Of a DNA stretch of 64,000 nt, positions 1 to 64,000 are shown one piece after another. The position numbers and the translations under genes were made by a program. The stretch is from an uncultured Candidatus Saccharibacteria bacterium. GTDB lineage: Bacteria; Patescibacteriota; Minisyncoccia; Phycocordibacterales; UBA918. Location of the stretch: the NCBI GenBank assembly GCA_964353135.1, contig CAYGTV010000002.1, positions 1,125-65,124 on the forward strand, written 5' to 3'. Under the pieces are notes generated by a model, which searched no databases, was not told the origin of the DNA, and saw nothing but the letters and a program-made list of their open reading frames with translations. Positions within the stretch are counted from its first letter, which is position 1, and each line of letters starts with the position of its first letter.

Positions 1-137
1 GATTAAATACGCCGATAAAGTCTTGATAAGAAGCTAGCGAAGCGGACACGTCGATAAACAACCGATTTACCCAACCACCTTTTTCATGGTCGTAGAAGCC
101 TTGCGTGATACTGTCTCCAAACACTAATATATGCATA

Positions 138-704
138 TTATTCCAAGATTATCTCAACCAACTCTTGTAATGTCTCCTTTCCGAGGTGGTCTGGGATAAA
201 GTGACCAAACCCGCTAAACATCCGCACGTCTGTATTTGGAAGTGCGTCAGTAATCAATTTACGGGACATTTCTGCTTTGTCAGAATCATTGTCGCTGGTC
301 ATCACGACCAGCTGTGTGCGGTCAGTGATAGTCGGGTCAATATCAAACTCACAAAAACCAGTTTCGTTACTACGTAGTGGATCAAGTGACGGAGCAACCA
401 AAATCACTCGCGCTGGCGTTGCGTTTTGGTTCTCACTCAACCACCGCACCAAAAATCCCCCACCCATACTATGTCCAACTAACATCGTCTCGGGAGTGAC
501 ATCAAACCGTTCAAATTCTCGCTTCCAGCTTTCATACTCTGGTGCATACGCATGGGGCATTTCTGGCACATTGGGCATGATGTCTCGGGTCAGCAACTGG
601 TTCTGTAGCCACGGAATCCAACCAAAATTACTAGATGTATACCCATCCCGATCATAGTAGTTTTCTTTTGATGGCTTCCCGTGAATAATGATGACGTTTT
701 TCAT
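138..704 (-). CDS. alpha/beta hydrolase, serine-hydrolase (YdeN/RBBP9-like) family
   Basis: ORF 138..716. GHSMGG nucleophile-elbow motif in a ~190 aa protein. Track start is TTG at 716; an ATG at 704 gives MKNVIIIHG. Confidence 0.55.
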   Translation of the reverse strand: MKNVIIIHGKPSKENYYDRDGYTSSNFGWIPWLQNQLLTRDIMPNVPEMPHAYAPEYESWKREFERFDVTPETMLVGHSMGGGFLVRWLSENQNATPARVILVAPSLDPLRSNETGFCEFDIDPTITDRTQLVVMTSDNDSDKAEMSRKLITDALPNTDVRMFSGFGHFIPDHLGKETLQELVEIILE

Positions 705-705
705 A

Positions 706-1251
706 TTAATCTTCAATTAGCTTAACCAACAATGGAAACTCTTCACAGACATCTTCGTATTCATCAGTACCAAAGTGCATACCTCCAGAAACGATCACCT
801 GGGTTCCACCGAGAATATCCATCATCAATCTCCCCTGCTTGTCGTCACAGTTATATGGGTCATTATCAGAATTTACAAAAATAAATTCCTGACAATTATT
901 TTTAATAGTGTCCCAGTCATATGAATCTTGAAGCATTGGATCAACTCCAAAACCAATATCTTCTATAAAACCAGCAACCAGCACGGCTTTTTTAATTTGA
1001 ACTGGTGACTCTTCGATCAAACTAATGATGAGTGGACACCCAGACGAGTGACCAACTAAAATAGTGTCAGGAGTAAGTTCAACCTGCTCATTTACGTAAT
1101 CCAACCACCGCTCCAGGTCAAGATCCTCTGGATCAGGAATATCTGGAGAAATCACGTCCCAACCTTTTTTTCTAAACTTCTCTGCCACATAGGGTAGCCA
1201 ATTGTCCAGACTAGAAGCATGGTCACCGTGTATGAGAACTAACTGACTCAT
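706..1251 (-). CDS. alpha/beta hydrolase, tandem paralog of the upstream gene
   Basis: ORF 706..1377. Internal ATG at 1251 (MSQLVLIHGDH...) abuts the MetRS stop at 1253. GHSSG motif. Confidence 0.55.
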   Translation of the reverse strand: MSQLVLIHGDHASSLDNWLPYVAEKFRKKGWDVISPDIPDPEDLDLERWLDYVNEQVELTPDTILVGHSSGCPLIISLIEESPVQIKKAVLVAGFIEDIGFGVDPMLQDSYDWDTIKNNCQEFIFVNSDNDPYNCDDKQGRLMMDILGGTQVIVSGGMHFGTDEYEDVCEEFPLLVKLIED

Positions 1252-1252
1252 A

Positions 1253-2683
1253 TTAACTCTCCAAACGATTAAACAAGTTCTCTGGTTTCTGGTTGGCTTT
1301 GACTGCTTCGCGGATGATGACACTGGTTTCTGGCATAGCTGGTAGCAGCAGTCGTCCAATATGAATGAGACGCTCACGTAGGTTCACCAAGATGTTTTTA
1401 GCAGCTAGCTCGTCTGTCTTGATCAACTTAAACGGTTCAGTAGCAGCGATTATTTCGTCGAGTTCTTGGATCTGGGTCCAGACATGATCCATCGCGTGCT
1501 GGAAATCAAGCAAGTATGGAGCGTCAATGGTGCTAGCATCCATTGGTTCAAAGGTAGCAGGCTCGAGGTGCTGCTCACACATTTTCATAATCCGCGCCGT
1601 CAGGTTCCCTAGCCCATTTACCAAGTTCGCCGTGTAGTACTCGTCCATTTTCTCCCAGGTCAGGTCAGAATCATCTACCGGGTGCACGTGACGCAGGAGG
1701 ATGTATCGCGCCGCATCTGTTCCGTACCGATCAACCATTTCTTGTGGAGCAATTACATTCCCTAGACTCTTACTCATTTTTTGCCCGCCACTGTTGATGA
1801 AGCCGTGATAAAACACCTGATCAGTTGCTTTAACCCCCGCACTTTTTAGCATCGCTTGCCACATGATGGACTGGAAGCGTACCTGGTCTTTACCTGCCAG
1901 CTGTAGCGTGTGTCCACCTTCCCAGTATGTAGCAAAATTACCTTGAGTGTCGGCAGGCCAACCCAGGGTACTTATGTAGTTAGTTAATGCGTCAAACCAC
2001 ACGTACATCACGTGGTCGTCGTCCCCAGGCACAGGAATCCCCCAGTCCATACGATCTTTTTGACGTGAGATTGAGAAGTCTTCGAGGCCTCCTTTCACAA
2101 AATTCAAGGCTTCCTGGCGGCGCCATTCTGGCACGATCACCCCCTCTTTTGACAGGTACTCTTCCAGGTATTGTTGGTAGTTAGATAGTTTAAAGAAATA
2201 GTTTTCTTCTTCTACCTCTTGCAGTTCCATGTTGGGATGGTTTGGGCATTTTCCATCAACCAGCTCTGATTCTTTCATAAACATCTCGTCCCCCACGCAA
2301 TACAGGCCTTTGTAGGTTTTTTTGTAGATGTCACCAGCAGCTTCGCAGCGTTTCCAGATTTCTTGGGCAGCTGCTTTGTGTTGTTCGTCCGTAGTTCGGA
2401 CAAAGTTGTCGTACGATAAGTTGAGAGACTTTTTTAGAGTTTCAAAACTAGCTGCGTAGCGATCAACGTATGCTTGACGATCAACTCCTTCACTATCAGC
2501 CTTTTCAGCGATTTTTTGACCATGTTCGTCTGTTCCAGTGTTATAAAACACATCCTCACCGATCAGGCGCCAATACCGAGCCAAGGTATCTGATTGCACC
2601 ATTTCAAGCGCAAATCCAATGTGCGGATCGGCGTTAACATACGGCAAGGTGGTAGTGATGTATTTAGGGGTTTTCTCTGACAT
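1253..2683 (-). CDS. metG: methionyl-tRNA synthetase (short form)
   Basis: YITTTLPYVNADPHIGF (MetRS N-terminal pattern with HIGF in place of HIGH). KMSKS motif present. ATG at 2683; track start at 2689 is TTG. Confidence 0.75.
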   Translation of the reverse strand: MSEKTPKYITTTLPYVNADPHIGFALEMVQSDTLARYWRLIGEDVFYNTGTDEHGQKIAEKADSEGVDRQAYVDRYAASFETLKKSLNLSYDNFVRTTDEQHKAAAQEIWKRCEAAGDIYKKTYKGLYCVGDEMFMKESELVDGKCPNHPNMELQEVEEENYFFKLSNYQQYLEEYLSKEGVIVPEWRRQEALNFVKGGLEDFSISRQKDRMDWGIPVPGDDDHVMYVWFDALTNYISTLGWPADTQGNFATYWEGGHTLQLAGKDQVRFQSIMWQAMLKSAGVKATDQVFYHGFINSGGQKMSKSLGNVIAPQEMVDRYGTDAARYILLRHVHPVDDSDLTWEKMDEYYTANLVNGLGNLTARIMKMCEQHLEPATFEPMDASTIDAPYLLDFQHAMDHVWTQIQELDEIIAATEPFKLIKTDELAAKNILVNLRERLIHIGRLLLPAMPETSVIIREAVKANQKPENLFNRLES

Positions 2684-2726
2684 AGTCAAATAAATGTACC
2701 ACTACCGTGTAAATAAAAAAAGCGAC

Positions 2727-2753
2727 CGACCCCAGGGAAGGATCGGTCTACTA
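2727..2753 (-). terminator. hairpin plus T-run downstream of the 93-aa gene
   Basis: gaccga...tcggtc stem. On the minus strand it is followed by TTTTTTTATTT. Confidence 0.45.
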
Positions 2754-2755
2754 AA

Positions 2756-3037
2756 TTAGCCCAACTCAAAGTCGTCTGGGTTGAAGTCTGCGGCTTTAAG
2801 TGCGGATCGTGATTGCTCCTCTGTCCAGCCAGCTACATTCTTGAGTTGCGTAAGAACACCTTTGATATAGGTATGGGCACAATCGCCATCACCCATAGCA
2901 CAACCTGAATCCTTCAGATCAGCAAGGCTTTTTCGAAGAGCATGCCCATCCAAAGTCCCTTCTCTTGCCAAATGGACATGAAATCCTTTGCCTTCTAACC
3001 ATTTGTCTACCGCCTGGAAAAATACAGAACCTGCCAT
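2756..3037 (-). CDS. hypothetical protein (93 aa)
   Basis: ATG at 3037 preceded by a GAGGAGG Shine-Dalgarno. Has its own terminator. No motif recognised. Confidence 0.5.
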   Translation of the reverse strand: MAGSVFFQAVDKWLEGKGFHVHLAREGTLDGHALRKSLADLKDSGCAMGDGDCAHTYIKGVLTQLKNVAGWTEEQSRSALKAADFNPDDFELG

Positions 3038-3083
3038 TTGGATACCTCCTCAAGGTTTATTTTGGCCCAAACCGAGAATACCC

Positions 3084-4460
3084 TTATTTCAAAAATTCGA
3101 CAAGTTCGGCAATCGCCACACGTTGTTGTTCCCCGGTATCACGGTCACGGACTGTCACGGTGTCAGCTAGGTCGGGAGCTTCTTGACCGAGTGTTTCAAA
3201 GTCGATTACAACACAATTCGGCGTACCGATTTCATCCTGACGACGGTATCGTTTCCCTACGTTACCGTTATCATCCCAGGCGACATTTCCAAATTCCTTT
3301 TTCAGCAGCGAAAATACTTCGCGGGCTTTGGCGACTAGCTGGGGTTTATTTTTAAGCAGCGGAGAGACCGCCACGCGGTATGGGGCAAGATGTGCGGGCA
3401 GCTTTAGGAATACCCGGGTATCGTCTCCCATTTGGTCTTCGGTATACGCTTCGCAGAGAACGGCAGTCATTGCGCGGCCAATTCCAAATGATGGTTCTAG
3501 TACGTGTGGGATAAACGGTGCTCCTTCGACCGGTGTGTAGCGTAGCTTAACCCCACTTGCTTCCTCGTGACTTTTCAGGTCATGATCAGTTCGGTACGCA
3601 AACCCAGCTAGCTCGTCAAAGCCTTTCCCTGGATAGTTGTATTCAAAATCGATTGTTCGTTTGCTGTAGTGTGCGAGGTCGTTTTCTGGAACTTCGAATT
3701 CTCGAATGTTTTCATCCGATAGACCAATGTGTGCATGCCACGCTCGGATGTCTACGAGCATTTTTTCATATTCTGTTTTCCAATCTTCTTCTTTAACAAA
3801 ATATTCAATCTCCATTTGTTCAAACTCACGCACGCGGAACAACCACTCTCGTGGAGCAATTTCGTTTCGAAATGCCTTTCCAATCTGAGCGATACCAAAC
3901 GGCAGTTTTGGTGACATTGTATCAACCACGTTTTTAAAGTTCACAAAGATTCCTTGGGCCGTCTCCGGCCTCAGGTAGGACTTGTACTTTCCTTCGGCTC
4001 CAACCATAGTTTCAAACATCAGGTTGAAATCTTTGATATCGGACAGCTCATTGCCAGCTGGGCTTTTTATAGCATTTTCTTTGATCAACACGTCCATCTC
4101 TTGTGCAGTTAGACCCTCTGCTTCAATACCGTGGTCTTTGAGAAGATGGTCTGCGCGAAACCGTTCTCCGGTTTTTATGTCTTCAATCAAAGGGTCAGAA
4201 AAGCCCGCTCCTGTGTGACCACTAGCTTCCCACACTCGTTCATTCATTAAAATCGCTGCATCGAGTCCGTACATATCTTCGCGTCCATCAACAAACATTT
4301 TCCACCATTCTGATTTAAGGCGGTTGTTGAGAGCTACACCTAGTGGACCTAAGTCCCAAGTTCCTTTTAGCCCTCCATAAATATCACTCCCTGGAAATAC
4401 GAAACCGCGCCGCTTAGCGAGCGCTACTACTTTTTCCATCGTGTCAGAATTCTGTGTCAT
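3084..4460 (-). CDS. glyQS: glycyl-tRNA synthetase, dimeric alpha2 type
   Basis: N-terminus RRGFVFPGSDIYGGLKGTWDLGPLG and KAFRNEIAPRE-type class II motifs. 458 aa. ATG at 4460. Confidence 0.85.
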   Translation of the reverse strand: MTQNSDTMEKVVALAKRRGFVFPGSDIYGGLKGTWDLGPLGVALNNRLKSEWWKMFVDGREDMYGLDAAILMNERVWEASGHTGAGFSDPLIEDIKTGERFRADHLLKDHGIEAEGLTAQEMDVLIKENAIKSPAGNELSDIKDFNLMFETMVGAEGKYKSYLRPETAQGIFVNFKNVVDTMSPKLPFGIAQIGKAFRNEIAPREWLFRVREFEQMEIEYFVKEEDWKTEYEKMLVDIRAWHAHIGLSDENIREFEVPENDLAHYSKRTIDFEYNYPGKGFDELAGFAYRTDHDLKSHEEASGVKLRYTPVEGAPFIPHVLEPSFGIGRAMTAVLCEAYTEDQMGDDTRVFLKLPAHLAPYRVAVSPLLKNKPQLVAKAREVFSLLKKEFGNVAWDDNGNVGKRYRRQDEIGTPNCVVIDFETLGQEAPDLADTVTVRDRDTGEQQRVAIAELVEFLK

Positions 4461-4472
4461 AAATGTGTTGGA

Positions 4473-6365
4473 TTAAGGAATGACTCGGCCGTTACCTTCT
4501 TCAAACCCTGCCTCAGTCGAAAGTTCAGTGTACACCGGGTCTGCTACCGCTTGCAAGCGGGTGCCGGTAAATCGATCTGTTGCCCGCATAGTTTGTCGCT
4601 GGATTAAGACCGGAGTACTTCCAACCTGCGATGAACTAGGAGTAACACTCACCTGGAACGATACCTCTTTGCGTGTCCCAGATGGGATATTCCCAGCATT
4701 CCACTGTAGTTGCTGTGAGACGGTGTTGTATGTCAGCTCTCCTTCGCCCTGAATGCTATCACGCCAATTAACGTAAATTGGTAATTTTGTTTCTATAGCT
4801 GCGTCCGTCAGATCATTTACACCAGCTTCGGCCACCAGTGTAACAACGTAGCTGGTAGTTTGACCCACTTGCGGTGGGATTGTGCCCAACTGTGTAAACA
4901 AGGTGCCTCTGCTAGCCTGGCTACCCAGGAAAATAGTTGAGTCATATTTTGCCTCTATGAGCGTAGTACCAACCAGCTGTTCAGCCGCGCCTGGCTCTGC
5001 TACTCGACGAGCATATACGTTGATTGCCACATCATACGAGGCTGTCGGCTGAATACCTGATGGTGACACAGTAAAGTTTAATCGGCGGCTTTCACCTGGA
5101 CCAACGGAGGCAAATGAATTGTTGTTTGCTACCTGCCACCTGATTGTCCCTGAGTTTGAATCAAAGAACCCATTTGTCCCCTGGATTGACTGCTCGTTTA
5201 GTACATTGCCTCCTGGCACGACTTCTACCATCAAATCATAGATCGTATTATTTAACGTATTTGTGATTTCAAGCTCAACCCGAGAATTTTTTCCTTCTTC
5301 TAGAATCGCACTGGTTGTCTCTTCCCCATCGATTTTTGTGGTAATTCCAATAAACGGGCTTTCGATCTTGAAATCAGCATCCGCTTCGGCCAAGAGAGAG
5401 CCAACAATAAACGGATCGTTTGTTTGGGCTGGCCCAAGATCAAAGTTAATTCGCAATGATTCATCTGAAAAGCCAGTCACTACACCTCGCAATCGAATTT
5501 TCACTTGCTCTTCTGGCAAGAGCTCATCGATACTCCACACAGTATTTCCAAACACCGGAGCAGGCTCGGCCGATTCAAAACGGAAACTATTTGGATACGA
5601 GGCACTAATCAGTAGGTCGCGCTGCGGAGCGGATGCATTTGAAACAACTGTCAGTTCAATGTCCACTATTTGCCCAGAGGAAACTTTATCCACGCTATTG
5701 ACCCGCAATACAATCGGTGAAGAACTGATACTGAATCCGTACGGAGTGGCTTCTTTGTAAAATACACTATTTGACCCAGCTACCCGGTACTCGATCGTGG
5801 CGGTAATCTGTTGCTCGGCTTGTTCCTCCCCAAAAACAACCACTTGCAGCGGTATATTTTCAACCGAACCAGGGGTGATCTCTGCAACTGGAATGCGCTC
5901 CTCAAAAATCGTCCGGGGAATTTCACCAACCGAGCGAGTTCCTTGGGGATACTTTAGAATAAGAGTCGCTGACTCCATCGGGACGGTATTTTGGTTACTT
6001 ATCTCAACAGCAAAATTCAACACTTCACCACCACCCACGTTTAATGGCCCGTCGATAGACAGGGCTATGTTGTCACTCGAAATTTCATTGCCACCCAGGT
6101 ACAAATACAGCGTCGACAGTCCGGCACCAAATACAAAAATCAGTAGACTAATTGCGAGAATATATAGACGATATCGCCGTTTTGGTTTCTCGATTTTTTC
6201 CTGTGGAATTTCTGGTTCAGGGGTATAGATTTCCCAGTTACGAGCAACATCAACCGGTGTATCGGTCAATCCATGGCGCTCAACTGACTGCTGGGCACTC
6301 GAACGGTCGTACAGTTTTTGCCGCATCTCATCTAACTTTTCTTGGTCGTACAGATCCTCCTTCAT
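4473..6365 (-). CDS. membrane-anchored extracellular repeat protein
   Basis: N-terminal cytoplasmic segment, one TM (LYILAISLLIFVFGAGL), then ~500 aa of Thr/Ser/Gly-rich beta-type sequence. ATG at 6365; track start is GTG. Confidence 0.55.
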   Translation of the reverse strand: MKEDLYDQEKLDEMRQKLYDRSSAQQSVERHGLTDTPVDVARNWEIYTPEPEIPQEKIEKPKRRYRLYILAISLLIFVFGAGLSTLYLYLGGNEISSDNIALSIDGPLNVGGGEVLNFAVEISNQNTVPMESATLILKYPQGTRSVGEIPRTIFEERIPVAEITPGSVENIPLQVVVFGEEQAEQQITATIEYRVAGSNSVFYKEATPYGFSISSSPIVLRVNSVDKVSSGQIVDIELTVVSNASAPQRDLLISASYPNSFRFESAEPAPVFGNTVWSIDELLPEEQVKIRLRGVVTGFSDESLRINFDLGPAQTNDPFIVGSLLAEADADFKIESPFIGITTKIDGEETTSAILEEGKNSRVELEITNTLNNTIYDLMVEVVPGGNVLNEQSIQGTNGFFDSNSGTIRWQVANNNSFASVGPGESRRLNFTVSPSGIQPTASYDVAINVYARRVAEPGAAEQLVGTTLIEAKYDSTIFLGSQASRGTLFTQLGTIPPQVGQTTSYVVTLVAEAGVNDLTDAAIETKLPIYVNWRDSIQGEGELTYNTVSQQLQWNAGNIPSGTRKEVSFQVSVTPSSSQVGSTPVLIQRQTMRATDRFTGTRLQAVADPVYTELSTEAGFEEGNGRVIP

Positions 6366-6398
6366 AATCACTAGTATAACACCAGTTTTTTAACAAGG

Positions 6399-6977
6399 TT
6401 ACAATTGACTAGCATTTTGTGCTCGCTCGATACTAAGAGCAACTGTTTTATCGGCACTACACACCTGCGCTGGGTCAATATCAGCCAGCAAAATACCCTT
6501 GAACTGCGGTGGCACATCACTTGTCCTGATATATCCAAGCTGAGCTAGGATTCGCTGAATACACACATGTTCATAACACGTACGCTCAAGACAATCGGCC
6601 GAAAAGAATTCCAGGGCTGCTACATATTCATCAAATAACGCCTCGTGGGTTTCCTCTCCGGCAAGAAACCTTCGTAGCAGCCGTACTAACTTGACCACAC
6701 TCCCACGCGCGGCCTGATCGGTAGCTGCGCTGTAGTAGTTTTTTATCTCAGTGACACTACCGATCTTCCATCCACCTTTTCCTCGCACCAGCGATACTTT
6801 GATATGAGCAAAGTCCGACAGCGCCTGGCGTTGCTTGGAATTTTCTTTTCGCACACTGCGGGCATCAGCGTACAACATCCCCAACTCACGCGTAAACAAC
6901 CGATAGCTTCTATCGGTTGTATTGCGATCGTAGGTCCCACATACAATCGCTTCGGTTGTATAGGTTACATATGACAT
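6399..6977 (-). CDS. recO: DNA repair protein RecO (short)
   Basis: N-terminal OB-fold-like region and RLLRRFL helix pattern typical of RecO. 192 aa. Confidence 0.5.
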   Translation of the reverse strand: MSYVTYTTEAIVCGTYDRNTTDRSYRLFTRELGMLYADARSVRKENSKQRQALSDFAHIKVSLVRGKGGWKIGSVTEIKNYYSAATDQAARGSVVKLVRLLRRFLAGEETHEALFDEYVAALEFFSADCLERTCYEHVCIQRILAQLGYIRTSDVPPQFKGILLADIDPAQVCSADKTVALSIERAQNASQL

Positions 6978-7021
6978 ATACTCATCAGCGCTGCTTCACT
7001 TTTGTGATCAGTTTTGTCACT

Positions 7022-10000
7022 TTACCCAATAGAAAATTTAAATGACATACTGTCTGCAGCTACCTCTTCTCCATCAGTGTCGGCAAACTGTAGACTTGTT
7101 GCGCCGACAGTTTTTTGTAGTAACTCTTGGTTAGCTTCGATAGCTGCTTTCCCTGCTTCGCTAGTCTGCACGGTTAAGATAATTTCGTCCTGTGGTTCTA
7201 GTCCGTCAGTTTTTCGCTTAGCTTGGACCGCTCGCATCAGCTCTCGCACTGCCCCTTCGGCGATTAGTTCCGGTGTTAGTTCCGTATCAATCCCAACGGT
7301 ATCAGCCACCCCATAGTCCTTGGCGTTGAGTTCATCGAGCACTACTTGTAGAAGACCTTCTGGCAGTTCAGGGCCAAACACTGCAGCAATTGGCTGCCGG
7401 ACTTTGATACCTGATTTGGTGCGTGCTTCCAGCGCCATCGTGACGATGTTTCGCGTCTCGACCATTTTCTCCAGCAAGTCTTCGTTTACCATTCCTTCGG
7501 TTGGCCAGGCGGCTAGGTGAACGCTTTCGGCGTCATCTTCTTCTCTGATTGCTCGCCAGAGATAATCAGCGTAAAACGGCATCGATGGGGCGATAGTTAG
7601 TGATAGTGTTCGAAGTACGTGTCGCAAGGTAGCCAGGGCGAGTGTTCGGTCGACGGCGTCTTCCCCTTTGAATCGATCTCGCGAACGACGCAGGTACCAG
7701 ACTGACAGATCGTCAATAAAGTCATTGATTGGTCGGGTAGCTTTATCCAGTTCGTACGATTTGTAGCCAGCAGTTGATTCATTCACCAACTGTTGCAACC
7801 GCGCCACGATCCATTGATCGAGCACATTTGATGAGTCACCGCGTGCTTCGGTTCCGTCAGCAAACATTTCATACATCGCCAGCACGTTGTGTAGTCGGCC
7901 GATGTTTTTTCGCTGCAGTTCCAGCACTTCTTTCTCTGAGAAGTTAAGGTCTTCCCCCCGCATGATTGGTGACGAGAGTAGGTAGAGTCGCATTGCGTCG
8001 ACTCCAGTGCGATCTGCCAGATCCATCGGGTCTGGGTAATTCTGCAATTTTTTAGACATTTTCTTGCCGTCCTCGGCCAGCACGAGACCGTTTACAATTA
8101 CGTTTTCATACGGTGATTTTCCAAACAAAGCAGTACCTAGTACGATCAATGAATAGAACCAACCTCGAGTTTGGTCGAGACCTTCAGCAATAAATTGAGC
8201 CGGCAAACCAACCCCATTTTCTGGTTCAAAGTCTGACTGAGCTTCACCCATAAAGTGTCGCTGACCGTATGGCATTGACCCACTTTCAAACCAACAGTCA
8301 AAGACGTCTAGCACCCGTTCCAACCTCACGCCACCTTCTTCCAGTACAACATCATCGATATACGGCCGATGAAAATCGAGCTCGTAGTTGTCGTTGTGTG
8401 GCAGCGGCGTGAAATCGAGTTTCTCCCATTGCGCATTTTCGAAGTACCGTCCACTATCGTAGTCAGCCTTTTGCTGCTCTGCATTCCAACCAGCGGCAGC
8501 AGCACGCAGCGTTGCGATTGGGCCACCGTGACAGATGATCAGGATGTTCTTTCCTTGGTAATTAGGGTTTGATTCTAGACCATACAAGAATTCCCCCATA
8601 CGCTTCATCACGTCGCGCCGGTTTTCTGAGCCAGGTAGATCTTTGGTAAACCGTTCTTCCCAGGTGGCAAAATTAGCCGCGTAGTCATCATGCCAACGCT
8701 TGCCTTCAAATTCATCTGCCAAATCGTATTCACGAATGATTTCGTCGAACAGTAGAGACGTTTCTGATAGGCCAAGTTCTGTCCGAACCAGCTCTGCTGT
8801 TTGCCTAGTACGCATAAACGGTGAGGCGATGATCAGGTCGATGTTTTCACTTTTTAGTTCGACGGCGGCTCGTTTTACCTGCTCTTTTCCGGCTTCAGTT
8901 ATAGAATCATCGTTATCAATATTGGCACTGATTACTCCAGCCACATTACTCTCACTTTCACCATGGCGCATAACAAAATACTGATTCCCAGATTTGGGTA
9001 CGTATTGCTTCAGCTCTTCGAGCGAGCCAAGTACCTTATATTCACCGGTAGTTGGATTTTTCCAGATTGGCAATGGTGCGCCCCAGTATCGCTGTCGTGA
9101 CACTGCCCAGTCACGTGCCCCATCAAGCCACTTTCCAAAGCGGTTGGTTCCGACGTGCTCTGGCACCCACTTGACCTCGCTGTTATTTTTTACCAACTGG
9201 TCTTTGATGCTTGGTACGTCTACAAACCACGATGTTGTCGCGTAGTTCAGCAGTGGTGTGTCGCATCGCCAACAGTGCGGATAGCTGTGGGTAATGTTTT
9301 CTTTTTTGAAGATTACACCAGCCGCCTGGAGGGTTTTCAGTACTTCAATATCAGCATCCATGTGCCCTACCCCTGACTCGTCGTCGTCCTTTGGTTTAAC
9401 CAGCTGCCCAGCAAAGTCAGACACCCAGTCTTTAAAGTGTCCGGTATTGTCGACGTGGTGCACGATTGGCACGCCGTGAGCCTGAGCTAGTTTCATGTCG
9501 TCGTCACCGTAGGCTGGTGCGATGTGAACTGCACCTGTCCCATCCTCACCAATCTCGACGTAGTCCGCGTGACGGATCACCCAGGCATTTTCACGCCCTT
9601 CCATATCTTGCTCCCCCATCCATGGGAATGGCGGTTGGTATCGACGCCCGACCAGGTCTGCACCCTTCATTTCTTCCACCACCTCGAATTGAGTCCCGTC
9701 TAACTGTGCCAAACGACCCTTTGCCACAATCACAAATTCAGTTTTTTCTTCTGTTGTAACTTTGGCTTTTACATACGTAAATTCTTCGTTCACGGCTGCC
9801 GCTAGGTTTCCAGGCAGCGTCCACGGCGTAGTAGTCCAAACCAGCAGACTAGTGTCAGTAACAGCACCAGCGTCATCGAGCAACGGCAATTTAACCGTCA
9901 CCGCGATATCTTTGATATCTTTGTAGCCCTGGTTCACCTCAAAGTTAGACAGCGTGGTTCCACAACGCGGGCACAAGTGCATGGTTTTAAAACCTTCAAA

Positions 10001-10564
10001 CACAAGTCCTTTCTCGTGTAGCTGTTTGAACACCCACCAGACACTTTCGGTGTAGGTGCTATCCATCGTTTTATAGTCATCGTCCATGTCCGCCCAGCGC
10101 CCCATGCGCGGAATGATCTGCTTCCAATCATCCGCATACTCCATCACCGCATCACGCGCGGCTTCGTTAAAATTCTTGACCCCGTACTCTTCGATGTCGC
10201 GCTTAGTCGCAAGGCCGAGTTTCTTTTCAATCAAGTTCTCGAGCGGCAGACCATGGCAGTCCCAACCCCACTTGCGGCGTACCCGGTATCCGTTCATGGT
10301 CCAGAACCGCGGAATTGCGTCCTTGATTGTTCCTGCCAAAATGTGTCCATAGTGCGGCAGACCGGTTGCAAACGGCGGACCGTCGTAAAATACAAAATCT
10401 CCTTTAGGAGAGTCACCGGCTGGTGACACTACTGATTTATTAAAAATATCCTGTTCTTCCCAGAAAGCTTGGATCTGTTCTTCGCGCAGGGCGACTTCAC
10501 TTTTTTCAACTGCCTCAACAGTTTTTACTGAGTCGTTTTCACGACCATGTACCTTTTTATTCAT
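7022..10564 (-). CDS. ileS: isoleucyl-tRNA synthetase with an inserted histidine-phosphatase (PGAM-like) domain
   Basis: PHYGH, WDCHGLP and KMSKKL motifs; CP1 zinc knuckles. In-frame ~195-aa insert (aa ~528-720, nt ~8405..8983) carrying RHGESESN and ICHGGP histidine-phosphatase motifs. 1180 aa. ATG at 10564. Confidence 0.85.
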   Translation of the reverse strand: MNKKVHGRENDSVKTVEAVEKSEVALREEQIQAFWEEQDIFNKSVVSPAGDSPKGDFVFYDGPPFATGLPHYGHILAGTIKDAIPRFWTMNGYRVRRKWGWDCHGLPLENLIEKKLGLATKRDIEEYGVKNFNEAARDAVMEYADDWKQIIPRMGRWADMDDDYKTMDSTYTESVWWVFKQLHEKGLVFEGFKTMHLCPRCGTTLSNFEVNQGYKDIKDIAVTVKLPLLDDAGAVTDTSLLVWTTTPWTLPGNLAAAVNEEFTYVKAKVTTEEKTEFVIVAKGRLAQLDGTQFEVVEEMKGADLVGRRYQPPFPWMGEQDMEGRENAWVIRHADYVEIGEDGTGAVHIAPAYGDDDMKLAQAHGVPIVHHVDNTGHFKDWVSDFAGQLVKPKDDDESGVGHMDADIEVLKTLQAAGVIFKKENITHSYPHCWRCDTPLLNYATTSWFVDVPSIKDQLVKNNSEVKWVPEHVGTNRFGKWLDGARDWAVSRQRYWGAPLPIWKNPTTGEYKVLGSLEELKQYVPKSGNQYFVMRHGESESNVAGVISANIDNDDSITEAGKEQVKRAAVELKSENIDLIIASPFMRTRQTAELVRTELGLSETSLLFDEIIREYDLADEFEGKRWHDDYAANFATWEERFTKDLPGSENRRDVMKRMGEFLYGLESNPNYQGKNILIICHGGPIATLRAAAAGWNAEQQKADYDSGRYFENAQWEKLDFTPLPHNDNYELDFHRPYIDDVVLEEGGVRLERVLDVFDCWFESGSMPYGQRHFMGEAQSDFEPENGVGLPAQFIAEGLDQTRGWFYSLIVLGTALFGKSPYENVIVNGLVLAEDGKKMSKKLQNYPDPMDLADRTGVDAMRLYLLSSPIMRGEDLNFSEKEVLELQRKNIGRLHNVLAMYEMFADGTEARGDSSNVLDQWIVARLQQLVNESTAGYKSYELDKATRPINDFIDDLSVWYLRRSRDRFKGEDAVDRTLALATLRHVLRTLSLTIAPSMPFYADYLWRAIREEDDAESVHLAAWPTEGMVNEDLLEKMVETRNIVTMALEARTKSGIKVRQPIAAVFGPELPEGLLQVVLDELNAKDYGVADTVGIDTELTPELIAEGAVRELMRAVQAKRKTDGLEPQDEIILTVQTSEAGKAAIEANQELLQKTVGATSLQFADTDGEEVAADSMSFKFSIG

Positions 10565-10682
10565 ATGAAATTAGATTATGTATATCAGACATTTATGAAG
10601 CGGCTTGTTAAACCACCTCTCACGTGATGTATCAGATCACAATTTCAGTGTAGCAAACCCACAAAAAATGGCAAAAGGAAAA

Positions 10683-10710
10683 GGCGCACCGCTGGTGCGC
10701 CTTTTTGGTT
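10683..10710. terminator. bidirectional rho-independent terminator
   Basis: Perfect 8-bp stem ggcgcacc/ggtgcgcc with T-runs on both strands. Confidence 0.6.
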
Positions 10711-10726
10711 CTTGCAAAGAGTTTGC

Positions 10727-10894
10727 TCAGCTTTTCTTTTTTGCCTGCTCAGCTTTCAAGCGTTTAAAATGAACAGCTGACGCAGTAGAGTCAGCATAGA
10801 GTTTTCGCTGCAGTTCTGTCTGACGTTCAGATAGAACCTTGGACGTCTGATCTGGCCTAGCTGGCTTAGTTTTAGTCGAAGGTTTTTGGCCCAT
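10727..10894 (-). CDS. small basic protein, 55 aa, unknown function
   Basis: ATG at 10894 with an AGGGGG SD 4 nt upstream. Own sigma70-like promoter (-35 TTGACA at 10954..10959, -10 TATTTT at 10931..10936). Terminator directly downstream. Below the ORF-track cutoff. Confidence 0.4.
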   Translation of the reverse strand: MGQKPSTKTKPARPDQTSKVLSERQTELQRKLYADSTASAVHFKRLKAEQAKKKS

Positions 10895-10963
10895 ATCGCC
10901 CCCTATGATTGATGAACTTATGTTGAAACGAAAATACTAGTCATACACATATGTGTCAAGAAA

Positions 10964-10987
10964 AGGTGTGCCATGACAGCACACCTT
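10964..10987 (-). terminator. terminator of the small membrane protein gene
   Basis: Stem aggtgtgc/gcacacct followed on the minus strand by TTTTCTTG. Confidence 0.45.
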
Positions 10988-11021
10988 CGTCAATTCTCCA
11001 AAATGGTGTTTGGAGTTTGTT

Positions 11022-11291
11022 CTAGTCTTTACGTAAAGCCTCAAAGAAAGAACGAAACATCGGTTCTATACACTGAAGCAATAAGGCTGTCCCGCATAAA
11101 CCAAGGAACAATCCGACAACAGCGCCAGGCCAAAACATCACCCAAAAGCCAATGCCTCCACAAACACTCGCTCCAAATGCATATTTTATTGCACTTGGTA
11201 CGTCAAACTCGTTACTCTCCAAAGAACTGTATGCATATGCAACTGCAAAAGTTACAAATACGATTCCGACGTACGGCATTAATACACCCAT
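11022..11291 (-). CDS. small membrane protein (89 aa, 2-3 TM)
   Basis: Hydrophobic throughout. Sits between ArgRS and its own terminator. Confidence 0.45.
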   Translation of the reverse strand: MGVLMPYVGIVFVTFAVAYAYSSLESNEFDVPSAIKYAFGASVCGGIGFWVMFWPGAVVGLFLGLCGTALLLQCIEPMFRSFFEALRKD

Positions 11292-11355
11292 TTATTTTCT
11301 CCCTGCTCGTGTTTTCGGCGTTGATATTAAATAGCAATACCTATTAACAGTCAAA

Positions 11356-13053
11356 CTATAGACGCTCTGGAGCCTCGATCCCAAGAGCCCACAATCCTTG
11401 TTTGAGTGTCTGCCCTACTACTTGCGCAACCGCTGCTTTGTACGGCGCAAATTCGTCAGAAGCATCAGCAATTTTTTCCTGCGCGTAAAATGAGTTGAAC
11501 TCAGACGCTAGTTCGGTCAAATACGTTACCAAAGCTTGTGGAGCTCGGTCAATTAAAGCTGTCTGCACCACTGCTGGAAATTCCTCAATCATTTTTTCGG
11601 CGTTATAAGCCTCGGTTGGAGACACACTTGTATCTGCATCCACTCCCGCTTCCTGGGCTTTTTGTAACACTGACTGGATACGAGCATACGTGTATTGTAA
11701 GTATGGACCAGAGGCACCTTCAAACGAAAGGGCTTTTTCTTTATCAAAGACAATATTTGATCCAATTCCATGACGAAGGATTTCGTATTTCAATGCGGCA
11801 ACCGCTACCTGCGTCGCTAAAACATCACCACCCTCAGAACGCTCCGACATTTTTTCCTTGGCCGCGTCCTCCATATCAGCAATGATCGATTCACCAGTTA
11901 GCACATTCCCTTTTCGTGAGGACATTTTTCCGGTGCTAAGTGTAAGAAAACCAGTTGGAATATGCTCTAAATGTTTGTTTGCCGCTTCAGGAAAGATTTC
12001 TTTGATTGCAGCGTAGACCACTTTAAAATATTCAGCTTGTTCCCCACCAGTAACGATAATCGACTGAGTCCAATCAGGATGTTGGTCGTGTTTCAGTTTA
12101 TAGTGCCCAACATCTTTTGCTTCATACGTCGGTAGACCTTTTGAATTAAGGAACACTCGTGTGTGTAAACCTGATCGATCACCGTCGTACACAATCGCCC
12201 CTTCACTCTCAGCAAATAGCTTGCCAATGTTTTCTTTCACAATTTCTGATCCAACTGGTGCTGCCTGACTTTCAAAAATCTCCGTATCAAAATGGGTACC
12301 CAGTTTTTGACAGATTGCATGAATCTGGGCGTTTGAGGTAGCAATACCGGCTTGTCTTAACCGAGATAATTCTTCATCCGAATTTGCATACAACGCCTGA
12401 TTGATCGCGATGATGTCATCTTTTTCAGGACCTTCAGCTTCATATGCTTCATTGCCAACCCGGTATGCAGCACCCAGTTCCTCGATCTTGCTTGGATCAT
12501 TCCCAGTTTGTTGAAGTCCCCACACTGCTTTTGCTACTGGCAAGCCAATATCAGACGGGTAGTTTGCTCGGACAACAGTCGCGCCAGCTAGTTCAAACAA
12601 CCGAGTAAACGACTCTCCAATAATATTCCCCACCAAGTTTCCTACATGTAATGGTTTAAACAAGTTTGGGCTGGTGTACTCGACGATTACTTGCTCACCA
12701 CTTGCAGATTCGTTTCGACCCCATTCATCCCCAGCAGCTATAGCTCCTTTTAGTGTGGTTGTAAAATACGCTCGCTTGAGGCTGAAGTTTAGAAACCCAG
12801 GACCAGCCACTTCTACTGAATCAACCAATTCAATTTGACCGTCGATAGTTTGTTTAACCTGTTCCGCTACCTCCCTCGGATTTTGCTCCACTTGTTTTGA
12901 TAGCACCAATGCCACATTAGAAAAGACATCTGCTCCGGCATTTTTATCAGTTGGATAATCCACGACAAAGGAAACCTCTGGCCAACCGAGAGTCTTGATT
13001 GCTTTCTCTATCTCAATGCGGATCGTGTCTTGCATGGTTTGTACTGTACCCAA
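11356..13053 (-). CDS. argS: arginyl-tRNA synthetase
   Basis: SPNLFKPLHVGN (HIGH region, variant HVGN) and the C-terminal YTYARI anticodon-binding-domain motif. 565 aa. Confidence 0.8.
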   Translation of the reverse strand: MGTVQTMQDTIRIEIEKAIKTLGWPEVSFVVDYPTDKNAGADVFSNVALVLSKQVEQNPREVAEQVKQTIDGQIELVDSVEVAGPGFLNFSLKRAYFTTTLKGAIAAGDEWGRNESASGEQVIVEYTSPNLFKPLHVGNLVGNIIGESFTRLFELAGATVVRANYPSDIGLPVAKAVWGLQQTGNDPSKIEELGAAYRVGNEAYEAEGPEKDDIIAINQALYANSDEELSRLRQAGIATSNAQIHAICQKLGTHFDTEIFESQAAPVGSEIVKENIGKLFAESEGAIVYDGDRSGLHTRVFLNSKGLPTYEAKDVGHYKLKHDQHPDWTQSIIVTGGEQAEYFKVVYAAIKEIFPEAANKHLEHIPTGFLTLSTGKMSSRKGNVLTGESIIADMEDAAKEKMSERSEGGDVLATQVAVAALKYEILRHGIGSNIVFDKEKALSFEGASGPYLQYTYARIQSVLQKAQEAGVDADTSVSPTEAYNAEKMIEEFPAVVQTALIDRAPQALVTYLTELASEFNSFYAQEKIADASDEFAPYKAAVAQVVGQTLKQGLWALGIEAPERL

Positions 13054-14127
13054 CTATTCGATTCTTGTCACCATCGCCCGGGCTGGACTGGTCGTATTTA
13101 TTTCTATAGTTGTCCGACCCAGCACCTGCCCCCGTTCGTTTTCTACTCCGCAACGCCAGATTCCATCACTAAATTCGTTCAGGATCGTGTAGCCGCGGTA
13201 CCCACCACTGTTTTCACCAGTGATCGGATAGCCAAAGCGAAAGGCTTCTTGCCAGTTGCCAGCCTCGTCTTTGTACTCCCAACGGTGATAGATTCTGGTG
13301 TGCAGTCGAGTCGGTGCATACACCCGAGCAAAACATGCGATCGAGCTACGAGTCGGATGTAATTCATCTCGGACCAAAGGCAGTTGTCGGTACCACGGCT
13401 GTTGTTCGTCGGTAATGCGATAGTTTCCATCATTGTCCCGGTAGACTGATTGCACAATGTCGAGCTCGGTCAGCGACAATGGAATCGGCGGAATCAGATT
13501 AAAAAAGTACAAGCCAGTCATCGTAAAGTACAACGTACCAATCATCAGAATCACGCGTTTGGTGTTGAACCGCATAAAGTTCGGCACAATCCAGTACAGC
13601 ATTTTGATAACCCCACTCACAAACAAGAGCGCAATCAGACCGCTCAGGATAAAAATCCCGTCACCCATTTGCCCCAGCACAACCGGTAGAACTAGCACCA
13701 CATAAGAAAAGATACCAATAAAATATAATGTGATGTGGTACACCAACATATCAGACCGCTTCTCAAGCAACTCGTTTCCAAAAATGACCAGGAGGATGAG
13801 GATCAAAAATGGTGCACTAGCAATCCAGTCACCACTGCGGCCATAGAAAATAAGCATCCCTGAAAGCAATCCACCAAACGAGTACTGCAAAAGTACCGGT
13901 GCGTAGCGATTGATCAGGCGCGATATTGTCATCGGGAATTTCTGTGCAGCACCAGCGTAGAACAAAAGTAGCGATACAGTCGCCAGTACTACATATGTCA
14001 AAAGAATCAGGTTGTCTACAATGTCATCAATCCGGTTCAACAAAATCAGGTCGGTAATAAAACCCCCGATGAAGGCGATGGTCAGCCAATGATGCGATAT
14101 TAGTTTCACCAGACTGTTCATACTCAT
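13054..14127 (-). CDS. polytopic membrane protein with a C-terminal extracytoplasmic domain
   Basis: ~7 TM segments followed by a ~130-aa soluble tail. Stop abuts the argS start (operon). Confidence 0.55.
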   Translation of the reverse strand: MSMNSLVKLISHHWLTIAFIGGFITDLILLNRIDDIVDNLILLTYVVLATVSLLLFYAGAAQKFPMTISRLINRYAPVLLQYSFGGLLSGMLIFYGRSGDWIASAPFLILILLVIFGNELLEKRSDMLVYHITLYFIGIFSYVVLVLPVVLGQMGDGIFILSGLIALLFVSGVIKMLYWIVPNFMRFNTKRVILMIGTLYFTMTGLYFFNLIPPIPLSLTELDIVQSVYRDNDGNYRITDEQQPWYRQLPLVRDELHPTRSSIACFARVYAPTRLHTRIYHRWEYKDEAGNWQEAFRFGYPITGENSGGYRGYTILNEFSDGIWRCGVENERGQVLGRTTIEINTTSPARAMVTRIE

Positions 14128-14138
14128 AGCAGTATCAT

Positions 14139-14175
14139 AACAAAACGCCGCAAGCTGTGCTTGCGGCGTTTTGTT
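14139..14175 (-). terminator. terminator after glyA
   Basis: 16-bp stem aacaaaacgccgcaag/cttgcggcgttttgtt. Confidence 0.6.
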
Positions 14176-14186
14176 ATAGCAGCACT

Positions 14187-15455
14187 CTACACAAACTTTT
14201 CAGGCACCGGAAATACTTCACACATGGCTTGTACTTCTTTTTGTAGCTCAGCTTTCTTGGCCGCATCATCTTTGTTTTGCATCGCTTCAATCATGATTTC
14301 TGCCAATCTAGTTGCCTGCTCTTCCTTCATACCTCTAGTGGTCATCGCCGGGGTTCCAAACCGAATTCCTGACGGGTCCATCGCAGTGCGGGGTTCGTCT
14401 GCAATCATGTTTTTATTGAGAGTAATCCCGACTTCGTCTAGCACCACTTCCGCTTCTTGTCCGGTAATACCCAGCGAGCCGTTCACGTCTGCCAGTAGAA
14501 GATGGTTGTCAGTTCCGCCACACATGAGTCGTACTCCTTTATCTTTAAATACGACTTCCATCGCTTTTGCATTTTTTACAATTTGCTCTGCGTAGGCTTT
14601 GAATCCTGGATCAAGTGCTTCTTTAAACGCGACTGCTTTGGCGGCAATTTGATGCATGTGTGGACCACCCTGCATCCCTGGGAAGACAGCTTTGTTGATT
14701 TTTTTAGCCAACTCAGCATCCTCTCGCACGACAATCATCCCGCCTCGTGGACCCCGTAGTGATTTGTGCGTGGTCATCGTCATCACATCAAACCCGTAGT
14801 CAAATGGGTTTTTCAAAACTCCTGCTGCGATTAGTCCGGTAATGTGCGCGATGTCAGCTACGGTATAGGCACCGACCTCATCAGCAATCTCCTTGAACTT
14901 TGCATAATCAAGCTCACGTGAGTAGGCCGAAAAACCAGCTAGGATGATCTTTGGTTTATGCTCGAGCGCCATGGAGCGCAAGTGGTCATAGTCAATCTCC
15001 CCGGTCTCAACGTCCTTCATTTTGTACCGAACAAAATTGAACACTTTGTTGATAGCGGTTGTAGGATGACCGTGAGTGAGGTGTCCACCATGAGACAAAT
15101 CCATCCCCAGCACAGTGTCACCTGGCTCCATTAGGGCAAAATACATCGCCACGTTGGCAGCTGCTCCACCCAGCGGTTGTACGTTGGCATACTCGGCCTT
15201 AAATAACTTCTTGGCTCGATCAATCGCGATGGTTTCCATGGCGTCGGTAAATTCCTGACCACCGTAGTATCGTCGCCCCGGGTATCCTTCTGAGTATTTG
15301 TTGGTAAATACTGACCCCATTGCCTCTCGCACTGCCATCGATACGTAGTTCTCACTCGGAATTAGTTCAATTCCCTTTTTCTCTCGCTCCTCTTCTCCGA
15401 CTAGGGTCGCGTAGATTTCTTCGTCTTGGTCTTTGATGTGTTGGTATTCGTTCAT
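14187..15455 (-). CDS. glyA: serine hydroxymethyltransferase
   Basis: LIPSENYVS and TTHKSLRGPRGG (PLP lysine) motifs. 422 aa. Confidence 0.9.
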   Translation of the reverse strand: MNEYQHIKDQDEEIYATLVGEEEREKKGIELIPSENYVSMAVREAMGSVFTNKYSEGYPGRRYYGGQEFTDAMETIAIDRAKKLFKAEYANVQPLGGAAANVAMYFALMEPGDTVLGMDLSHGGHLTHGHPTTAINKVFNFVRYKMKDVETGEIDYDHLRSMALEHKPKIILAGFSAYSRELDYAKFKEIADEVGAYTVADIAHITGLIAAGVLKNPFDYGFDVMTMTTHKSLRGPRGGMIVVREDAELAKKINKAVFPGMQGGPHMHQIAAKAVAFKEALDPGFKAYAEQIVKNAKAMEVVFKDKGVRLMCGGTDNHLLLADVNGSLGITGQEAEVVLDEVGITLNKNMIADEPRTAMDPSGIRFGTPAMTTRGMKEEQATRLAEIMIEAMQNKDDAAKKAELQKEVQAMCEVFPVPEKFV

Positions 15456-15571
15456 ATTTATCTATTTATTACTGAAAAAACTGCTTGTCATATTTGCGCT
15501 ACAGAAAATGAACGAAACGTTAGATCATAGGTCGAAAATAATTTAATATTTTCAGTATACAATAAAATGAA

Positions 15572-15600
15572 AAGAGGGGCAGCTTCCAGCTGCCCCTCTT
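15572..15600 (-). terminator. terminator after the HD-domain gene
   Basis: Stem aagaggggcagc/agctgcccctctt. Confidence 0.55.
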
Positions 15601-15605
15601 GATGA

Positions 15606-16322
15606 CTAACGGTCCCTTTGGACGAAAGCAGGTATCTCTGATTCCTGCCTAACCAAATCAGCGATCCATGTGCGTAAACTTGGATTCCACACAGAGCTAA
15701 AACCTGGAAACTCGCGAACCAATGCATCCAGCCTAGGAGCGTAGTTACCAAAGCAATGCTCCAGCATACCCTCCTCCTGATTTCGGATACCTCGACTAGC
15801 CCCGTCAACAGCACTCATCAAGTAATCAATCCATTCAATAAGATCGAAAACTGCCGGCTCAACAATATAGTTAACCCTAAGCTCGGCGACTGCAGTAACC
15901 AACGGATACGGCCAAGGTTTATCTGGGTGTTCTGTTTTGCGAACATACTGCAGCAAGAACGCCTTTCTCACATAGAGCCTCATTGGTTCTGGAAGGTGCT
16001 GTGTATCTTCCATAAACACTTCCCACTCACGTATTTCTTTCCCAGGGGTTTTGTTGCCGGCATGCTCGTCACCACCCGAACCTGGCTCTCCATGATCATG
16101 AAAAGTAAAAGCTGTTAGCAGCAGTGTTTCGTCAATCGAAAATTCTCCCCTGATTGCAGTCAGAACCCATACGGCTGTAACTGGGACCGAGTTGTTGTGT
16201 TTGAGCAATGTTTGCCCGTATGCCGGAAAATTACCCCAACGAACCACCTTTTCCATAGGTTCCTGCGCATTTTTCCAAGGCACCATCACGGCGCTAAACG
16301 AATTTGGTTTGATGTTTGACAT
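15606..16322 (-). CDS. HD-domain phosphohydrolase (possible 5'-deoxynucleotidase)
   Basis: H...HD...D pattern (FTFHDHGE, GGDEH). AAGGAG SD before the ATG at 16322. Lies in a dNTP-metabolism cluster. Confidence 0.45.
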   Translation of the reverse strand: MSNIKPNSFSAVMVPWKNAQEPMEKVVRWGNFPAYGQTLLKHNNSVPVTAVWVLTAIRGEFSIDETLLLTAFTFHDHGEPGSGGDEHAGNKTPGKEIREWEVFMEDTQHLPEPMRLYVRKAFLLQYVRKTEHPDKPWPYPLVTAVAELRVNYIVEPAVFDLIEWIDYLMSAVDGASRGIRNQEEGMLEHCFGNYAPRLDALVREFPGFSSVWNPSLRTWIADLVRQESEIPAFVQRDR

Positions 16323-16400
16323 TTCGTTCTCCTTCTCGAGATATGTCGCTTCATTTCAAGTCTGACAACACTAAATCACAGACAGGTGCTCAAAGCAACA

Positions 16401-16742
16401 CTAGCGATTGTCACCACTCCCACCAATCACACCTCGATCTAGTCGACTACGAAGTTTATCTATATTTCCTTGCGCAACATCATCTAAATCTACTCCAAAT
16501 TCAGTCGCTAGTTGAGTTACGTACCACAGAACATCACCGAGTTCTTTTGTAATATCAGTCTTGGTTTCGGCTGTGACCTTGTCGGGGGCAAATATCCCTT
16601 GGTCTCGCTGTAGCTTTTTAATCTTTTCTGCAATCTCGCCTGCCTCCCCAACTAAACCAAGAGTTGGGTATACAAAGTTATTACCAAGATCAGGGTACGA
16701 CGCTGTTGCTCGTGATTGTTTTTGATAGTCTGAAAATTGCAT
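16401..16742 (-). CDS. MazG-like nucleotide pyrophosphohydrolase (possible all-alpha dUTPase type)
   Basis: LGLVGEAGEIAE ... ELGDVLWY, the MazG/NTP-PPase signature. 113 aa. Confidence 0.7.
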   Translation of the reverse strand: MQFSDYQKQSRATASYPDLGNNFVYPTLGLVGEAGEIAEKIKKLQRDQGIFAPDKVTAETKTDITKELGDVLWYVTQLATEFGVDLDDVAQGNIDKLRSRLDRGVIGGSGDNR

Positions 16743-16746
16743 ATAT

Positions 16747-17436
16747 TTAAATTACAGCTGAGACAGCTTGGTATGTGTCCTCATGGATAGCCTCACGGGT
16801 TCGCATTTCACCATCAATGCAACATGACACCTTTGTCCAGTTATTTTTACTGGCAACAATTAAACGTGCTCGTTCTTCAGTGGCTTCTTGGTGACCGTGA
16901 TCTCGTTCTGCTGCATCGATCTTTACATCGACTCCGTGCTTACCCTCATCTACCGCCTGCTGTTTTAGTGCGATTCGAACTTTGTTTGGCACTTCTAAAT
17001 ACACAATCTGATCTGGCCTAGGAATACCAAAGACCCCATGTTCCATATGATCTAACCAACCAAGAAACGCTTCGAGTTTTTCCGGATCATTAATCTTTGC
17101 TCCTTGATGCATCATGTTTGAACTTACATACCGATCAAGAACGACAATTTTTCCTTCATCCAACCACTGTTCAAGTCGAGGCTTGGTCTCAAATCTATCT
17201 GCTGCGTACAGTGTGGAAGCAATCCGGGCATCCGTAGCCATGAAATCACCGCGCTTTCCATCAAGACACTCTCGAATCAACCGACCAAAATGGTTTTGTG
17301 TGTATTGCGGAAAATCTAATGATTCGACTTTGTATCCGTCTGCTTGCAGTCGTTTCACCAGCAATGCAACTTGTGTAGCCTTTCCTGCCCCATCTCCGCC
17401 GTCGATAACTATGAGTTTGCCTTTCATATCGGTCAA
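16747..17436 (-). CDS. tmk: thymidylate kinase
   Basis: P-loop IVIDGGDGAGKATQ and DRY-type lid region. 229 aa. Confidence 0.85.
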   Translation of the reverse strand: MTDMKGKLIVIDGGDGAGKATQVALLVKRLQADGYKVESLDFPQYTQNHFGRLIRECLDGKRGDFMATDARIASTLYAADRFETKPRLEQWLDEGKIVVLDRYVSSNMMHQGAKINDPEKLEAFLGWLDHMEHGVFGIPRPDQIVYLEVPNKVRIALKQQAVDEGKHGVDVKIDAAERDHGHQEATEERARLIVASKNNWTKVSCCIDGEMRTREAIHEDTYQAVSAVI

Positions 17437-17475
17437 TACTAGTGATAATTATCTACATGATATCATTGTCAGCAT

Positions 17476-18852
17476 ATGTCTACCATCGAACAGCTCAATC
17501 ACCACGAAACCAAACTTGATCCAGGAGGAAAAATTGTTGTTATTGATTCAGGTGCAGTCCTCACTGCCGAGATGACAGCGATGCTTCAAGCACTACACAG
17601 TCGTTCAACCGAAGGGATCGAAGGTCACCTACAAGTCCTCGCGGAGCGCGGGGCAGATAAATTTATGTCAACGTACTACGTGCAGTACGGACACAAGTCA
17701 ATTGGAGACTGCGGGGTTGGAGTGGTATTTATCGAAGGGATCAGTATGTTAGCCGCCAAAGCCATCCAAGATAGCAAGCTATACAACGGCCAAGAAGCAT
17801 CGACGCGCTACATTGATTTTGCTAACCAGCCATTTTTAAACCCAGAAGGAACCGAGGCTGGTACCGCCATCCAGGAAAACTGGCGACGATTTTACCTTAA
17901 GGCAGTCAAAGAAATGGCTGAAGAACTCCCGAATCGCTACCCATTAGGCGCGGGTGAAAAAGAGGGCTTCTACCAAAAAGCCATTGCGGCGCGCGCGTTT
18001 GACATCACCCGTGGATTTCTCCCAGCTGGTGCGAGCACGAACATCGCTTGGACTACTACCCTACGTCAATTTGACGATCGTATTATGCAGCTACGCCATC
18101 ATCCATTAGAAGAAGTACGTGAAATCGCTGAAAAATTAAACGAGGCGATGCTCGCTATGTACCCGAGCTCATTTAAAGCCCACGACGACGAACGATATGA
18201 AAAATACCGTGCGACCCACGAATACAACAAGAAAGCGAACGAACAGTACTACTACCACGACGCTGCGTGTCCGGAGTTGAAGTTAGTACGAGACGGCATC
18301 AATCATGATGACCTCAAATCATTCCAAACACTACTGAGCGACCGCCCAGATCGAACCGAACTACCAAAGTGGCTCGGTGCCTATGGCGAAGCTGCGTTTC
18401 AGTTCACCCTTGATTTTGGTTCATTCCGTGATATCCAGCGTCACCGGGCGGTGACACAGCGAATGCCCCTGTTGACTGGAGAGATTGGCTTTCACGACTG
18501 GTACCTAGACGAACTCACTGATGACCTCCGGACTGAGGCAGAAACGCTGATCACAGACTTAACCAAATCAGCCAACGAACTCACTAATGATGTAGCCCTG
18601 CGCCAGTACTATCTACCAATGGGATTCAAAATCAGTAACTACCTATCAGGTGACCTACCCGCTTTGGTGTACCTTGTTGAGCTGCGTGCCAGCAGCCTCG
18701 TTCACCCTACCCTGGCGGTACAAGCAGCAAAGATGGCGGACATATTACGAGAGACGTACGCTGACGTTGACCTCGCCATCCATATCAACTCTGAACCAGG
18801 ACGGTTTGACGTCAAGCGTGGCGAGGCGGACATAGTTCGCACAGATAAATAG
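17476..18852 (+). CDS. ThyX-like (flavin-dependent thymidylate synthase family), long form
   Basis: FRDIQRHRAVTQR resembles the ThyX RHR motif, and an HSRS/YGHKSIGDCG region is ThyX-like. But it is 458 aa (about twice normal) and the canonical Ser after RHR is not obvious. Thymidylate gene context. Confidence 0.4.
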   Translation: MSTIEQLNHHETKLDPGGKIVVIDSGAVLTAEMTAMLQALHSRSTEGIEGHLQVLAERGADKFMSTYYVQYGHKSIGDCGVGVVFIEGISMLAAKAIQDSKLYNGQEASTRYIDFANQPFLNPEGTEAGTAIQENWRRFYLKAVKEMAEELPNRYPLGAGEKEGFYQKAIAARAFDITRGFLPAGASTNIAWTTTLRQFDDRIMQLRHHPLEEVREIAEKLNEAMLAMYPSSFKAHDDERYEKYRATHEYNKKANEQYYYHDAACPELKLVRDGINHDDLKSFQTLLSDRPDRTELPKWLGAYGEAAFQFTLDFGSFRDIQRHRAVTQRMPLLTGEIGFHDWYLDELTDDLRTEAETLITDLTKSANELTNDVALRQYYLPMGFKISNYLSGDLPALVYLVELRASSLVHPTLAVQAAKMADILRETYADVDLAIHINSEPGRFDVKRGEADIVRTDK

Positions 18853-18863
18853 GTTCCACTGTA

Positions 18864-18901
18864 AAAACAAAAGCTTGTCCAATCAGACAAGCTTTTGTTT
18901 T
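18864..18901. terminator. bidirectional terminator between the ThyX-like and Nudix genes
   Basis: Perfect 16-bp stem aaaacaaaagcttgtc/gacaagcttttgtttt. Confidence 0.6.
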
Positions 18902-19340
18902 ACATCTCTTTGAGCCATTGACCTAACTTTTCATAGGTTGTTCGCTTAAATTCTGGAACTACGTCTTGGAGTTCTGCGAACGACATCCATTTCCAGGCAA
19001 TAAATTCATGTTGGTCTAGCTTAATATTTTGCTCATCTCCTAAAAATTCAAATAAAAACCATTTCTGCGCTTGACCGATACATTCACCATATCGTTCACT
19101 ACTAGGATAATCATAGGTTAACCAGTCAGGATGTTCGGCTCGTAGTTCTAGATCAGCTTGGGTGAGGCCAGTTTCCTCTGCTACTTCGCGCCACACTGCT
19201 GGCAACACCTCTTCTGCGACGTCTAATCCGCCCTGCGGGCACTGCCATTTATCGGTATAGTCCCGCCGTTGAAACGCCAGTACTTTGTCACCTTTTATAA
19301 TGAGAGCTGCAACGTTTGCCCGAAAATAATAGGAATCCAT
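18900..19340 (-). CDS. Nudix hydrolase
   Basis: Nudix box GGLDVAEEVLPAVWREVAEETGL. 146 aa. Confidence 0.75.
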   Translation of the reverse strand: MDSYYFRANVAALIIKGDKVLAFQRRDYTDKWQCPQGGLDVAEEVLPAVWREVAEETGLTQADLELRAEHPDWLTYDYPSSERYGECIGQAQKWFLFEFLGDEQNIKLDQHEFIAWKWMSFAELQDVVPEFKRTTYEKLGQWLKEM

Positions 19341-19345
19341 AGCAA

Positions 19346-20446
19346 CTATTTAAACTGCTTCCCTAACTTTGGACCACTCTGTGACTGGTAGTTATGGTTT
19401 GCTCCAGAATCGTAATGTTCACTTGGTTCAGTCGTCAGACGTTCAAACCGGATTTTTGCGATTGGTTGTCCTGGTCGTACCACCAGATCCTCAAACGGTC
19501 GTACCTCAAGGGTAAATGGTCGCCCCTTACCCTTTCCGTCACTACCCCAGCCCCAGCCCGGGTCAAGGAAACCGGCGTAGTGTGATCGGAAGTCACCAGA
19601 TCTCTCGTCCATTGGCACCATCTCGCTTGCTAGGTTTGGTGGTATTTTAACTCGTTCAGCTCCAGAGAGTATATAAAATTTATCGCGTTCTAGCCTGAGC
19701 GCACCGTCAATAATTTTGAGTGGTCGAAAAAATTCAGTTGGATCATAGTGGGCAATGTTTGCCACATCAACTACTTGTGCTGGGTCAGCGATGCATTCAT
19801 ACCCACACACCCCCTCTTCAACTAGGGCTGTAAGGACAACCGTTCCATCCTGATCATTCGTCACCAGGTCACTGTATAACATTTTCTTATCTTCGGTCGG
19901 ATGCCAAACTAATCCATCTTGCATAGAGAGTTCAAGGTCTAGCTCAGAAAAGCGGGTGTCCCCAGTAAATAGACGCAACTGTGTCAGTGGTGTTCCATGA
20001 TGTATTTTCACAGCAAACGACTTGGGTGCAATCGCAACCCACAGATCACCCTTAAATCCTTTGGGTGTGATTGAATCAAAGCGAGGCACACCATCAGCCA
20101 ATACTCGGACATGCATGTCGAGGCGCCCAGTTGAGGATTTTGGGTTGCAGTACCCATACACCTGCTCGGGCAAATCAAGCGACTCATTGAGCTTTACCAA
20201 ATACAACCCGTTGCACTCAAGCGGGTCTGTCATAGAAGTGGGTTTAGCTTCCATAAACGGCATTAGATCACGAATCGTTTCCCCTACTTTTGGTAACACC
20301 AAGCCCCGGATCTTATATATCTCTGCGCTAACGGTTAGGTCAAGTGAGGCTGGAGAAATATGCTTTTCTTGTCCATTGATAATATTTCCACTGGCAACCA
20401 AACGTTTCAGAGTCTGGTCAGGTAGTGCCCCAAGTCGGTTTGTCAT
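19346..20446 (-). CDS. dcd: 2'-deoxycytidine 5'-triphosphate deaminase, long PF06559-type
   Basis: ~366-aa size and N-terminal region match the long DCD family. Context with tmk/ThyX. Confidence 0.55.
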   Translation of the reverse strand: MTNRLGALPDQTLKRLVASGNIINGQEKHISPASLDLTVSAEIYKIRGLVLPKVGETIRDLMPFMEAKPTSMTDPLECNGLYLVKLNESLDLPEQVYGYCNPKSSTGRLDMHVRVLADGVPRFDSITPKGFKGDLWVAIAPKSFAVKIHHGTPLTQLRLFTGDTRFSELDLELSMQDGLVWHPTEDKKMLYSDLVTNDQDGTVVLTALVEEGVCGYECIADPAQVVDVANIAHYDPTEFFRPLKIIDGALRLERDKFYILSGAERVKIPPNLASEMVPMDERSGDFRSHYAGFLDPGWGWGSDGKGKGRPFTLEVRPFEDLVVRPGQPIAKIRFERLTTEPSEHYDSGANHNYQSQSGPKLGKQFK

Positions 20447-20466
20447 AATGGAAACAGTGTACCAAA

Positions 20467-21189
20467 TTACTCGTCAGTAGGTGAAATGAACCGCTCATAT
20501 AACACTCGAAACGTGTCATCGTCAAATGAAGAAAAAATAGCGTCTTTGGTATTACCATCGGTAAACGTTAGGCTTGGCACATCACGCACCAGCACGATTG
20601 GGGTACACTCTGCTACCTCACCCATCAGCAAACCAGCCGCAGCTGCGATACCGTCGACTATATTTGACCGCTCGTATTTCATCTCTCTGCCAAACAAATC
20701 CTTTTCACCGATATGGTCCTGCAGTGGTTCAATCCCCCACCAACCGATTGCTACAGCAGTAGCACCATAGCGTAGTGGCAGCGAACGGCTGTCAGTGATG
20801 ACAATTCCCAGCTTGCTTAGACCAGTTTTTTGCAAGAGGTGCGCATGCAGACGCTGCGCGCTAGTAAATGCGTCCTTGGGGAGCAATGTTAGATATTCCC
20901 CACTGTTACTCTCATCTACCCCAGCGGCACCAATAAACGCCCCCCGAGTGATCGTGAGAGGGGTTGGCCAGTATAGACGGTCTATGATTAGATCCGCTTC
21001 ATCTATGACGATTTGTTCTTTATCAGAACTATTTTTATTAACACACCTCCCCTCATGGATAGCAATCACTTTAGAACTAATAACAACCACATCAGTCTCG
21101 CAGAGCGGGGGTAGAACTCGATCTAATTCGGTATAAAAATCATCCTGTGGTGGCTGCATGATTTTAGTTTGTATCGGGAATAGTTGCAT
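20467..21189 (-). CDS. CofE-like (F420-0:gamma-glutamyl ligase family) protein
   Basis: GAAGVDESN and IVITDSRS motifs of the PF01996 family. 240 aa. Confidence 0.45.
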   Translation of the reverse strand: MQLFPIQTKIMQPPQDDFYTELDRVLPPLCETDVVVISSKVIAIHEGRCVNKNSSDKEQIVIDEADLIIDRLYWPTPLTITRGAFIGAAGVDESNSGEYLTLLPKDAFTSAQRLHAHLLQKTGLSKLGIVITDSRSLPLRYGATAVAIGWWGIEPLQDHIGEKDLFGREMKYERSNIVDGIAAAAGLLMGEVAECTPIVLVRDVPSLTFTDGNTKDAIFSSFDDDTFRVLYERFISPTDE

Positions 21190-21202
21190 GCGGATATCGT
21201 AT

Positions 21203-21238
21203 CAAAAAAGCCCGGCGCGTGATACGCCAGGCTTTTCA
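21203..21238 (-). terminator. terminator after the 21257..21847 gene
   Basis: Stem agcccggcg/cgccaggct followed on the minus strand by TTTTTTGAT. Confidence 0.45.
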
Positions 21239-21256
21239 AGATCTGAGGGGTTGCAG

Positions 21257-21847
21257 TTATTCGGCAGCTATGCGACTAAGTTGATGAGTAAGCATAGTGA
21301 GAATAACAGGTCCAGCCACATGATGTGTCCGGAGTGGCTGTAAGAGCAGAGTGGTGCGTGCATGGTCAGTAGGGGCTAGCTGAAGGATTACTGGGCGAAA
21401 AGCTGATATTCCTAGAGGCATTCTGCACCTGATGGTAATTTCATTTATTTGTTCCCAAACAGAAATATTGGGACGATTTCGATCACTTACCAACACAAGC
21501 TCTCTCCAAACCTTATGGCCCAATATCCGAGCTGAATCATCATCCAGTTTGGCATCTTGCCTTGGACCAAAAAGCGGTGCTGGAAAATAATCTGGCATGA
21601 CAACGCAGATTTCATCATGCCGATTCACGTCTTTGTCTGCTCCAAATGGAACAAGTACGAACACAAACTGAGTTCGACCCTTCTTTGCTTTTCTCGCCTT
21701 ATTCGCAGATGGACGTTTGATATTTCTCAAAAATTTAAGTGACACCCGTTTTCCTTTTCTAATTGTGGCTGCTCCAAAAAGCTCTGCGTTTTGCTCTACG
21801 ATGAACTTTCTACCCCATGTGACGAACGAACCTCCCATTTCTTTCAC
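21257..21847 (-). CDS. hypothetical basic protein (196 aa) in the position where rplA normally sits
   Basis: No L1 motifs. Lys/Arg-rich N-terminal region. Confidence 0.45.
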   Translation of the reverse strand: MKEMGGSFVTWGRKFIVEQNAELFGAATIRKGKRVSLKFLRNIKRPSANKARKAKKGRTQFVFVLVPFGADKDVNRHDEICVVMPDYFPAPLFGPRQDAKLDDDSARILGHKVWRELVLVSDRNRPNISVWEQINEITIRCRMPLGISAFRPVILQLAPTDHARTTLLLQPLRTHHVAGPVILTMLTHQLSRIAAE

Positions 21848-21907
21848 AGAAAGAAAAACAACCTGGAATCTACCGATTCCAGGTTGTTTTTCAGTTCCAT
21901 TGAGTGA

Positions 21908-22333
21908 CTACTCTGTCACCTTTATCCCCATACTGAAGCAAGATCCTTCTACGATCTTCATTGCAGCTTCGATAGAAGAGGCATTGAGGTCAGGCATCTT
22001 TTCTTCGGCTACTTCTCGCACTTGCGCTTTGGTAATTGACCCTGCACTAGAAACCAAGTTCTTGCTTGATCCTTTATCTTTTCCGATCTTTTTTAGGATC
22101 AGTCGTGACATTGGTGACACTTTGACGATAAAATCAAATGTTCGGTCATCGTACACACTAATTACAGTTGGTACTACTTCCCCCATTCGCTCTCGGGTTT
22201 GGTCGTTGAATTGGTTTACGAACTCACCGATGTTGATTCCGGCTTGTCCCAGTACCGGTCCAAGTGGTGGAGCTGGAGTAGCTTTTCCACCAATTGCCTG
22301 TACTTTGATTTTTTTTACGAGTTTTTTAGCCAT
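21908..22333 (-). CDS. rplK: 50S ribosomal protein L11
   Basis: MAKK...IKVQAIGGKATPAPPLGPVLGQ. 141 aa. Confidence 0.9.
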   Translation of the reverse strand: MAKKLVKKIKVQAIGGKATPAPPLGPVLGQAGINIGEFVNQFNDQTRERMGEVVPTVISVYDDRTFDFIVKVSPMSRLILKKIGKDKGSSKNLVSSAGSITKAQVREVAEEKMPDLNASSIEAAMKIVEGSCFSMGIKVTE

Positions 22334-22423
22334 AAGCTTAATTTAAAATTGTGCGGACAGTGACCGTCCATAAGTCACTCCCCTGAAGCCCCGGTACAAT
22401 ACCGAAATTATTGCGTTTTGGCA

Positions 22424-22456
22424 AGAGAAAAGCTGCTCCATGAGCAGCTTTTCTCT
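22424..22456 (-). promoter_or_regulatory. perfect 14-bp palindrome in the nusG-rplK spacer (attenuator/terminator-like)
   Basis: agagaaaagctgct c-catg-a agcagcttttctct. Confidence 0.4.
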
Positions 22457-22468
22457 TGTGTTGTAGTG

Positions 22469-23017
22469 TTAGTTTGCTTTTTTAACCTGTAGGAAGTCTA
22501 ACTCGACAGGAGTCTCCCGCCCAAACATACTCACAAGGACTTTTACCTTTCCAGATGCCTCGTCAACCTCTCCAACCTTTCCTTCCAGGTCTTTAAATGG
22601 ACCATCGGCGATAGTCACCATGTCGCCTGCTTCTAGGTCAACTTTATGAGTTGGAGTATCACTCTCCATCTTCCTCATGAAGGATTCGTATTCAGCCTCT
22701 GTCAACGGAACTGGCTGGGTTCCTGATCCCACGAACCCCGTCACTCGTGGAGTGTTTCTAACCACAAACCATGACTCGTCGTTTACGATCATATTTACCA
22801 GCACGTACCCTGGAAATACTTTTTCTTCTTCTACCACTCGTTTTCCGCCTTTGACGCGGATCTTTTTTTCAGTTGGAACCACTACGTCAAAAATAGAGTC
22901 GTTCATGTTGAGTGAATCAATTCTTTGTTTGAGGTTACGCGTTACAGCGTTTTCGTACCCACTGTAGGTGTGGATCGCGTACCAGTGTCGCTCTCCGTCA
23001 CTTTGTTGCTTGGCCAT
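22469..23017 (-). CDS. nusG: transcription antiterminator NusG
   Basis: NGN domain (WYAIHTYSGYE) and KOW domain (GDMVTIADGPFKDLEGKV). Confidence 0.9.
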   Translation of the reverse strand: MAKQQSDGERHWYAIHTYSGYENAVTRNLKQRIDSLNMNDSIFDVVVPTEKKIRVKGGKRVVEEEKVFPGYVLVNMIVNDESWFVVRNTPRVTGFVGSGTQPVPLTEAEYESFMRKMESDTPTHKVDLEAGDMVTIADGPFKDLEGKVGEVDEASGKVKVLVSMFGRETPVELDFLQVKKAN

Positions 23018-23021
23018 AAGA

Positions 23022-23210
23022 CTAGAAGTTGATTACGATGTAGTTGATAAATTGACCAAAGAGATAGTCAAAAGCCCCAGCATATAGTGCCGTTAGGACA
23101 GAGATAATAATCACTAGCAGTGAATAAAATGCAGCAGTTTGACGGGTTGGCCATTTAACTTGCTTCATTTCAGCAGCGGTAGCTTTGAGGTAATTTGCGA
23201 ATTGATCCAT
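23022..23210 (-). CDS. secE: preprotein translocase subunit SecE
   Basis: 62 aa, single TM, KWPTRQ motif. Immediately upstream of nusG. Confidence 0.8.
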   Translation of the reverse strand: MDQFANYLKATAAEMKQVKWPTRQTAAFYSLLVIIISVLTALYAGAFDYLFGQFINYIVINF

Positions 23211-23294
23211 AAAATTTGTAATTAATTTGTTTCAAAAAAACCGCCCTCAGGCGATTGATTTATTTACTCACAGTATACAGCGGGCATTTAAAAA

Positions 23295-23327
23295 GTAAAG
23301 AGCGGCGCCTATGGCGCCGCTCTTTAC
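23295..23327. terminator. bidirectional terminator
   Basis: Stem gtaaagagcggcgcc/ggcgccgctctttac. Confidence 0.55.
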
Positions 23328-23341
23328 TTATATACGGGACC

Positions 23342-24133
23342 CTAGCGAACCTCGTACGTGATTGTCACTCTTGAAATCGTCTGCTCCTCTCCCATTGGAA
23401 GTTCTGCCCCACCAAACCCTGATTCTGACATGTCATCATATGCCATAGTTCGATTCATGTATGGTGATGGTGCGTACCGCGCATCTTCTTCGTAATAACC
23501 AGCAATCTTTACTAGGTCAAGCCCTAGGTCTTTTGCTAGCTTGGCTGCTTTTTCTTTTGCGTCCTTGATAGCCTCGGATCTTGCCTCCGCCAGCAACGCA
23601 TCTGTGTCGTCAACTACAAAATCAAGTCCACTGATGTTGGTCGCTTCACGTTCCCCCACACCGGTAATAATCGCACTTGCTTCATCGGTGTTTCGCACTT
23701 TTACTTGAACCGACTGATTAACCTCAAAGCCAGTCTGTACCTGTTCACCGCGCTGACAAAGTTGTCCTGGTAGACAGATCTGTTCTATCCAATCGTATTT
23801 TGGGTACAGATTGTAGTCAAGAGTCTTGATGTCTTTTTCTTCTACTCCTGATTCCCGCAAGAACGCGATGATGTCATTAACCGCTGTTCCTGACTGCTCT
23901 TGAGCAGTTGCGGCATCATCTGCTTCCGCTCTAACAGAGAACGTGAACTGTCCAATGTCTGGTACTGCTAGAACCTCCCCTTCTCCCGTGACTGAGATAG
24001 TGGTCGGCATTGGATCGGCATATTTCATTTGCTCAAAATTGAGCGACGCGTATGAACCAAGTGCAATGAGAGCCATAAACACGGTTAGACCACCAAGCAA
24101 TCGCATTGGTGTGTTTGAAAATAATGAATTCAT
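23342..24133 (-). CDS. SIMPL/DUF541 (YggE-like) periplasmic protein
   Basis: N-terminal signal/TM and a SIMPL-family pattern. 263 aa. Confidence 0.6.
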   Translation of the reverse strand: MNSLFSNTPMRLLGGLTVFMALIALGSYASLNFEQMKYADPMPTTISVTGEGEVLAVPDIGQFTFSVRAEADDAATAQEQSGTAVNDIIAFLRESGVEEKDIKTLDYNLYPKYDWIEQICLPGQLCQRGEQVQTGFEVNQSVQVKVRNTDEASAIITGVGEREATNISGLDFVVDDTDALLAEARSEAIKDAKEKAAKLAKDLGLDLVKIAGYYEEDARYAPSPYMNRTMAYDDMSESGFGGAELPMGEEQTISRVTITYEVR

Positions 24134-24135
24134 AA

Positions 24136-25080
24136 TTATAGTTTAGCTAAAGCCTCTCGAATAAACCTTCTGACGGTGGCGGCAAAACCTTGGTCAGAAC
24201 ATTCTGTTTGGTAGGCAGCAATGTCGACAGCAGTTGGAACTGGAATCTGATCAAGTTCGTCGTCAAGTAAATAGTACATCAGCGCAGACGGATCCTCAAC
24301 GTGCTCAATGCCTAGTGCATGACCAAATTCATGCGCCAAAACTGTTATTAACTCAAATTGGTCAGAGAATTTATAGATATTGATTTCGCCGCCACGGTAA
24401 TCCCCTTGGGTAAACTCATGGGCTTCTCCGTACAGCCTGTTGTAGGTTCTGACTTCGTTGTTGTACGTTTCAATCAAACGGTTCCCTTCGTTACTTAATT
24501 CATTGAGCTGCCTAGCAAGTGAATTAAGAGCATTGGATTCAGACCGTAGTTCACTTGACTCGTTTTCCAGCGCGACTCGTTCTTGTTCAAGTACCGCAAA
24601 GGCTGCCGGAGTAGCTCCACCTCGATCGTTGGCTTGACGTACAGCATCGTTGTATGACTCCAGACGCTCATCGTAGTTTGCTTTGCTTGTCTGAAACTGA
24701 GCGTTGCGGTTTTCATAGGTGGTCTGCAGCTCTGCAATCTGTGCCCTAAACTGGTCATTTTGGACTGCGATACCATCTAGACGCTCCCGGTCTGCCGTCT
24801 GCGCGTTGGCAGTCTCCTGTCGCTCATCAAATACAAAGTTGATAGTGAAATCTGCGGCGTCGTTATACACAAATAAATCTTGTTCAGCAACATTTTCCCA
24901 GACCATTGCAGCTTCCTCTATATATTGTTTTGCCTCTGCTTCTGTAATAGAAAAAGATTCGTCAATCACCCCCAAGCGGTAGTTGATCGGTATTGGACAG
25001 ATATAGCGGGTACTTTGGTACCACTGAGCACCAGCCAGAGACAGTGTGACTGTAAGTGCAAGCAGAAATGAAAAACGCAT
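24136..25080 (-). CDS. matrixin-type zinc metalloprotease with a coiled-coil region
   Basis: HEFGHALGIEH followed by a Met-turn (ALMY). Signal peptide from the ATG at 25080 (MRFSFLLALTV). Track ORF runs to 25221. Confidence 0.6.
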   Translation of the reverse strand: MRFSFLLALTVTLSLAGAQWYQSTRYICPIPINYRLGVIDESFSITEAEAKQYIEEAAMVWENVAEQDLFVYNDAADFTINFVFDERQETANAQTADRERLDGIAVQNDQFRAQIAELQTTYENRNAQFQTSKANYDERLESYNDAVRQANDRGGATPAAFAVLEQERVALENESSELRSESNALNSLARQLNELSNEGNRLIETYNNEVRTYNRLYGEAHEFTQGDYRGGEINIYKFSDQFELITVLAHEFGHALGIEHVEDPSALMYYLLDDELDQIPVPTAVDIAAYQTECSDQGFAATVRRFIREALAKL

Positions 25081-25479
25081 AGATACAGAAGCAAACCATA
25101 TTCCACCAGAAATGACAACGGCGCCTAGCGGGGACTGCGTAGTCGCGATACGTAGTCCCTGATAGGCGCCGCCATCTTGGATGTTTACACATCCAATATA
25201 GAAACATGTTCGCAAGAGCAAAAGCTCTTACTGCACTTATAATACCCCACTAGAATAGAAAGTTTGAAAGCTTTCAACAGGTTAAGGAGATTTAACGAAT
25301 AGCGTAGCTACGACTATAAATTCCTTAGGCAGGCGCTTAGCCAGATTCGACCTACCAAGGGAAAATATGGGTGCAGCGGTCCGGCAAAGAAACTTTCAAT
25401 TTTGACAAAACCCAATCCACAGTTACAAATTGTTATCAACATAGCAGCCGGGCTGCTATGACCTATAATTAGATACAGA

Positions 25480-25628
25480 AACAGCCGCATAATTCATATC
25501 ACCGTCGAGCAATTATTATCCGTTGCTCACGGCCATAGTTCCCTAAAGGAACGTTCACAGTCTCGCCCGTCTACCTGCAAAAGTTTGGGGGTCACCGAGT
25601 GAACGATGATATGAATTATGCGGCTGTT
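25480..25628. repeat. 149-nt element bounded by 22-bp perfect inverted repeats, just downstream of the nrdA stop
   Basis: aacagccgcataattcatatca ... tgatatgaattatgcggctgtt. Confidence 0.5.
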
Positions 25629-25637
25629 TTCTTTGTT

Positions 25638-27332
25638 CTACTCCTTCTTCCCTTCTGCCTCTAGCAACCGCTTGCGGACCATTTGTTGGGCGGCGTTCAT
25701 ACTGTGTTGGTAGTAGAGTGCCTTACATCCCTCTTTCCAGGCTTTGATGTATAGCTGGTTGATTTCTTTTACCGGAGTCCCTGGAGCCACCATTACGTTG
25801 AGTGACTGACCTTGATCGATAAATTTCTGTCGATCAGCTGCGCGGGCTACCACTGCTGTCTGGTCGATCTCGGCAAAGGTTCGATACACGGCTTTTTCTT
25901 CTTCGGTCAAGCAATCTAGGTGTTGTACAGACCCATCAGCGTCGCGGATACTATCCCAAACTTCTTTGGTGTCTTTACCCTTTTCTGCGAGGAGGACTTT
26001 GAGGGTTGGGTTTTTAATTACTACCTTCATTTTAGCTACGTCTTTGATGTAACAGTTACTCCAGATTGGCTCAATCCCCTGTGACACCTGCCCAAGAATA
26101 AAGGCAGACGATGTGTTTGGCGCAATCGCCATCGTGGTTGCGTTACGACGGCCATAACCCTTCATCACTTCTGGCTCACCAAGTTCAGCCGCAAGTCGCT
26201 CACTTTCTTCGTATGATTTCTTGTGAATATTCTCAAAGATTTCTTTGTTCAATTCAGCCGCTTCTTCACTATCAAAGGCTAGCCCTTTGTATTGCAAAAG
26301 TGAGTGATACCCAAGTGCTCCTAGGCCAAGTGCTCGGTTTGCTTTGGCAAAATTATATGCGTGTTCTAGGAACCTAAATGCAAGTGCTTTGTCTGCGTGT
26401 TCTGAGTCTCGCATTGCCTCTAGTTTTTCGATGAATTCGGTCATGACTGCATCCAGCAGCTGGACCATTGTTTCTACTAGATCAGTGTCTTTCCAATCAT
26501 CATAGTGACGCAGGTTGATAGAAGACAGACAACATACAAATGACCAGTCGTCTTTGCTTGGAAGCATGATTTCACTACACACGTTACTGGCGTAGATTTT
26601 GAGATCTTGTTCTTTGTGCGCTTCTACCCGCTGGTCGTTGGCGTTGTCCACGAACATGATGTACGGGTACCCGATTTCACCCCGTCTTTGGATAATTTTG
26701 GCCCAGATTTTTCGCTTGTCTTCATCACCAGCGATCATTTCTTCCATCCACTTGTTCCCCACTGTTACCGCGTGATTGATTTTCTGGATTGGGTTTCCTT
26801 CGGTACCGATGTCGAGGTGCTCTAGAATGTCTGGATGTTCTACCGGCAAGTACGCAGCAAAAGTACCGCGACGAGTAGCTCCCTGACTTACAACATTTAA
26901 AATCGTTTCAAACAGCTGCATGAAGTGAACCGGACCAGAAGAGTACCCGTTGTTTGTGATATCTGCCCCACGTGCCCGTAGTGCACCAAAGTACGCAGAC
27001 GTTCCTCCACCATACTTACTCATCATCCCCACCTCACCCTGAGTATGCAGGATGTTTGCCATGTCATCTGGTACATACGATCCAAAACAACTAATCGGCA
27101 GACCTCGCTCTAGTCCAAAGTTGGTCCACACTGGTGTCGCCAAAGAAATCCAGCCTTTTGACATGTAGTCAACAAACTTTTCCTCAAATTCTGGCTTACC
27201 CAGGATTTTGGCTGCAGTTTCTCCGATTTCCTTTGCTCGACCTTCGGGGGTTTGCCCCTCGATCAAATAACCTCGCGACAAAAACGTGCGACTATTTTCG
27301 TTCAACCAGTACCAAGGTTCCATATTGCTCAT
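25638..27332 (-). CDS. nrdA: ribonucleotide reductase catalytic (alpha) subunit, cone-less, atypical C-terminus
   Basis: NVCSEI active-site region. No ATP-cone. No C-terminal Cys pair seen. 564 aa. Confidence 0.75.
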   Translation of the reverse strand: MSNMEPWYWLNENSRTFLSRGYLIEGQTPEGRAKEIGETAAKILGKPEFEEKFVDYMSKGWISLATPVWTNFGLERGLPISCFGSYVPDDMANILHTQGEVGMMSKYGGGTSAYFGALRARGADITNNGYSSGPVHFMQLFETILNVVSQGATRRGTFAAYLPVEHPDILEHLDIGTEGNPIQKINHAVTVGNKWMEEMIAGDEDKRKIWAKIIQRRGEIGYPYIMFVDNANDQRVEAHKEQDLKIYASNVCSEIMLPSKDDWSFVCCLSSINLRHYDDWKDTDLVETMVQLLDAVMTEFIEKLEAMRDSEHADKALAFRFLEHAYNFAKANRALGLGALGYHSLLQYKGLAFDSEEAAELNKEIFENIHKKSYEESERLAAELGEPEVMKGYGRRNATTMAIAPNTSSAFILGQVSQGIEPIWSNCYIKDVAKMKVVIKNPTLKVLLAEKGKDTKEVWDSIRDADGSVQHLDCLTEEEKAVYRTFAEIDQTAVVARAADRQKFIDQGQSLNVMVAPGTPVKEINQLYIKAWKEGCKALYYQHSMNAAQQMVRKRLLEAEGKKE

Positions 27333-27392
27333 GTGTGTATCTTTCAGTTATTTTCTAATCGCGACAGACTCTGCTTATTGTATGTACCTATT

Positions 27393-28706
27393 TTAGAACA
27401 AATCATCACTTGTGACACTTGCGGTTCGCTTACTATAGTTGACTGATCTTTTGTCAAAGAAGTCTACGTGTTTGGTGGCGATCACTTCGTTGTCAAACCA
27501 ATCTGTCTCCTCGAGTAGTGCATCACTTACTTCAAAGATCCGCGGCATGCCAATGGCTGCAAGCGAGTTGTTGAACCGATGCTTTACAAATTCTTTGACA
27601 TTAGCTGCAGGCAGGAAGTCCAGTTCACCGGCTTCAAAAATCCAATCGATGACCTTGCTTTCAGCTTCGTATGCCTCCAAACAAGCCTGGGTGATCTGCG
27701 CTTCGGTTTCTGCGTTAAACCACTCTGGGTGTTCGTCCCGGATGATGTTGATCACATCGATCCCAAACATACCGTGCAGGTTTTCTTCTTTGCTGGTTGC
27801 CTCTACTGCGTTACTGATCCCTTTAAACACGTTTTTGTGTTTGTTGAAACTCATCATGATCAAGAACTGAGAAAACAGCGATACGTGTTCAACGAACAAT
27901 GAAAACAACATCACCGCCTGAGCGTATTCTTTGTCGTCTTTAGTTTGTGCTAGCTCACCAACCTTTCCAAGGTACTCCATTCGTTCCTTGATCACCGGAA
28001 TGTTTTTGATGTTAGCAAACTCGTTGTTAAGACCAAGAATCTCGAGCAAGTGAGCGTAGGCGTCGGTGTGTCGCACTTCTGATTCAGCAAATGTTGCACC
28101 GACAGCACTAATTTCCGCCTTGGGCATTTTCTTGCCAATATCACCCCAAAAGTTTTTCACCGCCACTTCAATCTGTCCGATTGCCAACATGGTGTTTTTG
28201 ATTGCATTTCGCTCAACGTCGTTAACATCCACATGGAAATTTTGTACGTCTCCAGTGAAGTTGAATTCAGTGTGTACCCAGTATGAGTGTCGAACCGCAT
28301 CTACGTACTCGTATAGTTCCGGATATTCGTATGGCTTGAGGTTCATTCGTGAAGCAAAGATGTCTCGCTCTCGCAGTTTCTTGCGAGCATTTCGGAAAAT
28401 GATATATGCCTTGGCAGTGACAAAGTAATCCTTCTCCATCAACGCTTGCTCGACCAGGTCTTGGATTTCTTCCACGGCAGGACTTCCATCAATGCACTTA
28501 TTAGCAATTGCACTTCCTTCTTCTGCTGTTCCGGCCTGAACACACATCGCGACAACTTTTTGATGAGCTAGCTCAGCCACCTCAGTTGCATCTTTTCGGT
28601 CTCCTTCGCCTGTTTCTGCTAACGCCCGAGCGATGGCATCAACAATCTTTTCAATGTCAAAAGGCTGGGTTTGACCGTCTCGCTTACGAATTTGTTGGAT
28701 TTTCAT
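27393..28706 (-). CDS. nrdB: ribonucleotide reductase beta (radical-generating) subunit with an N-terminal ATP-cone fusion
   Basis: N-terminal IRKRDGQTQPFDIEKIVDAI (ATP-cone) followed by a ferritin-like diiron core (ESEVRH, VEH, ENLHG). Confidence 0.8.
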   Translation of the reverse strand: MKIQQIRKRDGQTQPFDIEKIVDAIARALAETGEGDRKDATEVAELAHQKVVAMCVQAGTAEEGSAIANKCIDGSPAVEEIQDLVEQALMEKDYFVTAKAYIIFRNARKKLRERDIFASRMNLKPYEYPELYEYVDAVRHSYWVHTEFNFTGDVQNFHVDVNDVERNAIKNTMLAIGQIEVAVKNFWGDIGKKMPKAEISAVGATFAESEVRHTDAYAHLLEILGLNNEFANIKNIPVIKERMEYLGKVGELAQTKDDKEYAQAVMLFSLFVEHVSLFSQFLIMMSFNKHKNVFKGISNAVEATSKEENLHGMFGIDVINIIRDEHPEWFNAETEAQITQACLEAYEAESKVIDWIFEAGELDFLPAANVKEFVKHRFNNSLAAIGMPRIFEVSDALLEETDWFDNEVIATKHVDFFDKRSVNYSKRTASVTSDDLF

Positions 28707-29070
28707 ACGTGGTTATAAAGTGTGGTGATTGATTGCGACTGAATAATTAACATCATGTATAGAAGTTAGCTGTGGAAGAAATGAACCTGTACAAGACAGG
28801 AACGTAGATAACGTCTATCAATGATGGACTACGAAGCACACACGAACCTAATTCGCGACCTAAATGATTAGGAAATTAGTGTGCCACCTCCGACACACAA
28901 GAGAAGCCACCTTCTCTTGCTGTTACTCTATCCTAACATTTTCTTGATTCTCGTAATCCACACATGTTTCAAAAAAACCTTTATTTTTCGTTAGTTATCC
29001 ACACTGGACAAAACAGGACACTGGAAAGCATTAGCTGCCTAGACTAGCGTGACAATAAAACTGTTGTACA
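28707..29070 (-). promoter_or_regulatory. ~360-nt untranslated leader upstream of nrdB-nrdA
   Basis: No credible ORF. Contains GTGTG..CACAC and GATA..TATC inverted repeats. NrdR-box-like half site cacactttataacc next to the start. Confidence 0.3.
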
Positions 29071-29077
29071 AACAAAA

Positions 29078-29112
29078 AACGCCCTGATTCTTTGAAATCA
29101 TGGCGTTTTTGT
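29078..29112. terminator. terminator after mscL
   Basis: Stem aacgccctgatt/aatcatggcgtt with flanking A/T runs. Confidence 0.5.
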
Positions 29113-29123
29113 CACTACCTAAA

Positions 29124-29492
29124 TTATCTTTTCAGATTGTCTCGGATCTCTTTCAAGATATCAAGTTCAGTTGGACCAGCTGGGGCTGGTTCTGCTTCTT
29201 CTGCTGGACCTTGGGCTTTGTTGATGGCTTTTATAACCAAGAAAATAACAAACGCTATGATCGTAAAGTCGATGATAGCTTGGATAAATGCACCGTAGCC
29301 AAACACCGCCTCCCCTACTGCGTATGACATATCGGAGAAATCAATGCCACCAAGGAACATTCCTACTAATGGTGTAATCAAATTATCAACCAGTGAAGAA
29401 ACAATCTTCCCAAACGCTGCTCCGATAACCACGGCTACTGCGAGATCGATGACATTTCCTTTCATCGCAAACGCTTTAAATTCCTGCAACAT
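29124..29492 (-). CDS. mscL: large-conductance mechanosensitive channel
   Basis: [27 protein letters not shown]. 122 aa. Confidence 0.9.
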
Positions 29493-29672
29493 ATATATAT
29501 GTATATTATTTAGTAAATAAAGTTGTGACTATAGTATAGCCTGTGTTACAAAAGCGTCTAGAACAATAACCGAGCAGCATAAAACCCGATCCCTGCCCCA
29601 AGCACAAACACTAGAGCCAACACAATAACCAATGATTCTTTTCCCATATGATAAGTATACCGTGTAAAAGAC

Positions 29673-29701
29673 TCGACTTTTAGTATAAAAATAGGTATAA
29701 C
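29673..29701 (+). promoter_or_regulatory. candidate sigma70 promoter for tRNA-His
   Basis: TCGACT, 17-nt spacer, TATAAC, about 45 nt upstream of the tRNA. Confidence 0.3.
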
Positions 29702-29746
29702 TATGGCCACCACGGAAGACATCACAACTGTCTTCCCACGGCACAT

Positions 29747-29820
29747 GGCGACTATAGTATAACGGTTAGTGCACCGGTTTGTGGTACCGGCAGTTCGGGT
29801 TCGATTCCCGGTAGTCGCCC
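29747..29820 (+). tRNA. tRNA-His(GTG) with encoded G-1
   Basis: Manual fold. G-1:C73; acceptor GCGACTA/TAGTCGC; D stem with two G.U pairs; anticodon stem CCGGT/ACCGG with loop TTGTGGT; T arm TCGGG-TTCGATT-CCCGG. CCA not encoded. Confidence 0.85.
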
Positions 29821-29882
29821 TAAAGTCAAAAGACCAATTGAACTCTTTGTTTGAATGGTCTTTTGGTTCCATTAGACGAAGT

Positions 29883-30668
29883 TTATTTTAGATTCAGAGA
29901 GTTTGACCAGATATTATCAAACATGGAACGCATCATTTTTGAATGTGCCTGTGACTGTATAAGGACTGCATATTTTTCCTTTTTAGGTGACACATACAAA
30001 GTTTTATCATCATAGATAAAGATAGTGGTGTCAAAACTGTTATGCATGTCGATCGGCAATTGTTTTATGTCTGCGTCCAAATAAAACTCATCGATCACAC
30101 TTTTACTAGGAATATCTTCCCAGAGTGCAGTTGTCTGGATTTTTCTCTTTGTCTTTTCTTTCACGTATTCCTCAACAAAATCTGCACCCATTTCATGAAA
30201 GAAGTTTTTTGCAGGCACTATAGTTCTAATAGTTTTATCTTTACTATATAAACTATAAAAAATAGTTGCCTTAATTGTTTCAAAACTATCAAAATAAGAA
30301 ACTAGTGTTTTTTCAGTATCTTTGTTTTCTGGATAGTAATCCTTCAACTTTTTTGTTTTCTCTAACAACTCATTCTGCTTCCTAATATTCTTCTGCACCA
30401 ACTCAAGCAATTTATCTAAGGGTTCAACCTGAAACTTATTGCCATAATCCTTACCCGTCTTACTCACCAAACCTCTTTTTTCAAGAGAGTTGAGAGAATA
30501 GTAAACAGTAGGTCTTTTTTCATCAGTTACTCTTATAACATCTTGAACAGACTGTGCTCCATCAAGTAAAGATACATAGACCGCTATCTCGGCTGGTGAC
30601 AACCCAATATCCTCAAGGATAATTGTAATATCTCTTTTATTCATAGTTGTATAGTCGCTATTATACAT
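29883..30668 (-). CDS. TrmB-family transcriptional regulator
   Basis: N-terminal winged HTH IAVYVSLLDGAQSVQDVIRVTDEKRPTVYYSLNSLEKRGLV plus a TrmB C-terminal domain. AT-rich. Alternative ATG at 30644. Confidence 0.55.
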   Translation of the reverse strand: MYNSDYTTMNKRDITIILEDIGLSPAEIAVYVSLLDGAQSVQDVIRVTDEKRPTVYYSLNSLEKRGLVSKTGKDYGNKFQVEPLDKLLELVQKNIRKQNELLEKTKKLKDYYPENKDTEKTLVSYFDSFETIKATIFYSLYSKDKTIRTIVPAKNFFHEMGADFVEEYVKEKTKRKIQTTALWEDIPSKSVIDEFYLDADIKQLPIDMHNSFDTTIFIYDDKTLYVSPKKEKYAVLIQSQAHSKMMRSMFDNIWSNSLNLK

Positions 30669-30736
30669 AATTGAACATATGTATCAAACTCCCTATTATG
30701 CATTAAGTAGTTCTTTAACAAACGAAGGAGAAAATA

Positions 30737-31120
30737 ATGGATAATCTCGCAATTAACATAATCTTTGGTCATTTTGTTGGAGACTTCTTTCTTCAACACA
30801 AACTGATGGCAAATAATAAGTACCTGCCTGGATGGACTGCCGCTGGATGGTGTTCACTCCATGTTCTTGTTTACACCTTAACAGTTGCTACTTTTGCGAG
30901 TAACTTCTCGCCAATATTTCTGCTGGGTGTAGCAATTCCACACTGGATTGCTGACAGGTTTTCTATTGCACACAAATGGATGCAGCTAATCGGACGAGGT
31001 GACCTTATTCCAAATGATGATCCTACAAAAGCTGCTTTTGGGGCGATTATCTATGTGACTCTGGATCAGACCTTCCATCTTGGAAGCCTCTATATCCTCA
31101 TCCTGCTAACTCAAGCCTAA
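30737..31120 (+). CDS. DUF3307-like small membrane protein
   Basis: AAGGAG SD. 3-4 TM. HxxxDxxxQ pattern. Confidence 0.4.
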   Translation: MDNLAINIIFGHFVGDFFLQHKLMANNKYLPGWTAAGWCSLHVLVYTLTVATFASNFSPIFLLGVAIPHWIADRFSIAHKWMQLIGRGDLIPNDDPTKAAFGAIIYVTLDQTFHLGSLYILILLTQA

Positions 31121-31130
31121 GGAGAATACA

Positions 31131-31493
31131 ATGGGTATGTCTATGTTTGGTTCACGGTGTTCTGACGATTCTCACAGGGATTCTTATACACCCCCAGTTT
31201 ACATTCGTGAGGAAGTGCCATTACCAGGGAATCCGAATCCTAGTAACTTCGAAATTCAAAAACTGGAGAGAGTGAACCACTTCACCATAATGTTGGTTGA
31301 GTATCCTGATTGCCTGAACTTTGAAGGGAAAAAGATTTTAGTCTTCAAAACTCTTGCATTGGGTAACATCAAAAAAATCTCTTCTCTTGACCCTCACTTT
31401 TGTGATTCCACTAGGCACACATCACCAGTCGCACGATTTATGCCTACTGATCAAGGCTGGCAGTATGCAATTGCGTTTTGTAATAACGCATAA
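31131..31493 (+). CDS. hypothetical protein (120 aa)
   Basis: AAGGAG SD. Terminator immediately downstream. Confidence 0.4.
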   Translation: MGMSMFGSRCSDDSHRDSYTPPVYIREEVPLPGNPNPSNFEIQKLERVNHFTIMLVEYPDCLNFEGKKILVFKTLALGNIKKISSLDPHFCDSTRHTSPVARFMPTDQGWQYAIAFCNNA

Positions 31494-31498
31494 TATAT

Positions 31499-31532
31499 AG
31501 GCACCCATGTACTGGGTGCCTTCTTTTATATA
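31499..31532 (+). terminator. rho-independent terminator
   Basis: Stem aggcaccca/tgggtgcct followed by TCTTTTATATA. Confidence 0.55.
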
Positions 31533-31534
31533 AA

Positions 31535-31609
31535 CACCTCCCTCGCCTCCTCGAGCCAACCCACAGTCATCTCCTCAAACTGGTTCCACCCCATGGACAG
31601 TACGTGCCC
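31535..31609 (+). repeat. degenerate copy (R0) of the 3' half of the R repeat
   Basis: ctcctcaaactggttccaccccatggacagtacgtgccc versus the R consensus ...ttccaattggttccaccc.agggtcggtagtcgccc. Confidence 0.4.
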
Positions 31610-31818
31610 AGAATGCAGAAACTCCTTTGGGAGTTTTTTGCATTCTGGGTGACTAAGTGAGTGAATAGTTTCACTCACGTCCGGGAATCGAACGCCGGAG
31701 CGATGTGAGGAATTGAAATAGTCTGGGAGACTTTTTCAAAACGAACGAGTGAGGTGTGTCCCGCGGCACCTGCTAGATTGTGACTGAAAGGAAGCAAACT
31801 AGCTTGGTGACCGTCAGG

Positions 31819-31903
31819 ACGATTCCCGGTAGTCGCCCATCATTTTAAGACAAGTTATATAAGGGTTTTCTGAGTACCCTACCGAGACGTTCGAACTGAA
31901 TGT
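31819..31903 (+). repeat. attR-like direct repeat of the tRNA-His 3' end, plus junction module b
   Basis: gacgattcccggtagtcgccc (19/19 match to the tRNA-His end), then the b module a.c.ttttgaag...tataagggttttct.agtaccct..gagacgttcgaact. Confidence 0.6.
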
Positions 31904-31996
31904 TGCTTTTTAAATATATTTATTGCATAGTTGCCTGCAGAGAACATTTACGCGACAGTCTCGCGCAGTACTCTTCTATAAAGTTCATGTGAACCA

Positions 31997-32476
31997 ATGA
32001 AAGGATTCAGGATGACCTATACAGAAATTGAGAATACCATGGAGGCGCGCAAAGCACCTCCTGGGAAGTACCGCTTGCTGCTAGCAGGTGGTGGCGCCGA
32101 GCGTCCTCTGTGCCATGTTCAGGACTATGATCGTGCTGAACTCGCTTTGGAAGCGGCTGACAAACTTCTTCGTTCGAAGGAGATCAAGGGCTGGGGCATC
32201 GTTCACGACGGCAACGGACGGATTCTCACCCTCAACGATGGTCCTTCGCAGATGTATACCTACGATGACCTTCTTAAAACTTACGGTGGAGGCAAACGTC
32301 AACTTAGCAATCGGGCGTTTACCGCTGCACATGCTGACGCAATCGAAGCTCTCCAACCGGAGAGACTGCCTGGTTGGCAGAAAGGCGACCGTATGCTGGT
32401 CTTTTGGCAAGACATTGAAAAGGCGACTGGTGCCGTTGCCCTTTGCGGTGACATTCATGGTGTAATCAGCGGTTGA
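31997..32476 (+). CDS. hypothetical protein (159 aa)
   Basis: Cassette cargo. Terminator downstream. Confidence 0.4.
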   Translation: MKGFRMTYTEIENTMEARKAPPGKYRLLLAGGGAERPLCHVQDYDRAELALEAADKLLRSKEIKGWGIVHDGNGRILTLNDGPSQMYTYDDLLKTYGGGKRQLSNRAFTAAHADAIEALQPERLPGWQKGDRMLVFWQDIEKATGAVALCGDIHGVISG

Positions 32477-32510
32477 CCACTACCCCACGCCCACAAGACG
32501 GAGAAATGCT

Positions 32511-32545
32511 CCGCCGACGTGATCTGGCGGCGGGGTTTTTCTTTT
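32511..32545 (+). terminator. rho-independent terminator
   Basis: Stem ccgccga...ctggcgg followed by ggTTTTTCTTTT. Confidence 0.5.
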
Positions 32546-32808
32546 CATCATCTATATTCCCCTATCGAAGCTAGCTTTTCTTTCACACCACTCATATATT
32601 CCTGGTCTGAGAGAATGGTCAGAACAAGATTAGGACTCTGGCCCTAGTGAGAATTGAACGAATTAAACGTTACAATTCAACGACTTTTCAGTTCGAGCCA
32701 AACACTCCCCTTACACAAAATAGTGTATTCAGGGTGGAGTGAAATTGTAGGACACTTTACAGATACATTTTTTATAGTATTTTTGCACTGAAGACAACAA
32801 GGAGTCCT

Positions 32809-33252
32809 TTGATGAAACCAATAATTTGTGAACAAATCGCTCCCCCTGAAGTATTTGACATGCTTCATGAGCTATCAATAGGTAATGAAGCAACTGAGTT
32901 CATTGGCCGGACTCTCCACGAAGCAGAGTCAGGCGAAGGTCTATGTACCTTTGATGCCAATGAGCAACCAAACAGTAGAACAATGACGTTGATGTTTATG
33001 CTGCAAGCCCGAATGACTGGTGAAGTCGACAGAGCGGAAATGCTTAGGGAAAGTGGTTTGGCGGCAGAAATATCTGACGACAACAGCGACGACCTTGAAA
33101 ACTGGGATGGTATTGCATTGGCAATGCTGTTCGCAAGCGACGAATTGTTGGACAGAATGATTGCAAGCCTTCCACCTGAAGTGCGAAGCGTCATCATCTC
33201 CCAAATGCCAACCGAGCAACATGCACTTGCTCGTTCAATGTTCACAACATAG
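32809..33252 (+). CDS. hypothetical acidic protein (147 aa)
   Basis: AAGGAG SD. Cassette cargo. Confidence 0.4.
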   Translation: MMKPIICEQIAPPEVFDMLHELSIGNEATEFIGRTLHEAESGEGLCTFDANEQPNSRTMTLMFMLQARMTGEVDRAEMLRESGLAAEISDDNSDDLENWDGIALAMLFASDELLDRMIASLPPEVRSVIISQMPTEQHALARSMFTT

Positions 33253-33266
33253 AAAAAGAGACAAAC

Positions 33267-33464
33267 ATGTCAGATGATTTTGAATCATTCAAAGCCAGGG
33301 TGGAAGATGTTATTGTTGAGAAATTCAACGAATTTCGGCTTACCCAGGCAAACACGCTGCGGGAATCCGCAGCTTCAGCAACAGGTCAACGTAAAGACTT
33401 GCTGCTCAAAATGGCTGACGACTGGGAAAATGCCGCCACTCCTACGATAGAGGCTGCAGACTAA
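33267..33464 (+). CDS. hypothetical small protein (65 aa)
   Basis: Translationally coupled to the upstream gene. Confidence 0.3.
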   Translation: MSDDFESFKARVEDVIVEKFNEFRLTQANTLRESAASATGQRKDLLLKMADDWENAATPTIEAAD

Positions 33465-33524
33465 ACTTCCCCCCTTACAATTGAGCTATCCATTCGCTTC
33501 GGCAGTGGGTGGCTTTTTCTTTTG

Positions 33525-33641
33525 CCTACCAACCTAGTGGAACCACTTTCTCCCCTCTCACCTGAAACAAACCATTGCGTCACTTAACCATTCAAGACAC
33601 AGCTGTTCCAATTGGTTCCACCCGAGGGTCGGTAGTCGCCC
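33525..33641 (+). repeat. R1: 117-nt cassette-junction repeat ending in a tRNA-His 3'-end mimic
   Basis: cctaccaacctagtggaaccac...ccaattggttccacccgagggtcggtagtcgccc. ~90% identical to R2 and R3. Internal long-range inverted repeat gtggaacca/tggttccac. Followed by module b (33642..33703). Confidence 0.7.
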
Positions 33642-33732
33642 AACGTTTTGAAGTAGATTTTATAAGGGTTTTCTAAGTACCCTAATGAGACGTTCGAACT
33701 ATAAGTAAAAAGCCGCCCCGAGGGGCGACCGA

Positions 33733-34281
33733 TTAAGCATAATTTTTCTCAAGATACGCTTGGAGCTTTTCAATAGCTCTTCTTCGCATCGAAGTTTTGA
33801 CTGTCTGTTCTAGTGTCATCTCAGCCCAAGTAAGAGCCTCACCTTCTGGAACAAAGATGGGATTCCAACCGAAGCCCTCGCCTCTAGGTGATTCAGGTAC
33901 ACTGCCGCGGCACTCACCCAAGAAAAGATGGACACCTGTTTCATCACAAAGTGCGAAGCACGTCTCGGCCACTGCCCTCCGCTCCTTGTGACCCTTAAGC
34001 ATATCCGTCATACCTTGATTTCCAACAGATTCCAGAAACCATTTGACGAATGTACCAGGCAGTCCTTTGAGAGCCAGGAAGGTCAGAGCAGTATCTTCAA
34101 CCAGAACTGGGATACCAAGTTCAGCATAAGCGGCTTTTGCTTTTTCAGTCGCAACCTCTTCGAGAATCAAAGATTGAATCTCTGGAATATCCAGTTTTGC
34201 GTGTTGCACCTCAAAACTGAGATATTTACCGAGCTGAGCGGCTTTGTTGGGGTTTCCCGTAATAAACGTAAGTGATTTCAT
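33733..34281 (-). CDS. rdgB: non-canonical purine NTP pyrophosphatase (RdgB/Ham1 family)
   Basis: LTFITGNPNKAAQ motif. AAAGGA SD before the ATG at 34281. Terminator overlaps the stop. Confidence 0.7.
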   Translation of the reverse strand: MKSLTFITGNPNKAAQLGKYLSFEVQHAKLDIPEIQSLILEEVATEKAKAAYAELGIPVLVEDTALTFLALKGLPGTFVKWFLESVGNQGMTDMLKGHKERRAVAETCFALCDETGVHLFLGECRGSVPESPRGEGFGWNPIFVPEGEALTWAEMTLEQTVKTSMRRRAIEKLQAYLEKNYA

Positions 34282-34393
34282 AACTTTGTCCTTTCTACAG
34301 AATCTACGTTCAGCGTACACTCATTCTGGTTACTTTCAAGTTTTCAGTATCAAAATAAAATATTGGAATAAACACCGTTTCATCCCCCAATCT

Positions 34394-34523
34394 CTCAAAC
34401 ACAGTTCGAACCTTACAGGTTCAGTACACCTTTTGGCTAGATTATTTCGTACACTCATAATCTACCTCAAAAGCTCTTTACAACTCACCCCGTGAGCTGT
34501 AAACATCCTCTACGACGTCGCTC
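34394..34523 (+). repeat. split copy of junction module d
   Basis: ctcaaacacagttcgaacc (34394..34412) and atcctctacgacgtcgctc (34505..34523), separated by a 92-nt insert. The same module is contiguous at 38777 and 40993. Confidence 0.45.
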
Positions 34524-34617
34524 AATATATTGACATATACATTTTTTGTGTTATTTTGATTTTGGACAGATGTGTCCTTAACTGCACCCAAGGGTGCTCC
34601 AGATGTGGAGAAATAAC

Positions 34618-34998
34618 ATGAGTGCTATTACTGTCGAAGCTCTTTTGACGGGCGCAAAGGCGATTGAATTAGCGAGAGACGAAGTTCGTCATTTCCTCGG
34701 CATCATGAAGCCAATATGTTCAAACTGCAGTCTCATCACTGAAAAATTTACTCTTCCTGATACAGAACGACGTTTCTGGTGGCAACTGAAACAGACCATT
34801 CACAAAAAATCGTTTTTCCAGCTTTGGGAAGTGGTCTCTTACGGTCACATTGAACGGCTATGGGAAGGGTTCGCTGACGATGTGCCATCTTCGGATAAAG
34901 TGATTTGCGTACGGAAAGCGCTGCCGTTTCTTCTTTCAGACTGCGAGAAGAAGATTCCAGATTTTGCAGAGAAAATTCAGCCCTATCTGATTTCCTGA
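34618..34998 (+). CDS. hypothetical protein
   Basis: GGAGA SD before the ATG at 34618. Track ORF starts at 34594. Confidence 0.35.
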   Translation: MSAITVEALLTGAKAIELARDEVRHFLGIMKPICSNCSLITEKFTLPDTERRFWWQLKQTIHKKSFFQLWEVVSYGHIERLWEGFADDVPSSDKVICVRKALPFLLSDCEKKIPDFAEKIQPYLIS

Positions 34999-35026
34999 TT
35001 CGAAACAGGTTTCAATACCGTAACTG

Positions 35027-35061
35027 CCCCGCCTACAATTGGCGGGGCTTTTTTTCTTTTC
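35027..35061 (+). terminator. rho-independent terminator running into R2
   Basis: Stem ccccgcc-tacaatt-ggcgggg followed by CTTTTTTTCTTTT. Confidence 0.6.
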
Positions 35062-35064
35062 CCC

Positions 35065-35181
35065 CCTACCACCCCAGTGGAACCACTTTCGCCCCTCTTA
35101 CCTGAAACAAATCCTTGCGTCGCTTAACCAATCGAGACACATCTCTTCCAATTGGTTCCACCCTATGGACAGTAGTCGCCC
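35065..35181 (+). repeat. R2: 117-nt cassette-junction repeat
   Basis: cctaccaccccagtggaaccac...ccaattggttccaccctatggacagtagtcgccc. Followed by module c (35182..35248), which contains the hairpin ccctaga-ttct-ctaggg. Confidence 0.7.
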
Positions 35182-35341
35182 TACTGCCCTAGATTCTCTA
35201 GGGACTATATAAATAAAGGTATTCTGGTTCGACTATACGAGGTTTTTTCGTTGTCCACTGGACTTAGTGGAACCAAAGAAAAAGCCGCCCCATCGTGAGA
35301 CAGGACGGCATGTAAGTACACTTCAAGAACAGCCAGCTACT

Positions 35342-35737
35342 TCACCGCCAGTTCCGTGGCCACATTTCAGCAATGGCAGCCGAATGCGTCAGACTACCCA
35401 TGAATGCTTCCTCAAAGAGCACTCCTTGCTCGACAGCTTCATGCGGATTCCAGAACTTGAAGCGAAATTCCTGAACGATGGACATGTTCGGGTATCGCTT
35501 CTTTGCTCGGTCCAACGCCGCTGACAGACGAACACCTTCAGGCGACTCTGCAGTGAACGGAAAAGCCAGAAAAGAAGACATCCATCCACCTTTGAGAAGG
35601 ACTTCGTCAACTGCATGTTGCAGCAAAACATCACCGTCAGATACTTTGTCGAGTGCGTAGCGCAAACGCTGCACTGCGGGATGGCTCCATCCACGAACTT
35701 GTGATTCGCAGACTTTTGTTTCAGGTACAGTGGTCAT
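35342..35737 (-). CDS. hypothetical protein (131 aa)
   Basis: Cassette cargo. Confidence 0.35.
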   Translation of the reverse strand: MTTVPETKVCESQVRGWSHPAVQRLRYALDKVSDGDVLLQHAVDEVLLKGGWMSSFLAFPFTAESPEGVRLSAALDRAKKRYPNMSIVQEFRFKFWNPHEAVEQGVLFEEAFMGSLTHSAAIAEMWPRNWR

Positions 35738-35776
35738 GTGAGATTTCCTTTCAAGTCAAGTTTTGTCTCAAGATTT

Positions 35777-36364
35777 CTACTCAGATTCAGACAAGGCTCT
35801 GTCGGCCCAAAAGCCTTGTACTGCTTCATGCAGCAATAGTTCGAATGCCTTACCTTCGATTTTATATTGCTTCCAGGTGGTACCGTCCTGTTCAATGCGC
35901 TGGCCGTAGTAGTGCGCACCAAGACCTTCGTAGAGCCTGACGGCGTCGTAGTTCCAGTCCAAGACCTCAAAAGAGATTGTGTGGGTGTATTCACACACTT
36001 CCTTTGCTATCTTGCTGAAGAACTGCTTGGCCACACCTTGCCGCCGGACACTTTGCTCGACATACAAGTCATGCAGGCAAAACTCCCAGGAAGAGGCAAA
36101 CGAACTGAATCCACCATAGAACCCCATGGCAAATCCAACTGAAGAGCCATGCTCTGTCTCGGCAACCCAGGCATGTAGTTGTCGAGGGTCAGGCACTGGA
36201 AAGATACCTTCACGACTGATGTCCGTGTTTTGCAAAAAAAGCGCGAGGCTCGTTATACTGGGCTTGAAACTGTCTTCCATTTTTTCATACTTAGCAAGAC
36301 GCTTCATGAGTTGCACGATATTGCGTGTATCATCACGGGTGGCTCTGCGGATAGTGATTGTCAT
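35777..36364 (-). CDS. GNAT family N-acetyltransferase
   Basis: Acetyl-CoA-binding pattern (QxxGxG/A-like RRQGVAKQ). 195 aa. Confidence 0.65.
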   Translation of the reverse strand: MTITIRRATRDDTRNIVQLMKRLAKYEKMEDSFKPSITSLALFLQNTDISREGIFPVPDPRQLHAWVAETEHGSSVGFAMGFYGGFSSFASSWEFCLHDLYVEQSVRRQGVAKQFFSKIAKEVCEYTHTISFEVLDWNYDAVRLYEGLGAHYYGQRIEQDGTTWKQYKIEGKAFELLLHEAVQGFWADRALSESE

Positions 36365-36512
36365 ATCAAAGACCTTTCTTCTGTTTGTTTACTAGTTCAA
36401 GAGCCACAGTACCAAAAAGTATTGAATAAAGGAAGTATATGTGGCATTGTTCGAACGAAACAGCACCTCTGTTACGAGAGTATCGTAAAGTTCAAATTTG
36501 GGAGAAGACCCG

Positions 36513-37214
36513 ATGATTGATATTCACGGCGGGTCGAAAGACCCACGAGCAGCTCGACTCAGCAACTTCACCAACCGACCCTTCATGTTTGATGGCATTG
36601 CGTGTGCAGGTATCGAAGGTATCCTGCAAGCTCTTAAGGAGCCTGAAGCAGCAAAACAGCCAGGTATCTGCGCTCTTCGAGGCAAGGCGGCCAAGAAAGC
36701 CGAAAACGACTTAAATGGCTGGAAAGAGTCCCAAACACTGTGGTGGAAAGGTGTCCCCTACGAACGGTGTGGCCAGTCCTACCAAGTGCTCATCACCTGT
36801 ATCTACAATGCGGTGTATGAACAGGACCCAACCTTCAAAGAAGACTTGCTTACCGTTGAACTGGATGATATTTGCCACAGCATCGGCAATCCCGACCAAC
36901 GGGACACTGTGCTGACAGAGGTGGAGATGATTCACCAACTCAACAGGTTACGACTGCGAGCACTTCGGTCTGAAGGCAAACTACCTTCCAAAAAACCAAC
37001 TATGGACAATATTCCACACTACCGTGGAGTAAAGAAAGACGGCGACCCATTAGTTTTTCTGAAGCGACACTACGCCGACTGGATAGCTCTTGGTTTTCTA
37101 ACACAGGTGAACCTCCGTCAACATGACGAAAAGCTGGTAAACTCCCTGAAGTACAAACTTCGTACCGAAGGCAGAAAGCTAGCCGACATGGTTCCGCCTG
37201 GCATCAGGCGCTAA
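36513..37214 (+). CDS. possible NADAR (DUF1768)-like domain protein
   Basis: LSNFTNRPFMFDGIACAGIEGILQALK resembles the NADAR/YbiA FSNF..P...DG....SxEHxxQAxK motif. GGGAGA SD before the ATG at 36513. Confidence 0.3.
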   Translation: MIDIHGGSKDPRAARLSNFTNRPFMFDGIACAGIEGILQALKEPEAAKQPGICALRGKAAKKAENDLNGWKESQTLWWKGVPYERCGQSYQVLITCIYNAVYEQDPTFKEDLLTVELDDICHSIGNPDQRDTVLTEVEMIHQLNRLRLRALRSEGKLPSKKPTMDNIPHYRGVKKDGDPLVFLKRHYADWIALGFLTQVNLRQHDEKLVNSLKYKLRTEGRKLADMVPPGIRR

Positions 37215-37215
37215 C

Positions 37216-37268
37216 CACCCTGCACCAAGGAGACATCCTCTCCAATTAGTGCAGGGTGTTTTCTTTTG
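37216..37268 (+). terminator. hairpin terminator running into R3
   Basis: Stem caccctgcac/gtgcagggtg with a long loop, followed by TTTTCTTTTG. Confidence 0.45.
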
Positions 37269-37385
37269 CCTACCAACCTAGTGGAACCACATTCTCCCCT
37301 CTTACCTGAAACAAACCCTTGCATCGCTTAACCAATCGAGACAGAGCTCTTCCAATTGGTTCCACCCAAGGGTCGGTAGTCGCCC
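37269..37385 (+). repeat. R3: 117-nt cassette-junction repeat
   Basis: cctaccaacctagtggaaccacattctcccctcttacctgaaacaaacccttgcatcgcttaaccaatcgagacagagctcttccaattggttccacccaagggtcggtagtcgccc. Confidence 0.7.
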
Positions 37386-37484
37386 AGCGAAAAATATCTT
37401 CAGTAAACGAAGATATACAACAACATCTGAGTTCTGATATTTACTACACGTAATGGGAATTAGGAACTTTGGTATACTTTTTGT

Positions 37485-38498
37485 ATGAAAAACATTCAAT
37501 ACATTGAAGTGACAGGCTCTGCGTACGAACGTGGATTAAAGCAAGGAGTGGAGCTACAGGAAAGAATCAAACAAAATATTGAATTCTATAAGACTGTTGT
37601 TGATATACCAGAAGATGAACTCTTCCCCCAAGTGAGCCATTTTGCTCAAGTGATAAAGGATTTTAATGAAGAGTACGCCACTGAAATAGAAGCTATTGCC
37701 GAAGGAGCTGGGGTTGATTCAATCTGGATTTATTTCCTCAACTGTCGTACCGAACTAATCAACAACAAGAAAGTAACCGAGTGCACCACGTTCTTTTTCA
37801 AAGAAACGGCTATTTTGGGTGAAAATTGGGACTGGTCACAAAGGAGTGAGAAACTCATGATTGTAATCAAAGCAACGTCAGAGGATGGTCACTCGTATAC
37901 ACAAGTGACTGAACCTGGGATTTTAGGAAAGATAGGTATGAACGACAGAGGTGTTGGAGTATGCCTCAACATCTTGTTTGCCGAACGAGACAGAGTGTTT
38001 GGAGTACCAATTCATATTCTATGTAGAGCAGTGTTGGATTCTGAAGATGTTGTCACTGCTAAGCGTTTGGTTGAGGAGTACGGTAAAAACACAGCTAGTA
38101 ACTTACTCATCGGTGATGCCAGTGGAGCAAGCACTGACCTTGAGCTGGACGGTTTAAAAGTACTGGAACACACCACAGATGGAGCCGTTCTATTTCACAC
38201 CAATCACTACTTACGTGAAGAAAACAAAGACGAATGGATTCCTAAAAACTCACTAGCTAGACATACTTGTATAACAGGGAAAGTAATCGAACTGAACAGC
38301 TATTCAGTTGACGATGCTAAAGCCCTTCTCTCCGACAAGTCTGAGGGTGAAAAAGCGTTGTGTCGTGCATACTCACCAAAACCGCTAACAGGAATGCACG
38401 GAACAGTTGCGTCTATTGTGATGGACTTGAATAAGCGACAACTATACGTTACTGATGGAAATCCGATCGAGAATGAGTACGTAGTGTTTGATGTGTAG
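37485..38498 (+). CDS. C45-family peptidase / acyl-CoA:6-APA acyltransferase-like Ntn hydrolase
   Basis: ECTTFFF nucleophile region (Cys at the autoprocessing site). 337 aa. Confidence 0.5.
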   Translation: MKNIQYIEVTGSAYERGLKQGVELQERIKQNIEFYKTVVDIPEDELFPQVSHFAQVIKDFNEEYATEIEAIAEGAGVDSIWIYFLNCRTELINNKKVTECTTFFFKETAILGENWDWSQRSEKLMIVIKATSEDGHSYTQVTEPGILGKIGMNDRGVGVCLNILFAERDRVFGVPIHILCRAVLDSEDVVTAKRLVEEYGKNTASNLLIGDASGASTDLELDGLKVLEHTTDGAVLFHTNHYLREENKDEWIPKNSLARHTCITGKVIELNSYSVDDAKALLSDKSEGEKALCRAYSPKPLTGMHGTVASIVMDLNKRQLYVTDGNPIENEYVVFDV

Positions 38499-38547
38499 AA
38501 TAAATTAAAATACTTGCATTTGTAATAAAGTGTGTTACTATCTTACC

Positions 38548-38712
38548 TATCCAGTGCTCGGCGCTGGAAACAAGGACTAGGTCGTAACAAGTGTTACGTA
38601 GCGGAAGCTGCGGAACAAACGCATGGGGTGTAGTCCCAGGCGGTCGGTGAGAGCAAATCCATCGACCGCCACCACAGTTCAAATTTGCCAGCCGCTATGT
38701 GTCTGGTCTTTT
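38548..38712 (+). ncRNA. candidate small RNA, family unknown, flanked by a promoter and a terminator
   Basis: Promoter: TTGCAT (38514..38519), 16-nt spacer, TACTAT (38536..38541). Internal hairpins: 7-bp ccagtgc/gcgctgg, 8-bp ggcggtcg/cgaccgcc, and agc-GGAA-gct tetraloop. Ends in a hairpin plus TTTTTTT at 38709..38715. No ORF. Convergent genes on both sides. Confidence 0.3.
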
Positions 38713-38776
38713 TTTATATTGAAACAATTCCAGTGTTAATGAACGATGGAATATACAAAGTCACATCTCCCCTCTC

Positions 38777-38880
38777 CTCAAACACAGTTCGAACTTCCTC
38801 TACGACGTCGCCCAGCATTTTGAAGCAAGTATTGTAAGGTTTTTCTGGATACCCTACCTGGACGATTGAACCAAAACAAA
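38777..38880 (+). repeat. junction module d (tRNA-end variant cgacgtcgccc at 38803..38813) plus a module b variant
   Basis: ctcaaacacagttcgaacttcctctacgacgtcgccc, then agcattttgaagcaagtattgtaaggtttttctggataccct... Confidence 0.55.
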
Positions 38881-38921
38881 ACCCCTCATAACGGGGGTAT
38901 TGTTTTGAGTAATGTATGGAG

Positions 38922-40343
38922 TTAATCTTTAATCTCTAGATCAAGTGCCCCAGAGATCACTGATTGTGAAAGTCCTGAACGAGTAGCTAATGCCGTAATA
39001 AGCGTGGTCTTTCCTGTGTATGGCATTTCAAACTCATCTCGTGTACCACTGTATTCGAGTCGAACCTCAGCGATACCCTCTTCTACTCGTACTTCAATCT
39101 TCACTCGACCATCAGAATCATCAGGGGAATCTCCGCTATCGTCACCACTAGAATCCGAGTCGTCGTCAGAACCATTATTAGAATTAGAAGATGAATTATC
39201 ACTATAGTCATCAGAATCTTTGGCTCGGCTCGCTCGATCTTCAATCTCAAAATCTAGAACACGCTCGACGGTCGCGCGGTCGACATTAAAGCGAGCAACG
39301 ATTTCAGCGATTACTTCCTCTCCAGTGTCGGCAGTAGTTTCAAAGGTAGTTTTTCGGTCATTGATTTCCACCTTTATAATCGTGGTGTCGGTGAAGACAT
39401 CAGCTTCGGCTTCAAAGAAACTACTACTTGAAGAACGACTGTCATCGCTTGAATCATCGTCTTCACGTACTCGCACCTCTACTTCACCGTCCTTCTCTTC
39501 AATTCGAATTCGAGTTTCACCATCTCTAATTTCAATCCGAGAATCGCCATCATCATCATTTCGCACTTCTACTTGTGCCGAGCTGCTATCAAACGAGCGC
39601 AGTAATTCTTCAACAAATCTAGATTGATCATCATCGCTCAGTGAGCCAGTCAATTCTTCAAACAGCGTTACCGATGTACGCACGCGGTCGTCATCACTAG
39701 ACACGCTAGTAGACAAATCCTTTACCCGGCTCGCTCGATCTTCAATCTCAAAATCAAGGACTCGGTCGACTGTTGCGCGGTCAACATTGAAGCGAGCAAC
39801 GATTTCAGCGATTACCTCCTCTCGAGTGTCGGCAGTAGTTTCAAAGGTGGTCTTTCGGTCATTGATTTCCACCTTTATAATCGTGGTGTCAGAGAAGACA
39901 TCAGCTTCGGCTTCAAATTGGGTAATAATTACTTCATTTGAATTATCATCATTACTTGAATTGTCCTCCTCAAGTAGCGAACGGAGTTCGGCTAATCGTT
40001 CTTCTGCAAAAACAATCTTCAGACGTGCTTCCGCTTCGTCGCTTGTCGCGAGTGCAAGACGAACATCTTCAATCGCTTGGTCAATTGGGAAAAGTAAGTC
40101 TCCTGGGCGAGCTGACTCTGATGCGGCAGCTGTTCCGCCAACTCCTAGCATAAGTACGATAGCTGCAATAATTGGTGCCATAGGTTTTTTAAAATTAAAG
40201 TTTAATAGATATGGTGACGGAATCGGACTTGCTGTCACAGTTTCAGTTTTAATTCGCTCCCATAACTCGTTTTTTTGTGCCGTAGTGAGTGAAGCGGCTT
40301 TTTGGTCGAGGTGAGTCTCTAAGTTATTTTTTTTCATAGACAT
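38922..40343 (-). CDS. anti-sigma factor-like membrane protein with an internally duplicated extracytoplasmic domain
   Basis: Cytoplasmic N-terminus, one TM, then two ~66-aa near-identical repeats (FEAEADVF.DTTIIKVEINDRKTTFETTADT.EEVIAEIVARFNVDRATV.RVLDFEIEDRASR). Acidic Ser/Asp-rich tails. Directly downstream of the ECF sigma. Confidence 0.45.
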   Translation of the reverse strand: MSMKKNNLETHLDQKAASLTTAQKNELWERIKTETVTASPIPSPYLLNFNFKKPMAPIIAAIVLMLGVGGTAAASESARPGDLLFPIDQAIEDVRLALATSDEAEARLKIVFAEERLAELRSLLEEDNSSNDDNSNEVIITQFEAEADVFSDTTIIKVEINDRKTTFETTADTREEVIAEIVARFNVDRATVDRVLDFEIEDRASRVKDLSTSVSSDDDRVRTSVTLFEELTGSLSDDDQSRFVEELLRSFDSSSAQVEVRNDDDGDSRIEIRDGETRIRIEEKDGEVEVRVREDDDSSDDSRSSSSSFFEAEADVFTDTTIIKVEINDRKTTFETTADTGEEVIAEIVARFNVDRATVERVLDFEIEDRASRAKDSDDYSDNSSSNSNNGSDDDSDSSGDDSGDSPDDSDGRVKIEVRVEEGIAEVRLEYSGTRDEFEMPYTGKTTLITALATRSGLSQSVISGALDLEIKD

Positions 40344-40351
40344 ATTACTAC

Positions 40352-40891
40352 TTATGAAGGAAGTTCAATTAAAGCTGATAATGTTTTGAGCGCACGATGG
40401 TGTCGCACACGGACAGCTGATTCGGTCATTTGAATAAGTGAAGCAATTTCTTTGAAGGAGTACCGTGACCAGTGATGTAAGATAACAATTTCGCGAGTCT
40501 CGGATTCCAATTGTGCCAGAGCTCGCCTAATCTCATCCTGCGTCTCACTATTTTCAGAGACAGCGGAAATGGTGTTTTCATCGAGCAACACTGTTTGCTC
40601 ATCAAGACTTGTTTCCAAACGAGCGTACCACTTAGCTAATTTTCGTTTGGTGATCACAAAAACAAACGAATAAAACTGTGGGGCCGACTCATAGGTGAAA
40701 CTTGGTAGCGCTTTGTACAAATCGACAAACACCTCTTGAGTGAGGTCAAGAGCGTCATCTTCTCGTGAAGTTCTGTACTTTACATAGTTGTACACCTTAT
40801 CAACTAAGTGTTCATACAAAGCACGAAAAGCATCTGCCTCATTGGCGACGGCCCGTAGTACAAGGTCTTTTATTTCCTGTTCTTGCTCCAT
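40352..40891 (-). CDS. ECF-type RNA polymerase sigma factor
   Basis: Sigma-70 region 2 (DLTQEVFVDLYKAL) and region 4 (SFKEIASLIQMTESAVRVRHHRALKTL). ATG at 40891; track start is TTG at 40906. Confidence 0.7.
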   Translation of the reverse strand: MEQEQEIKDLVLRAVANEADAFRALYEHLVDKVYNYVKYRTSREDDALDLTQEVFVDLYKALPSFTYESAPQFYSFVFVITKRKLAKWYARLETSLDEQTVLLDENTISAVSENSETQDEIRRALAQLESETREIVILHHWSRYSFKEIASLIQMTESAVRVRHHRALKTLSALIELPS

Positions 40892-40992
40892 ATTTACTTC
40901 ACTCAATCATACTATGGATAGATTTGCCCGAAACGTTACATTTTTCAATTCTTTATAAAAGTTGGAATGTAGACAATTTCATCCTGTAATTG

Positions 40993-41096
40993 CTCAAACA
41001 CAGTTCGAACATCCTCTACGACGTCGCCCTACTGTCCTCGATTCTCTAGGGACTATATAAATAAAGATATTTTGGTTCGACTGTACGAGGTTCTTC
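40993..41096 (+). repeat. junction module d (core cgacgtcgccc at 41019..41029) plus module c
   Basis: ctcaaacacagttcgaacatcctctacgacgtcgccc, then tactgtcctcgattctctagggactatataaataaagatattttggttcgactgtacgagg, near-identical to 35182..35248. Confidence 0.6.
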
Positions 41097-41120
41097 GTGT
41101 TCCTACTGTCTGTAGTGGAA

Positions 41121-41894
41121 TCAAGCTTTTGTAGCCTCTGGAACAGGCTTTTTATTTAACTGACTAAATGCCAATTTTGGAGCGAGACGCTGCGACAGCT
41201 TAAGTAGTTTTGAAACACCAGGAGTAATTTCCACCTTGCCACGTATAAAGTCATTCCAGAATATATCAGCCAGTTTTTCAGTAGGCATTGGTTTGAGTAT
41301 ATCGTCGCTCAAATCAGCTTCTTTAGCTAATTTGGTATCAACGACAGGGGGCAATAGTTCAACCACCTTAATACCATGTAAAGCTAACTGGGGTCGGATA
41401 GCCATACTCCAGAAATGCATAGCTGCTTTAGTGCCAGAATACACCGGCGCTTGTGCATATGGCACATAGGCAAGCCCGGAAGAAGTATTTACCAGGACCG
41501 GATTTTGACTGACCTTGAGTTGCGGCAAGAAGTAATGCAGCATTCGCACAGGGGAGCTAAAGTTGATATCAATTTCAGTTAGTTGTGCAGTGAGGTCACT
41601 GCCTTCAGCTCCAGCGTCCATCAGCTTCATAATTCCAGCGTTGTTCATCAGAATATCTACCCCGCCAAATTGAGTTTGGATGTGTTCGGCCAGTGCCTTG
41701 ATGTCTGCTTCAGACGTCACATCACTACGCATAATATTAATTTCAGGTAGTTCACTTTTAACTTGCTGAAGTTTTTCTTGACTGAGTCCGGTCACGATAA
41801 CTGTGTTGTTGTGCTCAAGGAATTTCTTGGCGATAGCTAGCCCGATACCCGAGCTTCCACCAGTAATCAAAACGACGTTGTTAGATGTTTTCAT
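41121..41894 (-). CDS. SDR-family oxidoreductase
   Basis: TGGSSGIG Rossmann motif and YSGTK catalytic dyad. 257 aa. Confidence 0.8.
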   Translation of the reverse strand: MKTSNNVVLITGGSSGIGLAIAKKFLEHNNTVIVTGLSQEKLQQVKSELPEINIMRSDVTSEADIKALAEHIQTQFGGVDILMNNAGIMKLMDAGAEGSDLTAQLTEIDINFSSPVRMLHYFLPQLKVSQNPVLVNTSSGLAYVPYAQAPVYSGTKAAMHFWSMAIRPQLALHGIKVVELLPPVVDTKLAKEADLSDDILKPMPTEKLADIFWNDFIRGKVEITPGVSKLLKLSQRLAPKLAFSQLNKKPVPEATKA

Positions 41895-42027
41895 AGGTTA
41901 TGTAATTTATTAGTATTATCTATTTTTTATAAAGTGTGCAATCACGTCTTTTCTAAACAGCAACAGTAGTGCTAGCAGCTGGAACACATAGTGCTCGAGA
42001 GACAGTAGGTGCCCAGTGTTTTAGGTC

Positions 42028-42732
42028 CTATTTAGTAACGAATACTGAGGGTATGCTTGGTGTCTGCAAAACTCTAGTGATGAGATATACGTGGATAAAT
42101 ATTGCTAGAGGCACTTGGAAAATAGAAATTATCGTCAGTGGTGGCATCGCCATCGCAGTAGGTTCAGGCACAAGCTGTATCAGACCAAGGAACGATAGTC
42201 CGACTATGGTAAATGCTACAGCAAAGTCTAATAGACCGAAACCACACCAGCCGACAACAAACAATTTTTCTTTTATCGACTTGTGATACAGCAGCCACGC
42301 TATTACTACTGCGCTACTTGCAACCAGTAAGTCATATACTCCACTGACAAAACCAACTTCAAACGGTAAGGCTCCTTGGAAATAATAAAAGAGAAAAGCG
42401 AGGCCTACTATGCGATATGCTTGGGTACTGACAAGTACCCAAGTCGGCACAGCATCCAAAAAGTTTTTAAATGCTGAACTTTTTTGCCAAGCTATAAATA
42501 GACCAGCTAGAGGAATCATTAGCAAGATGCTGAAGAACATAAATCCTATCAGATCACCAGACTGCCATTCTCCTTTGACTTGTAGGTATGGGATTTGCGC
42601 CAAACCAACTGCGAGGACTAACCACGCTAGTACCAAATAACTTACAGCTCGTAACTTATTCCAACTATAGGCCGCAATCAGCCCTGTTACCACCAACCCT
42701 ATAGCTATAATCGCTAATGCTCCTACATTCAT
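42028..42732 (-). CDS. polytopic membrane protein
   Basis: ~7 TM. AT-rich. Confidence 0.45.
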   Translation of the reverse strand: MNVGALAIIAIGLVVTGLIAAYSWNKLRAVSYLVLAWLVLAVGLAQIPYLQVKGEWQSGDLIGFMFFSILLMIPLAGLFIAWQKSSAFKNFLDAVPTWVLVSTQAYRIVGLAFLFYYFQGALPFEVGFVSGVYDLLVASSAVVIAWLLYHKSIKEKLFVVGWCGFGLLDFAVAFTIVGLSFLGLIQLVPEPTAMAMPPLTIISIFQVPLAIFIHVYLITRVLQTPSIPSVFVTK

Positions 42733-42735
42733 ATG

Positions 42736-43230
42736 TTACATATTATTTTTAAGTCTGCGACTCAGCAACAAGTAGAAAATATAGAAGTGACTAATAAAGG
42801 CCGCCACTCCATACGTCACAAACATAAGCCAAATAAAGCCTAAGTTCTGGTTGTATAGTTCTAATGCAAAGAATTGCGGGAACGCATTAATCAAATCAGT
42901 GAACCCAACGATATTAAATACCCAAACCAAAACGATGGCTGACTGCCACTTCCCCTTCAAAGCGATAGCTGCAATAATCGCTAAAATACTTGTAGCCAGA
43001 TCCCACAAACCAACAGTAGTTAAAAACTCAATCGGGAAACCTCCGTAAAACTGTTCTGTTGCCATAAAAGACAACCCAACATACCGAAAGGCATTAAAGA
43101 AGACAAACGGCAGTAACGCATCGTAAAGAGATAGTTTTATTACTCGAGGATGAATCCACCATTTTAGCGCTAAGAAAATAGAAATCGCTCCAACTATTGC
43201 TTGAATATTAATGATTAAAAAATTACTCAT
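42736..43230 (-). CDS. membrane protein
   Basis: 4-5 TM. Confidence 0.45.
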   Translation of the reverse strand: MSNFLIINIQAIVGAISIFLALKWWIHPRVIKLSLYDALLPFVFFNAFRYVGLSFMATEQFYGGFPIEFLTTVGLWDLATSILAIIAAIALKGKWQSAIVLVWVFNIVGFTDLINAFPQFFALELYNQNLGFIWLMFVTYGVAAFISHFYIFYLLLSRRLKNNM

Positions 43231-43232
43231 AA

Positions 43233-43718
43233 CTATTCATAATTAACGTTATTTTTGTGTTGTCCGACCCGACTAGCATCGTAAGCTTTGAGAGCAAACA
43301 CCGCTGAGCAAAGAGTAATCACAACCCGTACCCAGTGCATAAAGAGCCACATACTGAGATTACTCGCTACGTCTGCCACTGCAATACTTTGATCCATAAA
43401 CTTTAGATTTAATGGCAAATGATAGCCAGCTGTTTGAACATTTACAATCAATAACGCAATTACTACATATGACCAGTATCTTCTTGTTTGTGTACCTTTT
43501 GGACTGGTGAAAAAAAGATAGATAGATCCTAGAAATGCTGGTAGCAGTGTGACCATAGTTGGTGCTAGTAAAAGTGGAAAATCAATTGCGAAGCTTTCCA
43601 TAAACGCAACTGGCTCTAGGCTCTGCCAGTGCAGACCGTAGCTGAGCCCAATATTAATCATGTTTCCAGCAAAAGCGCCGATAGCGATGATAACTACGTA
43701 AGGAATATATTTTTTCAT
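43233..43718 (-). CDS. membrane protein (DUF1772-like, 4 TM)
   Basis: 4 TM. ~160 aa. Confidence 0.4.
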   Translation of the reverse strand: MKKYIPYVVIIAIGAFAGNMINIGLSYGLHWQSLEPVAFMESFAIDFPLLLAPTMVTLLPAFLGSIYLFFTSPKGTQTRRYWSYVVIALLIVNVQTAGYHLPLNLKFMDQSIAVADVASNLSMWLFMHWVRVVITLCSAVFALKAYDASRVGQHKNNVNYE

Positions 43719-43805
43719 TATGTAATATTACTTGCAAATCAATAGTAATACAAGACATTACCTGTATAAAAGAATACTTGCACGTTATACTGATGCTACG
43801 TAAAT

Positions 43806-44228
43806 ATGAAGAAATTCCGTTCCAACTGCCCTATCGCTTCAACGCTTGATCTTATTGGAGATAAGTGGACACTATTGCTTGTGCGAGATATGCTCATGGG
43901 TCATAAAAAAACCTTTAAAGAATTTTCTAATTCTGCAGAGCGTATAGCCCCAAATATTTTGACCGTTCGGCTCAAGCAACTAGAGCAATTTGGTATTGTC
44001 ACCAAGCAAAAACTACCGACCAACAAGAAGGAGAACATATATCTACTAACCAAAGCCGGCATAGCCCTCGCACCCGCTATAATCGATCTTGCTTTTTGGG
44101 GTAGTGAGTACGCAAAAAAATATAATGATACGATTCCTACTCCAAAGCAACTTGGTTTTACCAGTAACAAAACACAACTAGTGAAAAAGATACGATCTGA
44201 TTACTTGTTGATGGTTAATTCTTTATAA
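43806..44228 (+). CDS. HxlR-family winged-helix transcriptional regulator
   Basis: CPIASTLDLIGDKWTLLLVRDM...FKEF, the HxlR signature. Divergent from the membrane-protein operon. Confidence 0.7.
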   Translation: MKKFRSNCPIASTLDLIGDKWTLLLVRDMLMGHKKTFKEFSNSAERIAPNILTVRLKQLEQFGIVTKQKLPTNKKENIYLLTKAGIALAPAIIDLAFWGSEYAKKYNDTIPTPKQLGFTSNKTQLVKKIRSDYLLMVNSL

Positions 44229-44304
44229 TCATACGTACTTAGAAACGTTCATCAGATGGTTTGAGATAAACATGAGCCGACAGTCAATTTGGCAAACATC
44301 CCCC

Positions 44305-44368
44305 TTGCTTCACACAACTACCTACTGAACTAGTGGGACTACTTTCTTTCCCCTGACCTGAAACAGCT
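44305..44368 (+). repeat. degenerate partial R repeat marking the distal end of the array
   Basis: cctactgaactagtgggactactttctttcccctgacctgaaacagc, matching the first ~60 nt of R. Confidence 0.4.
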
Positions 44369-44372
44369 TTAG

Positions 44373-46271
44373 GTGTTATATACTAAACTGGTGACCCTTC
44401 GTAAGAAATTACTCTTAGCACTGCTATTTATAACGTCTCTAGTTATTGTATTTTTAGTATTGATTTCAACTGACCTGTTTGACCCCAAACCAATCATGCC
44501 TATATCGCCAACCGCGGACTATCTAGATCCAACACTGCCGATTGAAACTCGGGTGGCTGATCTGTTGTCCTATATGACCCTCGAAGAAAAACTGGGGCAA
44601 ATGGCGTTGGTAGAAAAAAATAGTCTGGATGAATTGAGCGATATACAGGACTATTACCTCGGTGCGCTTTTGAGTGGCTCTGGTGCTAAACCGGAAGAAA
44701 ATACTATGTCAGGCTGGAAACAAATGACTGATACTTATCAAGCCGAGGCAGCGAAATCGAGACTTGGTATTCCCCTACTGTATGGTTCGGATGCCATTCA
44801 TGGACATGCCCATGTTCCTGGGACGACCGTGTTTCCTCATGCAATCGGGCTCGGAGCAGCTAATAATCCACAATTGGTACAAGAAATAGCGGCTGAAACT
44901 GCAGAGCAAATGTCAGCCACCGGCGTGAACTGGAATTTTGCGCCCAACCTAGACGCACCACAAGACATTCGCTGGGGTCGAGTGTACGAGACTTATTCTG
45001 ATGACCCTGCCTTGGTTTCAAAGCTGGGTGCTGCCTTTGTAACTGGGCTACAATCCTCTGAGCAACACCGGGTCCTCGCCACTCCAAAACACTTTGTCGG
45101 ACTCGGTGGAATGGGTTGGAACACCTCACTAAATGAAAACTTTACAATCGACCAAGGAGTTACAGTTGCTGATGAAACCCTGCTGAACGAAGTGTATCTA
45201 CCCCCTTTTGCTGCCGCAGTTGACGCTGGTGCTTTGAGTATTATGGTCGGACTCAACACCTGGGATGATACCAAAACTGTGCGAGACAAGCAGCTGTTGA
45301 CTAACGTTTTAAAAAACCAACTAGGATTCACAGGCTTTATTGTCTCTGACTGGTACGGTGTACATGAAGGAGTGTGGAATGATTTTATTGCCACCGTCAC
45401 AGCGGTAAACGCTGGTGTTGATATGGTTATGCTGCCGTTTGATTACCAGGAATTTGTTCGGCATATGAAATGGGCTAACCGTCTTGGTTTGGTGTCTGAT
45501 AAACGAATTGAGGATGCGGTGAGTAGAATCTTGTACGCTAAATTTGCACTTGGATTATTTGATACACCGGAAACTAATGACACCGCTACAGAACTTGAAA
45601 ATGAATCTCATCAAACGTTGGCCCGCACAGCGGTAGCTGAATCACTCGTTTTATTAAAAAATGAATCTGCGTTGCTACCAATCAGTCCAACAACCAATAA
45701 GATTCGGGTAGCGGGAAGCGCAGCTGATAATGTTGGTAAACAAATGGGTGCCTGGAGTATTGAGTGGCAGGGTGTTGACGGTAACTGGCCACCGAACTCA
45801 ACCTCTATTCTGGAGGGTATCAAAGAAGTAGCTCCGCTACGTACGGAAATTGAATATGCTGAAACCGGAGTCTTTGACCCAAATACGCCAAAAGCAGACA
45901 TCGGTATTGCTGTAGTTGGTGAACCACCATACGCTGAAGGCTGGGGCGACAATCCCTACCCCACCCTGAGTGAAAACGATCTAAACACCATTACAAACCT
46001 TCGATCTACTAGTAAAGCGGTGGTGGTAATCCTTGTCACTGGCCGACCTCTAATCATTACTAACGAGATCGAGGACTGGGATGCGCTGGTGGCTGCGTGG
46101 TTACCTGGCAGTGACGGAGCTGGCGTAGCTGATGTTCTATTTGGGAGAAAACCTTTTACTGGAACACTGCCGCTACCGTGGCCTTCCTATATTGATCAAC
46201 TCCCTATCACCACAGATGGTAAGACGAATGACGGTAGTGATGTGCTCTTCCCGCGGTATTTTGGTCTCTAG
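44373..46271 (+). CDS. glycoside hydrolase family 3 (beta-glucosidase or beta-hexosaminidase-like), membrane anchored
   Basis: GH3 N-terminal-domain motifs (KHFVGLGG, GFTGFIVSDW). N-terminal TM. Non-ATG start (GTG at 44373 or 44391), start uncertain. Confidence 0.75.
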   Translation: MLYTKLVTLRKKLLLALLFITSLVIVFLVLISTDLFDPKPIMPISPTADYLDPTLPIETRVADLLSYMTLEEKLGQMALVEKNSLDELSDIQDYYLGALLSGSGAKPEENTMSGWKQMTDTYQAEAAKSRLGIPLLYGSDAIHGHAHVPGTTVFPHAIGLGAANNPQLVQEIAAETAEQMSATGVNWNFAPNLDAPQDIRWGRVYETYSDDPALVSKLGAAFVTGLQSSEQHRVLATPKHFVGLGGMGWNTSLNENFTIDQGVTVADETLLNEVYLPPFAAAVDAGALSIMVGLNTWDDTKTVRDKQLLTNVLKNQLGFTGFIVSDWYGVHEGVWNDFIATVTAVNAGVDMVMLPFDYQEFVRHMKWANRLGLVSDKRIEDAVSRILYAKFALGLFDTPETNDTATELENESHQTLARTAVAESLVLLKNESALLPISPTTNKIRVAGSAADNVGKQMGAWSIEWQGVDGNWPPNSTSILEGIKEVAPLRTEIEYAETGVFDPNTPKADIGIAVVGEPPYAEGWGDNPYPTLSENDLNTITNLRSTSKAVVVILVTGRPLIITNEIEDWDALVAAWLPGSDGAGVADVLFGRKPFTGTLPLPWPSYIDQLPITTDGKTNDGSDVLFPRYFGL

Positions 46272-46284
46272 ACCAAACCCAGCA

Positions 46285-46325
46285 TAAAATAAGACACTTC
46301 CTTGTTGGGAAGTGTCTTATTTTAT
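46285..46325. terminator. bidirectional terminator
   Basis: 14-bp stem aataagacacttcc/gggaagtgtcttatt. Confidence 0.6.
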
Positions 46326-46334
46326 ATAAGCGAT

Positions 46335-47174
46335 CTACTCTGCGTACCAATCGAGGACCTGTACCTCGATGTTTTTGTTTCCAGCTTCAACCAATTCTTT
46401 GAACCGGTCAACGTCACTAAACCCGTCACGTCCACGGAAGTGATACGGGTACACTGCCCGAGGAGTAAACGCTAGTACTGCCTCGGCCGCATCATCTACA
46501 TCCATGGTAAATGGTAGGTTCATTGAAATAAATGCCACATCAATGTTTTCAAGTGCTCGCATTTCTGGTGTGCCTTCGGTGTCACCAGAGAAGTACACCC
46601 GTGATGAACCATCATCGATCACTACCCCAATGTCACCACGTGATTGTGGATGGAAATCCTGTGCCTCGGGTCGGACGTTGTAGGCAGCAACCCCCTCTAG
46701 TGTGAACACACCAATGTTTGTAGTTTCACCTGGTGCCAATGCCTGCACAGTTGCGACAATCCCTGCTGGCAATTGGTCAATGACGTCTTGCGGAGCAACT
46801 AAAATAGTTGATTCGCTCAACATAGCTGGGAGGTTTTCCGGATCAAAGTGATCACCATGACGATGGGTAACAAACACAATGTCTGGCATACCGTACGTTG
46901 TATATAAGTCAGCTTCACCTACCGGGTCAGCAAAAATGAGCGTGTCTCCCCACTCCACCACCGCTGATGCATGAGAGATCGGTGTAATAGCAACACCAGG
47001 AGCGATAGCAACAGTTCCTGAGTTGTCACCTACAGCACTCTGCTCATCTGTATTTTTATCCTGCATGTATGATCCTTTTGAATCCTTACCATCGTATGAC
47101 CCTTGGGTAGCTACCATGAATCCTGCGCCAACCAATAATCCTCCCACCGCTGCTCCAATTACGTATTGCTTCAT
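46335..47174 (-). CDS. MBL-fold metallo-hydrolase, secreted
   Basis: VTHRHGDHFD (HxHxDH). N-terminal signal sequence. Confidence 0.65.
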   Translation of the reverse strand: MKQYVIGAAVGGLLVGAGFMVATQGSYDGKDSKGSYMQDKNTDEQSAVGDNSGTVAIAPGVAITPISHASAVVEWGDTLIFADPVGEADLYTTYGMPDIVFVTHRHGDHFDPENLPAMLSESTILVAPQDVIDQLPAGIVATVQALAPGETTNIGVFTLEGVAAYNVRPEAQDFHPQSRGDIGVVIDDGSSRVYFSGDTEGTPEMRALENIDVAFISMNLPFTMDVDDAAEAVLAFTPRAVYPYHFRGRDGFSDVDRFKELVEAGNKNIEVQVLDWYAE

Positions 47175-47195
47175 ATACTTTGTTTCGGTTATCTC

Positions 47196-47804
47196 TTATA
47201 ATGTTCTTAGTAATTCCCCCATCAGACTAATCTCGGCAGTCTGGGTTTCCATAATCGCGTCAGCCATATCAGTTACCTCTTGATGTTCAATATATGGTCG
47301 TACACTTTGCGCCATCATGATTGCTCCCATATGGTGTGGAATCATGTCCTGTAGAAATCGCTCGTCCAGGTCAGCGCCTGAGAGTTGCGACAAGTCGCGC
47401 ATCATTGGTTCGTATGAGTCATCTGCTACGTACTCTTCCCCGTACCAATCGAGGTGCCATTGTTTCAGCATCGCGATTTCGCGTTCCTGAGCTTCAACAA
47501 TCCCAGAAGCTAACGTACGAATGGCTTCGGTCGAGCCACCACGAGCCAGTACTTCCTTGGCCGTATCTACCGCTTCTTGGTGATGAGGGATCATCCCAGT
47601 TACAAATTCACGCTCACTTGAAACCATCATCATAGAGTGGTCCATGCCACCCATATTCCCCATTGGCATATCGTCATGATCATCATGATCCATCATCTCG
47701 TGATCCATATGATCCATACCATACTCAGAGTCGATTAGTGAGTAGCCGATAATTCCCCCAATCAATAGGGCAATAACTGCAATCAATACTGTGTTTTGTT
47801 TCAT
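47196..47804 (-). CDS. DUF305-family protein with a His/Met/Asp-rich N-terminal region
   Basis: Twin MIPHH..A motifs. MDHMDHEMMDHDDHDDMPMGNMGGMDH metal-binding-like tract. Signal/TM. Confidence 0.7.
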   Translation of the reverse strand: MKQNTVLIAVIALLIGGIIGYSLIDSEYGMDHMDHEMMDHDDHDDMPMGNMGGMDHSMMMVSSEREFVTGMIPHHQEAVDTAKEVLARGGSTEAIRTLASGIVEAQEREIAMLKQWHLDWYGEEYVADDSYEPMMRDLSQLSGADLDERFLQDMIPHHMGAIMMAQSVRPYIEHQEVTDMADAIMETQTAEISLMGELLRTL

Positions 47805-47832
47805 ATATACGTAATACTACTATAAGTTTATT

Positions 47833-48927
47833 TTATTTCGCTTGTTCACAAGCTTTCCAGTACGCAAAAAAGCTTTTGTAGTAGCCGCTGACAGCTGGAA
47901 ATAGTTTTGGTGCGGCTTCTAATGTGGCAAATGAAGACCACGTCTGATTGGTTTGATGAGAACGAGCATAGACAGAGGTTGCTTCTGTGATACCTGGAAT
48001 ATCTAACGCACTACCGACAAAGACTTCGAGGCTTTCAATCACCGCCTTACCTTGTTCCAAAATAAATTGCATTACCAGCTCGCTTACTGATAGTCGGTCA
48101 AACCACGCTGAATCAATCACGAGAATCCGGCGCGCTTGCTCCTTTGATCGATAAGTCGGATCCAGCGTCCACGGGGTGTACAGTACAACCGCTTCCCCAC
48201 GTACACTGGTATTTACAGTAGATTCAGGATAGGTAGTGCTGAGTTCAAATGGCTGATGAGTCTCAAGGATGTCAGGTAACTGTTGATTCATCATCGTCTC
48301 CCGGTCAAAGGTTAGGATGCTACGGATTTGGTTGTGATCACTGCAGCCATTAATCAATTTTTGATTCACCGTATAGGGATCAGTTTTGCTCGTCCCAGCT
48401 ACCCATTGCCACGAACAAAAATTAGACGCCGGGTCGCCATCAGCCAGGTGATAGTACAACCACCGACCCATGGAGTGCCAGTGCGCTTTTGCTAGATTAC
48501 ACGCTACACTCGCCACCCACATCCGCGCATGATTATGCATGTAGCTAGTTTCATATAGTTCTCTAATTGCTTGGTCGAGCACTTCTACCCCAGTGTTAGC
48601 CTCAATCAGCGATGTTACCAATTCCTCGTGTCGCCAGTCATTTCGTGTAAACCGTAAATCAGCAAACATCTCATCACCCTTCTCCCACCACACTTCCTGG
48701 AAGTACTCCCGCCAGGCTAGTTCCTGGATAAGCTTTTCACAGTCTTTGGCAGAATGATTTTGTAGCAGTCGATCTCGCAAGTCAGGTAAGGTGATCACTC
48801 CCCGGGTGATATAAGGCGACAATTTAGTAACCGCGCCACTGAGGTGGTTGCGGGTTTTGGCATACGCTACTGGATCAATTTGATCAATGTAATCAAACAG
48901 CTCTGATTTAGTTTTTGGTTCTATCAT
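47833..48927 (-). CDS. photolyase/cryptochrome-family FAD-binding-domain protein
   Basis: [23 protein letters not shown] and RMWVAS motifs. ATG at 48927 overlaps the DUF2256 stop (ATGA). Track ORF runs to 48951. Confidence 0.5.
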
Positions 48928-49067
48928 AATTTTGGTTTTTGTTTGCGACAACGATCAGAGCAATAAATCACCTGCTCCCATTGTCCGCGAGCTTTCCAGC
49001 TCTTTCGATTAGAAAACAGGCGCTTACACACAGGACAGATTTTAGTTTCAGTCACTTTGGCTGTCAT
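48924..49067 (-). CDS. DUF2256 zinc-ribbon protein
   Basis: [31 protein letters not shown]. 47 aa from the ATG at 49067. Track ORF runs to 49139. Confidence 0.55.
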
Positions 49068-49091
49068 AGTGTCTCTAGTATACTCACCAAT

Positions 49092-50561
49092 ATGAAAGAA
49101 GCGACTGTTATCTATCCGCATCAATTGTTTACACAACATCCTGGGCTCAAGGCCGGTCGAGTAGTGTACCTCGTAGAAGAACCACTACTGATAACGGAAT
49201 TCCCCACCCACCGACAAAAACTACTTCTGCATCGACTGTCGATGCAGGCGTATAAAACTAACCTGGAAAAAGCTGGGTATGAGGTGAAGTATCTTGATAT
49301 ACACAATCTAACTGACACCAACTCAGTATTTAAAATAATTAGTGATGACGATGTCACCAATCTACATTTAGCAGACACAACGGACGATTATCTGGAGCGA
49401 CGCATTCACACAGCTACTGATAATTACGGATTTGAGCTGAGTCGATACGAATCACCTTTATTTCTTCTTGGAAAAGAAGAAGCGGTCGAACGATATGAGA
49501 AATCCAAAAAACATATGGCGGCGTTTTATAAACAAATCCGTCGCGATAAAAATATCCTGATTGATACTGACGGCGAACCAACTGGCGGCAAGTGGAGTTT
49601 TGACGAAGACAACCGTAAAAAACTTCCAAAGAAAATCGAACTCCCAGCAGACATTACTTTTTTTGAAAATAATGACGTTCAGAGTGCAAAAACGTGGCTG
49701 GAGAAAATTGAGGCTGAACTATACGGAGAAACCAACGTATGGCTTCCTTACACTCACGGAGCTGCCCTGGAGCTATTACAAACATTCTTGCGGGAGCGAT
49801 TTTCTAACTTCGGTACCTACGAAGATGCCCTCACAACCACTCATACTCGAGTGTTCCACTCTACTATCTCCCCTCTCTTAAACATCGGACTGCTGACTCC
49901 CCAGCAAGTCGTGGACGAGACTTTGGCGTATGCAGATGAAAACAACATTGCCTTAAACAATCTCGAAGGCTTTATCCGGCAAATTGTTGGTTGGCGTGAA
50001 TTTATTCGCGCTTCTTATGAATGTGACGGATCAAACATGCGTACCCAGAACTTTTGGAAACATAAACGCACACTTCCACATTCTTTTTGGAATGCAACTA
50101 CTAACGTCGAACCAATTGATCACTGCATACAAACCGCTCTGACCTATGGATACAACCACCACATCGAGCGACTGATGGTACTGGGTAACTTTATGTTACT
50201 CACCGAAATCCATCCCGACGATGTATACCGCTGGTTTATGGCGATGTACGTCGATTCGTATGACTGGGTCATGGTGCCAAACGTGTATGGTATGAGTCAG
50301 TTTGCCGACGGCGGATCATTTGCTACCAAACCATATATCTCTGGAAGCAACTACCTCAAAAAAATGTCCGATTACAAATCAGGCGACTGGGAAGAAACCT
50401 GGACCGCTTTATATTGGCGGTTTATCGGCACTCATCGAGAGTTTTTTATGTCGAACCATCGCCTCTCGATGATGCCGCGCTTGCTTGAAAAAATGTCCGA
50501 CGAGAAAAAAGAAAACTTTCAGACTGTCAGTGCCGAGTATTTCGCCAATCAAAAATCATAA
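49092..50561 (+). CDS. deoxyribodipyrimidine photolyase-related protein (DPRP/COG3046 family)
   Basis: Size and GWREFIR, HHIERLM and [13 protein letters not shown] motifs. ATG at 49092 ([13 protein letters not shown]). Divergent from DUF2256. Confidence 0.65.
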
Positions 50562-50621
50562 ACAGTGCCAACAGATCATTAACAAACGGCTGGTATACTA
50601 ATGGGTAATTGCACCTAATTT

Positions 50622-51980
50622 ATGACCAAGCCCTTACAACAATTTTTCAAACAGCTGCTCGACCTACGCGAAGGTGCGGAGGACAAGCACACGATTATTG
50701 AAAACATCAAAGATGACTCTGACTTTAGTAGTGCTCGGTTTTGGGTATTAGTGTTTGCGATCGGTGCTTGTTCAGTCGGTCTCAACATCAACTCAATCCC
50801 GGTGATTATTGGTGCCATGCTTATCTCCCCACTGATGGGACCGATTGTGTCTATGGGGATGTCACTAGCAATCTATGACTGGGGCCTGATGCGCCGTTCA
50901 TTTAAAAACCTGCTACTCCTGACAGCGATCAGTATCATTATTTCAGCGATCTATTTTGCTTTGTCGCCAATTAGTAATGCACAATCAGAACTACTCGCTC
51001 GGACTTCTCCTACTATCTTTGACGTACTGATTGCAATCTTTGGAGGGCTGGCTGGATTTATCGGTTTGAGTCGTGCCAAATCAGGCAATATTGTCCCTGG
51101 GGTTGCAATCGCAACCGCGATCATGCCCCCTTTATGTACCGTTGGGTATGGTCTGGCAACTTTTCAGTGGCAATTTGTCTACGGAGCATTTTATCTATTC
51201 CTGATTAACTGCATCTTTATCTGTCTGTCTGCCTTGGTAGTTGCCCGGTACCTCAAACTACCAAAGCGCGAATACCCAGACGCAGCACACAAACGCAAAG
51301 TTAATCGGTTTATCACAGCAATAATCATTATTATCACCAGTCCAGCCATTTACCTGGCATTTACTTTTGTCGAGCAAAACAACTTTAACCAAAATGCTGA
51401 GCAATACATTACTCGGGTATTCGAGGATGAGGGATATGTGATCATTCACCGTGATATCGCATACAGTCGAACCGACAGCGCGATCGAAGTAGCCTTCCTC
51501 GCCCAGCGATTCACCCCGGAGCAAATCAATGCCTTTGCTGCCAGACTGCCTGACTTTGGTCTATTCAACACAACGCTATATGTCCGACAAAATGCGTTTG
51601 CACTCAGTGAAGAAGAGTGGACGGCTGCTTTGTCAGAAATCAGGAATGACGATGAGAAAGTAAGCGCTCTTGAGGCCAGACTTGAATCAGAACAGGCTTC
51701 TTTTGTGAGTCCGGTTCGTATACTTAGCGAGGCCCAAGCAATCAACCCACTGGTACAAAACATCGCAATTGGAGACATTACGTACGGAGCTGACCTAACA
51801 GATGCAACCAGTCAGACCATCGTACTGCTCTATACCGATGCTACACAGTCAGCATTAACGTTTTCTGAGGCTGACGGTTTTAAGCTATGGCTGCAGTCAC
51901 GCTTGGAGACAAACGAGCTATTGCTAATAGTGAGCCCACAGCCGGAAATCCCAAGTGAAATTAGCCAAGACTCAGAATAA
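50622..51980 (+). CDS. DUF389-family membrane protein
   Basis: ISPLMGPIVSMG and AIMPPL motifs. Multi-TM with a soluble C-terminal domain. Confidence 0.6.
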   Translation: MTKPLQQFFKQLLDLREGAEDKHTIIENIKDDSDFSSARFWVLVFAIGACSVGLNINSIPVIIGAMLISPLMGPIVSMGMSLAIYDWGLMRRSFKNLLLLTAISIIISAIYFALSPISNAQSELLARTSPTIFDVLIAIFGGLAGFIGLSRAKSGNIVPGVAIATAIMPPLCTVGYGLATFQWQFVYGAFYLFLINCIFICLSALVVARYLKLPKREYPDAAHKRKVNRFITAIIIIITSPAIYLAFTFVEQNNFNQNAEQYITRVFEDEGYVIIHRDIAYSRTDSAIEVAFLAQRFTPEQINAFAARLPDFGLFNTTLYVRQNAFALSEEEWTAALSEIRNDDEKVSALEARLESEQASFVSPVRILSEAQAINPLVQNIAIGDITYGADLTDATSQTIVLLYTDATQSALTFSEADGFKLWLQSRLETNELLLIVSPQPEIPSEISQDSE

Positions 51981-52025
51981 CCTTTCACCATAGACAGCGC
52001 CTGCAAAAATCGCTAGACTGCTGGT

Positions 52026-52640
52026 ATGAAAATCACTAAATCTGAAATCGTTTCTTTTGTAGCTGGACTGGTAGTGAGTATTATTATTGGCTCACTGATG
52101 AATTACGTCGAGCATCAAAGCCACAATGACCACCACGACAATCACCCGATTGCTAATCCTTATGATAGCGAGTACCACGTACACGCAGACTTTCACATTG
52201 TGATCCGTGACACACTAGTTAATCTCGATGCCGACCGATTCCAAACTACTAGTGGACAGTCATTGCACCCAGACGCTCATCTACACGATAACAACGGTGA
52301 CGTTAAACACATTCACGCCGAAGGTGTAACATTTGCTGCGTTCCTCGATTCACTTGAAATTACTCTGACTGACAGCTGTATCACCCTCGATAACGAGTAC
52401 TGCTCGGGTGAAGAGGAAGAAGTGCTCTTGTTTGTAAATAACGAACTGTACACTTCCCCACTAACCCAATATGTACCAGTTGATGATGATCGTATCCTCC
52501 TCTACTATGGGAGGTACGATATGGAAGTCATCCAGCCATACCTCGATGCTGTCCCAAATGACGCCTGCTACTACAGTGGCACCTGCCCCGAGCGCGGTGT
52601 TGCTCCAGATGAAGAATGTGGTTTGACGTGTGAGTTGTAG
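52026..52640 (+). CDS. His-rich secreted/membrane-anchored hypothetical protein
   Basis: N-terminal TM. HQSHNDHHDNHP and multiple His. Cys-rich C-terminus. Confidence 0.4.
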   Translation: MKITKSEIVSFVAGLVVSIIIGSLMNYVEHQSHNDHHDNHPIANPYDSEYHVHADFHIVIRDTLVNLDADRFQTTSGQSLHPDAHLHDNNGDVKHIHAEGVTFAAFLDSLEITLTDSCITLDNEYCSGEEEEVLLFVNNELYTSPLTQYVPVDDDRILLYYGRYDMEVIQPYLDAVPNDACYYSGTCPERGVAPDEECGLTCEL

Positions 52641-52668
52641 TTGACCATAGATAGTATGAGTAGACGTG

Positions 52669-52699
52669 AAAAAGCCCCGCTGTGAAAGCGGGGCTTTTG
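52669..52699. terminator. bidirectional terminator
   Basis: Stem aaaagccccgc-tgtgaaa-gcggggctttt. Confidence 0.6.
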
Positions 52700-52716
52700 G
52701 TAGATCAGCAGTCAAT

Positions 52717-53202
52717 TTAGAATCGACGGCCAAAGTAGTTATTGTCGATGATGGTTATGTCACCAACAATGAAGAACCAAGGACGGTTTGGATTTGATGG
52801 ATAATACATATCAACCAACCAAACTCGTTGATCATTCTCGCTCAAAGTACGATCAACAACGACTGGTACAGTTCCACGCGGTGGACGTGTTGCTGTACAA
52901 CCGCTCGGCAACTCATTTGCATCTGCGGTTGTAACTGCATCCAAAATTTGTGCACGAGTCAATGATGCCCGCGCTTGCGCACGATCCTTTTCAGAAGTAC
53001 AGTTCACCATAAATGGTGCCGCACGCATCGCGTTCCGGCGCAGCTCTTGCACAGTCGCCGGTTGAACCGATCCAATAGTTTCCAGGGTCGGCGTACCTGC
53101 TGCTACAGCAGCTTGGCGGCCGTCAGAACCAGAGTAGAGTGTTACATCACACCCAGAGAGCGCGAATATCACACACACAGAAATAATTCTTACAAAGGAC
53201 AT
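52717..53202 (-). CDS. lipoprotein, hypothetical
   Basis: AAGGAGG SD. ATG at 53202. Lipobox LSGC. Track ORF runs to 53262. Confidence 0.5.
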   Translation of the reverse strand: MSFVRIISVCVIFALSGCDVTLYSGSDGRQAAVAAGTPTLETIGSVQPATVQELRRNAMRAAPFMVNCTSEKDRAQARASLTRAQILDAVTTADANELPSGCTATRPPRGTVPVVVDRTLSENDQRVWLVDMYYPSNPNRPWFFIVGDITIIDNNYFGRRF

Positions 53203-53290
53203 CTTGCCCTCCTTTAGACAAGTGATTAACGGCCACATGGCCGATTGCATATACAATAGCACAAAAAGTACTATTTGTCTATAGGCACAC

Positions 53291-53776
53291 CTACCTAATA
53301 TATTTGTGCTCTTTTAGGTAATCAGTCGTTAGAACAGGCACATCATGTAGATTTTTTTGCTTTATGACTTTGAAAGTCCCCAGTATATGGTCTCCTTTTA
53401 CATCATGAAGGTCTGTCAACTCTAATTCAACAAACCCAGCGACATCAGTAAAATAGTACAAATCATTATGCTGCTCCAAATCAAATCGTTTTTGTAAGCG
53501 CGTAATTTTATCGATCTTATTTCCTGAATTATGTCCGCAGACTCGCACTACTGGAGCAAGTGATTCTGACAACAGCTGAAGCAGGACGCGTTTACTGTGC
53601 TCTACATTTTCCAGTGTCTTGGTGTTTTTGTACAACGCAATCGACATTAACTTAGGTTCAAGCGAAACAGCTTGTACATAGGTCGCAATATTCATATTTC
53701 CCTGCCCTGTCCTATCTATCGTACTTACACTCCACACTGGCCAGGCTGGTCGGTTCCAAATCTTTCGCATATACAA
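53291..53776 (-). CDS. flavin reductase-like (FMN-binding split-barrel) protein
   Basis: PVWSVSTIDRTGQGNMNIATY and SxxLxPxxxxxxGxxSG patterns of PF01613. Confidence 0.55.
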   Translation of the reverse strand: MYMRKIWNRPAWPVWSVSTIDRTGQGNMNIATYVQAVSLEPKLMSIALYKNTKTLENVEHSKRVLLQLLSESLAPVVRVCGHNSGNKIDKITRLQKRFDLEQHNDLYYFTDVAGFVELELTDLHDVKGDHILGTFKVIKQKNLHDVPVLTTDYLKEHKYIR

Positions 53777-54691
53777 TTACAGTTGTGACTGGATATGATC
53801 TTTGTATGACCGAATGACTCTAAACTGGTCCATGAAATCAACCTTGTCAGCAGCGACAGTCCCCTGCCGCACTGGTTCATCTAATACATACCAAGCAAAA
53901 CTCTCTGCAAAATCTTCGGATGGATCTGTTGCCGCGTAATCGCTCACAAACTCAGATTCATACCGCTCATAAAATTCAAGTAACTCCCGCTCAGGGTTCC
54001 GACTATTTCTTGCATCTGTTAGATCAGCCAATAATTGGTTATCCCAAAAGTCAGTCACAAACTCATCTAGGTACGACCCAGGGGCGAAACAAGTCATGTC
54101 GGCATACAACGCGGGACAATTAGTAGTCGGCGTTCTACTACTCACCAGCTGATCAAGGGAAAATATATGTGCGAATTCATGCACCATCAATTCTACTGAT
54201 GATTCAGAATTAGGTGCAAAATTAATTTCTTCAGCGCTGACACCATACATCCAGGTTGTATTGCGACCATCTGATGACACTGCTACATAAGCAGCGATAT
54301 CGTCCGGATGGTTGGTAAACACGACAAACTGATCTATGTAATCTCGATACTGAGGCGGTAGTACCAGGCGCAGCTTATCTGCATACTGCTGATGTCGAGT
54401 AGAGGCAGTTGGTGGCAGTTGCAGTTCTGATCGCACCTCGTAGTTAGCAACTATAGTTCCAGGAAAATCCTTAAGAAGATCATCGTCAGACATCATACTA
54501 GCCTGCTGCGCTTGTAACTGAGCCTGCAGCAGCACGATTTGCTGCTGTAGTAATGAAACCAATTCGATCAAAGCAGCTCGATCAACCGTTTGCGCCTGGG
54601 TAAACTGCGGTCCAAACACAAATGGCATCAGGCAAGCAATGGTTATTAACTTACAATAAGGAATACGTGTTTGCATAGTTGCACCTATCAT
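53777..54691 (-). CDS. secreted HExxH zinc metallopeptidase
   Basis: Signal peptide, coiled-coil, HEFAH plus a downstream EDFAESFAWY. Confidence 0.5.
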   Translation of the reverse strand: MIGATMQTRIPYCKLITIACLMPFVFGPQFTQAQTVDRAALIELVSLLQQQIVLLQAQLQAQQASMMSDDDLLKDFPGTIVANYEVRSELQLPPTASTRHQQYADKLRLVLPPQYRDYIDQFVVFTNHPDDIAAYVAVSSDGRNTTWMYGVSAEEINFAPNSESSVELMVHEFAHIFSLDQLVSSRTPTTNCPALYADMTCFAPGSYLDEFVTDFWDNQLLADLTDARNSRNPERELLEFYERYESEFVSDYAATDPSEDFAESFAWYVLDEPVRQGTVAADKVDFMDQFRVIRSYKDHIQSQL

Positions 54692-54715
54692 ACAGGGATA
54701 TAGAATGGAGGGGAA

Positions 54716-54961
54716 ATGAAACGTGAATTAACAGACATTGATATCGAACAAATCATTTTGATGGCTTGGGGCGATACCATCCCGTTTGAAACCATCAAAC
54801 TTGAGTACGGTCTGACAGAAAATGAAGTTCATAAACTAATGCGAGCTCATCAGACTGAAAAGACATACATCAGATGGTGCAAACGAATCAAGCAGCGTAG
54901 TGGCACTAGCAGTAAACATGCCAAACTATCGGCAAAGACTTCTACTAGGCAGAAGTATTAA
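54716..54961 (+). CDS. DUF2805/TIGR03643-family protein
   Basis: WGDTIPFETIKLEYGLTENEVHKLMR signature. 81 aa. Confidence 0.55.
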   Translation: MKRELTDIDIEQIILMAWGDTIPFETIKLEYGLTENEVHKLMRAHQTEKTYIRWCKRIKQRSGTSSKHAKLSAKTSTRQKY

Positions 54962-55126
54962 ATAAGTAACTATTTGTGGCCACGAATCGCTAACTATAAT
55001 TTATGCTTCGCAAAAAATCTACTACGCGTTCCCGACCCAGACTCAACTGTTTCTCATTCTAGGAAATGAATTAGAAACGTGTCTCCGTCTGACACAAAGG
55101 CACGAACGCAAAACTATTTGCGTTCT

Positions 55127-55164
55127 AACAATAAACACTAACCGTAGGGTTAGTGTTTATTGTT
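55127..55164 (-). terminator. hairpin terminator just 3' of tRNA-Leu
   Basis: Perfect stem aacaataaacactaacc/ggttagtgtttattgtt. Confidence 0.5.
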
Positions 55165-55171
55165 ACCTTTG

Positions 55172-55255
55172 TGTCCACGACTGGAGTTGAACCAGCACGG
55201 GAATACTCCCACTACCCCCTCAAGGTAGCGCGTCTACCAATTCCGCCACGTGGAC
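55172..55255 (-). tRNA. tRNA-Leu(GAG), type II with a long variable arm
   Basis: Manual fold of the reverse complement. Acceptor GTCCACG/CGTGGAC; anticodon stem CTACC/GGTAG with loop TTGAGGG; variable arm GGGAGTATTCCC; T arm GCTGG-TTCAACT-CCAGT. Confidence 0.8.
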
Positions 55256-55316
55256 ATATGCGTTTCCGTCAAATTGGAGTGCGACTAGTATGCCTGATTG
55301 GCGAGGGTAATTCAAG

Positions 55317-56153
55317 TTAGCCGTCAGACCACTTTTTCGGGTCACCGATGAAATCACGAATCTCACAATGAATGTCTGGATGTGACGCAAAAATAGTTTT
55401 TCCGTGTTCAGCACACAACTCTCTTAATGACTGTTCCCATACCTGCCATTTTCCATCTTTAAAAACACTAATCATTCCACCTGCAGCTTTGACCAGATAT
55501 AGCCCAGCGGCGTAATCATATGAGTTGAGTCCGTAGGTTAAAAAACCATCTATCCGTCCGGCAGACAAATATGCCAACTCAAGCGCAGTACAGTTATACG
55601 ACATACACCGACCAAATTTGAGGCCAACGTTCTTTTGAATGTTAAACGCTGCTGATTGCATCCATAATTCTTTTCGCCCTCGACCTAACGTGATTACAAT
55701 TTTTCCTCCTAGTGGCTCGGCAGTTAGGTTCGTTACTCGCTCATTTTCATAGGCACCGTCTTCCATTAGTGAAGCAAACAACTGTTGGGTAAGTGGATTA
55801 TATACAATCCCAAACGAATCCTCTGCATCAGGACCAAGACGAGCTACCGAAATCGCGCAAAACGGAATCTTTCTCAGGAAATTATCCGTTCCATCAATTG
55901 GATCAATATGCCAGACAAATCCACTCGCTCCCTCCTTCCCCTCTTCCTCCTCTCCTACAATTGCATCATCTGGAAATTCTCGATCAATCCATTCACGTAG
56001 CCGACGCTCAATCGCTTTATCTACCTCTGTCACAACTGAACCATCAGCCTTTTGATCATTTTTAATACTCTCAGACACAAAATAATCATGGGCAACAGCC
56101 CCAGCTGATTTAATTTCTTCTATTAAAGCGTGGAATTGTGGTTCGATATTCAT
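55317..56153 (-). CDS. suhB: inositol monophosphatase family protein
   Basis: WHIDPIDGTDNF motif. 278 aa. Confidence 0.8.
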   Translation of the reverse strand: MNIEPQFHALIEEIKSAGAVAHDYFVSESIKNDQKADGSVVTEVDKAIERRLREWIDREFPDDAIVGEEEEGKEGASGFVWHIDPIDGTDNFLRKIPFCAISVARLGPDAEDSFGIVYNPLTQQLFASLMEDGAYENERVTNLTAEPLGGKIVITLGRGRKELWMQSAAFNIQKNVGLKFGRCMSYNCTALELAYLSAGRIDGFLTYGLNSYDYAAGLYLVKAAGGMISVFKDGKWQVWEQSLRELCAEHGKTIFASHPDIHCEIRDFIGDPKKWSDG

Positions 56154-56171
56154 ACTGAATCAGAATAACAC

Positions 56172-56202
56172 AAAAGACCGGCGCCACTGGCGCCGGTCTT
56201 TT
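56172..56202. terminator. bidirectional terminator
   Basis: Stem aaaagaccggcgcc/ggcgccggtctttt. Confidence 0.6.
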
Positions 56203-56220
56203 GTGACTTATTATTCGTAC

Positions 56221-56862
56221 TTAGTCTTTTTTCTCTTCTTCAACCTCCTCTGTTTTTTCTTCTTCCGCTGGAGTTTCCTCGACAGCTTCTACTGGAGCTT
56301 CTTCAGTTTCTGCTGTTTCTGGAGCCGCTTCTTCTGCTGGAGTTTCTTCAGCTTGTGCTGCTTCAACTGCCTTTGCCTCTTCTTCAGCTTTCAAAGCTGC
56401 TTCGGCTTCAGCTGCTTTGGCAGCTTCTTCTTCTGCAACTTTTGCTTCAGCTGCTACTCGGGCTTCAGCTTCGATTCCTGACTCTGTAGCGATAGTTGCA
56501 AGTGTCATTCGCCGCATCTGTCGTTTGATTTCACGCGCTACCTTTTCACGGATAAAGTATAGTTTGGCTCGTCGTACCTTTGATCGTTTAACGATTTCTA
56601 GCTTGTCGATCATTGGTGAGTATAGTGGGTAAATCTTTTCTACTCCGACTCCACTGGCTACTTTACGAACCGTAAATGTTGCTCCTGGTTCAGTACCATG
56701 TTTTCGGGCTAGTACGAGTCCTTCGAAAATCTGGATTCGAGTCTTACCTTTATCTTGAATTTTTTGGTGAACACGGATAGTATCTCCAGCTTTGATGCCG
56801 AGTTCTTTGCGTTCTTCCATGTTTACCGGCGAAATATTTACGCCTGCGATTGCTGCTTTCAT
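56221..56862 (-). CDS. rplS: 50S ribosomal protein L19 with a ~95-aa Ala/Glu-rich C-terminal extension
   Basis: L19 core to about aa 118 (FTVRKVASGVGVEKIYPLYSP, RRAKLYFIREK), then low-complexity AEEAAKAAEAEA...EEEKKD. Confidence 0.85.
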   Translation of the reverse strand: MKAAIAGVNISPVNMEERKELGIKAGDTIRVHQKIQDKGKTRIQIFEGLVLARKHGTEPGATFTVRKVASGVGVEKIYPLYSPMIDKLEIVKRSKVRRAKLYFIREKVAREIKRQMRRMTLATIATESGIEAEARVAAEAKVAEEEAAKAAEAEAALKAEEEAKAVEAAQAEETPAEEAAPETAETEEAPVEAVEETPAEEEKTEEVEEEKKD

Positions 56863-56936
56863 ACCAAATTTTTTGTATGTCTATTAATAATTACCAAGGT
56901 TTACCCCTTTGAATGTGCCGTAATCTACCACAAAGC

Positions 56937-57686
56937 CTACCCTTCCGCAATACGTTCAGCCGCTTCTTCGAGCACCAGTGGCATTGGAGCAATAAACCGT
57001 TCGGTTTCGCCTCCTGGTAGTGTCAACTCTAGAATATGCGCATGCAAGGCCATCCGGTCTAGTTCTAGGTGATTTGACCGCTCTTTGAGGTGTTCTGCAT
57101 ACAATCCATCAGCCACAATCGGTCGATCGATGGCTCGCAAATGGGCTCGCAGTTGGTGTGTCCGACCAGTTTTAGGGAACAATTTCACATACGAAAAAGA
57201 CTCATCTTTGTATTCACCCATCCCGATTCGCTCAAATTCTGTAATGGCCTCACGCAACTGCCCTTTTGCACCACGTTCTGCTGATCGCCGTCGGTGGTCT
57301 TTTGCACTGCGACCGATCGGTCGGTTGATGGTTCCCCAGCGGTCGTTAATCCGTCCGTATACCAATGCCCGATACTCCTTATGTACTAACCGTTCCTGGA
57401 ATTGATATTTCAGATGTGCGTACGCACTTTGGGTTTTAGCCAAAATCATCACCCCGGATGTATCGCGGTCGAGTCGATGCACCACTCCTGATCGCTCAAG
57501 CTCGTTCCCATCGCGGTCAGTGGCTGGTTCCCCCACCCCTTTGGCATCTGGGTACTGCTCTAAAAACCAGTCAACCACAGTTAGCTCGTCTGACTTCCCA
57601 TCTGCGTGCACCAAAAGGCCGTATGGCTTATTAATCACCACGACTTGTTCGTTTTCAAAAAGAATGGATGGGGTTGCAGGGTTCAT
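56937..57686 (-). CDS. RluA-family pseudouridine synthase
   Basis: HRLDRDTSGVMILAKT catalytic-Asp motif. AGGAG SD before the ATG at 57686. Track ORF runs to 57743. Confidence 0.75.
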   Translation of the reverse strand: MNPATPSILFENEQVVVINKPYGLLVHADGKSDELTVVDWFLEQYPDAKGVGEPATDRDGNELERSGVVHRLDRDTSGVMILAKTQSAYAHLKYQFQERLVHKEYRALVYGRINDRWGTINRPIGRSAKDHRRRSAERGAKGQLREAITEFERIGMGEYKDESFSYVKLFPKTGRTHQLRAHLRAIDRPIVADGLYAEHLKERSNHLELDRMALHAHILELTLPGGETERFIAPMPLVLEEAAERIAEG

Positions 57687-57690
57687 GTTG

Positions 57691-58395
57691 TTACGCTCCT
57701 TTGCGTCTATGTCTTCTTTTATATTCCTGGAGTATGTCCTCAAAATCAGCTGTAGTCAATGCTGGCCAGTGTTTGTCGATAAAATAAAATTCACTGTACA
57801 CTGATTTCCAAGTCATAAAATTTGATAAACGCTGCTCCCCACTGGTACGGATGATCATATCCGGATCAGGCATATCAGCGGTCCAAAGCAGCTGTTCAAA
57901 CGAGGCTTCATCAACTGGTTCACCTTTTGCAACAGCTTGATTAACCGCCTCGATGATTTCCGCTCGCCCACCATACGACAGTGCAATCCAGATGGTAGTT
58001 TTGGCCTGATCGTATTCAAGACTCTTGGCTTCAAGTTCATTGATCTGCTCTACAATGTCATTAGCAAAATCATCTCTCCGTCCTATCACGCGAACCTTGA
58101 CGCGTTCATGGTCGTTAATATCATCTGCATGAAGTCGCTCATCAATCTGTCGCAATGACTCCCGAAATAAATCCATCAAGTACGATACCTCGTCCTTGGA
58201 ACGATTCCAGTTTTCGGTTGAAAACGCGTAAAACACAGCGTGGGGAATCTCTGCATCTCGAATCCATTCAATACAATTATGCAGAGTCTCACTACCCTGC
58301 TTGTGACCGTCATACGTTTCTAAACCCTGATCTTGGGCCCAGCGGCGATTGCCATCCATGATGAAGCCGAGGCATTGTGGTTGCGTATCTTCCAT
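57691..58395 (-). CDS. uppS: undecaprenyl diphosphate synthase
   Basis: GFIMDGNRRWA and YAFSTENWNR motifs. Confidence 0.85.
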   Translation of the reverse strand: MEDTQPQCLGFIMDGNRRWAQDQGLETYDGHKQGSETLHNCIEWIRDAEIPHAVFYAFSTENWNRSKDEVSYLMDLFRESLRQIDERLHADDINDHERVKVRVIGRRDDFANDIVEQINELEAKSLEYDQAKTTIWIALSYGGRAEIIEAVNQAVAKGEPVDEASFEQLLWTADMPDPDMIIRTSGEQRLSNFMTWKSVYSEFYFIDKHWPALTTADFEDILQEYKRRHRRKGA

Positions 58396-58407
58396 AATTA
58401 TTGCTGC

Positions 58408-58680
58408 CTACTGTAACACGGAAAACTCATCAAAAGTTCCAGTAGCTGTCCCCCAGTCAATCGCCACACTAGCTACTTTCGCCTGTAGTGACCCTTCGTG
58501 CAGATACTCGACAAATTCCTTGAGGATGTCAGGTGGACCTTCGGCGATCACCTTAACTGTGCCATCAGGTAGGTTTCGTACACTACCAACCAGTTCTAGT
58601 TCAGTAGCAGAATCTTGCACAAACACCCGGTACCGCACACCCTGCACTTGCCCACTAACAATCGCTTCCATTTGGATCAT
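58408..58680 (-). CDS. acyP: acylphosphatase
   Basis: VSGQVQGVRYR and VRNLPDGTVKV motifs. Start ambiguous (ATG at 58671, 58680 or 58701). Confidence 0.65.
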   Translation of the reverse strand: MIQMEAIVSGQVQGVRYRVFVQDSATELELVGSVRNLPDGTVKVIAEGPPDILKEFVEYLHEGSLQAKVASVAIDWGTATGTFDEFSVLQ

Positions 58681-58990
58681 ACGCAGCAGTATACCTTGCA
58701 TTTTTTTGGAAATCGAATTATAAAGAGATAAGTTCCAACCGCAGTGCAACACGAAAGGATTCTGCACATGATCTTCTCACTGACCAGTCAAACACCCCGC
58801 GCACGCGATCAACTGCCCACCACCGTCAAACGGCCACCGACTGGTCAAAAGTCACCTCGCTCAACAAGATAACGAGCAGTCGGCCGGACCTCACATAACT
58901 GAGGCCGGCCGCTTGTCTTTTTCCAAAAATTAGGTACGATAGTGCCTACAAATATTCGTCACGGCGAATTGTTTGCAACCAACAAAATCC

Positions 58991-59063
58991 GCGCGCTTAG
59001 CTCAGTTGGTAGAGCGCTTCATTTACACTGAAGATGTCGGGAGTTCGAGTCTCTCAGCGCGCA
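58991..59063 (+). tRNA. tRNA-Val(TAC)
   Basis: Manual fold. Acceptor GCGCGCT/AGCGCGC; D arm GCTC-AGTTGGTA-GAGC; anticodon stem CTTCA/TGAAG with loop TTTACAC; T arm GGGAG-TTCGAGT-CTCTC. Confidence 0.85.
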
Positions 59064-59114
59064 CAATTCATTTCAGCTTTATTACGAAAGCTACTATCCG
59101 TTCAAGTCTCTAGG

Positions 59115-59154
59115 TAAAAAGAAAGCAGCCCTCATAAATTAATACAAGGGCTGC
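59115..59154 (-). terminator. terminator after the protease gene
   Basis: Stem gcagccct/agggctgc followed on the minus strand by TTTCTTTTTACC. Confidence 0.45.
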
Positions 59155-59165
59155 CGCGCCATCTG

Positions 59166-59870
59166 CTAAATGACTGAACCTTTCAAGAACTTGTCGATAC
59201 AACCCTGAATTTGCTTTGCTGGCAAATAGCAGAGAAAATAATTAGGTCGGTATGCTGTCAGTTTGCTGTTTCCGCCGGCAACCATCCCAATCACACGCCC
59301 CTTCTCGTCCCAAAGAGGACTCCCAGAAACACCAGGCCAACTTTGCATCGATAACCCCAAGTGTGTGACTTTCGGCATAACGCCGGTAAGTTGGCACACA
59401 TCTTCAACCTCTTCGAACTGACCGTTGAACCAGCAGAACCTTTGTCCTGTTGTTACTGAGTCATGTTCACTAATAATATGAGTGTCATCATCAGTAAAGC
59501 CGACGCTGTGACAAACATTCCTGCTGTGACGCAATCTTGTGGGTCGAATTGGTTTTTTAACTGAGAATCTGACAGGGTCAATTTTCCGATCTGTATGCAC
59601 CGCCATGAAAGCAAGGTCGAAACCCAGCTGCTTTGGAACAATGTAGTTTGTAGAAGGATCCCCTGGTGGCAACTCAGTTCCATCCGAATAAAGAAACTGA
59701 AAAGCGTATGTTGATCCATTGCCCTCTAATGCATGCGCACAGGTAGCAAAAACAGTTTTCCCATCTTTCGCAGTGGCAACTGGAAACGCAACGTGTCTTC
59801 CAGCGAATTGCGTTATTTCGCCGTTTACAACAGCAAAATTATTTAGAAGAACAAAGTTTGGTGTATTCAT
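59166..59870 (-). CDS. trypsin-like (S1) serine protease
   Basis: TCAHAL (His), GVSGSPLW (Ser) catalytic motifs. 234 aa. Confidence 0.6.
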   Translation of the reverse strand: MNTPNFVLLNNFAVVNGEITQFAGRHVAFPVATAKDGKTVFATCAHALEGNGSTYAFQFLYSDGTELPPGDPSTNYIVPKQLGFDLAFMAVHTDRKIDPVRFSVKKPIRPTRLRHSRNVCHSVGFTDDDTHIISEHDSVTTGQRFCWFNGQFEEVEDVCQLTGVMPKVTHLGLSMQSWPGVSGSPLWDEKGRVIGMVAGGNSKLTAYRPNYFLCYLPAKQIQGCIDKFLKGSVI

Positions 59871-59945
59871 CTGTCTTACTCCTATTTTCTAGCTGACATT
59901 TTTATATCACTATTTTATTGAATGTCAAACTATACTTTGCTTCAA

Positions 59946-59976
59946 AACCGTTCTAACGTCGTCCCACATGGTGCAC
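59946..59976 (+). repeat. 35-nt repeat family F2, copy 1
   Basis: aaccgttctaacgtcgtcccacatggtgcac. Copies 2 (60567..60598) and 3 (61293..61322) read tataaaagttctaacgtcgtcccacatgRtgcac. Confidence 0.6.
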
Positions 59977-60053
59977 TAGACAAAATATAATATTAGTTGT
60001 ATCATCCTACTAGGTGCGAGGATAAACCTTGCTGAACAACTGAGGAGTACTCA

Positions 60054-60503
60054 ATGGAACAAACTCGACCGGCTGTTGTTTTGGTGAACAGATGTTTCAT
60101 CATCAAACACGACAAAATGCTCGCGGTACAGCGAGCAGCCGTCGACAGCCACAACCCTTCCCTATGGGAAGCACCAGGTGGCAAACTCGATGAAGGCCAA
60201 GACCTTCATGGTGCGCTTGAGCGTGAGGTGATGGAAGAAACTGGGCTGCTCGTTCGCCCCATCGACACTATCGCTCATTTTGAGAGTAAAGTGATTGGTG
60301 GAGGTGGGCGCTATAACGGCATGCCCTATGTATCACTTTTTGGTCTGGCAACTATTATCGGTGGCCAGCTCAAGTTGAGCGATGAGCATGATGATTACAA
60401 GTGGTGCAGTTATGTTAAATTCATGCAGCTCAAGTTGTCTCCAGAAACTCAGAAGGCCGCGATCGTTCTTGAAGCTCGCTTGAAACAGAACGGTGTCAAG
60501 TAA
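60054..60503 (+). CDS. Nudix hydrolase
   Basis: GAGGAG SD. Nudix box GGKLDEGQDLHGALEREVMEETGL. Confidence 0.7.
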   Translation: MEQTRPAVVLVNRCFIIKHDKMLAVQRAAVDSHNPSLWEAPGGKLDEGQDLHGALEREVMEETGLLVRPIDTIAHFESKVIGGGGRYNGMPYVSLFGLATIIGGQLKLSDEHDDYKWCSYVKFMQLKLSPETQKAAIVLEARLKQNGVK

Positions 60504-60566
60504 TCGCCCCAATACCATGCAAAGAGGAATATATCCCTCACGCAGGTGTTGGGGTATTTTCATGTA

Positions 60567-60598
60567 TAAAAGTTCTAACGTCGTCCCACATGGTGCAC
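60567..60598 (+). repeat. F2 repeat copy 2
   Basis: Immediately after the Nudix gene. Confidence 0.6.
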
Positions 60599-60840
60599 CA
60601 GCATTAGACAAGCCAGCACCTGCCGGTTTTTCTTGTGCTTGATGAGTGTGCTGAGAGACGAGAAAAGAGCGAGTATATCGCCCGGAGCGCAGCGAGGACG
60701 ATTCGAGCGTCGGGGTCGAGTAGCACAACAGTTTGGAGTCGTCAGACGAACAAGTGTTGATGCGTAGGTGACCGAGTCTCTCAGCGTGCACAGACAAATA
60801 GAACTATCGTCAGGTAGTTCTATTTTGATATAGTATTTCT

Positions 60841-61293
60841 ATGAACCCAACCACCTACCGAAAGATCGAGACAGTAGATGAAATAGACATATTACTCGGA
60901 AAAGAGTCACAATATGATGATTTTTGTTATCGCTATGAAATGGATACTATTAATCTGCTAAAAAATAACTTCCAACTTGAAGACAGCTTATATCTCTTCG
61001 CACTACAGGACGACGAATTTGCAGGTTTCGTCTCTTGCGATACTGACTGGTGGGAGCCGAATTCTTTTTTCCTGCGAGAAATATTTGTCGATCCAGAGTA
61101 TCAAGGCAAACATATCGGTTCGACTTTAATACAAAAATGCATAGACCATGCAAAAGCTAAGAGTGGTAAAACTCTAGTAACACAAACAGCATACGAAAAT
61201 ATTCCCATGCAAAAAATATGCGAATCCTTTGGATTTATGCAATGGGAAAACCCACAATGGGCTGAAGGTATCACCTATAAACTTCATTTATAA
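60841..61293 (+). CDS. GNAT family N-acetyltransferase
   Basis: FVDPEYQGKHIGSTLI acetyl-CoA motif. 150 aa. Confidence 0.7.
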   Translation: MNPTTYRKIETVDEIDILLGKESQYDDFCYRYEMDTINLLKNNFQLEDSLYLFALQDDEFAGFVSCDTDWWEPNSFFLREIFVDPEYQGKHIGSTLIQKCIDHAKAKSGKTLVTQTAYENIPMQKICESFGFMQWENPQWAEGITYKLHL

Positions 61294-61322
61294 AAGTTCT
61301 AACGTCGTCCCACATGATGCAC
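61293..61322 (+). repeat. F2 repeat copy 3
   Basis: Begins at the GNAT stop codon. Confidence 0.6.
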
Positions 61323-61327
61323 CGGCG

Positions 61328-61690
61328 TTACCGATGGCAAACTACTTCTATATTGTGTCCATTAGGATCAGTAATAAACGCAGCGTAGTAATTAGGATGA
61401 TACATTTCACGCACCCCTGGTTTTCCATTATCAGTTCCACCCGCTGCAATCGCAGCTTCGTAAAAAGCATCCACTTGTTCCCGTGAATTAGCCTGCCAGG
61501 CAATGTGAATAATTTGTTCGCAGCCGTGGCCGTGTAGCCAGGTGTCCATTTTCTGTCCAATCCCTAACCCTGCAGCTTTCATGTCTGGAAAATCCATAAC
61601 TAACTCATAGTTAAGCGGGGCCAAAGCTGCTAGATAAAATTTCTTACTCTCTTCGATGTCATGTACATGAACTGTGGTGTGATCAATCAT
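61328..61690 (-). CDS. VOC/glyoxalase-family protein
   Basis: Two beta-alpha-beta-beta-beta modules, His/Glu metal ligands. 120 aa. Confidence 0.7.
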   Translation of the reverse strand: MIDHTTVHVHDIEESKKFYLAALAPLNYELVMDFPDMKAAGLGIGQKMDTWLHGHGCEQIIHIAWQANSREQVDAFYEAAIAAGGTDNGKPGVREMYHPNYYAAFITDPNGHNIEVVCHR

Positions 61691-61717
61691 ATTATTTTCT
61701 TAGTTTATAACTCCTAG

Positions 61718-61981
61718 TTACCGGGTAAAAATTCGAGCTACCGAAATCAATATCACTGCCCCGATAGCGGCGGTAAAGATGTCACCTAAAATTCCACCAA
61801 ACAGCGAAACTCCAAAATATCCAAACAGCCAGTTTCCAAACAGTCCACCAATAATCCCCAGAATCACACTAGAAATAAGCCCGTTTTTTGAACTAGTAAC
61901 GAGACTTGCCAATATACCAGCAACCCCACCAATCACGATCATCCATACGTATTCCATATCTAAAATATTATCTAACAACAC
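61718..61981 (-). CDS. GlsB/YeaQ/YmgE-family small membrane protein
   Basis: Gly-rich TM pattern IVIGGVAGILAS...IIGGLFGNWLFG. Confidence 0.6.
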   Translation of the reverse strand: MLLDNILDMEYVWMIVIGGVAGILASLVTSSKNGLISSVILGIIGGLFGNWLFGYFGVSLFGGILGDIFTAAIGAVILISVARIFTR

Positions 61982-62108
61982 TACTATTTATTAACTGATT
62001 ATAACGTATCCGATGCAAACTGTTCACAACTCATTTGACCAGTTGTCAAAGCGGGCGTATTTTACAAATATGCTACTACAACGTAGCGGATAGTATGGAG
62101 TAGACGTC

Positions 62109-62258
62109 ATGTCTGAACGTCAAAAAAGAGACATGGTGAATCGTGCAATTGGTGCTGTTGCGACCATTCTAGGTGAAAAAGTTTGTCACTGGAGAAGCCC
62201 TCGCCCCGCCCCATCAGATTTTCTCCCGTCAGGTCAGCTAGACAGCTGTGATATCTGA
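62109..62258 (+). CDS. small hypothetical protein (49 aa)
   Basis: GGAG SD 9 nt before the ATG. Followed by a hairpin plus T-run at ~62275..62330. Competes with the antisense track ORF 62107..62289. Confidence 0.2.
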   Translation: MSERQKRDMVNRAIGAVATILGEKVCHWRSPRPAPSDFLPSGQLDSCDI

Positions 62259-62371
62259 GCACATTCCCACAAAGAAAGCGCCCCAACATTCACATCATTA
62301 TTTTCGATTGATTGGGACGCTTTTTCTTTTACCTATTTTTTCTATAGCAAATTTCTGGTACAGTTACCCCT

Positions 62372-62446
62372 GCCCCTGTAGTTTAATGGATAAAACGAGA
62401 GGCTTCTATCCTTTTGATCCGGGTTCGATTCCTGGTGGGGGCACCA
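62372..62446 (+). tRNA. tRNA-Arg(TCT), CCA encoded
   Basis: Manual fold. Acceptor GCCCCTG/TGGGGGC (two G.U pairs); D arm GTTT-AATGGATA-AAAC; anticodon stem AGAGG/CCTTT with loop CTTCTAT; T arm CCGGG-TTCGATT-CCTGG. Confidence 0.8.
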
Positions 62447-63932
62447 ACGACGAACTGTCAGCTACATATTGCTGATATACGCTGTAAATAGGCGACAATT
62501 TAGCGGTTCCAAATCCATCATTTTTTGTATACTCTAAACTGCCTTCAAATATAGAGTTTTGGAACCGCAAGCGTTTATCAGGCTGCTTTGCCAGTTGCTG
62601 CCATGTCTTTGCAGTAGCAGTTACGGACGCCATACAGTGATTGAGACACTCTTCAAAGTTAGACGAGCTTACATCAGAACTAACCAACTGTGATTGCAGC
62701 ATATTTAACTCTTCTTCTATTTCCCTCTTTCGATCGGTGAAGTCTGATTTGCTATAAGTCCCCTCTTCAAAGTTATCAAAGACCCGTTTCTTTTTAAGTT
62801 CTAACTTTTCTAGTTTTCGTCTGACCGTCTGATTTTTTTGTTCAGCATTAGAAGTGTTTTCTTTATAGATTTCAATACAGATCTCTTTAAAAGCGTTAGC
62901 AAATTCAATAGTCGGGTTTATTTCTTCTAGGAAAGATACAAATGAGTCTTCTAGCTCTTTTTTCTTGATAGATACTGCATACGGACAGTCTTGTTTGTGA
63001 TGATGGTAGTACTGGTGTTTCTTTCCACCACGGCCAGTAGAAGCACTTCCAGTGAGCGGCTTTGTACACCAACTACATACAACCAGTCGACGTAGTGGGT
63101 ATTCAGGATTTATTTCTACACGTTTAGAACCTTTATGCTTACGACCACTTTCCTGGCACGCGAAAAATAGTTCTCTAGTGATTAAGGGTTCATGTTGACC
63201 AACCACTTCTATTCCCCACTGATCGTTCTTAATGGTTCCATAGTAAAGATGGTTATTGAGCATGTGTTGAACAGTTTGGAATCCAACCTTTTTACCAGAA
63301 GCAGACCTAAAACCGTTTTCATATAAAAGAACCGACAGACTTTTATATGTATGGATTCCTTTAGCCCATTCTTCAAAGGCAATCTTTACAAATACTGCAT
63401 CAGAACTAGGAACCATGACTCCACCCTTTTCTTCTCGTTTGTATCCTATAGGCGCACCCCACACCCATACGCCTTTTTTAAGTTTCTCCTTCATTCCATT
63501 AACACTTCGTTCAGTACGAATACTATTATCAAATTCAGCAAATGAGGAGAGTATATTTTCCATCAAACGACCAGAGGAAGTGCTATCAATAGGTTCGGTT
63601 ACAGAACGTAGTTCAACGCCGTATTGTTTTAGTTTAGTACGAACGGCAACGTGATCATCTTGGTTGCGAGCAAAGCGATCTAGTTTATATACAAGGAAAT
63701 AGTTTATTTTGTTTTTCTTTTGAGCACAGAATGAAATAGCTTTCAAAAATTGGGGACGATCAGCAGTTTTAGCCGACTCACCACGATCAACATACACTTC
63801 AGACACTTCAATTCCCTGACGCTCTGCGTATTCACGACACATTCGTTCTTGAGATTCTAGACTAGTACCTTCTACTTGTTCTAGTGAAGAAACGCGACAG
63901 TATATTACTCCTTTACTCATTGTTTGTATCAT
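62406..63932 (-). CDS. large serine recombinase (resolvase/invertase N-domain plus recombinase domain plus zinc ribbon)
   Basis: N-terminal VIYCRVSSLEQ catalytic-Ser motif, recombinase domain, CSWC...C zinc ribbon, coiled-coil. The 3' end overlaps the 3' half of tRNA-Arg by ~40 nt. Confidence 0.8.
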   Translation of the reverse strand: MIQTMSKGVIYCRVSSLEQVEGTSLESQERMCREYAERQGIEVSEVYVDRGESAKTADRPQFLKAISFCAQKKNKINYFLVYKLDRFARNQDDHVAVRTKLKQYGVELRSVTEPIDSTSSGRLMENILSSFAEFDNSIRTERSVNGMKEKLKKGVWVWGAPIGYKREEKGGVMVPSSDAVFVKIAFEEWAKGIHTYKSLSVLLYENGFRSASGKKVGFQTVQHMLNNHLYYGTIKNDQWGIEVVGQHEPLITRELFFACQESGRKHKGSKRVEINPEYPLRRLVVCSWCTKPLTGSASTGRGGKKHQYYHHHKQDCPYAVSIKKKELEDSFVSFLEEINPTIEFANAFKEICIEIYKENTSNAEQKNQTVRRKLEKLELKKKRVFDNFEEGTYSKSDFTDRKREIEEELNMLQSQLVSSDVSSSNFEECLNHCMASVTATAKTWQQLAKQPDKRLRFQNSIFEGSLEYTKNDGFGTAKLSPIYSVYQQYVADSSSLVPPPGIEPGSKG

Positions 63933-64000
63933 ACATTTCTAAGAATCAGCGTCTATAGGTTCGGACCCCAATGCGAATTTGGAATCATTTCTATCTTGGT

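Follow-up and report, generated by a model that had tools for sequence, protein, structure and literature searches.

A histidine-phosphatase domain nested in the CP3 region of a type-2 isoleucyl-tRNA synthetase from Patescibacteria

A single gene in the analyzed window (the whole stretch of DNA, 64,000 nucleotides long) encodes an isoleucyl-tRNA synthetase (IleRS) that carries a histidine-phosphatase domain nested in its CP3 region. We consider it likely, though well short of certain, that the product is a bifunctional housekeeping type-2 IleRS of an uncultivated, ultra-small bacterium of the Parcubacteria group (Patescibacteria/CPR), in which the nested domain is a predicted active phosphomonoesterase module.

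The host is a type-2 isoleucyl-tRNA synthetase

The whole gene, with its nested phosphatase domain, occupies positions 7022-10564 of the window on the minus strand, as do all features below, and forms a single ORF of 1180 codons and a stop codon. The NCBIfam model TIGR00392 (ileS) scored 854.9 bits against the whole protein, above its cutoff of 621.4, and Pfam resolved the architecture into tRNA-synt_1 in two pieces, His_Phos_1, Anticodon_1, and DUF5915 (residues 1089-1179). When the full-length AF2 model, whose N-terminal 170 residues are unreliable, was matched by Foldseek, the best hit was IleRS2 of P. megaterium (PDB 8c8v; E=3e-72), and alignments to IleRS2 and eukaryotic structures reached E values of ~1e-194 to 1e-202, versus 1e-86 for IleRS1. 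DUF5915 identifies the type-2 C-terminal organization, and the similarity is closer to IleRS2 than to IleRS1. As judged from these sequence comparisons, the host is a type-2, eukaryote-like isoleucyl-tRNA synthetase, with predicted Ile-specific aminoacylation.

Each of the motifs quoted in the original prediction (HYGH, KMSKK, RHGESESN, CHGG, HRPYIDD, and DCWFESGSMPY) was located in the 1180-residue ORF. Following the domain names used for ScIleRS (PMC7955072) and CaIleRS (PMC7191050), and based on Pfam, structure alignment, and motif positions, the N-terminal part of the synthetase (residues 1-521; 9002-10564) contains the first half of the Rossmann/HUP fold with the class I signature HYGH (residues 71-74; 10343-10354), the CP core with the CxxC pairs CPRCG (residues 198-202; 9959-9973) and CWRCD (residues 431-435; 9260-9274), the CP1 editing domain with the motifs WTTTPWT (residues 243-249; 9818-9838) and GTGAVHIAPAYGDDD (residues 342-356; 9497-9541), and CP2, followed by the CP2-3 linker ARDWAVSRQRYWG (9080-9118) and the start of CP3. 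The C-terminal part (residues 729-1180 and the stop codon; 7022-8380) comprises the rest of CP3 (LDFHRPYID, with HRPYIDD starting at residue 732), the second Rossmann half with DCWFESGSMPY (residues 756-766; 8267-8299) and the class I signature KMSKK (residues 835-839; 8048-8062), the anticodon-binding domain, and DUF5915. The CxxC pairs had been described as zinc knuckles of the editing domain; they are present but flank that domain rather than lie inside it, because their positions are those of the CP-core zinc motif of T. thermophilus IleRS as given in the CaIleRS paper (PMC7191050).

The insert is located in CP3

Alignment to 8wnd and 9w01 delimited the inserted segment to residues 522-728 (8381-9001), a total of ~207 residues in which the His_Phos_1 domain is followed by a conserved linker that leads back to the host (F718..P722-H723-N724). 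At the two junctions, residue 521 is aligned with residue 491 of 8wnd and residue 729 with residue 498, and IleRS2 proteins that lack the insert have 7-14 residues at the same CP3 position. The boundaries first proposed, 8405-8983, were in frame but too narrow, missing ~8 codons on the C-terminal side and 6 on the N-terminal one. The insert had also been placed where some IleRS have a small zinc-binding loop, which agrees with its location in CP3; in T. thermophilus IleRS, zinc motifs are found both in this subdomain and in the CP core (PMC7191050). This insertion site, designated site A, begins 27 residues past the CP2-3 linker (ARDW..RYWG), which in yeast ScIleRS lines the tRNA-CCA/reveromycin pocket (PMC7955072). 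The linkers joining the insert to the host have pLDDT values >90 in the full-length AF2 model, which suggests a docked module and not a floppy one.

The insert has the fold and catalytic residues of a branch-1 histidine phosphatase

Pfam His_Phos_1 (PF00300) matched residues 530-697 (8474-8977) with an E value of 4.3e-27 and 95.5 bits (threshold of 21.7) when the whole protein was searched, and with an E value of 1.3e-28 and 100.5 bits when the insert was searched alone. The AF2 model of the insert alone had a pLDDT of 94.9 and a pTM of 0.91; its top Foldseek matches were GpgP Rv2419c, PspA, a riboflavin-pathway HFP, PhoE, and CobC, with TM scores of ~0.75 over 193-198 columns, and model and matches place the domain in the α/β fold of the branch-1 family. 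Together with the HMM matches, the predicted fold bears out the assignment of the insert as a histidine phosphatase.

The catalytic core of the family, comprising the RHG histidine, a second histidine, two arginines, and a glutamate, is complete, as originally claimed for the two histidine motifs. The sequence RHGESESN (residues 533-540) contains the RHG motif, with R533, the nucleophile H534, and G535 (8960-8968), and ends in the phosphate-pocket residue N540 (8945-8947). The second phosphate-binding arginine is R585 in SPFMRT (8810-8812), and the second catalytic histidine is H679 (8528-8530) in CHGG (residues 678-681). E612 in IRE (8729-8731) is the presumed general acid/base, a role that we assume from alignment to PspA, CobC, and 9mmh and from what is established for the family. 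Among the 81 sequences in the conservation count, the residues invariant in all 81 are R533, H534, N540, G559, S581, R585, E612, R655, and H679. In 21 further domain copies from variant architectures, which share only 21-53% pairwise identity, R533, H534, R585, E612, and H679 are kept in 21/21 and N540 in 20/21.

None of the NCBIfam equivalog cutoffs was reached by the insert, and therefore specificity is not transferable from any characterized enzyme. The scores were 64.6 bits for CobC alpha-ribazole phosphatase (TIGR03162; cutoff of 162.9), 54.8 bits for the phosphoserine phosphatase PspA (NF045917; cutoff of 350), and 39.4 bits for SixA (TIGR00249; cutoff of 74.5).

The insert is widespread among related genomes and occurs at several sites

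A genome scan for orthologs with the same insert recovered the same uninterrupted architecture in all 80 related genomes retrieved, in every one of which the insert and both flanks lie inside one ORF; these genomes come from many different assembly projects and bear mostly Parcubacteria-group labels (Kaiser-, Nomura-, Wolfe-, Taylorbacteria, and others). The count of insert-bearing loci refers to these 80 retained loci only, the figure of 572 relatives also including the IleRS2-general pattern DVFDCWFE. Across the genomes sampled, the insert is not a one-off but a feature conserved in a large clade of Patescibacteria.

Of the top 150 cluster representatives (clusters at 50% identity), at least 92 have IleRS-like host segments on either side of the domain. 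When insertion sites were counted, 95 domains were found at site A, three at site B, two at site C, and one at site D, and the locations differ, including CP3, a HUP loop, and the junction before the anticodon domain. In some relatives the domain is present as a tandem pair, or at other places in IleRS; the two-copy proteins, and one four-copy protein that is a ValRS fragment, were confirmed by both Pfam and NCBIfam. A code-25 IleRS has the His_Phos domain at site B, and in one lineage with UGA as a glycine codon a serine hydrolase occupies CP3 while a His_Phos domain precedes the anticodon domain. The insertion is thus seen at several sites in at least two Patescibacteria lineages. Because variants with two to four copies and with alternative sites exist, the arrangement appears to have been selected for and not to be accidental.

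Proposed function and alternative explanations

In the bifunctional enzyme as we envisage it, the host retains its synthetic motifs (HYGH and KMSKK), its editing motifs, and its tRNA-binding parts, and a complete branch-1 domain of ~200 residues is nested in a surface linker of CP3. H534 would attack a phosphomonoester to give a phospho-histidine intermediate, with the phosphate held by R533, R585, N540, and H679 and with E612 serving as acid/base. The likeliest substrate would be a small phosphorylated metabolite or nucleotide and not a macromolecule, since the fold is nearest to the capped small-molecule phosphatases PhoE, PspA, GpgP, and CobC. IleRS may serve as an abundant scaffold that tolerates insertions and to which the phosphatase is tethered and co-expressed, or the tie may be a loose local coupling; we favor these options because other lineages use different IleRS sites and several copies, and a fixed channel to the synthetic site is less likely. 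The repeated choice of IleRS, and in one case of ValRS, with separate sites among the insertions, is nevertheless hard to attribute to scaffold tolerance alone, and specific coupling may perhaps be underrated in this account.

With such specific coupling, the domain would be a third active site linked to aminoacylation, and the phosphatase would work in cis on a molecule that the synthetase binds or makes. It might act on tRNA whose CCA end bears a 3'-phosphate or 3'-pyrophosphate, on the products AMP or PPi, on a phosphorylated adenylate-mimic inhibitor, or on phospho-IleRS. Nucleases or toxSAS-type toxins leave such groups at tRNA 3'-ends, and HipA-like kinases target other class I synthetases. 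We regard coupling of this kind as possible but rather unlikely. It would fit a host that is nearly always IleRS and once its sister enzyme ValRS, an insertion that recurs at several sites in separate Patescibacteria lineages, the short distance between site A and the linker of the CCA pocket, and joining linkers that are modeled as rigid. Yet the insertion positions vary among CP3, the HUP loop, and the pre-anticodon junction, so that no single fixed geometry towards the CCA end is conserved, and repair in cis does not call for a protein to carry two or more copies that have diverged deeply. The nearest folds, moreover, are those of capped small-molecule phosphatases, and the top 50 Foldseek matches of the insert include no protein phosphatase of the SixA, PGAM5, or Sts type. 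We know of no RNA-end phosphatase in the histidine-phosphatase superfamily, which also counts against such a role, as does the absence of any matching family among the PADLOC defense models at E≤0.01, by which a link to anti-phage defense was rejected. About equally doubtful to us is the more general proposal that histidine-phosphatase modules, and a serine hydrolase in one lineage, were recruited repeatedly by the class Ia synthetases of Patescibacteria to serve as an extra active site coupled to charging, where they might remove phosphate or pyrophosphate from tRNA 3'-ends, destroy phosphorylated inhibitors or adenylate mimics, or reverse inhibitory phosphorylation.

Instead of catalyzing a reaction, the domain could sense phosphate or a ligand, mediate dimerization, or offer tRNA an additional binding surface, and so regulate or stabilize IleRS. 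Many members of the histidine-phosphatase family dimerize and some are pseudo-enzymes, and the insert evolves faster overall than the host core, with a mean column conservation of 0.54 versus 0.73-0.79. Such an invariant set of nucleophile, general acid, and phosphate ligands at low overall identity is, however, an enzyme-like pattern, which points to selection on catalysis; phosphatase activity is predicted from this conservation, and we consider a non-catalytic role improbable.

The domain had been called PGAM-like, a label that holds for its membership in branch 1 of the histidine phosphatases but not for a mutase-type assignment. That it serves as the main or an auxiliary cofactor-dependent phosphoglycerate mutase (dPGM) of lower glycolysis, borne by IleRS, seems to us very unlikely. 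Its best NCBIfam match is the short archaeal dPGM family NF038349 (dPGM_arch), and phosphoglycerate mutases occur among its structural matches, but the score of 78.4 bits is far under the cutoff of 225, the classical model TIGR01258 reaches 24.5 bits against a cutoff of 81.7 and covers only residues 4-69 of the insert, and phosphatases rank above mutases in the Foldseek list. The stretch that we take to correspond to the ERHYG-type motif of dPGM reads EYDLADEFEGK here, and the C-terminal tail is absent. The domain should be read as a phosphatase of the PhoE/PspA/GpgP/CobC type and not as a glycolytic mutase.

An artefact or selfish element, whether an assembly chimera (a concern raised at the outset), a frameshifted fusion, or an intein-like mobile insertion, is scarcely credible despite the unusual architecture and a conserved 'HN' near the C-terminal junction (PLPHND), because the ORF is unbroken in 80 genomes, a separate assembly of a public sequencing run contains the identical protein on one of its contigs, the GC content and codon usage of the insert match those of the host gene, Pfam found no Hint, intein, or endonuclease domain, and PHN at the junction is followed by Asp and not by Cys, Ser, or Thr.

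Few enzymes are as conserved or as thoroughly studied as the aminoacyl-tRNA synthetases, and to our knowledge few extra catalytic domains beyond the editing domains are known in those of bacteria. The bifunctional protein would mean that, in a large radiation of uncultivated bacteria, an essential synthetase houses a predicted second enzyme. Coupling of the phosphatase to charging would give synthetases an accessory function not known before and would reveal a new side of translation in organisms with minimal genomes; if the two activities are independent, the protein would still be a clear natural case of one enzyme nested in another. Domain-based metabolic reconstructions of CPR bacteria may list these inserts as genes for 'phosphoglycerate mutase' or 'PhoE'. 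Full-text searches of the searchable literature, together with a 2026 preprint on IleRS domain architecture, a 2023 paper on IleRS2, and a 2026 survey of domain insertions, yielded no mention of a phosphatase in IleRS.

Comparison with known systems

The host matches over its whole length the type-2 bacterial IleRS (the mupirocin-resistant type, such as Priestia megaterium IleRS2; PDB 8c8u and 8c8v) and T. thermophilus IleRS (PDB 1ile), with which it shares the Rossmann/HUP core with HIGH and KMSKS signatures, the CP core, CP1 editing domain, CP2, CP3, the anticodon-binding domain, and the type-2 C-terminal domain. At the CP3 position, the aligned type-2 structures have a few residues and the T. 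thermophilus enzyme has its zinc motif, in contrast to the ~207-residue segment with a second enzyme domain found here. The insert resembles PhoE/YhfR (1h2e), PspA (4ij5), GpgP Rv2419c (4pz9), CobC (6e4b and 6nru), and HFP (9mmh) in its capped fold, length of ~200 residues, and catalytic residues, whereas its sequence identity to them is 24-27% and they are free-standing.

A precedent for an IleRS that hosts a foreign enzyme domain is the NCBI-curated family NF040702 ('isoleucine--tRNA ligase, N-acetyltransferase domain-containing'), in which the extra domain is a GNAT; the present protein was rejected as a member, with 311 bits versus a cutoff of 1999. The bifunctional RNase H/acid phosphatase (NF005567, Rv2228c type) links a His_Phos domain to a nucleic-acid-related protein, and the insert scored 67 bits on the phosphatase half. 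The tau55 subunit of TFIIIC, an incidental match of the literature search, offers a further likeness, a histidine-phosphatase domain with a tRNA-related partner. Unlike the nested domain described here, both are end-to-end fusions with other partners.

Two relatives, P0110 and P0047, appear to be free-standing and are located on contigs too short for their genomic context to be informative. Separately, some fragments carry the source names 'broad specificity phosphatase PhoE' or 'histidine phosphatase family protein'.

A histidine phosphatase domain nested in the CP3 subdomain of IleRS

The only isoleucyl-tRNA synthetase (IleRS) gene in the window (7022-10564, minus strand) is a single unbroken ORF of 1180 codons, and its product is taken to be the housekeeping enzyme. 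The whole protein matches isoleucine--tRNA ligase TIGR00392 (NCBIfam) with 854.9 bits against a cutoff of 621.4; because its next-best NCBIfam similarities are of the MupA/MupB type, the host belongs to the eukaryote-like type 2 of IleRS. Pfam resolves five parts: tRNA-synt_1 in two pieces, His_Phos_1 (residues 530-697; E=4.3e-27; 95.5 bits against a gathering score of 21.7), Anticodon_1 (residues 916-1060) and DUF5915 (residues 1089-1179). The motifs quoted in the original prediction are all present, namely HYGH (residues 71-74), RHGESESN (533-540), CHGG (678-681), HRPYIDD (from 732), DCWFESGSMPY (756-766) and KMSKK (835-839), and nothing on which activation, transfer or editing depends is missing from the host. 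A 12-kb stretch of the minus strand contains four aminoacyl-tRNA synthetase genes (window 1253-2689, 3084-4460, 7022-10564 and 11356-13053), which encode MetRS, a synthetase of class II (Gly/His/Pro/Ser/Thr type), IleRS and ArgRS; among them lie a gene for a DUF11 surface-type protein, one that is RecO-like and a small membrane ORF.

When the protein was aligned by phmmer to solved eukaryote-type IleRS structures, residue 521 paired with residue 491 of 8wnd and residue 729 with 498, so that the approximately 207 residues of the insert (residues 522-728; window 8381-9001, minus strand) replace about 6 in the solved enzymes. IleRS2 fragments that lack the domain, drawn from many different organisms, bridge this position with 7-14 residues. 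CP3 comprises residues 459-526 in ScIleRS (PMC7955072) and 473-534 in CaIleRS (PMC7191050), numbering that puts the insertion point within this subdomain. A zinc-binding loop had been suggested for this position in some IleRS, in agreement with the zinc motif in CP3 of T. thermophilus IleRS (PMC7191050). The insert begins 27 residues past the CP2-3 linker (ARDWAVSRQRYWG, residues 483-495), which in yeast IleRS makes up part of the pocket that receives the tRNA CCA end and reveromycin A (PMC7955072). A 387-aa IleRS2 fragment (P0033) has at the same CP3 position a 33-residue segment flanked by Cys pairs (CQNPAC ... CNKCDG); this segment is similar to CP3 of T. thermophilus with its zinc, and it demonstrates that the CP3 loop is of variable length across IleRS2.

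A precedent for an IleRS hosting a foreign enzyme domain is NF040702, a GNAT-containing IleRS family curated by NCBI, to which the window protein does not belong. Full-text searches and targeted reading, which took in a 2026 preprint with domain architectures annotated for 96,219 IleRS sequences, turned up no report of an IleRS phosphatase. The sequences with the insert are publicly available; the sources call them isoleucyl-tRNA synthetase, 'histidine phosphatase family protein', 'class I tRNA ligase family protein' or 'PhoE'.

Spread and variant architectures

Using the insert alone as query against 1.84 billion cluster representatives, we obtained 580 matches below 1e-10. In at least 92 of the best 150, IleRS-like host segments lie on both sides of the domain; most of these proteins are about 1150-1200 aa long and have it at approximately residues 490-710. 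A separate homologous-protein search listed no match longer than 512 aa, though its sources also contain full-length IleRS of about 1200 aa; it apparently yields short or partial proteins only, and its counts of the fused architecture are therefore underestimates.

Several representatives contain two copies, mostly in proteins of 1000-1470 aa. The copies are in tandem at the CP3 site in P0185 and P0238; one is at CP3 and one directly before the anticodon-binding domain in P0193 and P0223; P0224 combines CP3 with the loop after the WFESGS helix, and P0225 that loop with the position before the anticodon domain. P0185, P0193 and P0225 are IleRS by NCBIfam. A 1161-aa fragment holding four nested His_Phos_1 domains (P0122) is a ValRS (NF004349, 410 bits, versus 199 for ileS), so the phenomenon is not strictly limited to IleRS. 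Across the 21 domain copies examined, which are 21-53% identical to one another even inside one protein, R, H, R, E and H are retained in all and N in 20.

A further arrangement was found on a 5796-bp Logan SRR14932512 contig, whose IleRS gene (L084:3-4289, plus strand) falls apart into several ORFs when translated with code 11 and forms one ORF of 1429 aa with TGA read as sense. Eight TGAs are in frame; of the four with an alignable position in the window protein, three correspond to glycines there, so that code 25 is the one in use in this organism. Its IleRS has a Ser_hydrolase domain (PF06821) nested in CP3, right after DFHRPYIDEI, and His_Phos_1 immediately before the anticodon-binding domain. 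Together with the multi-copy and alternative-site variants, it shows that the association of IleRS with the phosphatase is old, recurrent and independent of any single insertion point.

Named records in our genome scan are from Parcubacteria-group lineages (Kaiserbacteria, for which the group was checked, Nomurabacteria, Wolfebacteria, Taylorbacteria, Lloydbacteria, Yonathbacteria, Paceibacteria and Elulimicrobium). A 'Saccharibacteria' label, which we treated as unverified, is attached to about 30 third-party assemblies with the architecture, and the architecture also occurs under spirochaete labels (Spirochaetia, Rectinemataceae) in contig QYPD01000003.1 (L056) and P0032. Both sets of labels are probably binning or labelling errors and not real spread; horizontal transfer is a possible alternative.

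Fold, catalytic residues and proposed function

The insert alone scores 100.5 bits against PF00300 and was modelled as a complete domain (pLDDT 94.9, pTM 0.91), which, with the match in the whole protein, bears out the proposed histidine phosphatase. Its nearest solved folds (TM ~0.75 over nearly full length) are the glucosyl-3-phosphoglycerate phosphatase Rv2419c, the novel-type phosphoserine phosphatase PspA, a riboflavin-pathway histidine-family phosphatase, PhoE and CobC. None of the SixA, PGAM5 or Sts-type protein phosphatases is among the best 50 structural matches.

We consider it fairly probable that the protein is an IleRS with a nested small-molecule phosphomonoesterase, tethered or loosely coupled; within this reading, what the enzyme is and how it is built are firm, whereas substrate class and mode of coupling are tentative. 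The domain would most likely hydrolyse a phosphomonoester through phospho-H534, with phosphoryl transfer via phospho-H534 less likely, and its cap region and nearest folds favour a small-molecule substrate. In the full-length model, of which the first 170 residues, not covered by the alignment, are unreliable, the linkers on both sides of the insert have pLDDT > 90, suggesting a module that is probably docked on CP3 instead of swinging freely. Since in other lineages the domain occupies different positions on IleRS and may be present more than once, its link to the synthetase would more likely consist in being tethered to, and co-expressed with, an abundant scaffold; any local coupling would be loose. 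The main alternative, a true third active site working on the tRNA 3' end, AMP or PPi, phosphorylated inhibitors or phospho-IleRS, would fit hosts that are nearly exclusively IleRS and ValRS and the closeness of CP3 to the CCA pocket, but sites and copy number vary and the fold is of a small-molecule type; we regard it as unlikely.

In an alignment of the window protein with its 80 genomic relatives, columns of the insert have a mean conservation of 0.54 and those of the flanking Rossmann-fold parts 0.73-0.79, and R533, H534, N540, G559, S581, R585, E612, R655 and H679 are invariant in all 81 sequences. When aligned to PspA, CobC and 9mmh, this set covers the nucleophile His, the second His, both phosphate-binding Arg, the Asn and the acid/base Glu. 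The catalytic His motifs are thus intact, as originally predicted; the competence also claimed for them is suggested by a pattern typical of an active enzyme, beside which a non-catalytic module seems quite improbable.

No NCBIfam equivalog cutoff was reached (dPGM_arch 78 vs 225, CobC 65 vs 163, PspA 55 vs 350, SixA 39 vs 74.5), so that by sequence the insert is a member of His_Phos branch 1 outside every characterised subfamily tested. Homology cannot reveal its substrate. A short dPGM is less probable again; cofactor-dependent mutases were placed below the phosphatases in the structural match list.

Integrity of the fused ORF

The insert (GC 0.478, GC3 0.469) is similar in composition to the host gene (0.500, 0.507), and its codon-usage cosine with the host, 0.891, is inside the control distribution (0.88 ± 0.02). 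The identical protein is also on record from another public sequencing run, on a contig of its separate assembly. The scan of one genome per species, using query residues 1-293 (insert and both flanks), identified at least 80 loci, every one spanning the insert and both flanks at 43-76% identity. All 80 have one long ORF through host and insert, which exceeds 1100 aa at 67; contig ends truncate nearly all of the remaining ORFs. A figure of 572 relatives was left out because one of the patterns behind it, DVFDCWFE, is common to all IleRS2. By composition, the second-run contig and the uninterrupted ORFs, the frameshift or chimera that might have explained the original prediction is not the case, and an artefact or intein is scarcely credible. 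At L032:3485-6326 (Parcubacteria bacterium OLB19), the IleRS ORF across the insert is just 947 aa, yet no contig end is there; a frameshift, stop codon or masked stretch in the assembly could account for its length.

Follow-up and report, generated by a model that had tools for sequence, protein, structure and literature searches.

The window (the whole stretch of DNA analysed, 64,000 nucleotides of a Saccharibacteria-like, candidate-phyla genome) carries a tRNA-His(GUG) gene, called by both ARAGORN and Rfam, which is followed by nine junction-bounded segments reaching position 44365. Every junction in this array is closed by GTCGCCC, the 3' terminus of tRNA-His. A reading made from the sequence alone had proposed a tandem array of at least eight cassettes of 1.2-3.3 kb at this tRNA. 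The tRNA call and the junctions bear out the array, and the count now stands at nine segments, with R' followed by a separate module X. The sizes had to be revised: segments range from 0.23 to 3.3 kb, the smallest being 33642-34523 (882 bp), 34524-35181 (658 bp) and 31610-31838 (229 bp). The features of the array are as follows, where R, R', b, c and d are repeats described below.

29748-29820, plus strand: tRNA-His(GUG); its 3' part is a B-type (attB-like) half-site.
29821-31609, mixed strands: segment 1, with a TrmB-like regulator (minus), a DUF3307 protein (plus), a 120-aa ORF (plus) and a terminator at 31499-31521, ending in R'.
31529-31609, minus strand: the R' tail of segment 1, 27 codons, peptide GHVLSMGWNQFEEMTVGWLEEAREVFI and stop, with the core variant GTACGTGCCC.
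31610-31838, plus strand: module X; a terminator hairpin occupies about 31610-31647, and 31677-31699 is a T-arm fragment in inverted orientation.
31839-33641, plus strand: segment 2, with b (31839-31900), three ORFs of unknown function (plus), a terminator (33490-33512) and R1 (33525-33641).
33642-34523, mixed strands: segment 3, with b (33642-33703), a terminator, a Ham1-family NTP pyrophosphatase (minus) and a split d.
34524-35181, plus strand: segment 4, with a TTGACA-type promoter (34530-34557) right after the junction, a 134-aa ORF, a terminator (35026-35048) and R2 (35065-35181).
35182-37385, mixed strands: segment 5, with c (35182-35290), a 131-aa ORF (minus), a GNAT acetyltransferase (minus), a T4 gp30.3-like protein (plus), a hairpin and R3 (37269-37385).
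37386-38813, plus strand: segment 6, with a hairpin left end, an acyl-CoA:6-APA acyltransferase-family protein (plus), a 230-nt non-coding stretch and d (38734-38813).
38814-41029, mixed strands: segment 7, with b (38814-38875), a terminator, a DUF5667 protein (minus), an ECF sigma factor (minus) and d (40950-41029).
41030-44365, mixed strands: segment 8, with c (41030-41138), an SDR protein (minus), three membrane proteins (minus), an HxlR regulator (plus) and a truncated R.

No integrase domain was detected in the ORFs of the window's array, in agreement with the sequence-only reading, and among Rfam families the tRNA alone matches, nothing else in the array having an E-value below 0.65. Cassette orientation is mixed, and immediately past the junctions the cassettes bring TTGACA-type promoters of their own. 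The imperfect tRNA-end repeats noticed earlier do lie at the junctions, but the copy placed at 34513 in fact reads cgacgtcgcTc; it belongs to the split d of segment 3 (34356-34412 plus 34502-34523), which carries the core variant GTCGCTC. At 31820-31838 the 3'-terminal 19 nt of tRNA-His are repeated exactly (CGATTCCCGGTAGTCGCCC); this faithful B-type copy forms the right end of module X. The inverted tRNA-His T-arm fragment within this module, also seen previously, is present. Module X (229 nt) is kept in two related loci, once in L003 and twice in L004.

The three R units (33525-33641, 35065-35181 and 37269-37385) share 79-89% identity over 142 nt (nhmmer E-values 1e-44 to 1e-48), and the terminator hairpins said to precede them are there in the sequence. 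Incomplete copies occupy 31541-31609 (3' part) and 44321-44365 (the 5' 45 nt only, abutting a conserved GH3 flank). The former had been noted as degenerate; the copy exists but represents a second conserved R subtype, also present in L018, and R' is probably a diverged R. Copies of b start at 31839, 33642 and 38814, and those of c at 35182 and 41030. Two copies of d occupy 38734-38813 and 40950-41029, and a third is interrupted by about 89 nt (34356-34412 / 34502-34523). Originally taken for a left-end module, d lies to the left of the junction and is thus a right end, apparently a short, 11-codon version of R. None of R, b, c and d has a copy elsewhere in the 64-kb window, and the arrays they form are headed by tRNA-His; as first proposed, the repeats are genuine ends of elements and not dispersed repeats of a generic kind. 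The further idea that the element ends are conserved holds for R but not for many left ends, which appear to be former tRNA-downstream flanks (terminators or promoters).

Searching for R revealed 55 co-oriented copies, spread over 26 further loci that come from Saccharibacteria, Nomurabacteria and metagenomes. In six of these loci tRNA-His stands at the head of the array, making seven such arrays with that of the window. Cargo is shuffled between genomes: the same cargo is found in different neighbourhoods with different end modules, and R and d are swapped on the same cargo. The arrays contain no recombinase. Between genomes, the R+b and R+c modules are 80-86% identical, the RNR, MscL and GH3 flanks there only 66-75%. 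Arrays at tRNA-His in the window and six loci, together with shuffled cargo, support the serial site-specific integration first suggested from the sequence. That suggestion drew a comparison with tycheposons and CIMEs; the geometry of the sites and what R encodes indicate a large serine recombinase (LSR) and not the tyrosine-integrase logic of those elements. For mobilisation in trans, also part of the suggestion, neither a cognate tRNA-His recombinase nor excised circles nor empty sites were found, and there was no near-identical strain pair for the window.

A separate integrated LSR element is present near the end of the window:

62372-62446, plus strand: tRNA-Arg(TCT), the attL of this element.
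62406-63932, minus strand: large serine recombinase of 508 aa, whose last 13 codons (LVPPPGIEPGSKG and stop) are the antisense of the tRNA-Arg 3' part.

The far end of this element lies outside the window (L042, 4160-4280) and carries a severed tail, ...WNQILYEIHNF... and stop. In a set of 120 relatives of the window LSR, the terminal motif of 89 is L[VG]-x3-GIEP, which is encoded antisense to a tRNA T arm; 13 keep the native tail, and each of these has the motif L[VGA]-x6-[WL]N. Complete elements of the family were found at tRNA-Arg in L042 (the window's own genome) and at tRNA-Glu in L031. In both, one end is the LSR reading into the tRNA, and the other runs from host terminator through core to severed tail. 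Members of this Patescibacteria-wide LSR family carry their attP within the 3' end of the recombinase gene itself. Integration at a tRNA 3' end fuses the LSR gene body to a tail encoded by the tRNA antisense strand, this junction being attL, and the native last 20-30 codons stay at the far end of the element, where the junction is attR. The tRNA-Arg LSR is a same-genome precedent for R.

Is R such a severed tail? On the minus strand its last 81 nt read as 27 codons plus a stop and are under purifying selection. Across 36 unique copies the column entropies of the three codon phases are 0.115/0.26/0.527 over these 81 nt, with no phase difference over the initial 36 nt; for the 54 R columns left free by the search pattern they are 0.106/0.647/0.312 (permutation p=0.0003). 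The minus frame shows 104 synonymous versus 78 non-synonymous differences and no new stops, compared with 12-40 versus 130-153 in four other, non-coding frames. Despite its divergence, R' shares both the 27-codon length and the motif. R fits the LSR tail pattern as (L)|G-RLPTLG-WN, and the tRNA-His antisense fits it as (L)|G-RLP-GIEP. Against a profile of 14 native LSR tails, R scores 8.1 bits, which 8 of 5000 shuffles reach; the two R' copies, one in the window and one in L018, score 11.8 and 17.1 bits, with 4 of 5000 shuffles for the window copy. An HMM of the R tail gave no significant match to LSR tails, the likeness being at the motif level only. From motif, geometry (below) and coding signature we infer that R is the severed 3' end of a tRNA-His-specific LSR gene, consisting of 27 codons, the stop and a 36-nt 3' UTR. 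This probable identity of R as a coding recombinase tail, with a peptide fitting the native C-terminal tail of an LSR family, is what is new here. In a search of 5.8 billion protein clusters the R tail occurred on one 54-aa ORF only and the tRNA-His-antisense tail on no protein longer than 54 aa, so the cognate recombinase remains unseen. No tRNA-His LSR was found, and no LSR body adjoins tRNA-His or any R in the 27 loci.

Site geometry also bears on the type of recombinase. In tRNA-His, GGTTC lies 18 nt before the junction and the common core GGTAGTCGCCC is at 29810-29820. The distance is 18 nt in all tRNA-His copies versus 23 nt in every R, and each d with an intact 3' part has AGTTC at 23 nt. 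L031 (9 versus 14 nt) and L042 (11 versus 16 nt), both bona fide elements, show this 5-nt offset too. In serine integrases, the zinc-ribbon-domain motif is 5 bp further from the crossover in attP than in attB half-sites (PMC3783163); the 5-bp offset of GGTTC between tRNA-His and R or d is this attB/attP signature. The sequence shared between sites is 7-11 nt long (GTCGCCC or GGTAGTCGCCC). A T/C polymorphism 6 nt before the junction goes with R and not with the resident tRNA, which would confine the crossover to the last 5 nt, CGCCC, with GGTAGTCGCCC as the predicted core that attP and attB share. Conservation on the right side of the junctions is low, no position exceeding 0.87 bit, with weak purine enrichment at +9 to +11. 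LSRs normally require a right half-site.

Tyrosine integrases, whose usual targets are tRNA 3' ends, could have produced a similar array by accretion, as in CIMEs, IMEs or tycheposons: elements would have integrated serially at the tRNA-His 3' end, R being a P arm with arm-type sites, b and c P' arms, and the integrase genes lost or acting in trans. The exact 19-nt copy at 31820-31838 resembles a classical attR. Recombinase-less, att-flanked units accreted at a tRNA 3' end are known from CIMEs, IMEs and ICEs (at tRNA-Lys and similar sites in streptococci), but there the integrases are tyrosine recombinases and att cores are conserved on both sides, whereas here geometry and coding content suggest a serine recombinase, and junctions are conserved on the left side only. 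Tycheposons of Prochlorococcus are elements of 10-20 kb, defined by an integrase and replication hallmark genes, and they build islands that grow at the tRNA-proximal end, with partial tRNAs between tandemly stacked elements and flanking DNA carried along and then left as island material (bioRxiv 10.1101/2020.12.28.424599). The present array is similar in all these respects of growth, and one complete and one partial copy of the tRNA flank the element, but its cassettes are 0.2-3.3 kb and lack integrase and replication hallmark genes. No tyrosine recombinase was detected in the window, among the listed Pfam families (best 25) of each related locus, or by phmmer with XerD in the window and 27 loci. 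Further, the conserved inverted half-site expected to the right of the crossover is absent, and accretion of this kind leaves the 5-nt GGTTC offset, the coding periodicity and the LSR-tail motif unexplained; we regard it as improbable. We favour instead, with reasonable though not high confidence, a tRNA-His-anchored cassette island built with LSR-type attachment sites, in which serial LSR-type recombination stacked recombinase-less cassettes.

The inverted repeat in R, reported earlier, is real: its 19 pairs, in two helices, are 94.5% paired versus 16-47% when the partner is slid. Compensatory changes were not found. Such a structure could be read as an attC-like folded site, with R and d as single-stranded substrates of an integron-type integrase whose gene lies elsewhere, as in integron arrays or CALINs. 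Like these, which also include integrase-less arrays, the island consists of small cassettes with one conserved site each at the 3' end, variable left ends and toxin-antitoxin cassettes as the commonest cargo across arrays, and R is a two-box imperfect inverted repeat with asymmetric spacers (1 nt versus 4 nt). This likeness stops short of IntI, which was not found, of an attI-Pc platform and of the attC consensus: where a CALIN would have at least two attC sites with R''/L''-L'/R' boxes, R lacks the RYYYAAC/GTTRRRY boxes, its junction is 7 nt outside the stem, and its paired boxes show no covariation. The cassettes are not promoterless and co-oriented, and the site is sequence-conserved and a coding gene fragment. 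An integron origin is accordingly very improbable. We give equally little credence to single-strand transposition by an HUH protein (Y1, RAYT or IS200-like), in which R would be a hairpin right end with its cleavage site 7 nt beyond the stem on the 3' side. The arrangement, a hairpin and then about 7 nt, does resemble HUH nick sites, and a RAYT-like Y1 protein adjoins R in L010, L012, L019, L020 and L027. However, the REP hairpins that flank the RAYT genes of L010, L012, L019 and L027 are different ones (AAATGGTGGCTGACCCCATTT), in opposite orientation at the two sides and unrelated to R; the window and most arrays have no such protein, and left ends lack the conserved hairpin.

If LSR-type recombination built the island, how could cassettes without a recombinase accumulate? 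In the cycle that we propose, an LSR element would insert at tRNA-His and later excise via a more distal R instead of its own, taking the intervening DNA as cargo. Once integrated in another host, the element would excise via the proximal R and leave this cargo beside the tRNA, and repeated cycles would pile up recombinase-less cassettes, the newest nearest the tRNA. Each cassette would for this reason start with a former tRNA-downstream flank (terminator or promoter) and end in R or d, and R would be under purifying selection because any R used in excision must complete a working recombinase. Canonical serine integrases recombine attP with attB only, and attL with attR only with a directionality factor. 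Reuse of the tRNA junction and a distal R requires relaxed partner choice, which counts against our reading.

A different history is that past LSR elements left R ends as fossil att scars and that shuffling now proceeds by RecA-mediated exchange after natural transformation, with R, X, b, c and flanks as portable homology and no present site-specific mobilisation. The failure to find the cognate recombinase fits this, as do the long duplicated flanks (module X is duplicated in L004 with 97.8% identity over 229 nt, and one flank in L002 is found both after tRNA-His and after R), the nearly invariant stretches of about 36 nt in R and the type IV pilus genes present in the window's genome. A mere homology patch would not be expected to stay under purifying selection in cassettes that lack a recombinase, as the R tail does, and the junctions are nucleotide-exact at GTCGCCC beside at least eight unrelated left-end types; we consider the fossil scenario unlikely, though less so than tyrosine accretion.

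Our preferred reading, of an island stacked by LSR-type recombination in which most cassettes end in the probable severed but still coding 3' end of a recombinase gene, suggests that gene-capture islands in these tiny bacteria are the work of serine recombinases that insert at tRNA genes. More speculatively, and less likely than not in our view, serine recombinase and tRNA gene may form a gene-capture platform widespread in Saccharibacteria and other Patescibacteria, in which cassettes hitch-hike by carrying a spare functional recombinase C-terminus and an LSR element picks up cargo via a distal tail-site and drops it via its own. The exchange of native for tRNA-encoded tail would then double as a switch between free and integrated states.

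Two further known systems come close. Integrases of SSV-type archaeal viruses and the integration-dependent immunity of mycobacteriophages likewise place attP in a gene, which integration splits or re-tails and excision restores. In those cases the gene encodes a tyrosine recombinase or a repressor and cassette arrays do not result, whereas here a bacterial serine recombinase trades its C-terminal 20-30 residues for a tRNA-antisense tail. This split-gene logic applies to the LSR family and, probably, to R, and we use it as a working analogy and not as a statement of membership. In staphylococci, composite SCC islands and pseudo-SCC elements sit at the 3' end of rlmH, the target of Ccr-type large serine recombinases; junctions between tandem units repeat the target 3' end, and many units lack a recombinase and are thought to move in trans. 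The present island shares an LSR, here a probable one, acting at the 3' end of a conserved gene, the tandem stacking, the target-end repeats and the units without recombinase. It differs in its target (a tRNA, not rlmH), in unit size (0.2-3.3 kb versus 20-60 kb) and in having attP inside the recombinase gene, which accounts for a coding recombinase tail at each junction. The window LSR is not a Ccr: the Ccr models of NCBIfam are its best matches but far below threshold, at 130 bits against the CcrB cut-off of 900.

The cassettes 3' of tRNA-His(GUG) were mapped with a repeat finder and nhmmer profiles, which recovered every repeat listed in the sequence-only reading. The tRNA itself was called with ARAGORN and Rfam, the other features below with the repeat finder and nhmmer profiles.

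Features of the tRNA-His array in the window
29748-29820, tRNA-His(GUG)
31541-31609, partial R (cassette end unit), 3' part
31820-31838, exact 19-nt copy of the tRNA-His 3' end
33525, 35065 and 37269 (starts), three R units of 117 nt
44321-44365, partial R, 5' part

By nhmmer there are also three copies of b and two of c (left-end modules), and three of d, a short version of R with AGTTC, one of them split by ~89 nt; no further copies of R, b, c or d were found outside the array within the 64 kb. All junctions (cassette ends) terminate in GTCGCCC, except for one GTCGCTC and one GTGCCC variant. Cassettes had been put at 1.2-3.3 kb, but the measured segments span 0.23-3.3 kb. Likewise d, which had been taken for a left end, sits to the left of its junction and is therefore a right end. 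After the R at 31541 that had been called degenerate comes a separate 229-nt module, X (31610-31838), bringing the segments to nine. The array ORFs are mixed (TrmB, DUF3307, Ham1, GNAT, T4 gp30.3-like, C45/AAT family, DUF5667 plus ECF sigma factor, SDR, HxlR), and no recombinase was found among them. No ORF is present in the ~230 nt that separate the AAT-family gene from the d module (38500-38730), and Rfam gives no match there at E<=1.

The 3' end of R served as a pattern for scanning GTDB genomes and JGI metagenomes, once each. This gave 26 loci, seven of them genome loci, with L006 (Erythrobacter) a partial match only. According to nhmmer the 26 loci hold 55 R copies (36 unique), mostly two to six per locus and all co-oriented, and b, c and d likewise occur among them. 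The named records with R are Saccharibacteria and Nomurabacteria MAGs. In loci L002, L004, L015, L016, L018 and L022 the array begins with a co-oriented tRNA-His; MscL and RNR genes lie upstream in window-like fashion in L002, L018 and L022, and the L004 locus includes MscL only. A GH3 gene marks the distal end of the array in L027 and L011.

Cargo moves among these loci. A cassette encoding an MFS transporter has different neighbours across L001/L026, L005, L021 and L028, and one two-gene cargo has R as its end module in L002 but d in L005. The most frequent cargo is toxin-antitoxin pairs of the RelE and MazF types. Between genomes, modules of R plus b or R plus c are 80-86% identical, whereas the RNR, MscL and GH3 flanks are 66-75% identical. 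The first interpretation of the repeats as element ends had to be weighed against generic dispersed repeats; because of their spread, the shuffling of cargo between them, and the module versus flank identities, R, b, c and d are neither such repeats nor chance matches. Downstream of tRNA-His the locus is a conserved hot spot, flanked by MscL/RNR and a GH3 gene, where units of 0.5-3 kb that encode toxin-antitoxin pairs, transporters, regulators and enzymes are swapped across genera. Population-level variation was sought in the source sample with exact-protein look-ups, which gave only short contigs ending near tRNA-His or at the c/d junction. Two of these, the short-read Logan contigs L008 and L009 from ERR3534985, carry exact window proteins and stop ~40 nt or less from tRNA-His and at the c/d junction (~41030-41100). 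The repeats break short-read assemblies, and such islands are therefore probably under-represented in MAGs.

Arrays of small cassettes bring to mind integrons and CALINs. That origin is very improbable: no IntI was found in the window or related loci, R lacks the attC consensus, and the promoter content of the cassettes is contrary to it. An attC-like folding of the repeats was considered and rejected, the DNA folds being weak (z -0.3 to -3.9) and without covariation. HUH/RAYT transposition is just as hard to credit. Some arrays do contain RAYT genes, but these bring their own REPs, and a RAYT/Y1 transposase was rejected as the cassette enzyme for this reason.

The R unit itself has a coding signature. 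Its last 81 nt, but not its first 36, vary with a three-base period (phase entropy 0.115/0.26/0.527 in unique copies), and the 54 columns free of search-pattern constraint do so as well (0.106/0.647/0.312, permutation p=0.0003). On the minus strand the frame reads GRLPTLGWNQLEELCLDWLSDARVCFR*, stopping exactly where the periodicity does. Differences between copies in this frame are 104 synonymous versus 78 non-synonymous with no new stops, whereas the four other non-coding frames have 12-40 synonymous versus 130-153 non-synonymous. The diverged subtype R' (window 31529-31609, and L018) keeps the 27-codon length and the motif GWNQ.EE....WL..AR.VF. R is under coding constraint and is a gene fragment. 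None of the 55 copies has a long in-frame ORF upstream, and a search of 5.8 billion protein clusters for a parent protein with the R peptide gave one 54-aa ORF only. A 'KxPxGxF' similarity upstream of the R tail proved to stem from the translation of terminator hairpins. The start-less ORF was also considered as tmRNA-like, a reading discarded because the ORF lies on the wrong strand and neither ARAGORN nor Rfam gives a match.

A large serine recombinase (LSR) at tRNA-Arg in the window (62406-63932, minus strand, 508 aa) points to what the fragment may come from. The gene ends in 13 codons, LVPPPGIEPGSKG*, that are antisense to the 3' part of tRNA-Arg (62372-62446). Among the best 120 of its 2762 relatives, 89 have the C-terminal motif L[VG]-x3-GIEP, which reads into a tRNA T arm, and 13 keep a non-tRNA tail, in every case with L[VGA]-x6-[WL]N-x-[LIVFM]. 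Relatives in IMG/VR reach at most 32% identity and are uninformative, and two R patterns had no matches in IMG/VR viral contigs. The tRNA-Arg(TCT) element is complete at ~6.7 kb, running from 62372 to 64000 in the window and continuing at 4160-10932 of L042, the same genome beyond the window's right end. It encodes an OLD-like ATPase, a RepSA/REP_ORF2-G2P replication protein, a 70-aa ORF and the LSR. At its far end a host terminator hairpin is followed by the core TGGTGCCCC and its native tail, VPLVSECWNQILYEIHNFLVDDKMSRCPN*. A second element, at tRNA-Glu (L031), is laid out in the same way: its core is GTGACCCTA and its tail TLSTTIWNQVVSSVTNFTVTMK*; in L032 no attR was found within 10 kb. The anatomy of the two complete elements shows that in this family the recombinase gene contains attP. 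On integration the gene acquires a tRNA-antisense tail, and the native tail stays at attR, followed by the terminator that formerly lay downstream of the tRNA.

R matches the native tail pattern as (L)|G-RLPTLG-WNQL, and the tRNA-His antisense reads (L)|G-RLP-GIEP. Against a profile of 14 native LSR tails R scores 8.1 bits, a value that 8 of 5000 shuffles attain; R' scores 11.8 and 17.1 bits (shuffles were run on the window copy, and 4 of 5000 attained its score). The reverse search, with an R-tail HMM against LSRs, gave no significant match, so the similarity is at the motif level. No cognate LSR was found beside tRNA-His, beside any R or in the protein collection. Searches for an LSR fused to a tRNA-His antisense tail gave ORFs of 27-54 aa only, and tblastn with 17 family members detected no LSR pseudogene remnants at cassette left ends.

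The geometry of the sites points to a serine recombinase. The T-loop motif GGTTC of tRNA-His ends 18 nt before the junction, and the corresponding GGTTC of every R and AGTTC of every d with an intact 3' part end 23 nt before it. The offset between attL and attR is likewise 5 nt, at 9 versus 14 nt after the core in L031 and 11 versus 16 nt in L042. For serine-integrase sites, the published signature (PMC3783163) is a zinc-ribbon-domain motif that lies 5 bp further inward in attB than in attP. In the tail, the WN codons (TGGAAC) represent this motif on the opposite strand, which explains why WN is the most conserved part of the tails. A T/C site 6 nt before the junction travels with R and is not matched to the resident tRNA (L002, L004, L016, L022), which places the exchange within the last 5 nt. 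The sequence-only reading had likened the array to tycheposon or CIME/satellite arrays, an analogy to tyrosine-integrase accretion. That analogy holds for the stacking but leaves the coding tail and the 5-nt shift unexplained, and no tyrosine integrase was seen among the Pfam families listed or in a XerD phmmer screen of the window and related loci; we regard it as quite unlikely.

To the right of the junctions there is little sequence information and no right half-site is evident. At least eight left-end types recur: b, c, X, a ATTTTAAGAAGC type, a hairpin type, TTGACA promoters, simple terminators and a TAG(C/T)(T/G)AGAATGA type. They are interchangeable after tRNA-His, X ends, R and d, and many open with a terminator hairpin, as does the host flank at attR of L031 and L042. 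What follows tRNA-His in L002 and in L004 recurs after the last R, the L004 repeat being X (97.8% over 229 nt). These patterns fit left ends that are putative former tRNA-downstream flanks. Long duplicated flanks, like the missing enzyme, would also suit fossil scars that are shuffled today by homologous recombination after transformation; selection on R does not fit such scars, and this explanation seems unlikely.

We infer that a tRNA-His-specific LSR has its P-type half-sites in R, R' and d. Serial recombination at tRNA-His would build the array. An LSR element that excised via a distal R would carry the intervening DNA along as cargo, and in a new host excision via the element's own R would deposit that DNA. 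Such hitch-hiking is the sole reading found that would account for a translatable recombinase tail in recombinase-less cassettes. Canonical serine integrases are strict in their choice of partner site; this, the unseen cognate LSR and the lack of an evident right half-site are the weak points of the LSR reading.

In its working the array comes closest to SCC composite islands (a serine recombinase that targets the 3' end of a gene, with recombinase-less units in tandem). It resembles CIME accretion and tycheposon island growth in stacking at a tRNA 3' end, and SSV-type integrases in the split-gene attP. Tested for their defining features, the array belongs to none of them. No description of these arrays or of this LSR family was found among the papers searched, and we rate the array as a variant with an unusual, testable twist. 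The genomes of candidate-phyla bacteria are tiny and hold few recognised mobile elements, and how these bacteria gain accessory genes is for this reason poorly understood. If the LSR reading is true, the arrays would be a second route to integron-like cassette arrays, without a tyrosine recombinase. The enzyme would be a natural serine integrase whose own C-terminus is rewritten on integration, from a tRNA-targeting family with readable attB/attP pairs and possible use in genome engineering.

Several minor observations concern individual loci. X contains an inverted tRNA T-arm fragment (31660-31700) whose plus strand reads ...SRPGIERR, like a tRNA-type tail of the LSR family, and X copies occur in L004 too; judged by sequence, the fragment may be a relic attL in opposite orientation. 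A 3'-truncated R precedes the GH3 flank in both genomes (L027, flipped, 7354-7453, model positions 1-100; window 44321-44365, positions 1-45), and a partial d follows the GH3 gene in L027 (flipped, 9561-9612); GH3 itself may be an old, fixed cassette. RAYT-like Y1 (HUH) genes lie inside arrays in L010 (flipped 4042-4716), L012 (7054-7728), L019 (12-686), L020 (5166-5672) and L027 (7598-8104), flanked by REP hairpins of their own (AAATGGTGGCTGACCCCATTT) that have opposite orientations on the two sides. The RAYT gene is 100% identical in L012 and L019, but the two loci differ by a 1.5-kb segment, with a 465-aa gene, that lies between the REP and the next R. A 278-aa gene outside the array in the window (55317-56153) has a homologue in L012 (5185-5970) that is a cassette between two d modules and matches the Pfam inositol monophosphatase family. 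Within the DUF5667 gene (38922-40343, minus strand) a 202-nt stretch is directly repeated at 91% identity (39215-39416 and 39716-39917, 501 nt apart), and the ribonucleotide reductase small subunit (27393-28706) has an N-terminal ATP-cone, according to the Pfam families of the identical gene in L008. One of the loci L016-L028 contains both an RVT_1 reverse transcriptase and a bAvd-like protein, the hallmark pair of diversity-generating retroelements.

Follow-up and report, generated by a model that had tools for sequence, protein, structure and literature searches.

The mRNA leaders of ribosomal-protein operons mimic rRNA so that the rRNA-binding protein binds them. In the 16S rRNA itself, positions 1506-1529 form helix 45, whose universally conserved GGAA loop carries two adenosines dimethylated by KsgA. 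In eukaryotes, the U6 snRNA is paired with the 2H phosphoesterase USB1. To our knowledge, almost no regulatory RNAs are experimentally known from CPR bacteria (Patescibacteria), which have tiny genomes. The bacterial Y RNAs (YrlA) are encoded beside the RNA-repair genes rsr and rtcB (PMC4201824).

The present study concerns a predicted RNA gene in the DNA of a CPR bacterium, analysed over a stretch of 64,000 nucleotides (the window). The ArgS protein encoded in the window assigns it to Patescibacteria, its closest named relatives being from Kaiserbacteria, Pacebacteria and Parcubacteria (60-65% identity). A search of the literature found no description of an RNA of this kind or of the cassette arrays in which it resides.

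A predicted RNA gene downstream of a C45 family gene

A sequence-only reading of the window had proposed a cassette-borne small RNA, bounded by a promoter and a terminator, between two convergent genes. The setting is as described, with a C45/AAT gene on the plus strand and a DUF5667 gene on the minus strand (Table 1). All of the individual signals could be located as well. TTGCAT and TACTAT (38536-38541) are separated by a 16-nt spacer, and a TG lies directly before the -10 hexamer in addition; the hairpins ccagtgc-tcg-gcgctgg and agc-GGAA-gct (the latter within 38598-38611) are both present, as is the final hairpin with its TTTTTTT. The helix given as ggcggtcg...cgaccgcc is found too, but it comprises 11 bp rather than 8. 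Placing the 5' end 7-8 nt past the -10 element and the 3' end in the T-run defines the extent of the predicted transcript. A generic sigma-70 scan does not call the promoter (7/12 matches) and a terminator scan misses the hairpin; since neither site is called, the promoter is weak evidence on sequence alone.

Table 1. Features of the predicted RNA gene and of the cassette that carries it (window coordinates).
Feature	Position	Strand	Basis
-35 element TTGCAT	38514-38519	+	Sequence; ACTTG invariant in 5/5 homologues (alignment A3)
Extended -10 element TGtTACTAT	38533-38541	+	TG.TA...T invariant in 5/5 homologues
Predicted non-coding RNA of ~165 nt, type A	38549-38715	+	Fold, homologues, no conserved ORF
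5' hairpin CCAGTGC-TCG-GCGCTGG	38551-38567	+	MFE fold; window copy only
GUCGUAACAAG	38581-38591	+	Identical to E. coli 16S rRNA 1494-1504; invariant in three type A copies
Helix-45-like hairpin, GGAA tetraloop (loop 38603-38606)	38592-38617	+	TAGCGGAAGCTG invariant in 5/5; aligns with 16S 1506-1526
Small hairpin GGGGU-GUA-GUCCC with conserved (U)AGUCCC motif	38625-38637	+	MFE and consensus folds
11-bp helix GGCGGTCGGTG...CATCGACCGCC (RNA: GGCGGUCGGUG/CAUCGACCGCC) with variable loop, then ACCA	38639-38674 (helix 38639-38670)	+	Sequence
Intrinsic terminator CCAGCCGC-TAT-GTGTCTGG (RNA: CCAGCCGC-UAU-GUGUCUGG), T7 at 38709-38715	38688-38715	+	Sequence
C45 family acyltransferase/hydrolase (C45/AAT) gene	37485-38498	+	Pfam PF03417, E 6e-22; NCBIfam C45_proenzyme, E 1.5e-63
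DUF5667 anti-sigma gene	38922-40343	-	
Cassette promoter TGGTATACT	37470-37478	+	Predicted; 6 nt before C45 start codon
Core GTCGCCC of preceding junction (cassette left end)	37379-37385	.	Repeats, junction comparison
Junction left arm, type 3, ending in core GTCGCCC (38807-38813)	38731-38813	.	Repeat families D8, D12, D14
Junction right arm, type 1 (start of next cassette)	38814-38880	.	Repeat family D5

The plus strand of the RNA locus folds with a minimum free energy (MFE) of -68.6 kcal/mol, compared to -50.5 +/- 3.9 kcal/mol for dinucleotide shuffles (z -4.64, none of 200 being as good; z -4.76 in a repeat run). The z value of the minus strand is only -2.2. The predicted fold is multi-branched, and the G+C content of the segment is 0.53 vs 0.41-0.42 in both flanks. 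A long-range helix joining the 5' and 3' ends in the MFE fold of the window RNA was rejected because it is not conserved in L053, one of the homologues described below. A small ORF or a type I toxin was rejected, as no ORF is common to the five homologues.

No Shine-Dalgarno (SD) sequence was found upstream of the window genes. The earlier remark that the locus holds no ORF with an SD is thus uninformative; the absence of a shared ORF is the better evidence. A -10-like element lies only a few bases from the start codon in many window genes. Under a strict definition of the extended -10 motif (TGNTANNNT), 8 of the 50 window ORFs have one ending 1-14 nt ahead of their start, implying that their mRNAs are leaderless. 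The TGtTACTAT of the candidate RNA fits this extended -10 habit of the host.

A search with Rfam 15 over the whole window at the gathering threshold returned four tRNAs only. Relaxing the threshold to E<=10 over 38400-38950 and over three homologue loci produced chance-level sRNA matches and nothing relevant, no family being matched among SRP (RF00169), 6S or others. Therefore SRP RNA, 6S RNA, Y RNAs and riboswitches are excluded as far as covariance models tell. The resemblance to SRP domain IV, which the sequence-only reading had raised with reserve, is not supported: RF00169 has no match at the gathering threshold in the window or at E<=10 at the locus, and the GGAA hairpin matches 16S helix 45. 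For 6S RNA (RF00013 and relatives), the missing Rfam match is accompanied by a multi-branched fold instead of a rod. A bacterial Y RNA was rejected on three counts, namely the lack of a Ro/TROVE domain in the scanned neighbours, the lack of an Rfam match and the non-conservation of the 5'/3' helix. As to a riboswitch or cis-acting leader, no copy has a downstream ORF on the same strand, the terminator being followed by a cassette arm or by unrelated sequence.

Homologues and conservation

Comparative searches identified four further distinct homologues in related metagenome contigs. The set thus consists of five distinct sequences, all metagenomic (the window copy, L053, L101/L102, L099/L100 and L110), of which the window copy, L053 and L101 are classed as type A and the more divergent L099 and L110 as type B. 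The tRNA-His islands of relatives were fetched via the neighbouring NrdB gene. Only one of these 80 loci, L053, contains the RNA (4232-4387, minus strand; nhmmer E 8e-8). The L053 copy has its own predicted promoter, TTGCGC-17-TGcTATAGT, and a terminator made up of CCAGTC-ACTACA-GACTGG and T6. The third type A copy (L101/L102) was found via contigs with LigT homologues and scores 90 bits with the covariance model; homology of the type B copies (L099/L100 and L110) to type A is indicated by nhmmer (E about 1e-3). The other two type A copies fold with z values of -4.3 and -6.1, the type B copies more weakly (z -1.6 and -1.8).

Mean column identity in the alignment of the five sequences (A3) is 61%. 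The invariant blocks are ACTTG (-35), TG.TA...T (-10), AACA.G, TAGCGGAAGCTG and the terminator, from CCAG to the T-run. A predicted promoter of its own is conserved in sequence in all five copies, the -35/-10 spacer varying while both elements stay invariant. An intrinsic terminator is conserved in all five as well, in the form of a CCAG...CUGG hairpin with differing stem interiors and a T-run. The GGAA hairpin displays four invariant pairs near the loop (C-G, G-C, A-U and U.G) and double changes at 5 of its 11 pairs, all in the lower stem. Paired cells amount to 81.8% in this hairpin vs 68.3% in shuffles (0/500), and its covariation score is 0.427 vs 0.172 (1/500), these controls being lenient for related sequences. 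When the register of the hairpin is slid, pairing falls to 20-56%.

Other parts of the RNA are confined to some of the copies. The 5' hairpin of the window copy (38551-38567) is missing in 4/4 of the other homologues. The 11-mer GUCGUAACAAG was found solely in RNAs of the family among about 1 Mb of fetched loci. In L101 the small hairpin has the counterpart GGGAC-UUA-GUCCC, and AGUCCC also occurs in the type B copies, at another position. The stem of the 11-bp helix is near-invariant in the three type A copies, without covariation, and encloses a loop of 10 to 17 nt; in these copies ACC(A/C) follows directly on the 3' side. Type B copies lack this helix. It seems conceivable that the helix and the ACCA sequence together resemble a tRNA acceptor minihelix.

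The family is rare, five distinct sequences having been found. A blastn search of the locus against phage and plasmid collections gave no match. The pattern GCGGAAGCTGCGGAACAAACGC had 0 matches in contigs of species-representative genomes, and GTAGTCCCN{0,2}GGCGGTCGGTG had 14 in genome contigs, none of which the covariance model confirmed and all of which came from unrelated phyla. The pattern GGTGAGAGCAAATCCATCN9CCACAG had 0 matches in metagenome contigs. Four patterns searched in viral contigs yielded 0, 0, 12 and 17 matches, none of them real by nhmmer.

The proposal of a cassette-borne sRNA holds up well in these comparisons: promoter, covarying hairpin and terminator are kept in the four further homologues while the rest of the sequence drifts. 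It is highly probable, judging from conservation and fold, that the segment 38549-38715 (+) represents a true sRNA gene belonging to a new family, its transcription being predicted from the conserved signals. As far as the sequences tell, the family is one of Paceibacteria-like CPR bacteria and is previously undescribed.

Similarity to the 3' end of 16S rRNA

The RNAs were compared with the E. coli rrnH operon (all 5.1 kb), a 16S reference that may differ from the host's own helix 45. The best local match of the window RNA is to 16S 1494-1526, GUCGUAACAAG-GUAACCGUAGGGGAACCUGCGG, a stretch that takes in a strand of the decoding site as well as helix 45, with a score of 37 vs 21.2 +/- 2.2 for shuffles (0/300). 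That of the L053 RNA is to 16S 1493-1523, scoring 32 vs 20.9 +/- 2.3 (1/300). With the L101 RNA, nhmmer picks 16S 1484-1528 among about 1 Mb (E 0.11). The established structure of E. coli helix 45 has the same G-C, A-U and U.G pairs that are invariant in the RNA hairpin; its loop-closing pair is the other way round (G-C in helix 45, C-G in the RNA). All the traits looked for in a helix 45 mimic, namely the GGAA loop, a stem of ~10 bp, the U.G wobble and the 1494-1505 strand before it, are found in the type A copies. The type B copies keep the GGAA hairpin only, without the 1494-1504 segment. As they lack both this segment and the 11-bp helix, the family-wide likeness to 16S shrinks to a GNRA hairpin of ~13 nt.

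The anti-SD motif (GAUCACCUCCUU) is missing in all five copies. When the 3' half of the RNA was compared with tRNA-Ile, the 5' end of 23S rRNA and the decoding site (1397-1414, 1485-1496), the best matches fell within the shuffle distribution; no such likeness is claimed for the 3' half, in view of these shuffle-level scores. The most conserved blocks within the family are exactly the 16S-like ones (alignment A3), suggesting constraint on mimicry and not a decaying rRNA fragment. A piece of a 16S rRNA gene or pseudogene was rejected on the grounds that similarity stops at 1494-1526, the anti-SD is missing and the Rfam SSU model has no match in the region even at E<=10. No rRNA motifs were found in any of the fetched loci.

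The cassette and its neighbours

The cassette-array setting is real. The array extends from tRNA-His (29748-29820) to about 44.4 kb and contains at least eight junctions with the core GTCGCCC, a sequence that corresponds to the last bases of the tRNA-His gene. On either side of the cores, a limited repertoire of left and right arms recurs in mosaic combinations. tRNA fragments are scattered through the array, and one arm type includes a promoter from which the first gene would be expressed leaderless. The window array and the related arrays scanned contained no integrase. The RNA-bearing cassette runs from the core at 37379-37385 to that at 38807-38813 and contains only the C45 gene, its sole protein cargo, and the RNA. 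Beyond the junction, a DUF5667 anti-sigma/ECF sigma pair spans 38922-40906 on the minus strand. The Logan assembly contig L001 corresponds exactly to window positions 37259-38831, implying that the assembly broke at the repeats. The left arm of type 3 (...CACAGTTCTAACTTCCTCTACGACGTCGCCC) is also found 3' of the RNA in L053 and L110; the left-arm motif occurs in 17 of 112 sources. The RNA was rejected as an integron attC site, being separate from the boundary repeats (38731-38880), in arrays where no integrase was seen. Pairing of the RNA with the att core, in the manner of a bridge RNA, comes down to coincidences of 6-8 nt, seen by eye.

In four homologues (L053, L101, L099 and L110), the -35 element of the RNA gene comes directly after the stop codon of a gene for a LigT-type 2H phosphoesterase. 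The L053 cassette also carries EamA and APH genes. In L110, LigT is followed by the RNA and then by the arm and core seen in the window. Past the RNA terminator comes a cassette arm in three of the copies (window, L053 and L110); in L099 and L101 the sequence there is unrelated. Both HxT catalytic motifs are retained in LigT. An identical sequence, TGGTATACTTTTTGTATG, precedes C45 in the window and LigT in L101, with the RNA module following the ORF in both. By this comparison, the window cassette is the same chassis as the LigT cassettes, with C45 occupying the LigT slot. The position of its predicted promoter implies that the C45 mRNA is leaderless. The window contains no LigT gene, and the RNA is missing after LigT in L103-L107, L109 and L111; thus, the partnership with LigT is not obligatory. 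The RNA is also missing beside the C45 homologues L002 (73% identity) and L003 (60% identity). Since C45 homologues lack the element, and since it follows LigT elsewhere, the notion that it is simply the 3' UTR or terminator of the C45 gene, which the sequence-only reading had named as the case against an independent RNA, was rejected. PADLOC, run on LigT, C45, APH and their neighbours, gave no match.

Discussion

The reading that we tentatively prefer, on the strength of the 16S similarity and the cassette linkage, is that the RNA may act as a cassette-borne, trans-acting structural mimic of the 16S 3' end that partners or titrates a protein. Under this proposal, an RNA gene with its own promoter (TTGCAT-16-TGtTACTAT) and intrinsic terminator would occupy the last position of a small mobile gene cassette, its usual place being directly between an upstream LigT-type 2H phosphoesterase gene and the recombination arm. 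The invariant hairpin would reproduce 16S helix 45, with type A copies adding the 1494-1504 segment and the anti-SD tail left out. Acting in trans, the RNA would target a protein that recognises the 16S 3' end, by binding it, titrating it or being its substrate. This partner could be a nuclease directed at rRNA, a factor for rRNA modification or assembly, or the 2H enzyme for RNA-end processing that is transferred together with the RNA. Because the recurrent partner is a 2H phosphoesterase with both HxT motifs, a context of RNA-end processing or repair appears most likely. A more specific version sees in the cassette an RNA counter-measure against ribosome-targeting nucleases, the RNA either diverting the toxin as a decoy or assisting, as donor or guide, in the repair of cut 16S rRNA. 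The idea comes from the point at which the 16S similarity starts, A1493/G1494, the cut site of colicin E3-type and CdiA-type ribotoxins. The usual companion 2H enzyme would then heal 2',3'-cyclic phosphate ends, and the missing anti-SD would not be needed in a host that translates leaderless mRNAs. We consider this version a long shot.

Several other explanations deserve to be weighed against a mimic of the 16S 3' end. The element could be cassette cargo of a more ordinary kind, a trans-acting sRNA that base-pairs with mRNAs and regulates them via the conserved single-stranded stretches AACAAG and AUCCGCCAG, its 16S resemblance (a GNRA hairpin plus a short shared word) being incidental. The promoter, the terminator and the conserved unpaired motifs agree with this, as do the type B copies, which are without most of the 16S-like segment, and the 3' halves, which show no significant similarity to rRNA. 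However, the alignments of two type A RNAs converge independently on one 33-nt segment of 16S, with z about 7 and 5, and the invariant hairpin pairs, including the U.G wobble, coincide with those of a known structure, E. coli helix 45; a base-pairing sRNA is therefore rather unlikely. Doubtful to much the same degree is a cis-acting cassette-end module that would stabilise or terminate the upstream mRNA and insulate the arm and the next cassette, with the promoter secondary or unused. The element does always lie between the last ORF and the cassette arm, and, with no terminator separating it from the stop codon of C45 or LigT, it would be included in any read-through. Yet such a module would not account for a -35 and an extended -10 that are invariant in five diverged copies, its terminator needs are far exceeded by about 120 nt of conserved covarying structure, and other cassettes with the same arm lack the element.

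A non-functional relic, that is, a decayed piece of an rRNA operon (16S 3' end plus a spacer or tRNA remnant) drifting neutrally in a cassette, would explain the clear similarity to 16S 1494-1526, the tRNA fragments scattered in the array, and the rarity of the family, which is missing from the 80 tRNA-His islands except L053 and from species-representative genomes. It is nonetheless improbable: with mean column identity at about 61%, double changes preserve the pairing of the hairpin, no copy has lost its promoter or terminator, every copy lacks the anti-SD, although nothing in a genuine 16S 3' end is better conserved, and the architecture is shared and not independently derived. That the 11-bp inverted repeat and the palindromes work at the DNA level, as folded single strands or protein sites for recombination in the manner of attC, is suggested by the position of the element about 15-100 nt from the recombination arm, and by the 11-bp arms, invariant without covariation and matched by the covariance model on the reverse strand too. 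But type B copies keep promoter, hairpin and terminator while lacking the inverted repeat, most junctions with the same arm lack the element, and the strand asymmetry of T-run, promoter and fold energy points to RNA, which makes a DNA element very improbable. The least credible alternative by a long way is a divergent version of a known housekeeping RNA (SRP/4.5S, 6S or Y RNA), or a riboswitch that has lost its downstream gene: although CPR RNAs are often divergent and the GGAA tetraloop superficially recalls SRP domain IV, Rfam 15 gave no match for the window copy and three homologues at the gathering threshold or at E<=10, and the element sits in a variable cassette, is missing from most relatives and has no downstream ORF in any copy.

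Taken as a whole, the claim is a well-founded lead and not a result, since the element is rare, with five distinct sequences, and its function is one that we infer. If true, a conserved sRNA family that copies the last 16S hairpin would constitute a new case of a mobile element mimicking rRNA, to which the mobility of the cassette beside an RNA-end-processing enzyme adds interest. It would also offer an entry point to the protection or tuning of the minimal, SD-independent translation apparatus of CPR bacteria. The tRNA-His-anchored array, which is integrase-less and has a promoter for leaderless expression in an arm, is of independent interest for CPR genome plasticity.

Comparison with known systems

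Integron cassettes and tycheposon arrays consist, like the window array, of small cargo units in tandem, split by conserved recombination sites. Anchoring at a single site is likewise shared with tRNA-anchored arrays, the tRNA-His 3' end being the core in the present case. Unlike integrons and tycheposons, arrays of the window type have no IntI or other integrase in or beside those examined; moreover, in contrast to integrons, the arms are not attC-like palindromes and the RNA is cargo, not a recombination site.

The GGAA tetraloop and a G+C-rich stem are shared with domain IV of SRP (4.5S) RNA, but the cassette RNA lacks the symmetric and asymmetric loops of that domain, is cassette-borne and is missing from most relatives. 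With helix 45 and the 1494-1505 strand the common ground is wider, comprising a collinear match of 33 nt to E. coli 16S 1494-1526, the GGAA tetraloop, the G-C, A-U and U.G pairs under the loop-closing pair, and a stem of ~10 bp. The differences are that the cassette RNA (~165 nt) lies outside any rRNA gene with a promoter and a terminator of its own, lacks the anti-SD tail, has the closing pair flipped and is unlike helix 45 in the sequence of the lower stem.

Ribosomal-protein leaders resemble the cassette RNA in that a short RNA copies a local rRNA structure to attract an rRNA-binding protein. They are cis-regulatory, however, and stand upstream of the gene they regulate, whereas the cassette RNA is closed by a terminator, with no gene downstream of it. 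The U6/USB1 pair likewise combines a 2H-family enzyme with a small RNA ending in a hairpin plus a U-tract; it is eukaryotic and unrelated in sequence, and the pairing in the cassette is one of gene adjacency only. This analogy suggests that the LigT-type 2H enzyme could act on the 3' end of the cassette RNA. The Y RNAs (PMC4201824) offer a further parallel, namely a small structured mimic of a translation RNA whose gene stands beside an RNA-end-processing or repair gene. By analogy, the cassette RNA would probably function by partnering or tethering a protein, and not through base pairing. It differs from Y RNAs in having no Ro60 gene, no Y-RNA stem and no Rfam match. Finally, Y RNAs mimic a full tRNA and have RtcB as the neighbour, while the cassette RNA, next to a 2H phosphoesterase, would mimic rRNA helix 45 together with a possible acceptor-like minihelix.

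Translation initiation and promoters in the junction arms

No Shine-Dalgarno sequence was found upstream of the window genes (about 40 ORFs inspected, each 200 aa or longer). The sequence TGNTANNNT is present within 60 nt upstream of 12 of 50 window ORFs, and in 8 of the 50 it ends 1-14 nt 5' of the start codon. The lack of a Shine-Dalgarno sequence, combined with the closeness of TGNTANNNT to start codons, suggests that translation in this CPR lineage is leaderless for the most part. A promoter, (T)TG(G/A)TATACT, forms the end of the 'type 1' right arm and lies 6 nt 5' of the ATG with which the first gene of the cassette starts; every cassette thus comes with a promoter of its own, serving a leaderless mRNA. 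The same sequence, TGGTATACTTTTTGTATG, precedes the C45 acyltransferase/hydrolase gene in the window and the LigT (2H phosphoesterase) gene in the related contig L101.

Coordinates of the features described (L numbers, related metagenome contigs)
Feature	Location	Remarks
tRNA-His-anchored array of cargo cassettes	window 29748-44365	at least 8 small cassettes
Long non-coding stretch at the array's first junction	window 31541-31900	
'Type 1' right arm with terminal promoter	window 37386-37484; L101 2206-2276; L110 1831-1902	
Arms with peptide-like translation	window 38714-38880, 40947-41029, 34358-34525; L053 4137-4215	window 38714-38880 on minus strand
C45 relative with flanking genes	L002 6980-10104	
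Conserved set 3' of LigT-RNA module	L099 4799-7571; L100 839-3611; L101 3198-6261	
Isoleucyl-tRNA synthetase	window 7022-10564	minus strand; 1180 aa
Ribonucleotide reductase beta subunit	window 27393-28706	minus strand
Direct repeat in DUF5667 anti-sigma gene	window 39215-39416, 39716-39917	202 nt; 91% identity

Cargo and neighboring genes

The nearest relative of the window's C45 protein (73% identity) is encoded in L002, where an APH-family kinase gene and an RsgA-type GTPase gene flank it. In L053, APH lies in the same cassette as the candidate non-coding RNA. APH, C45 and LigT form a cargo set that recurs. The set downstream of the LigT-RNA module in L099, L100 and L101 comprises one 490-aa protein whose function is unknown, one that is ThiF/E1-like and one that is ThiS/ubiquitin-like; restriction-modification or DUF3800 genes are found upstream. 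This neighborhood looks like a defence island, but PADLOC returned no match.

Unusual proteins

The isoleucyl-tRNA synthetase carries a histidine-phosphatase/phosphoglycerate-mutase-like domain inserted at residues about 528-697. The ribonucleotide reductase (RNR) beta subunit has an N-terminal extension of about 115 residues, ATP-cone-like, with matches at the N-terminal ends of RNR alpha and of anaerobic RNR subunits. Given its repeat, the DUF5667 anti-sigma gene is recently internally duplicated.

Organization of the array

Minus-strand translation of junction arms yields a conserved peptide-like sequence, ..GYPEKPYNTCFKMLGD/VVEEVRTVFEE..IP.F followed by a stop. Differences between copies appear synonymous, but one copy contains an in-frame stop. 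The sequence may be the displaced 3' end of a target gene, or else a coincidence.

The non-coding stretch at the first junction contains a 20-bp-class hairpin (CCCAGAATGCA...TGCATTCTGGG), a 5' acceptor-like sequence, GGGTGACTA, able to pair with the junction's GGTAGTCGCCC, and, on the minus strand, a tRNA T-arm-like fragment, GGCGTTCGATTCCCGG; ARAGORN made no call in this stretch.

GTCGCCC, the core common to the array junctions, forms the tRNA-His 3' end. Left arms of three types and right arms of at least two are combined as a mosaic, and arms of the array also occur in 17 of 112 sources (related CPR metagenome contigs). No integrase was found within the array or adjoining it. In its organization the tRNA-His array resembles an integron-like or tycheposon-like system, here in Patescibacteria.
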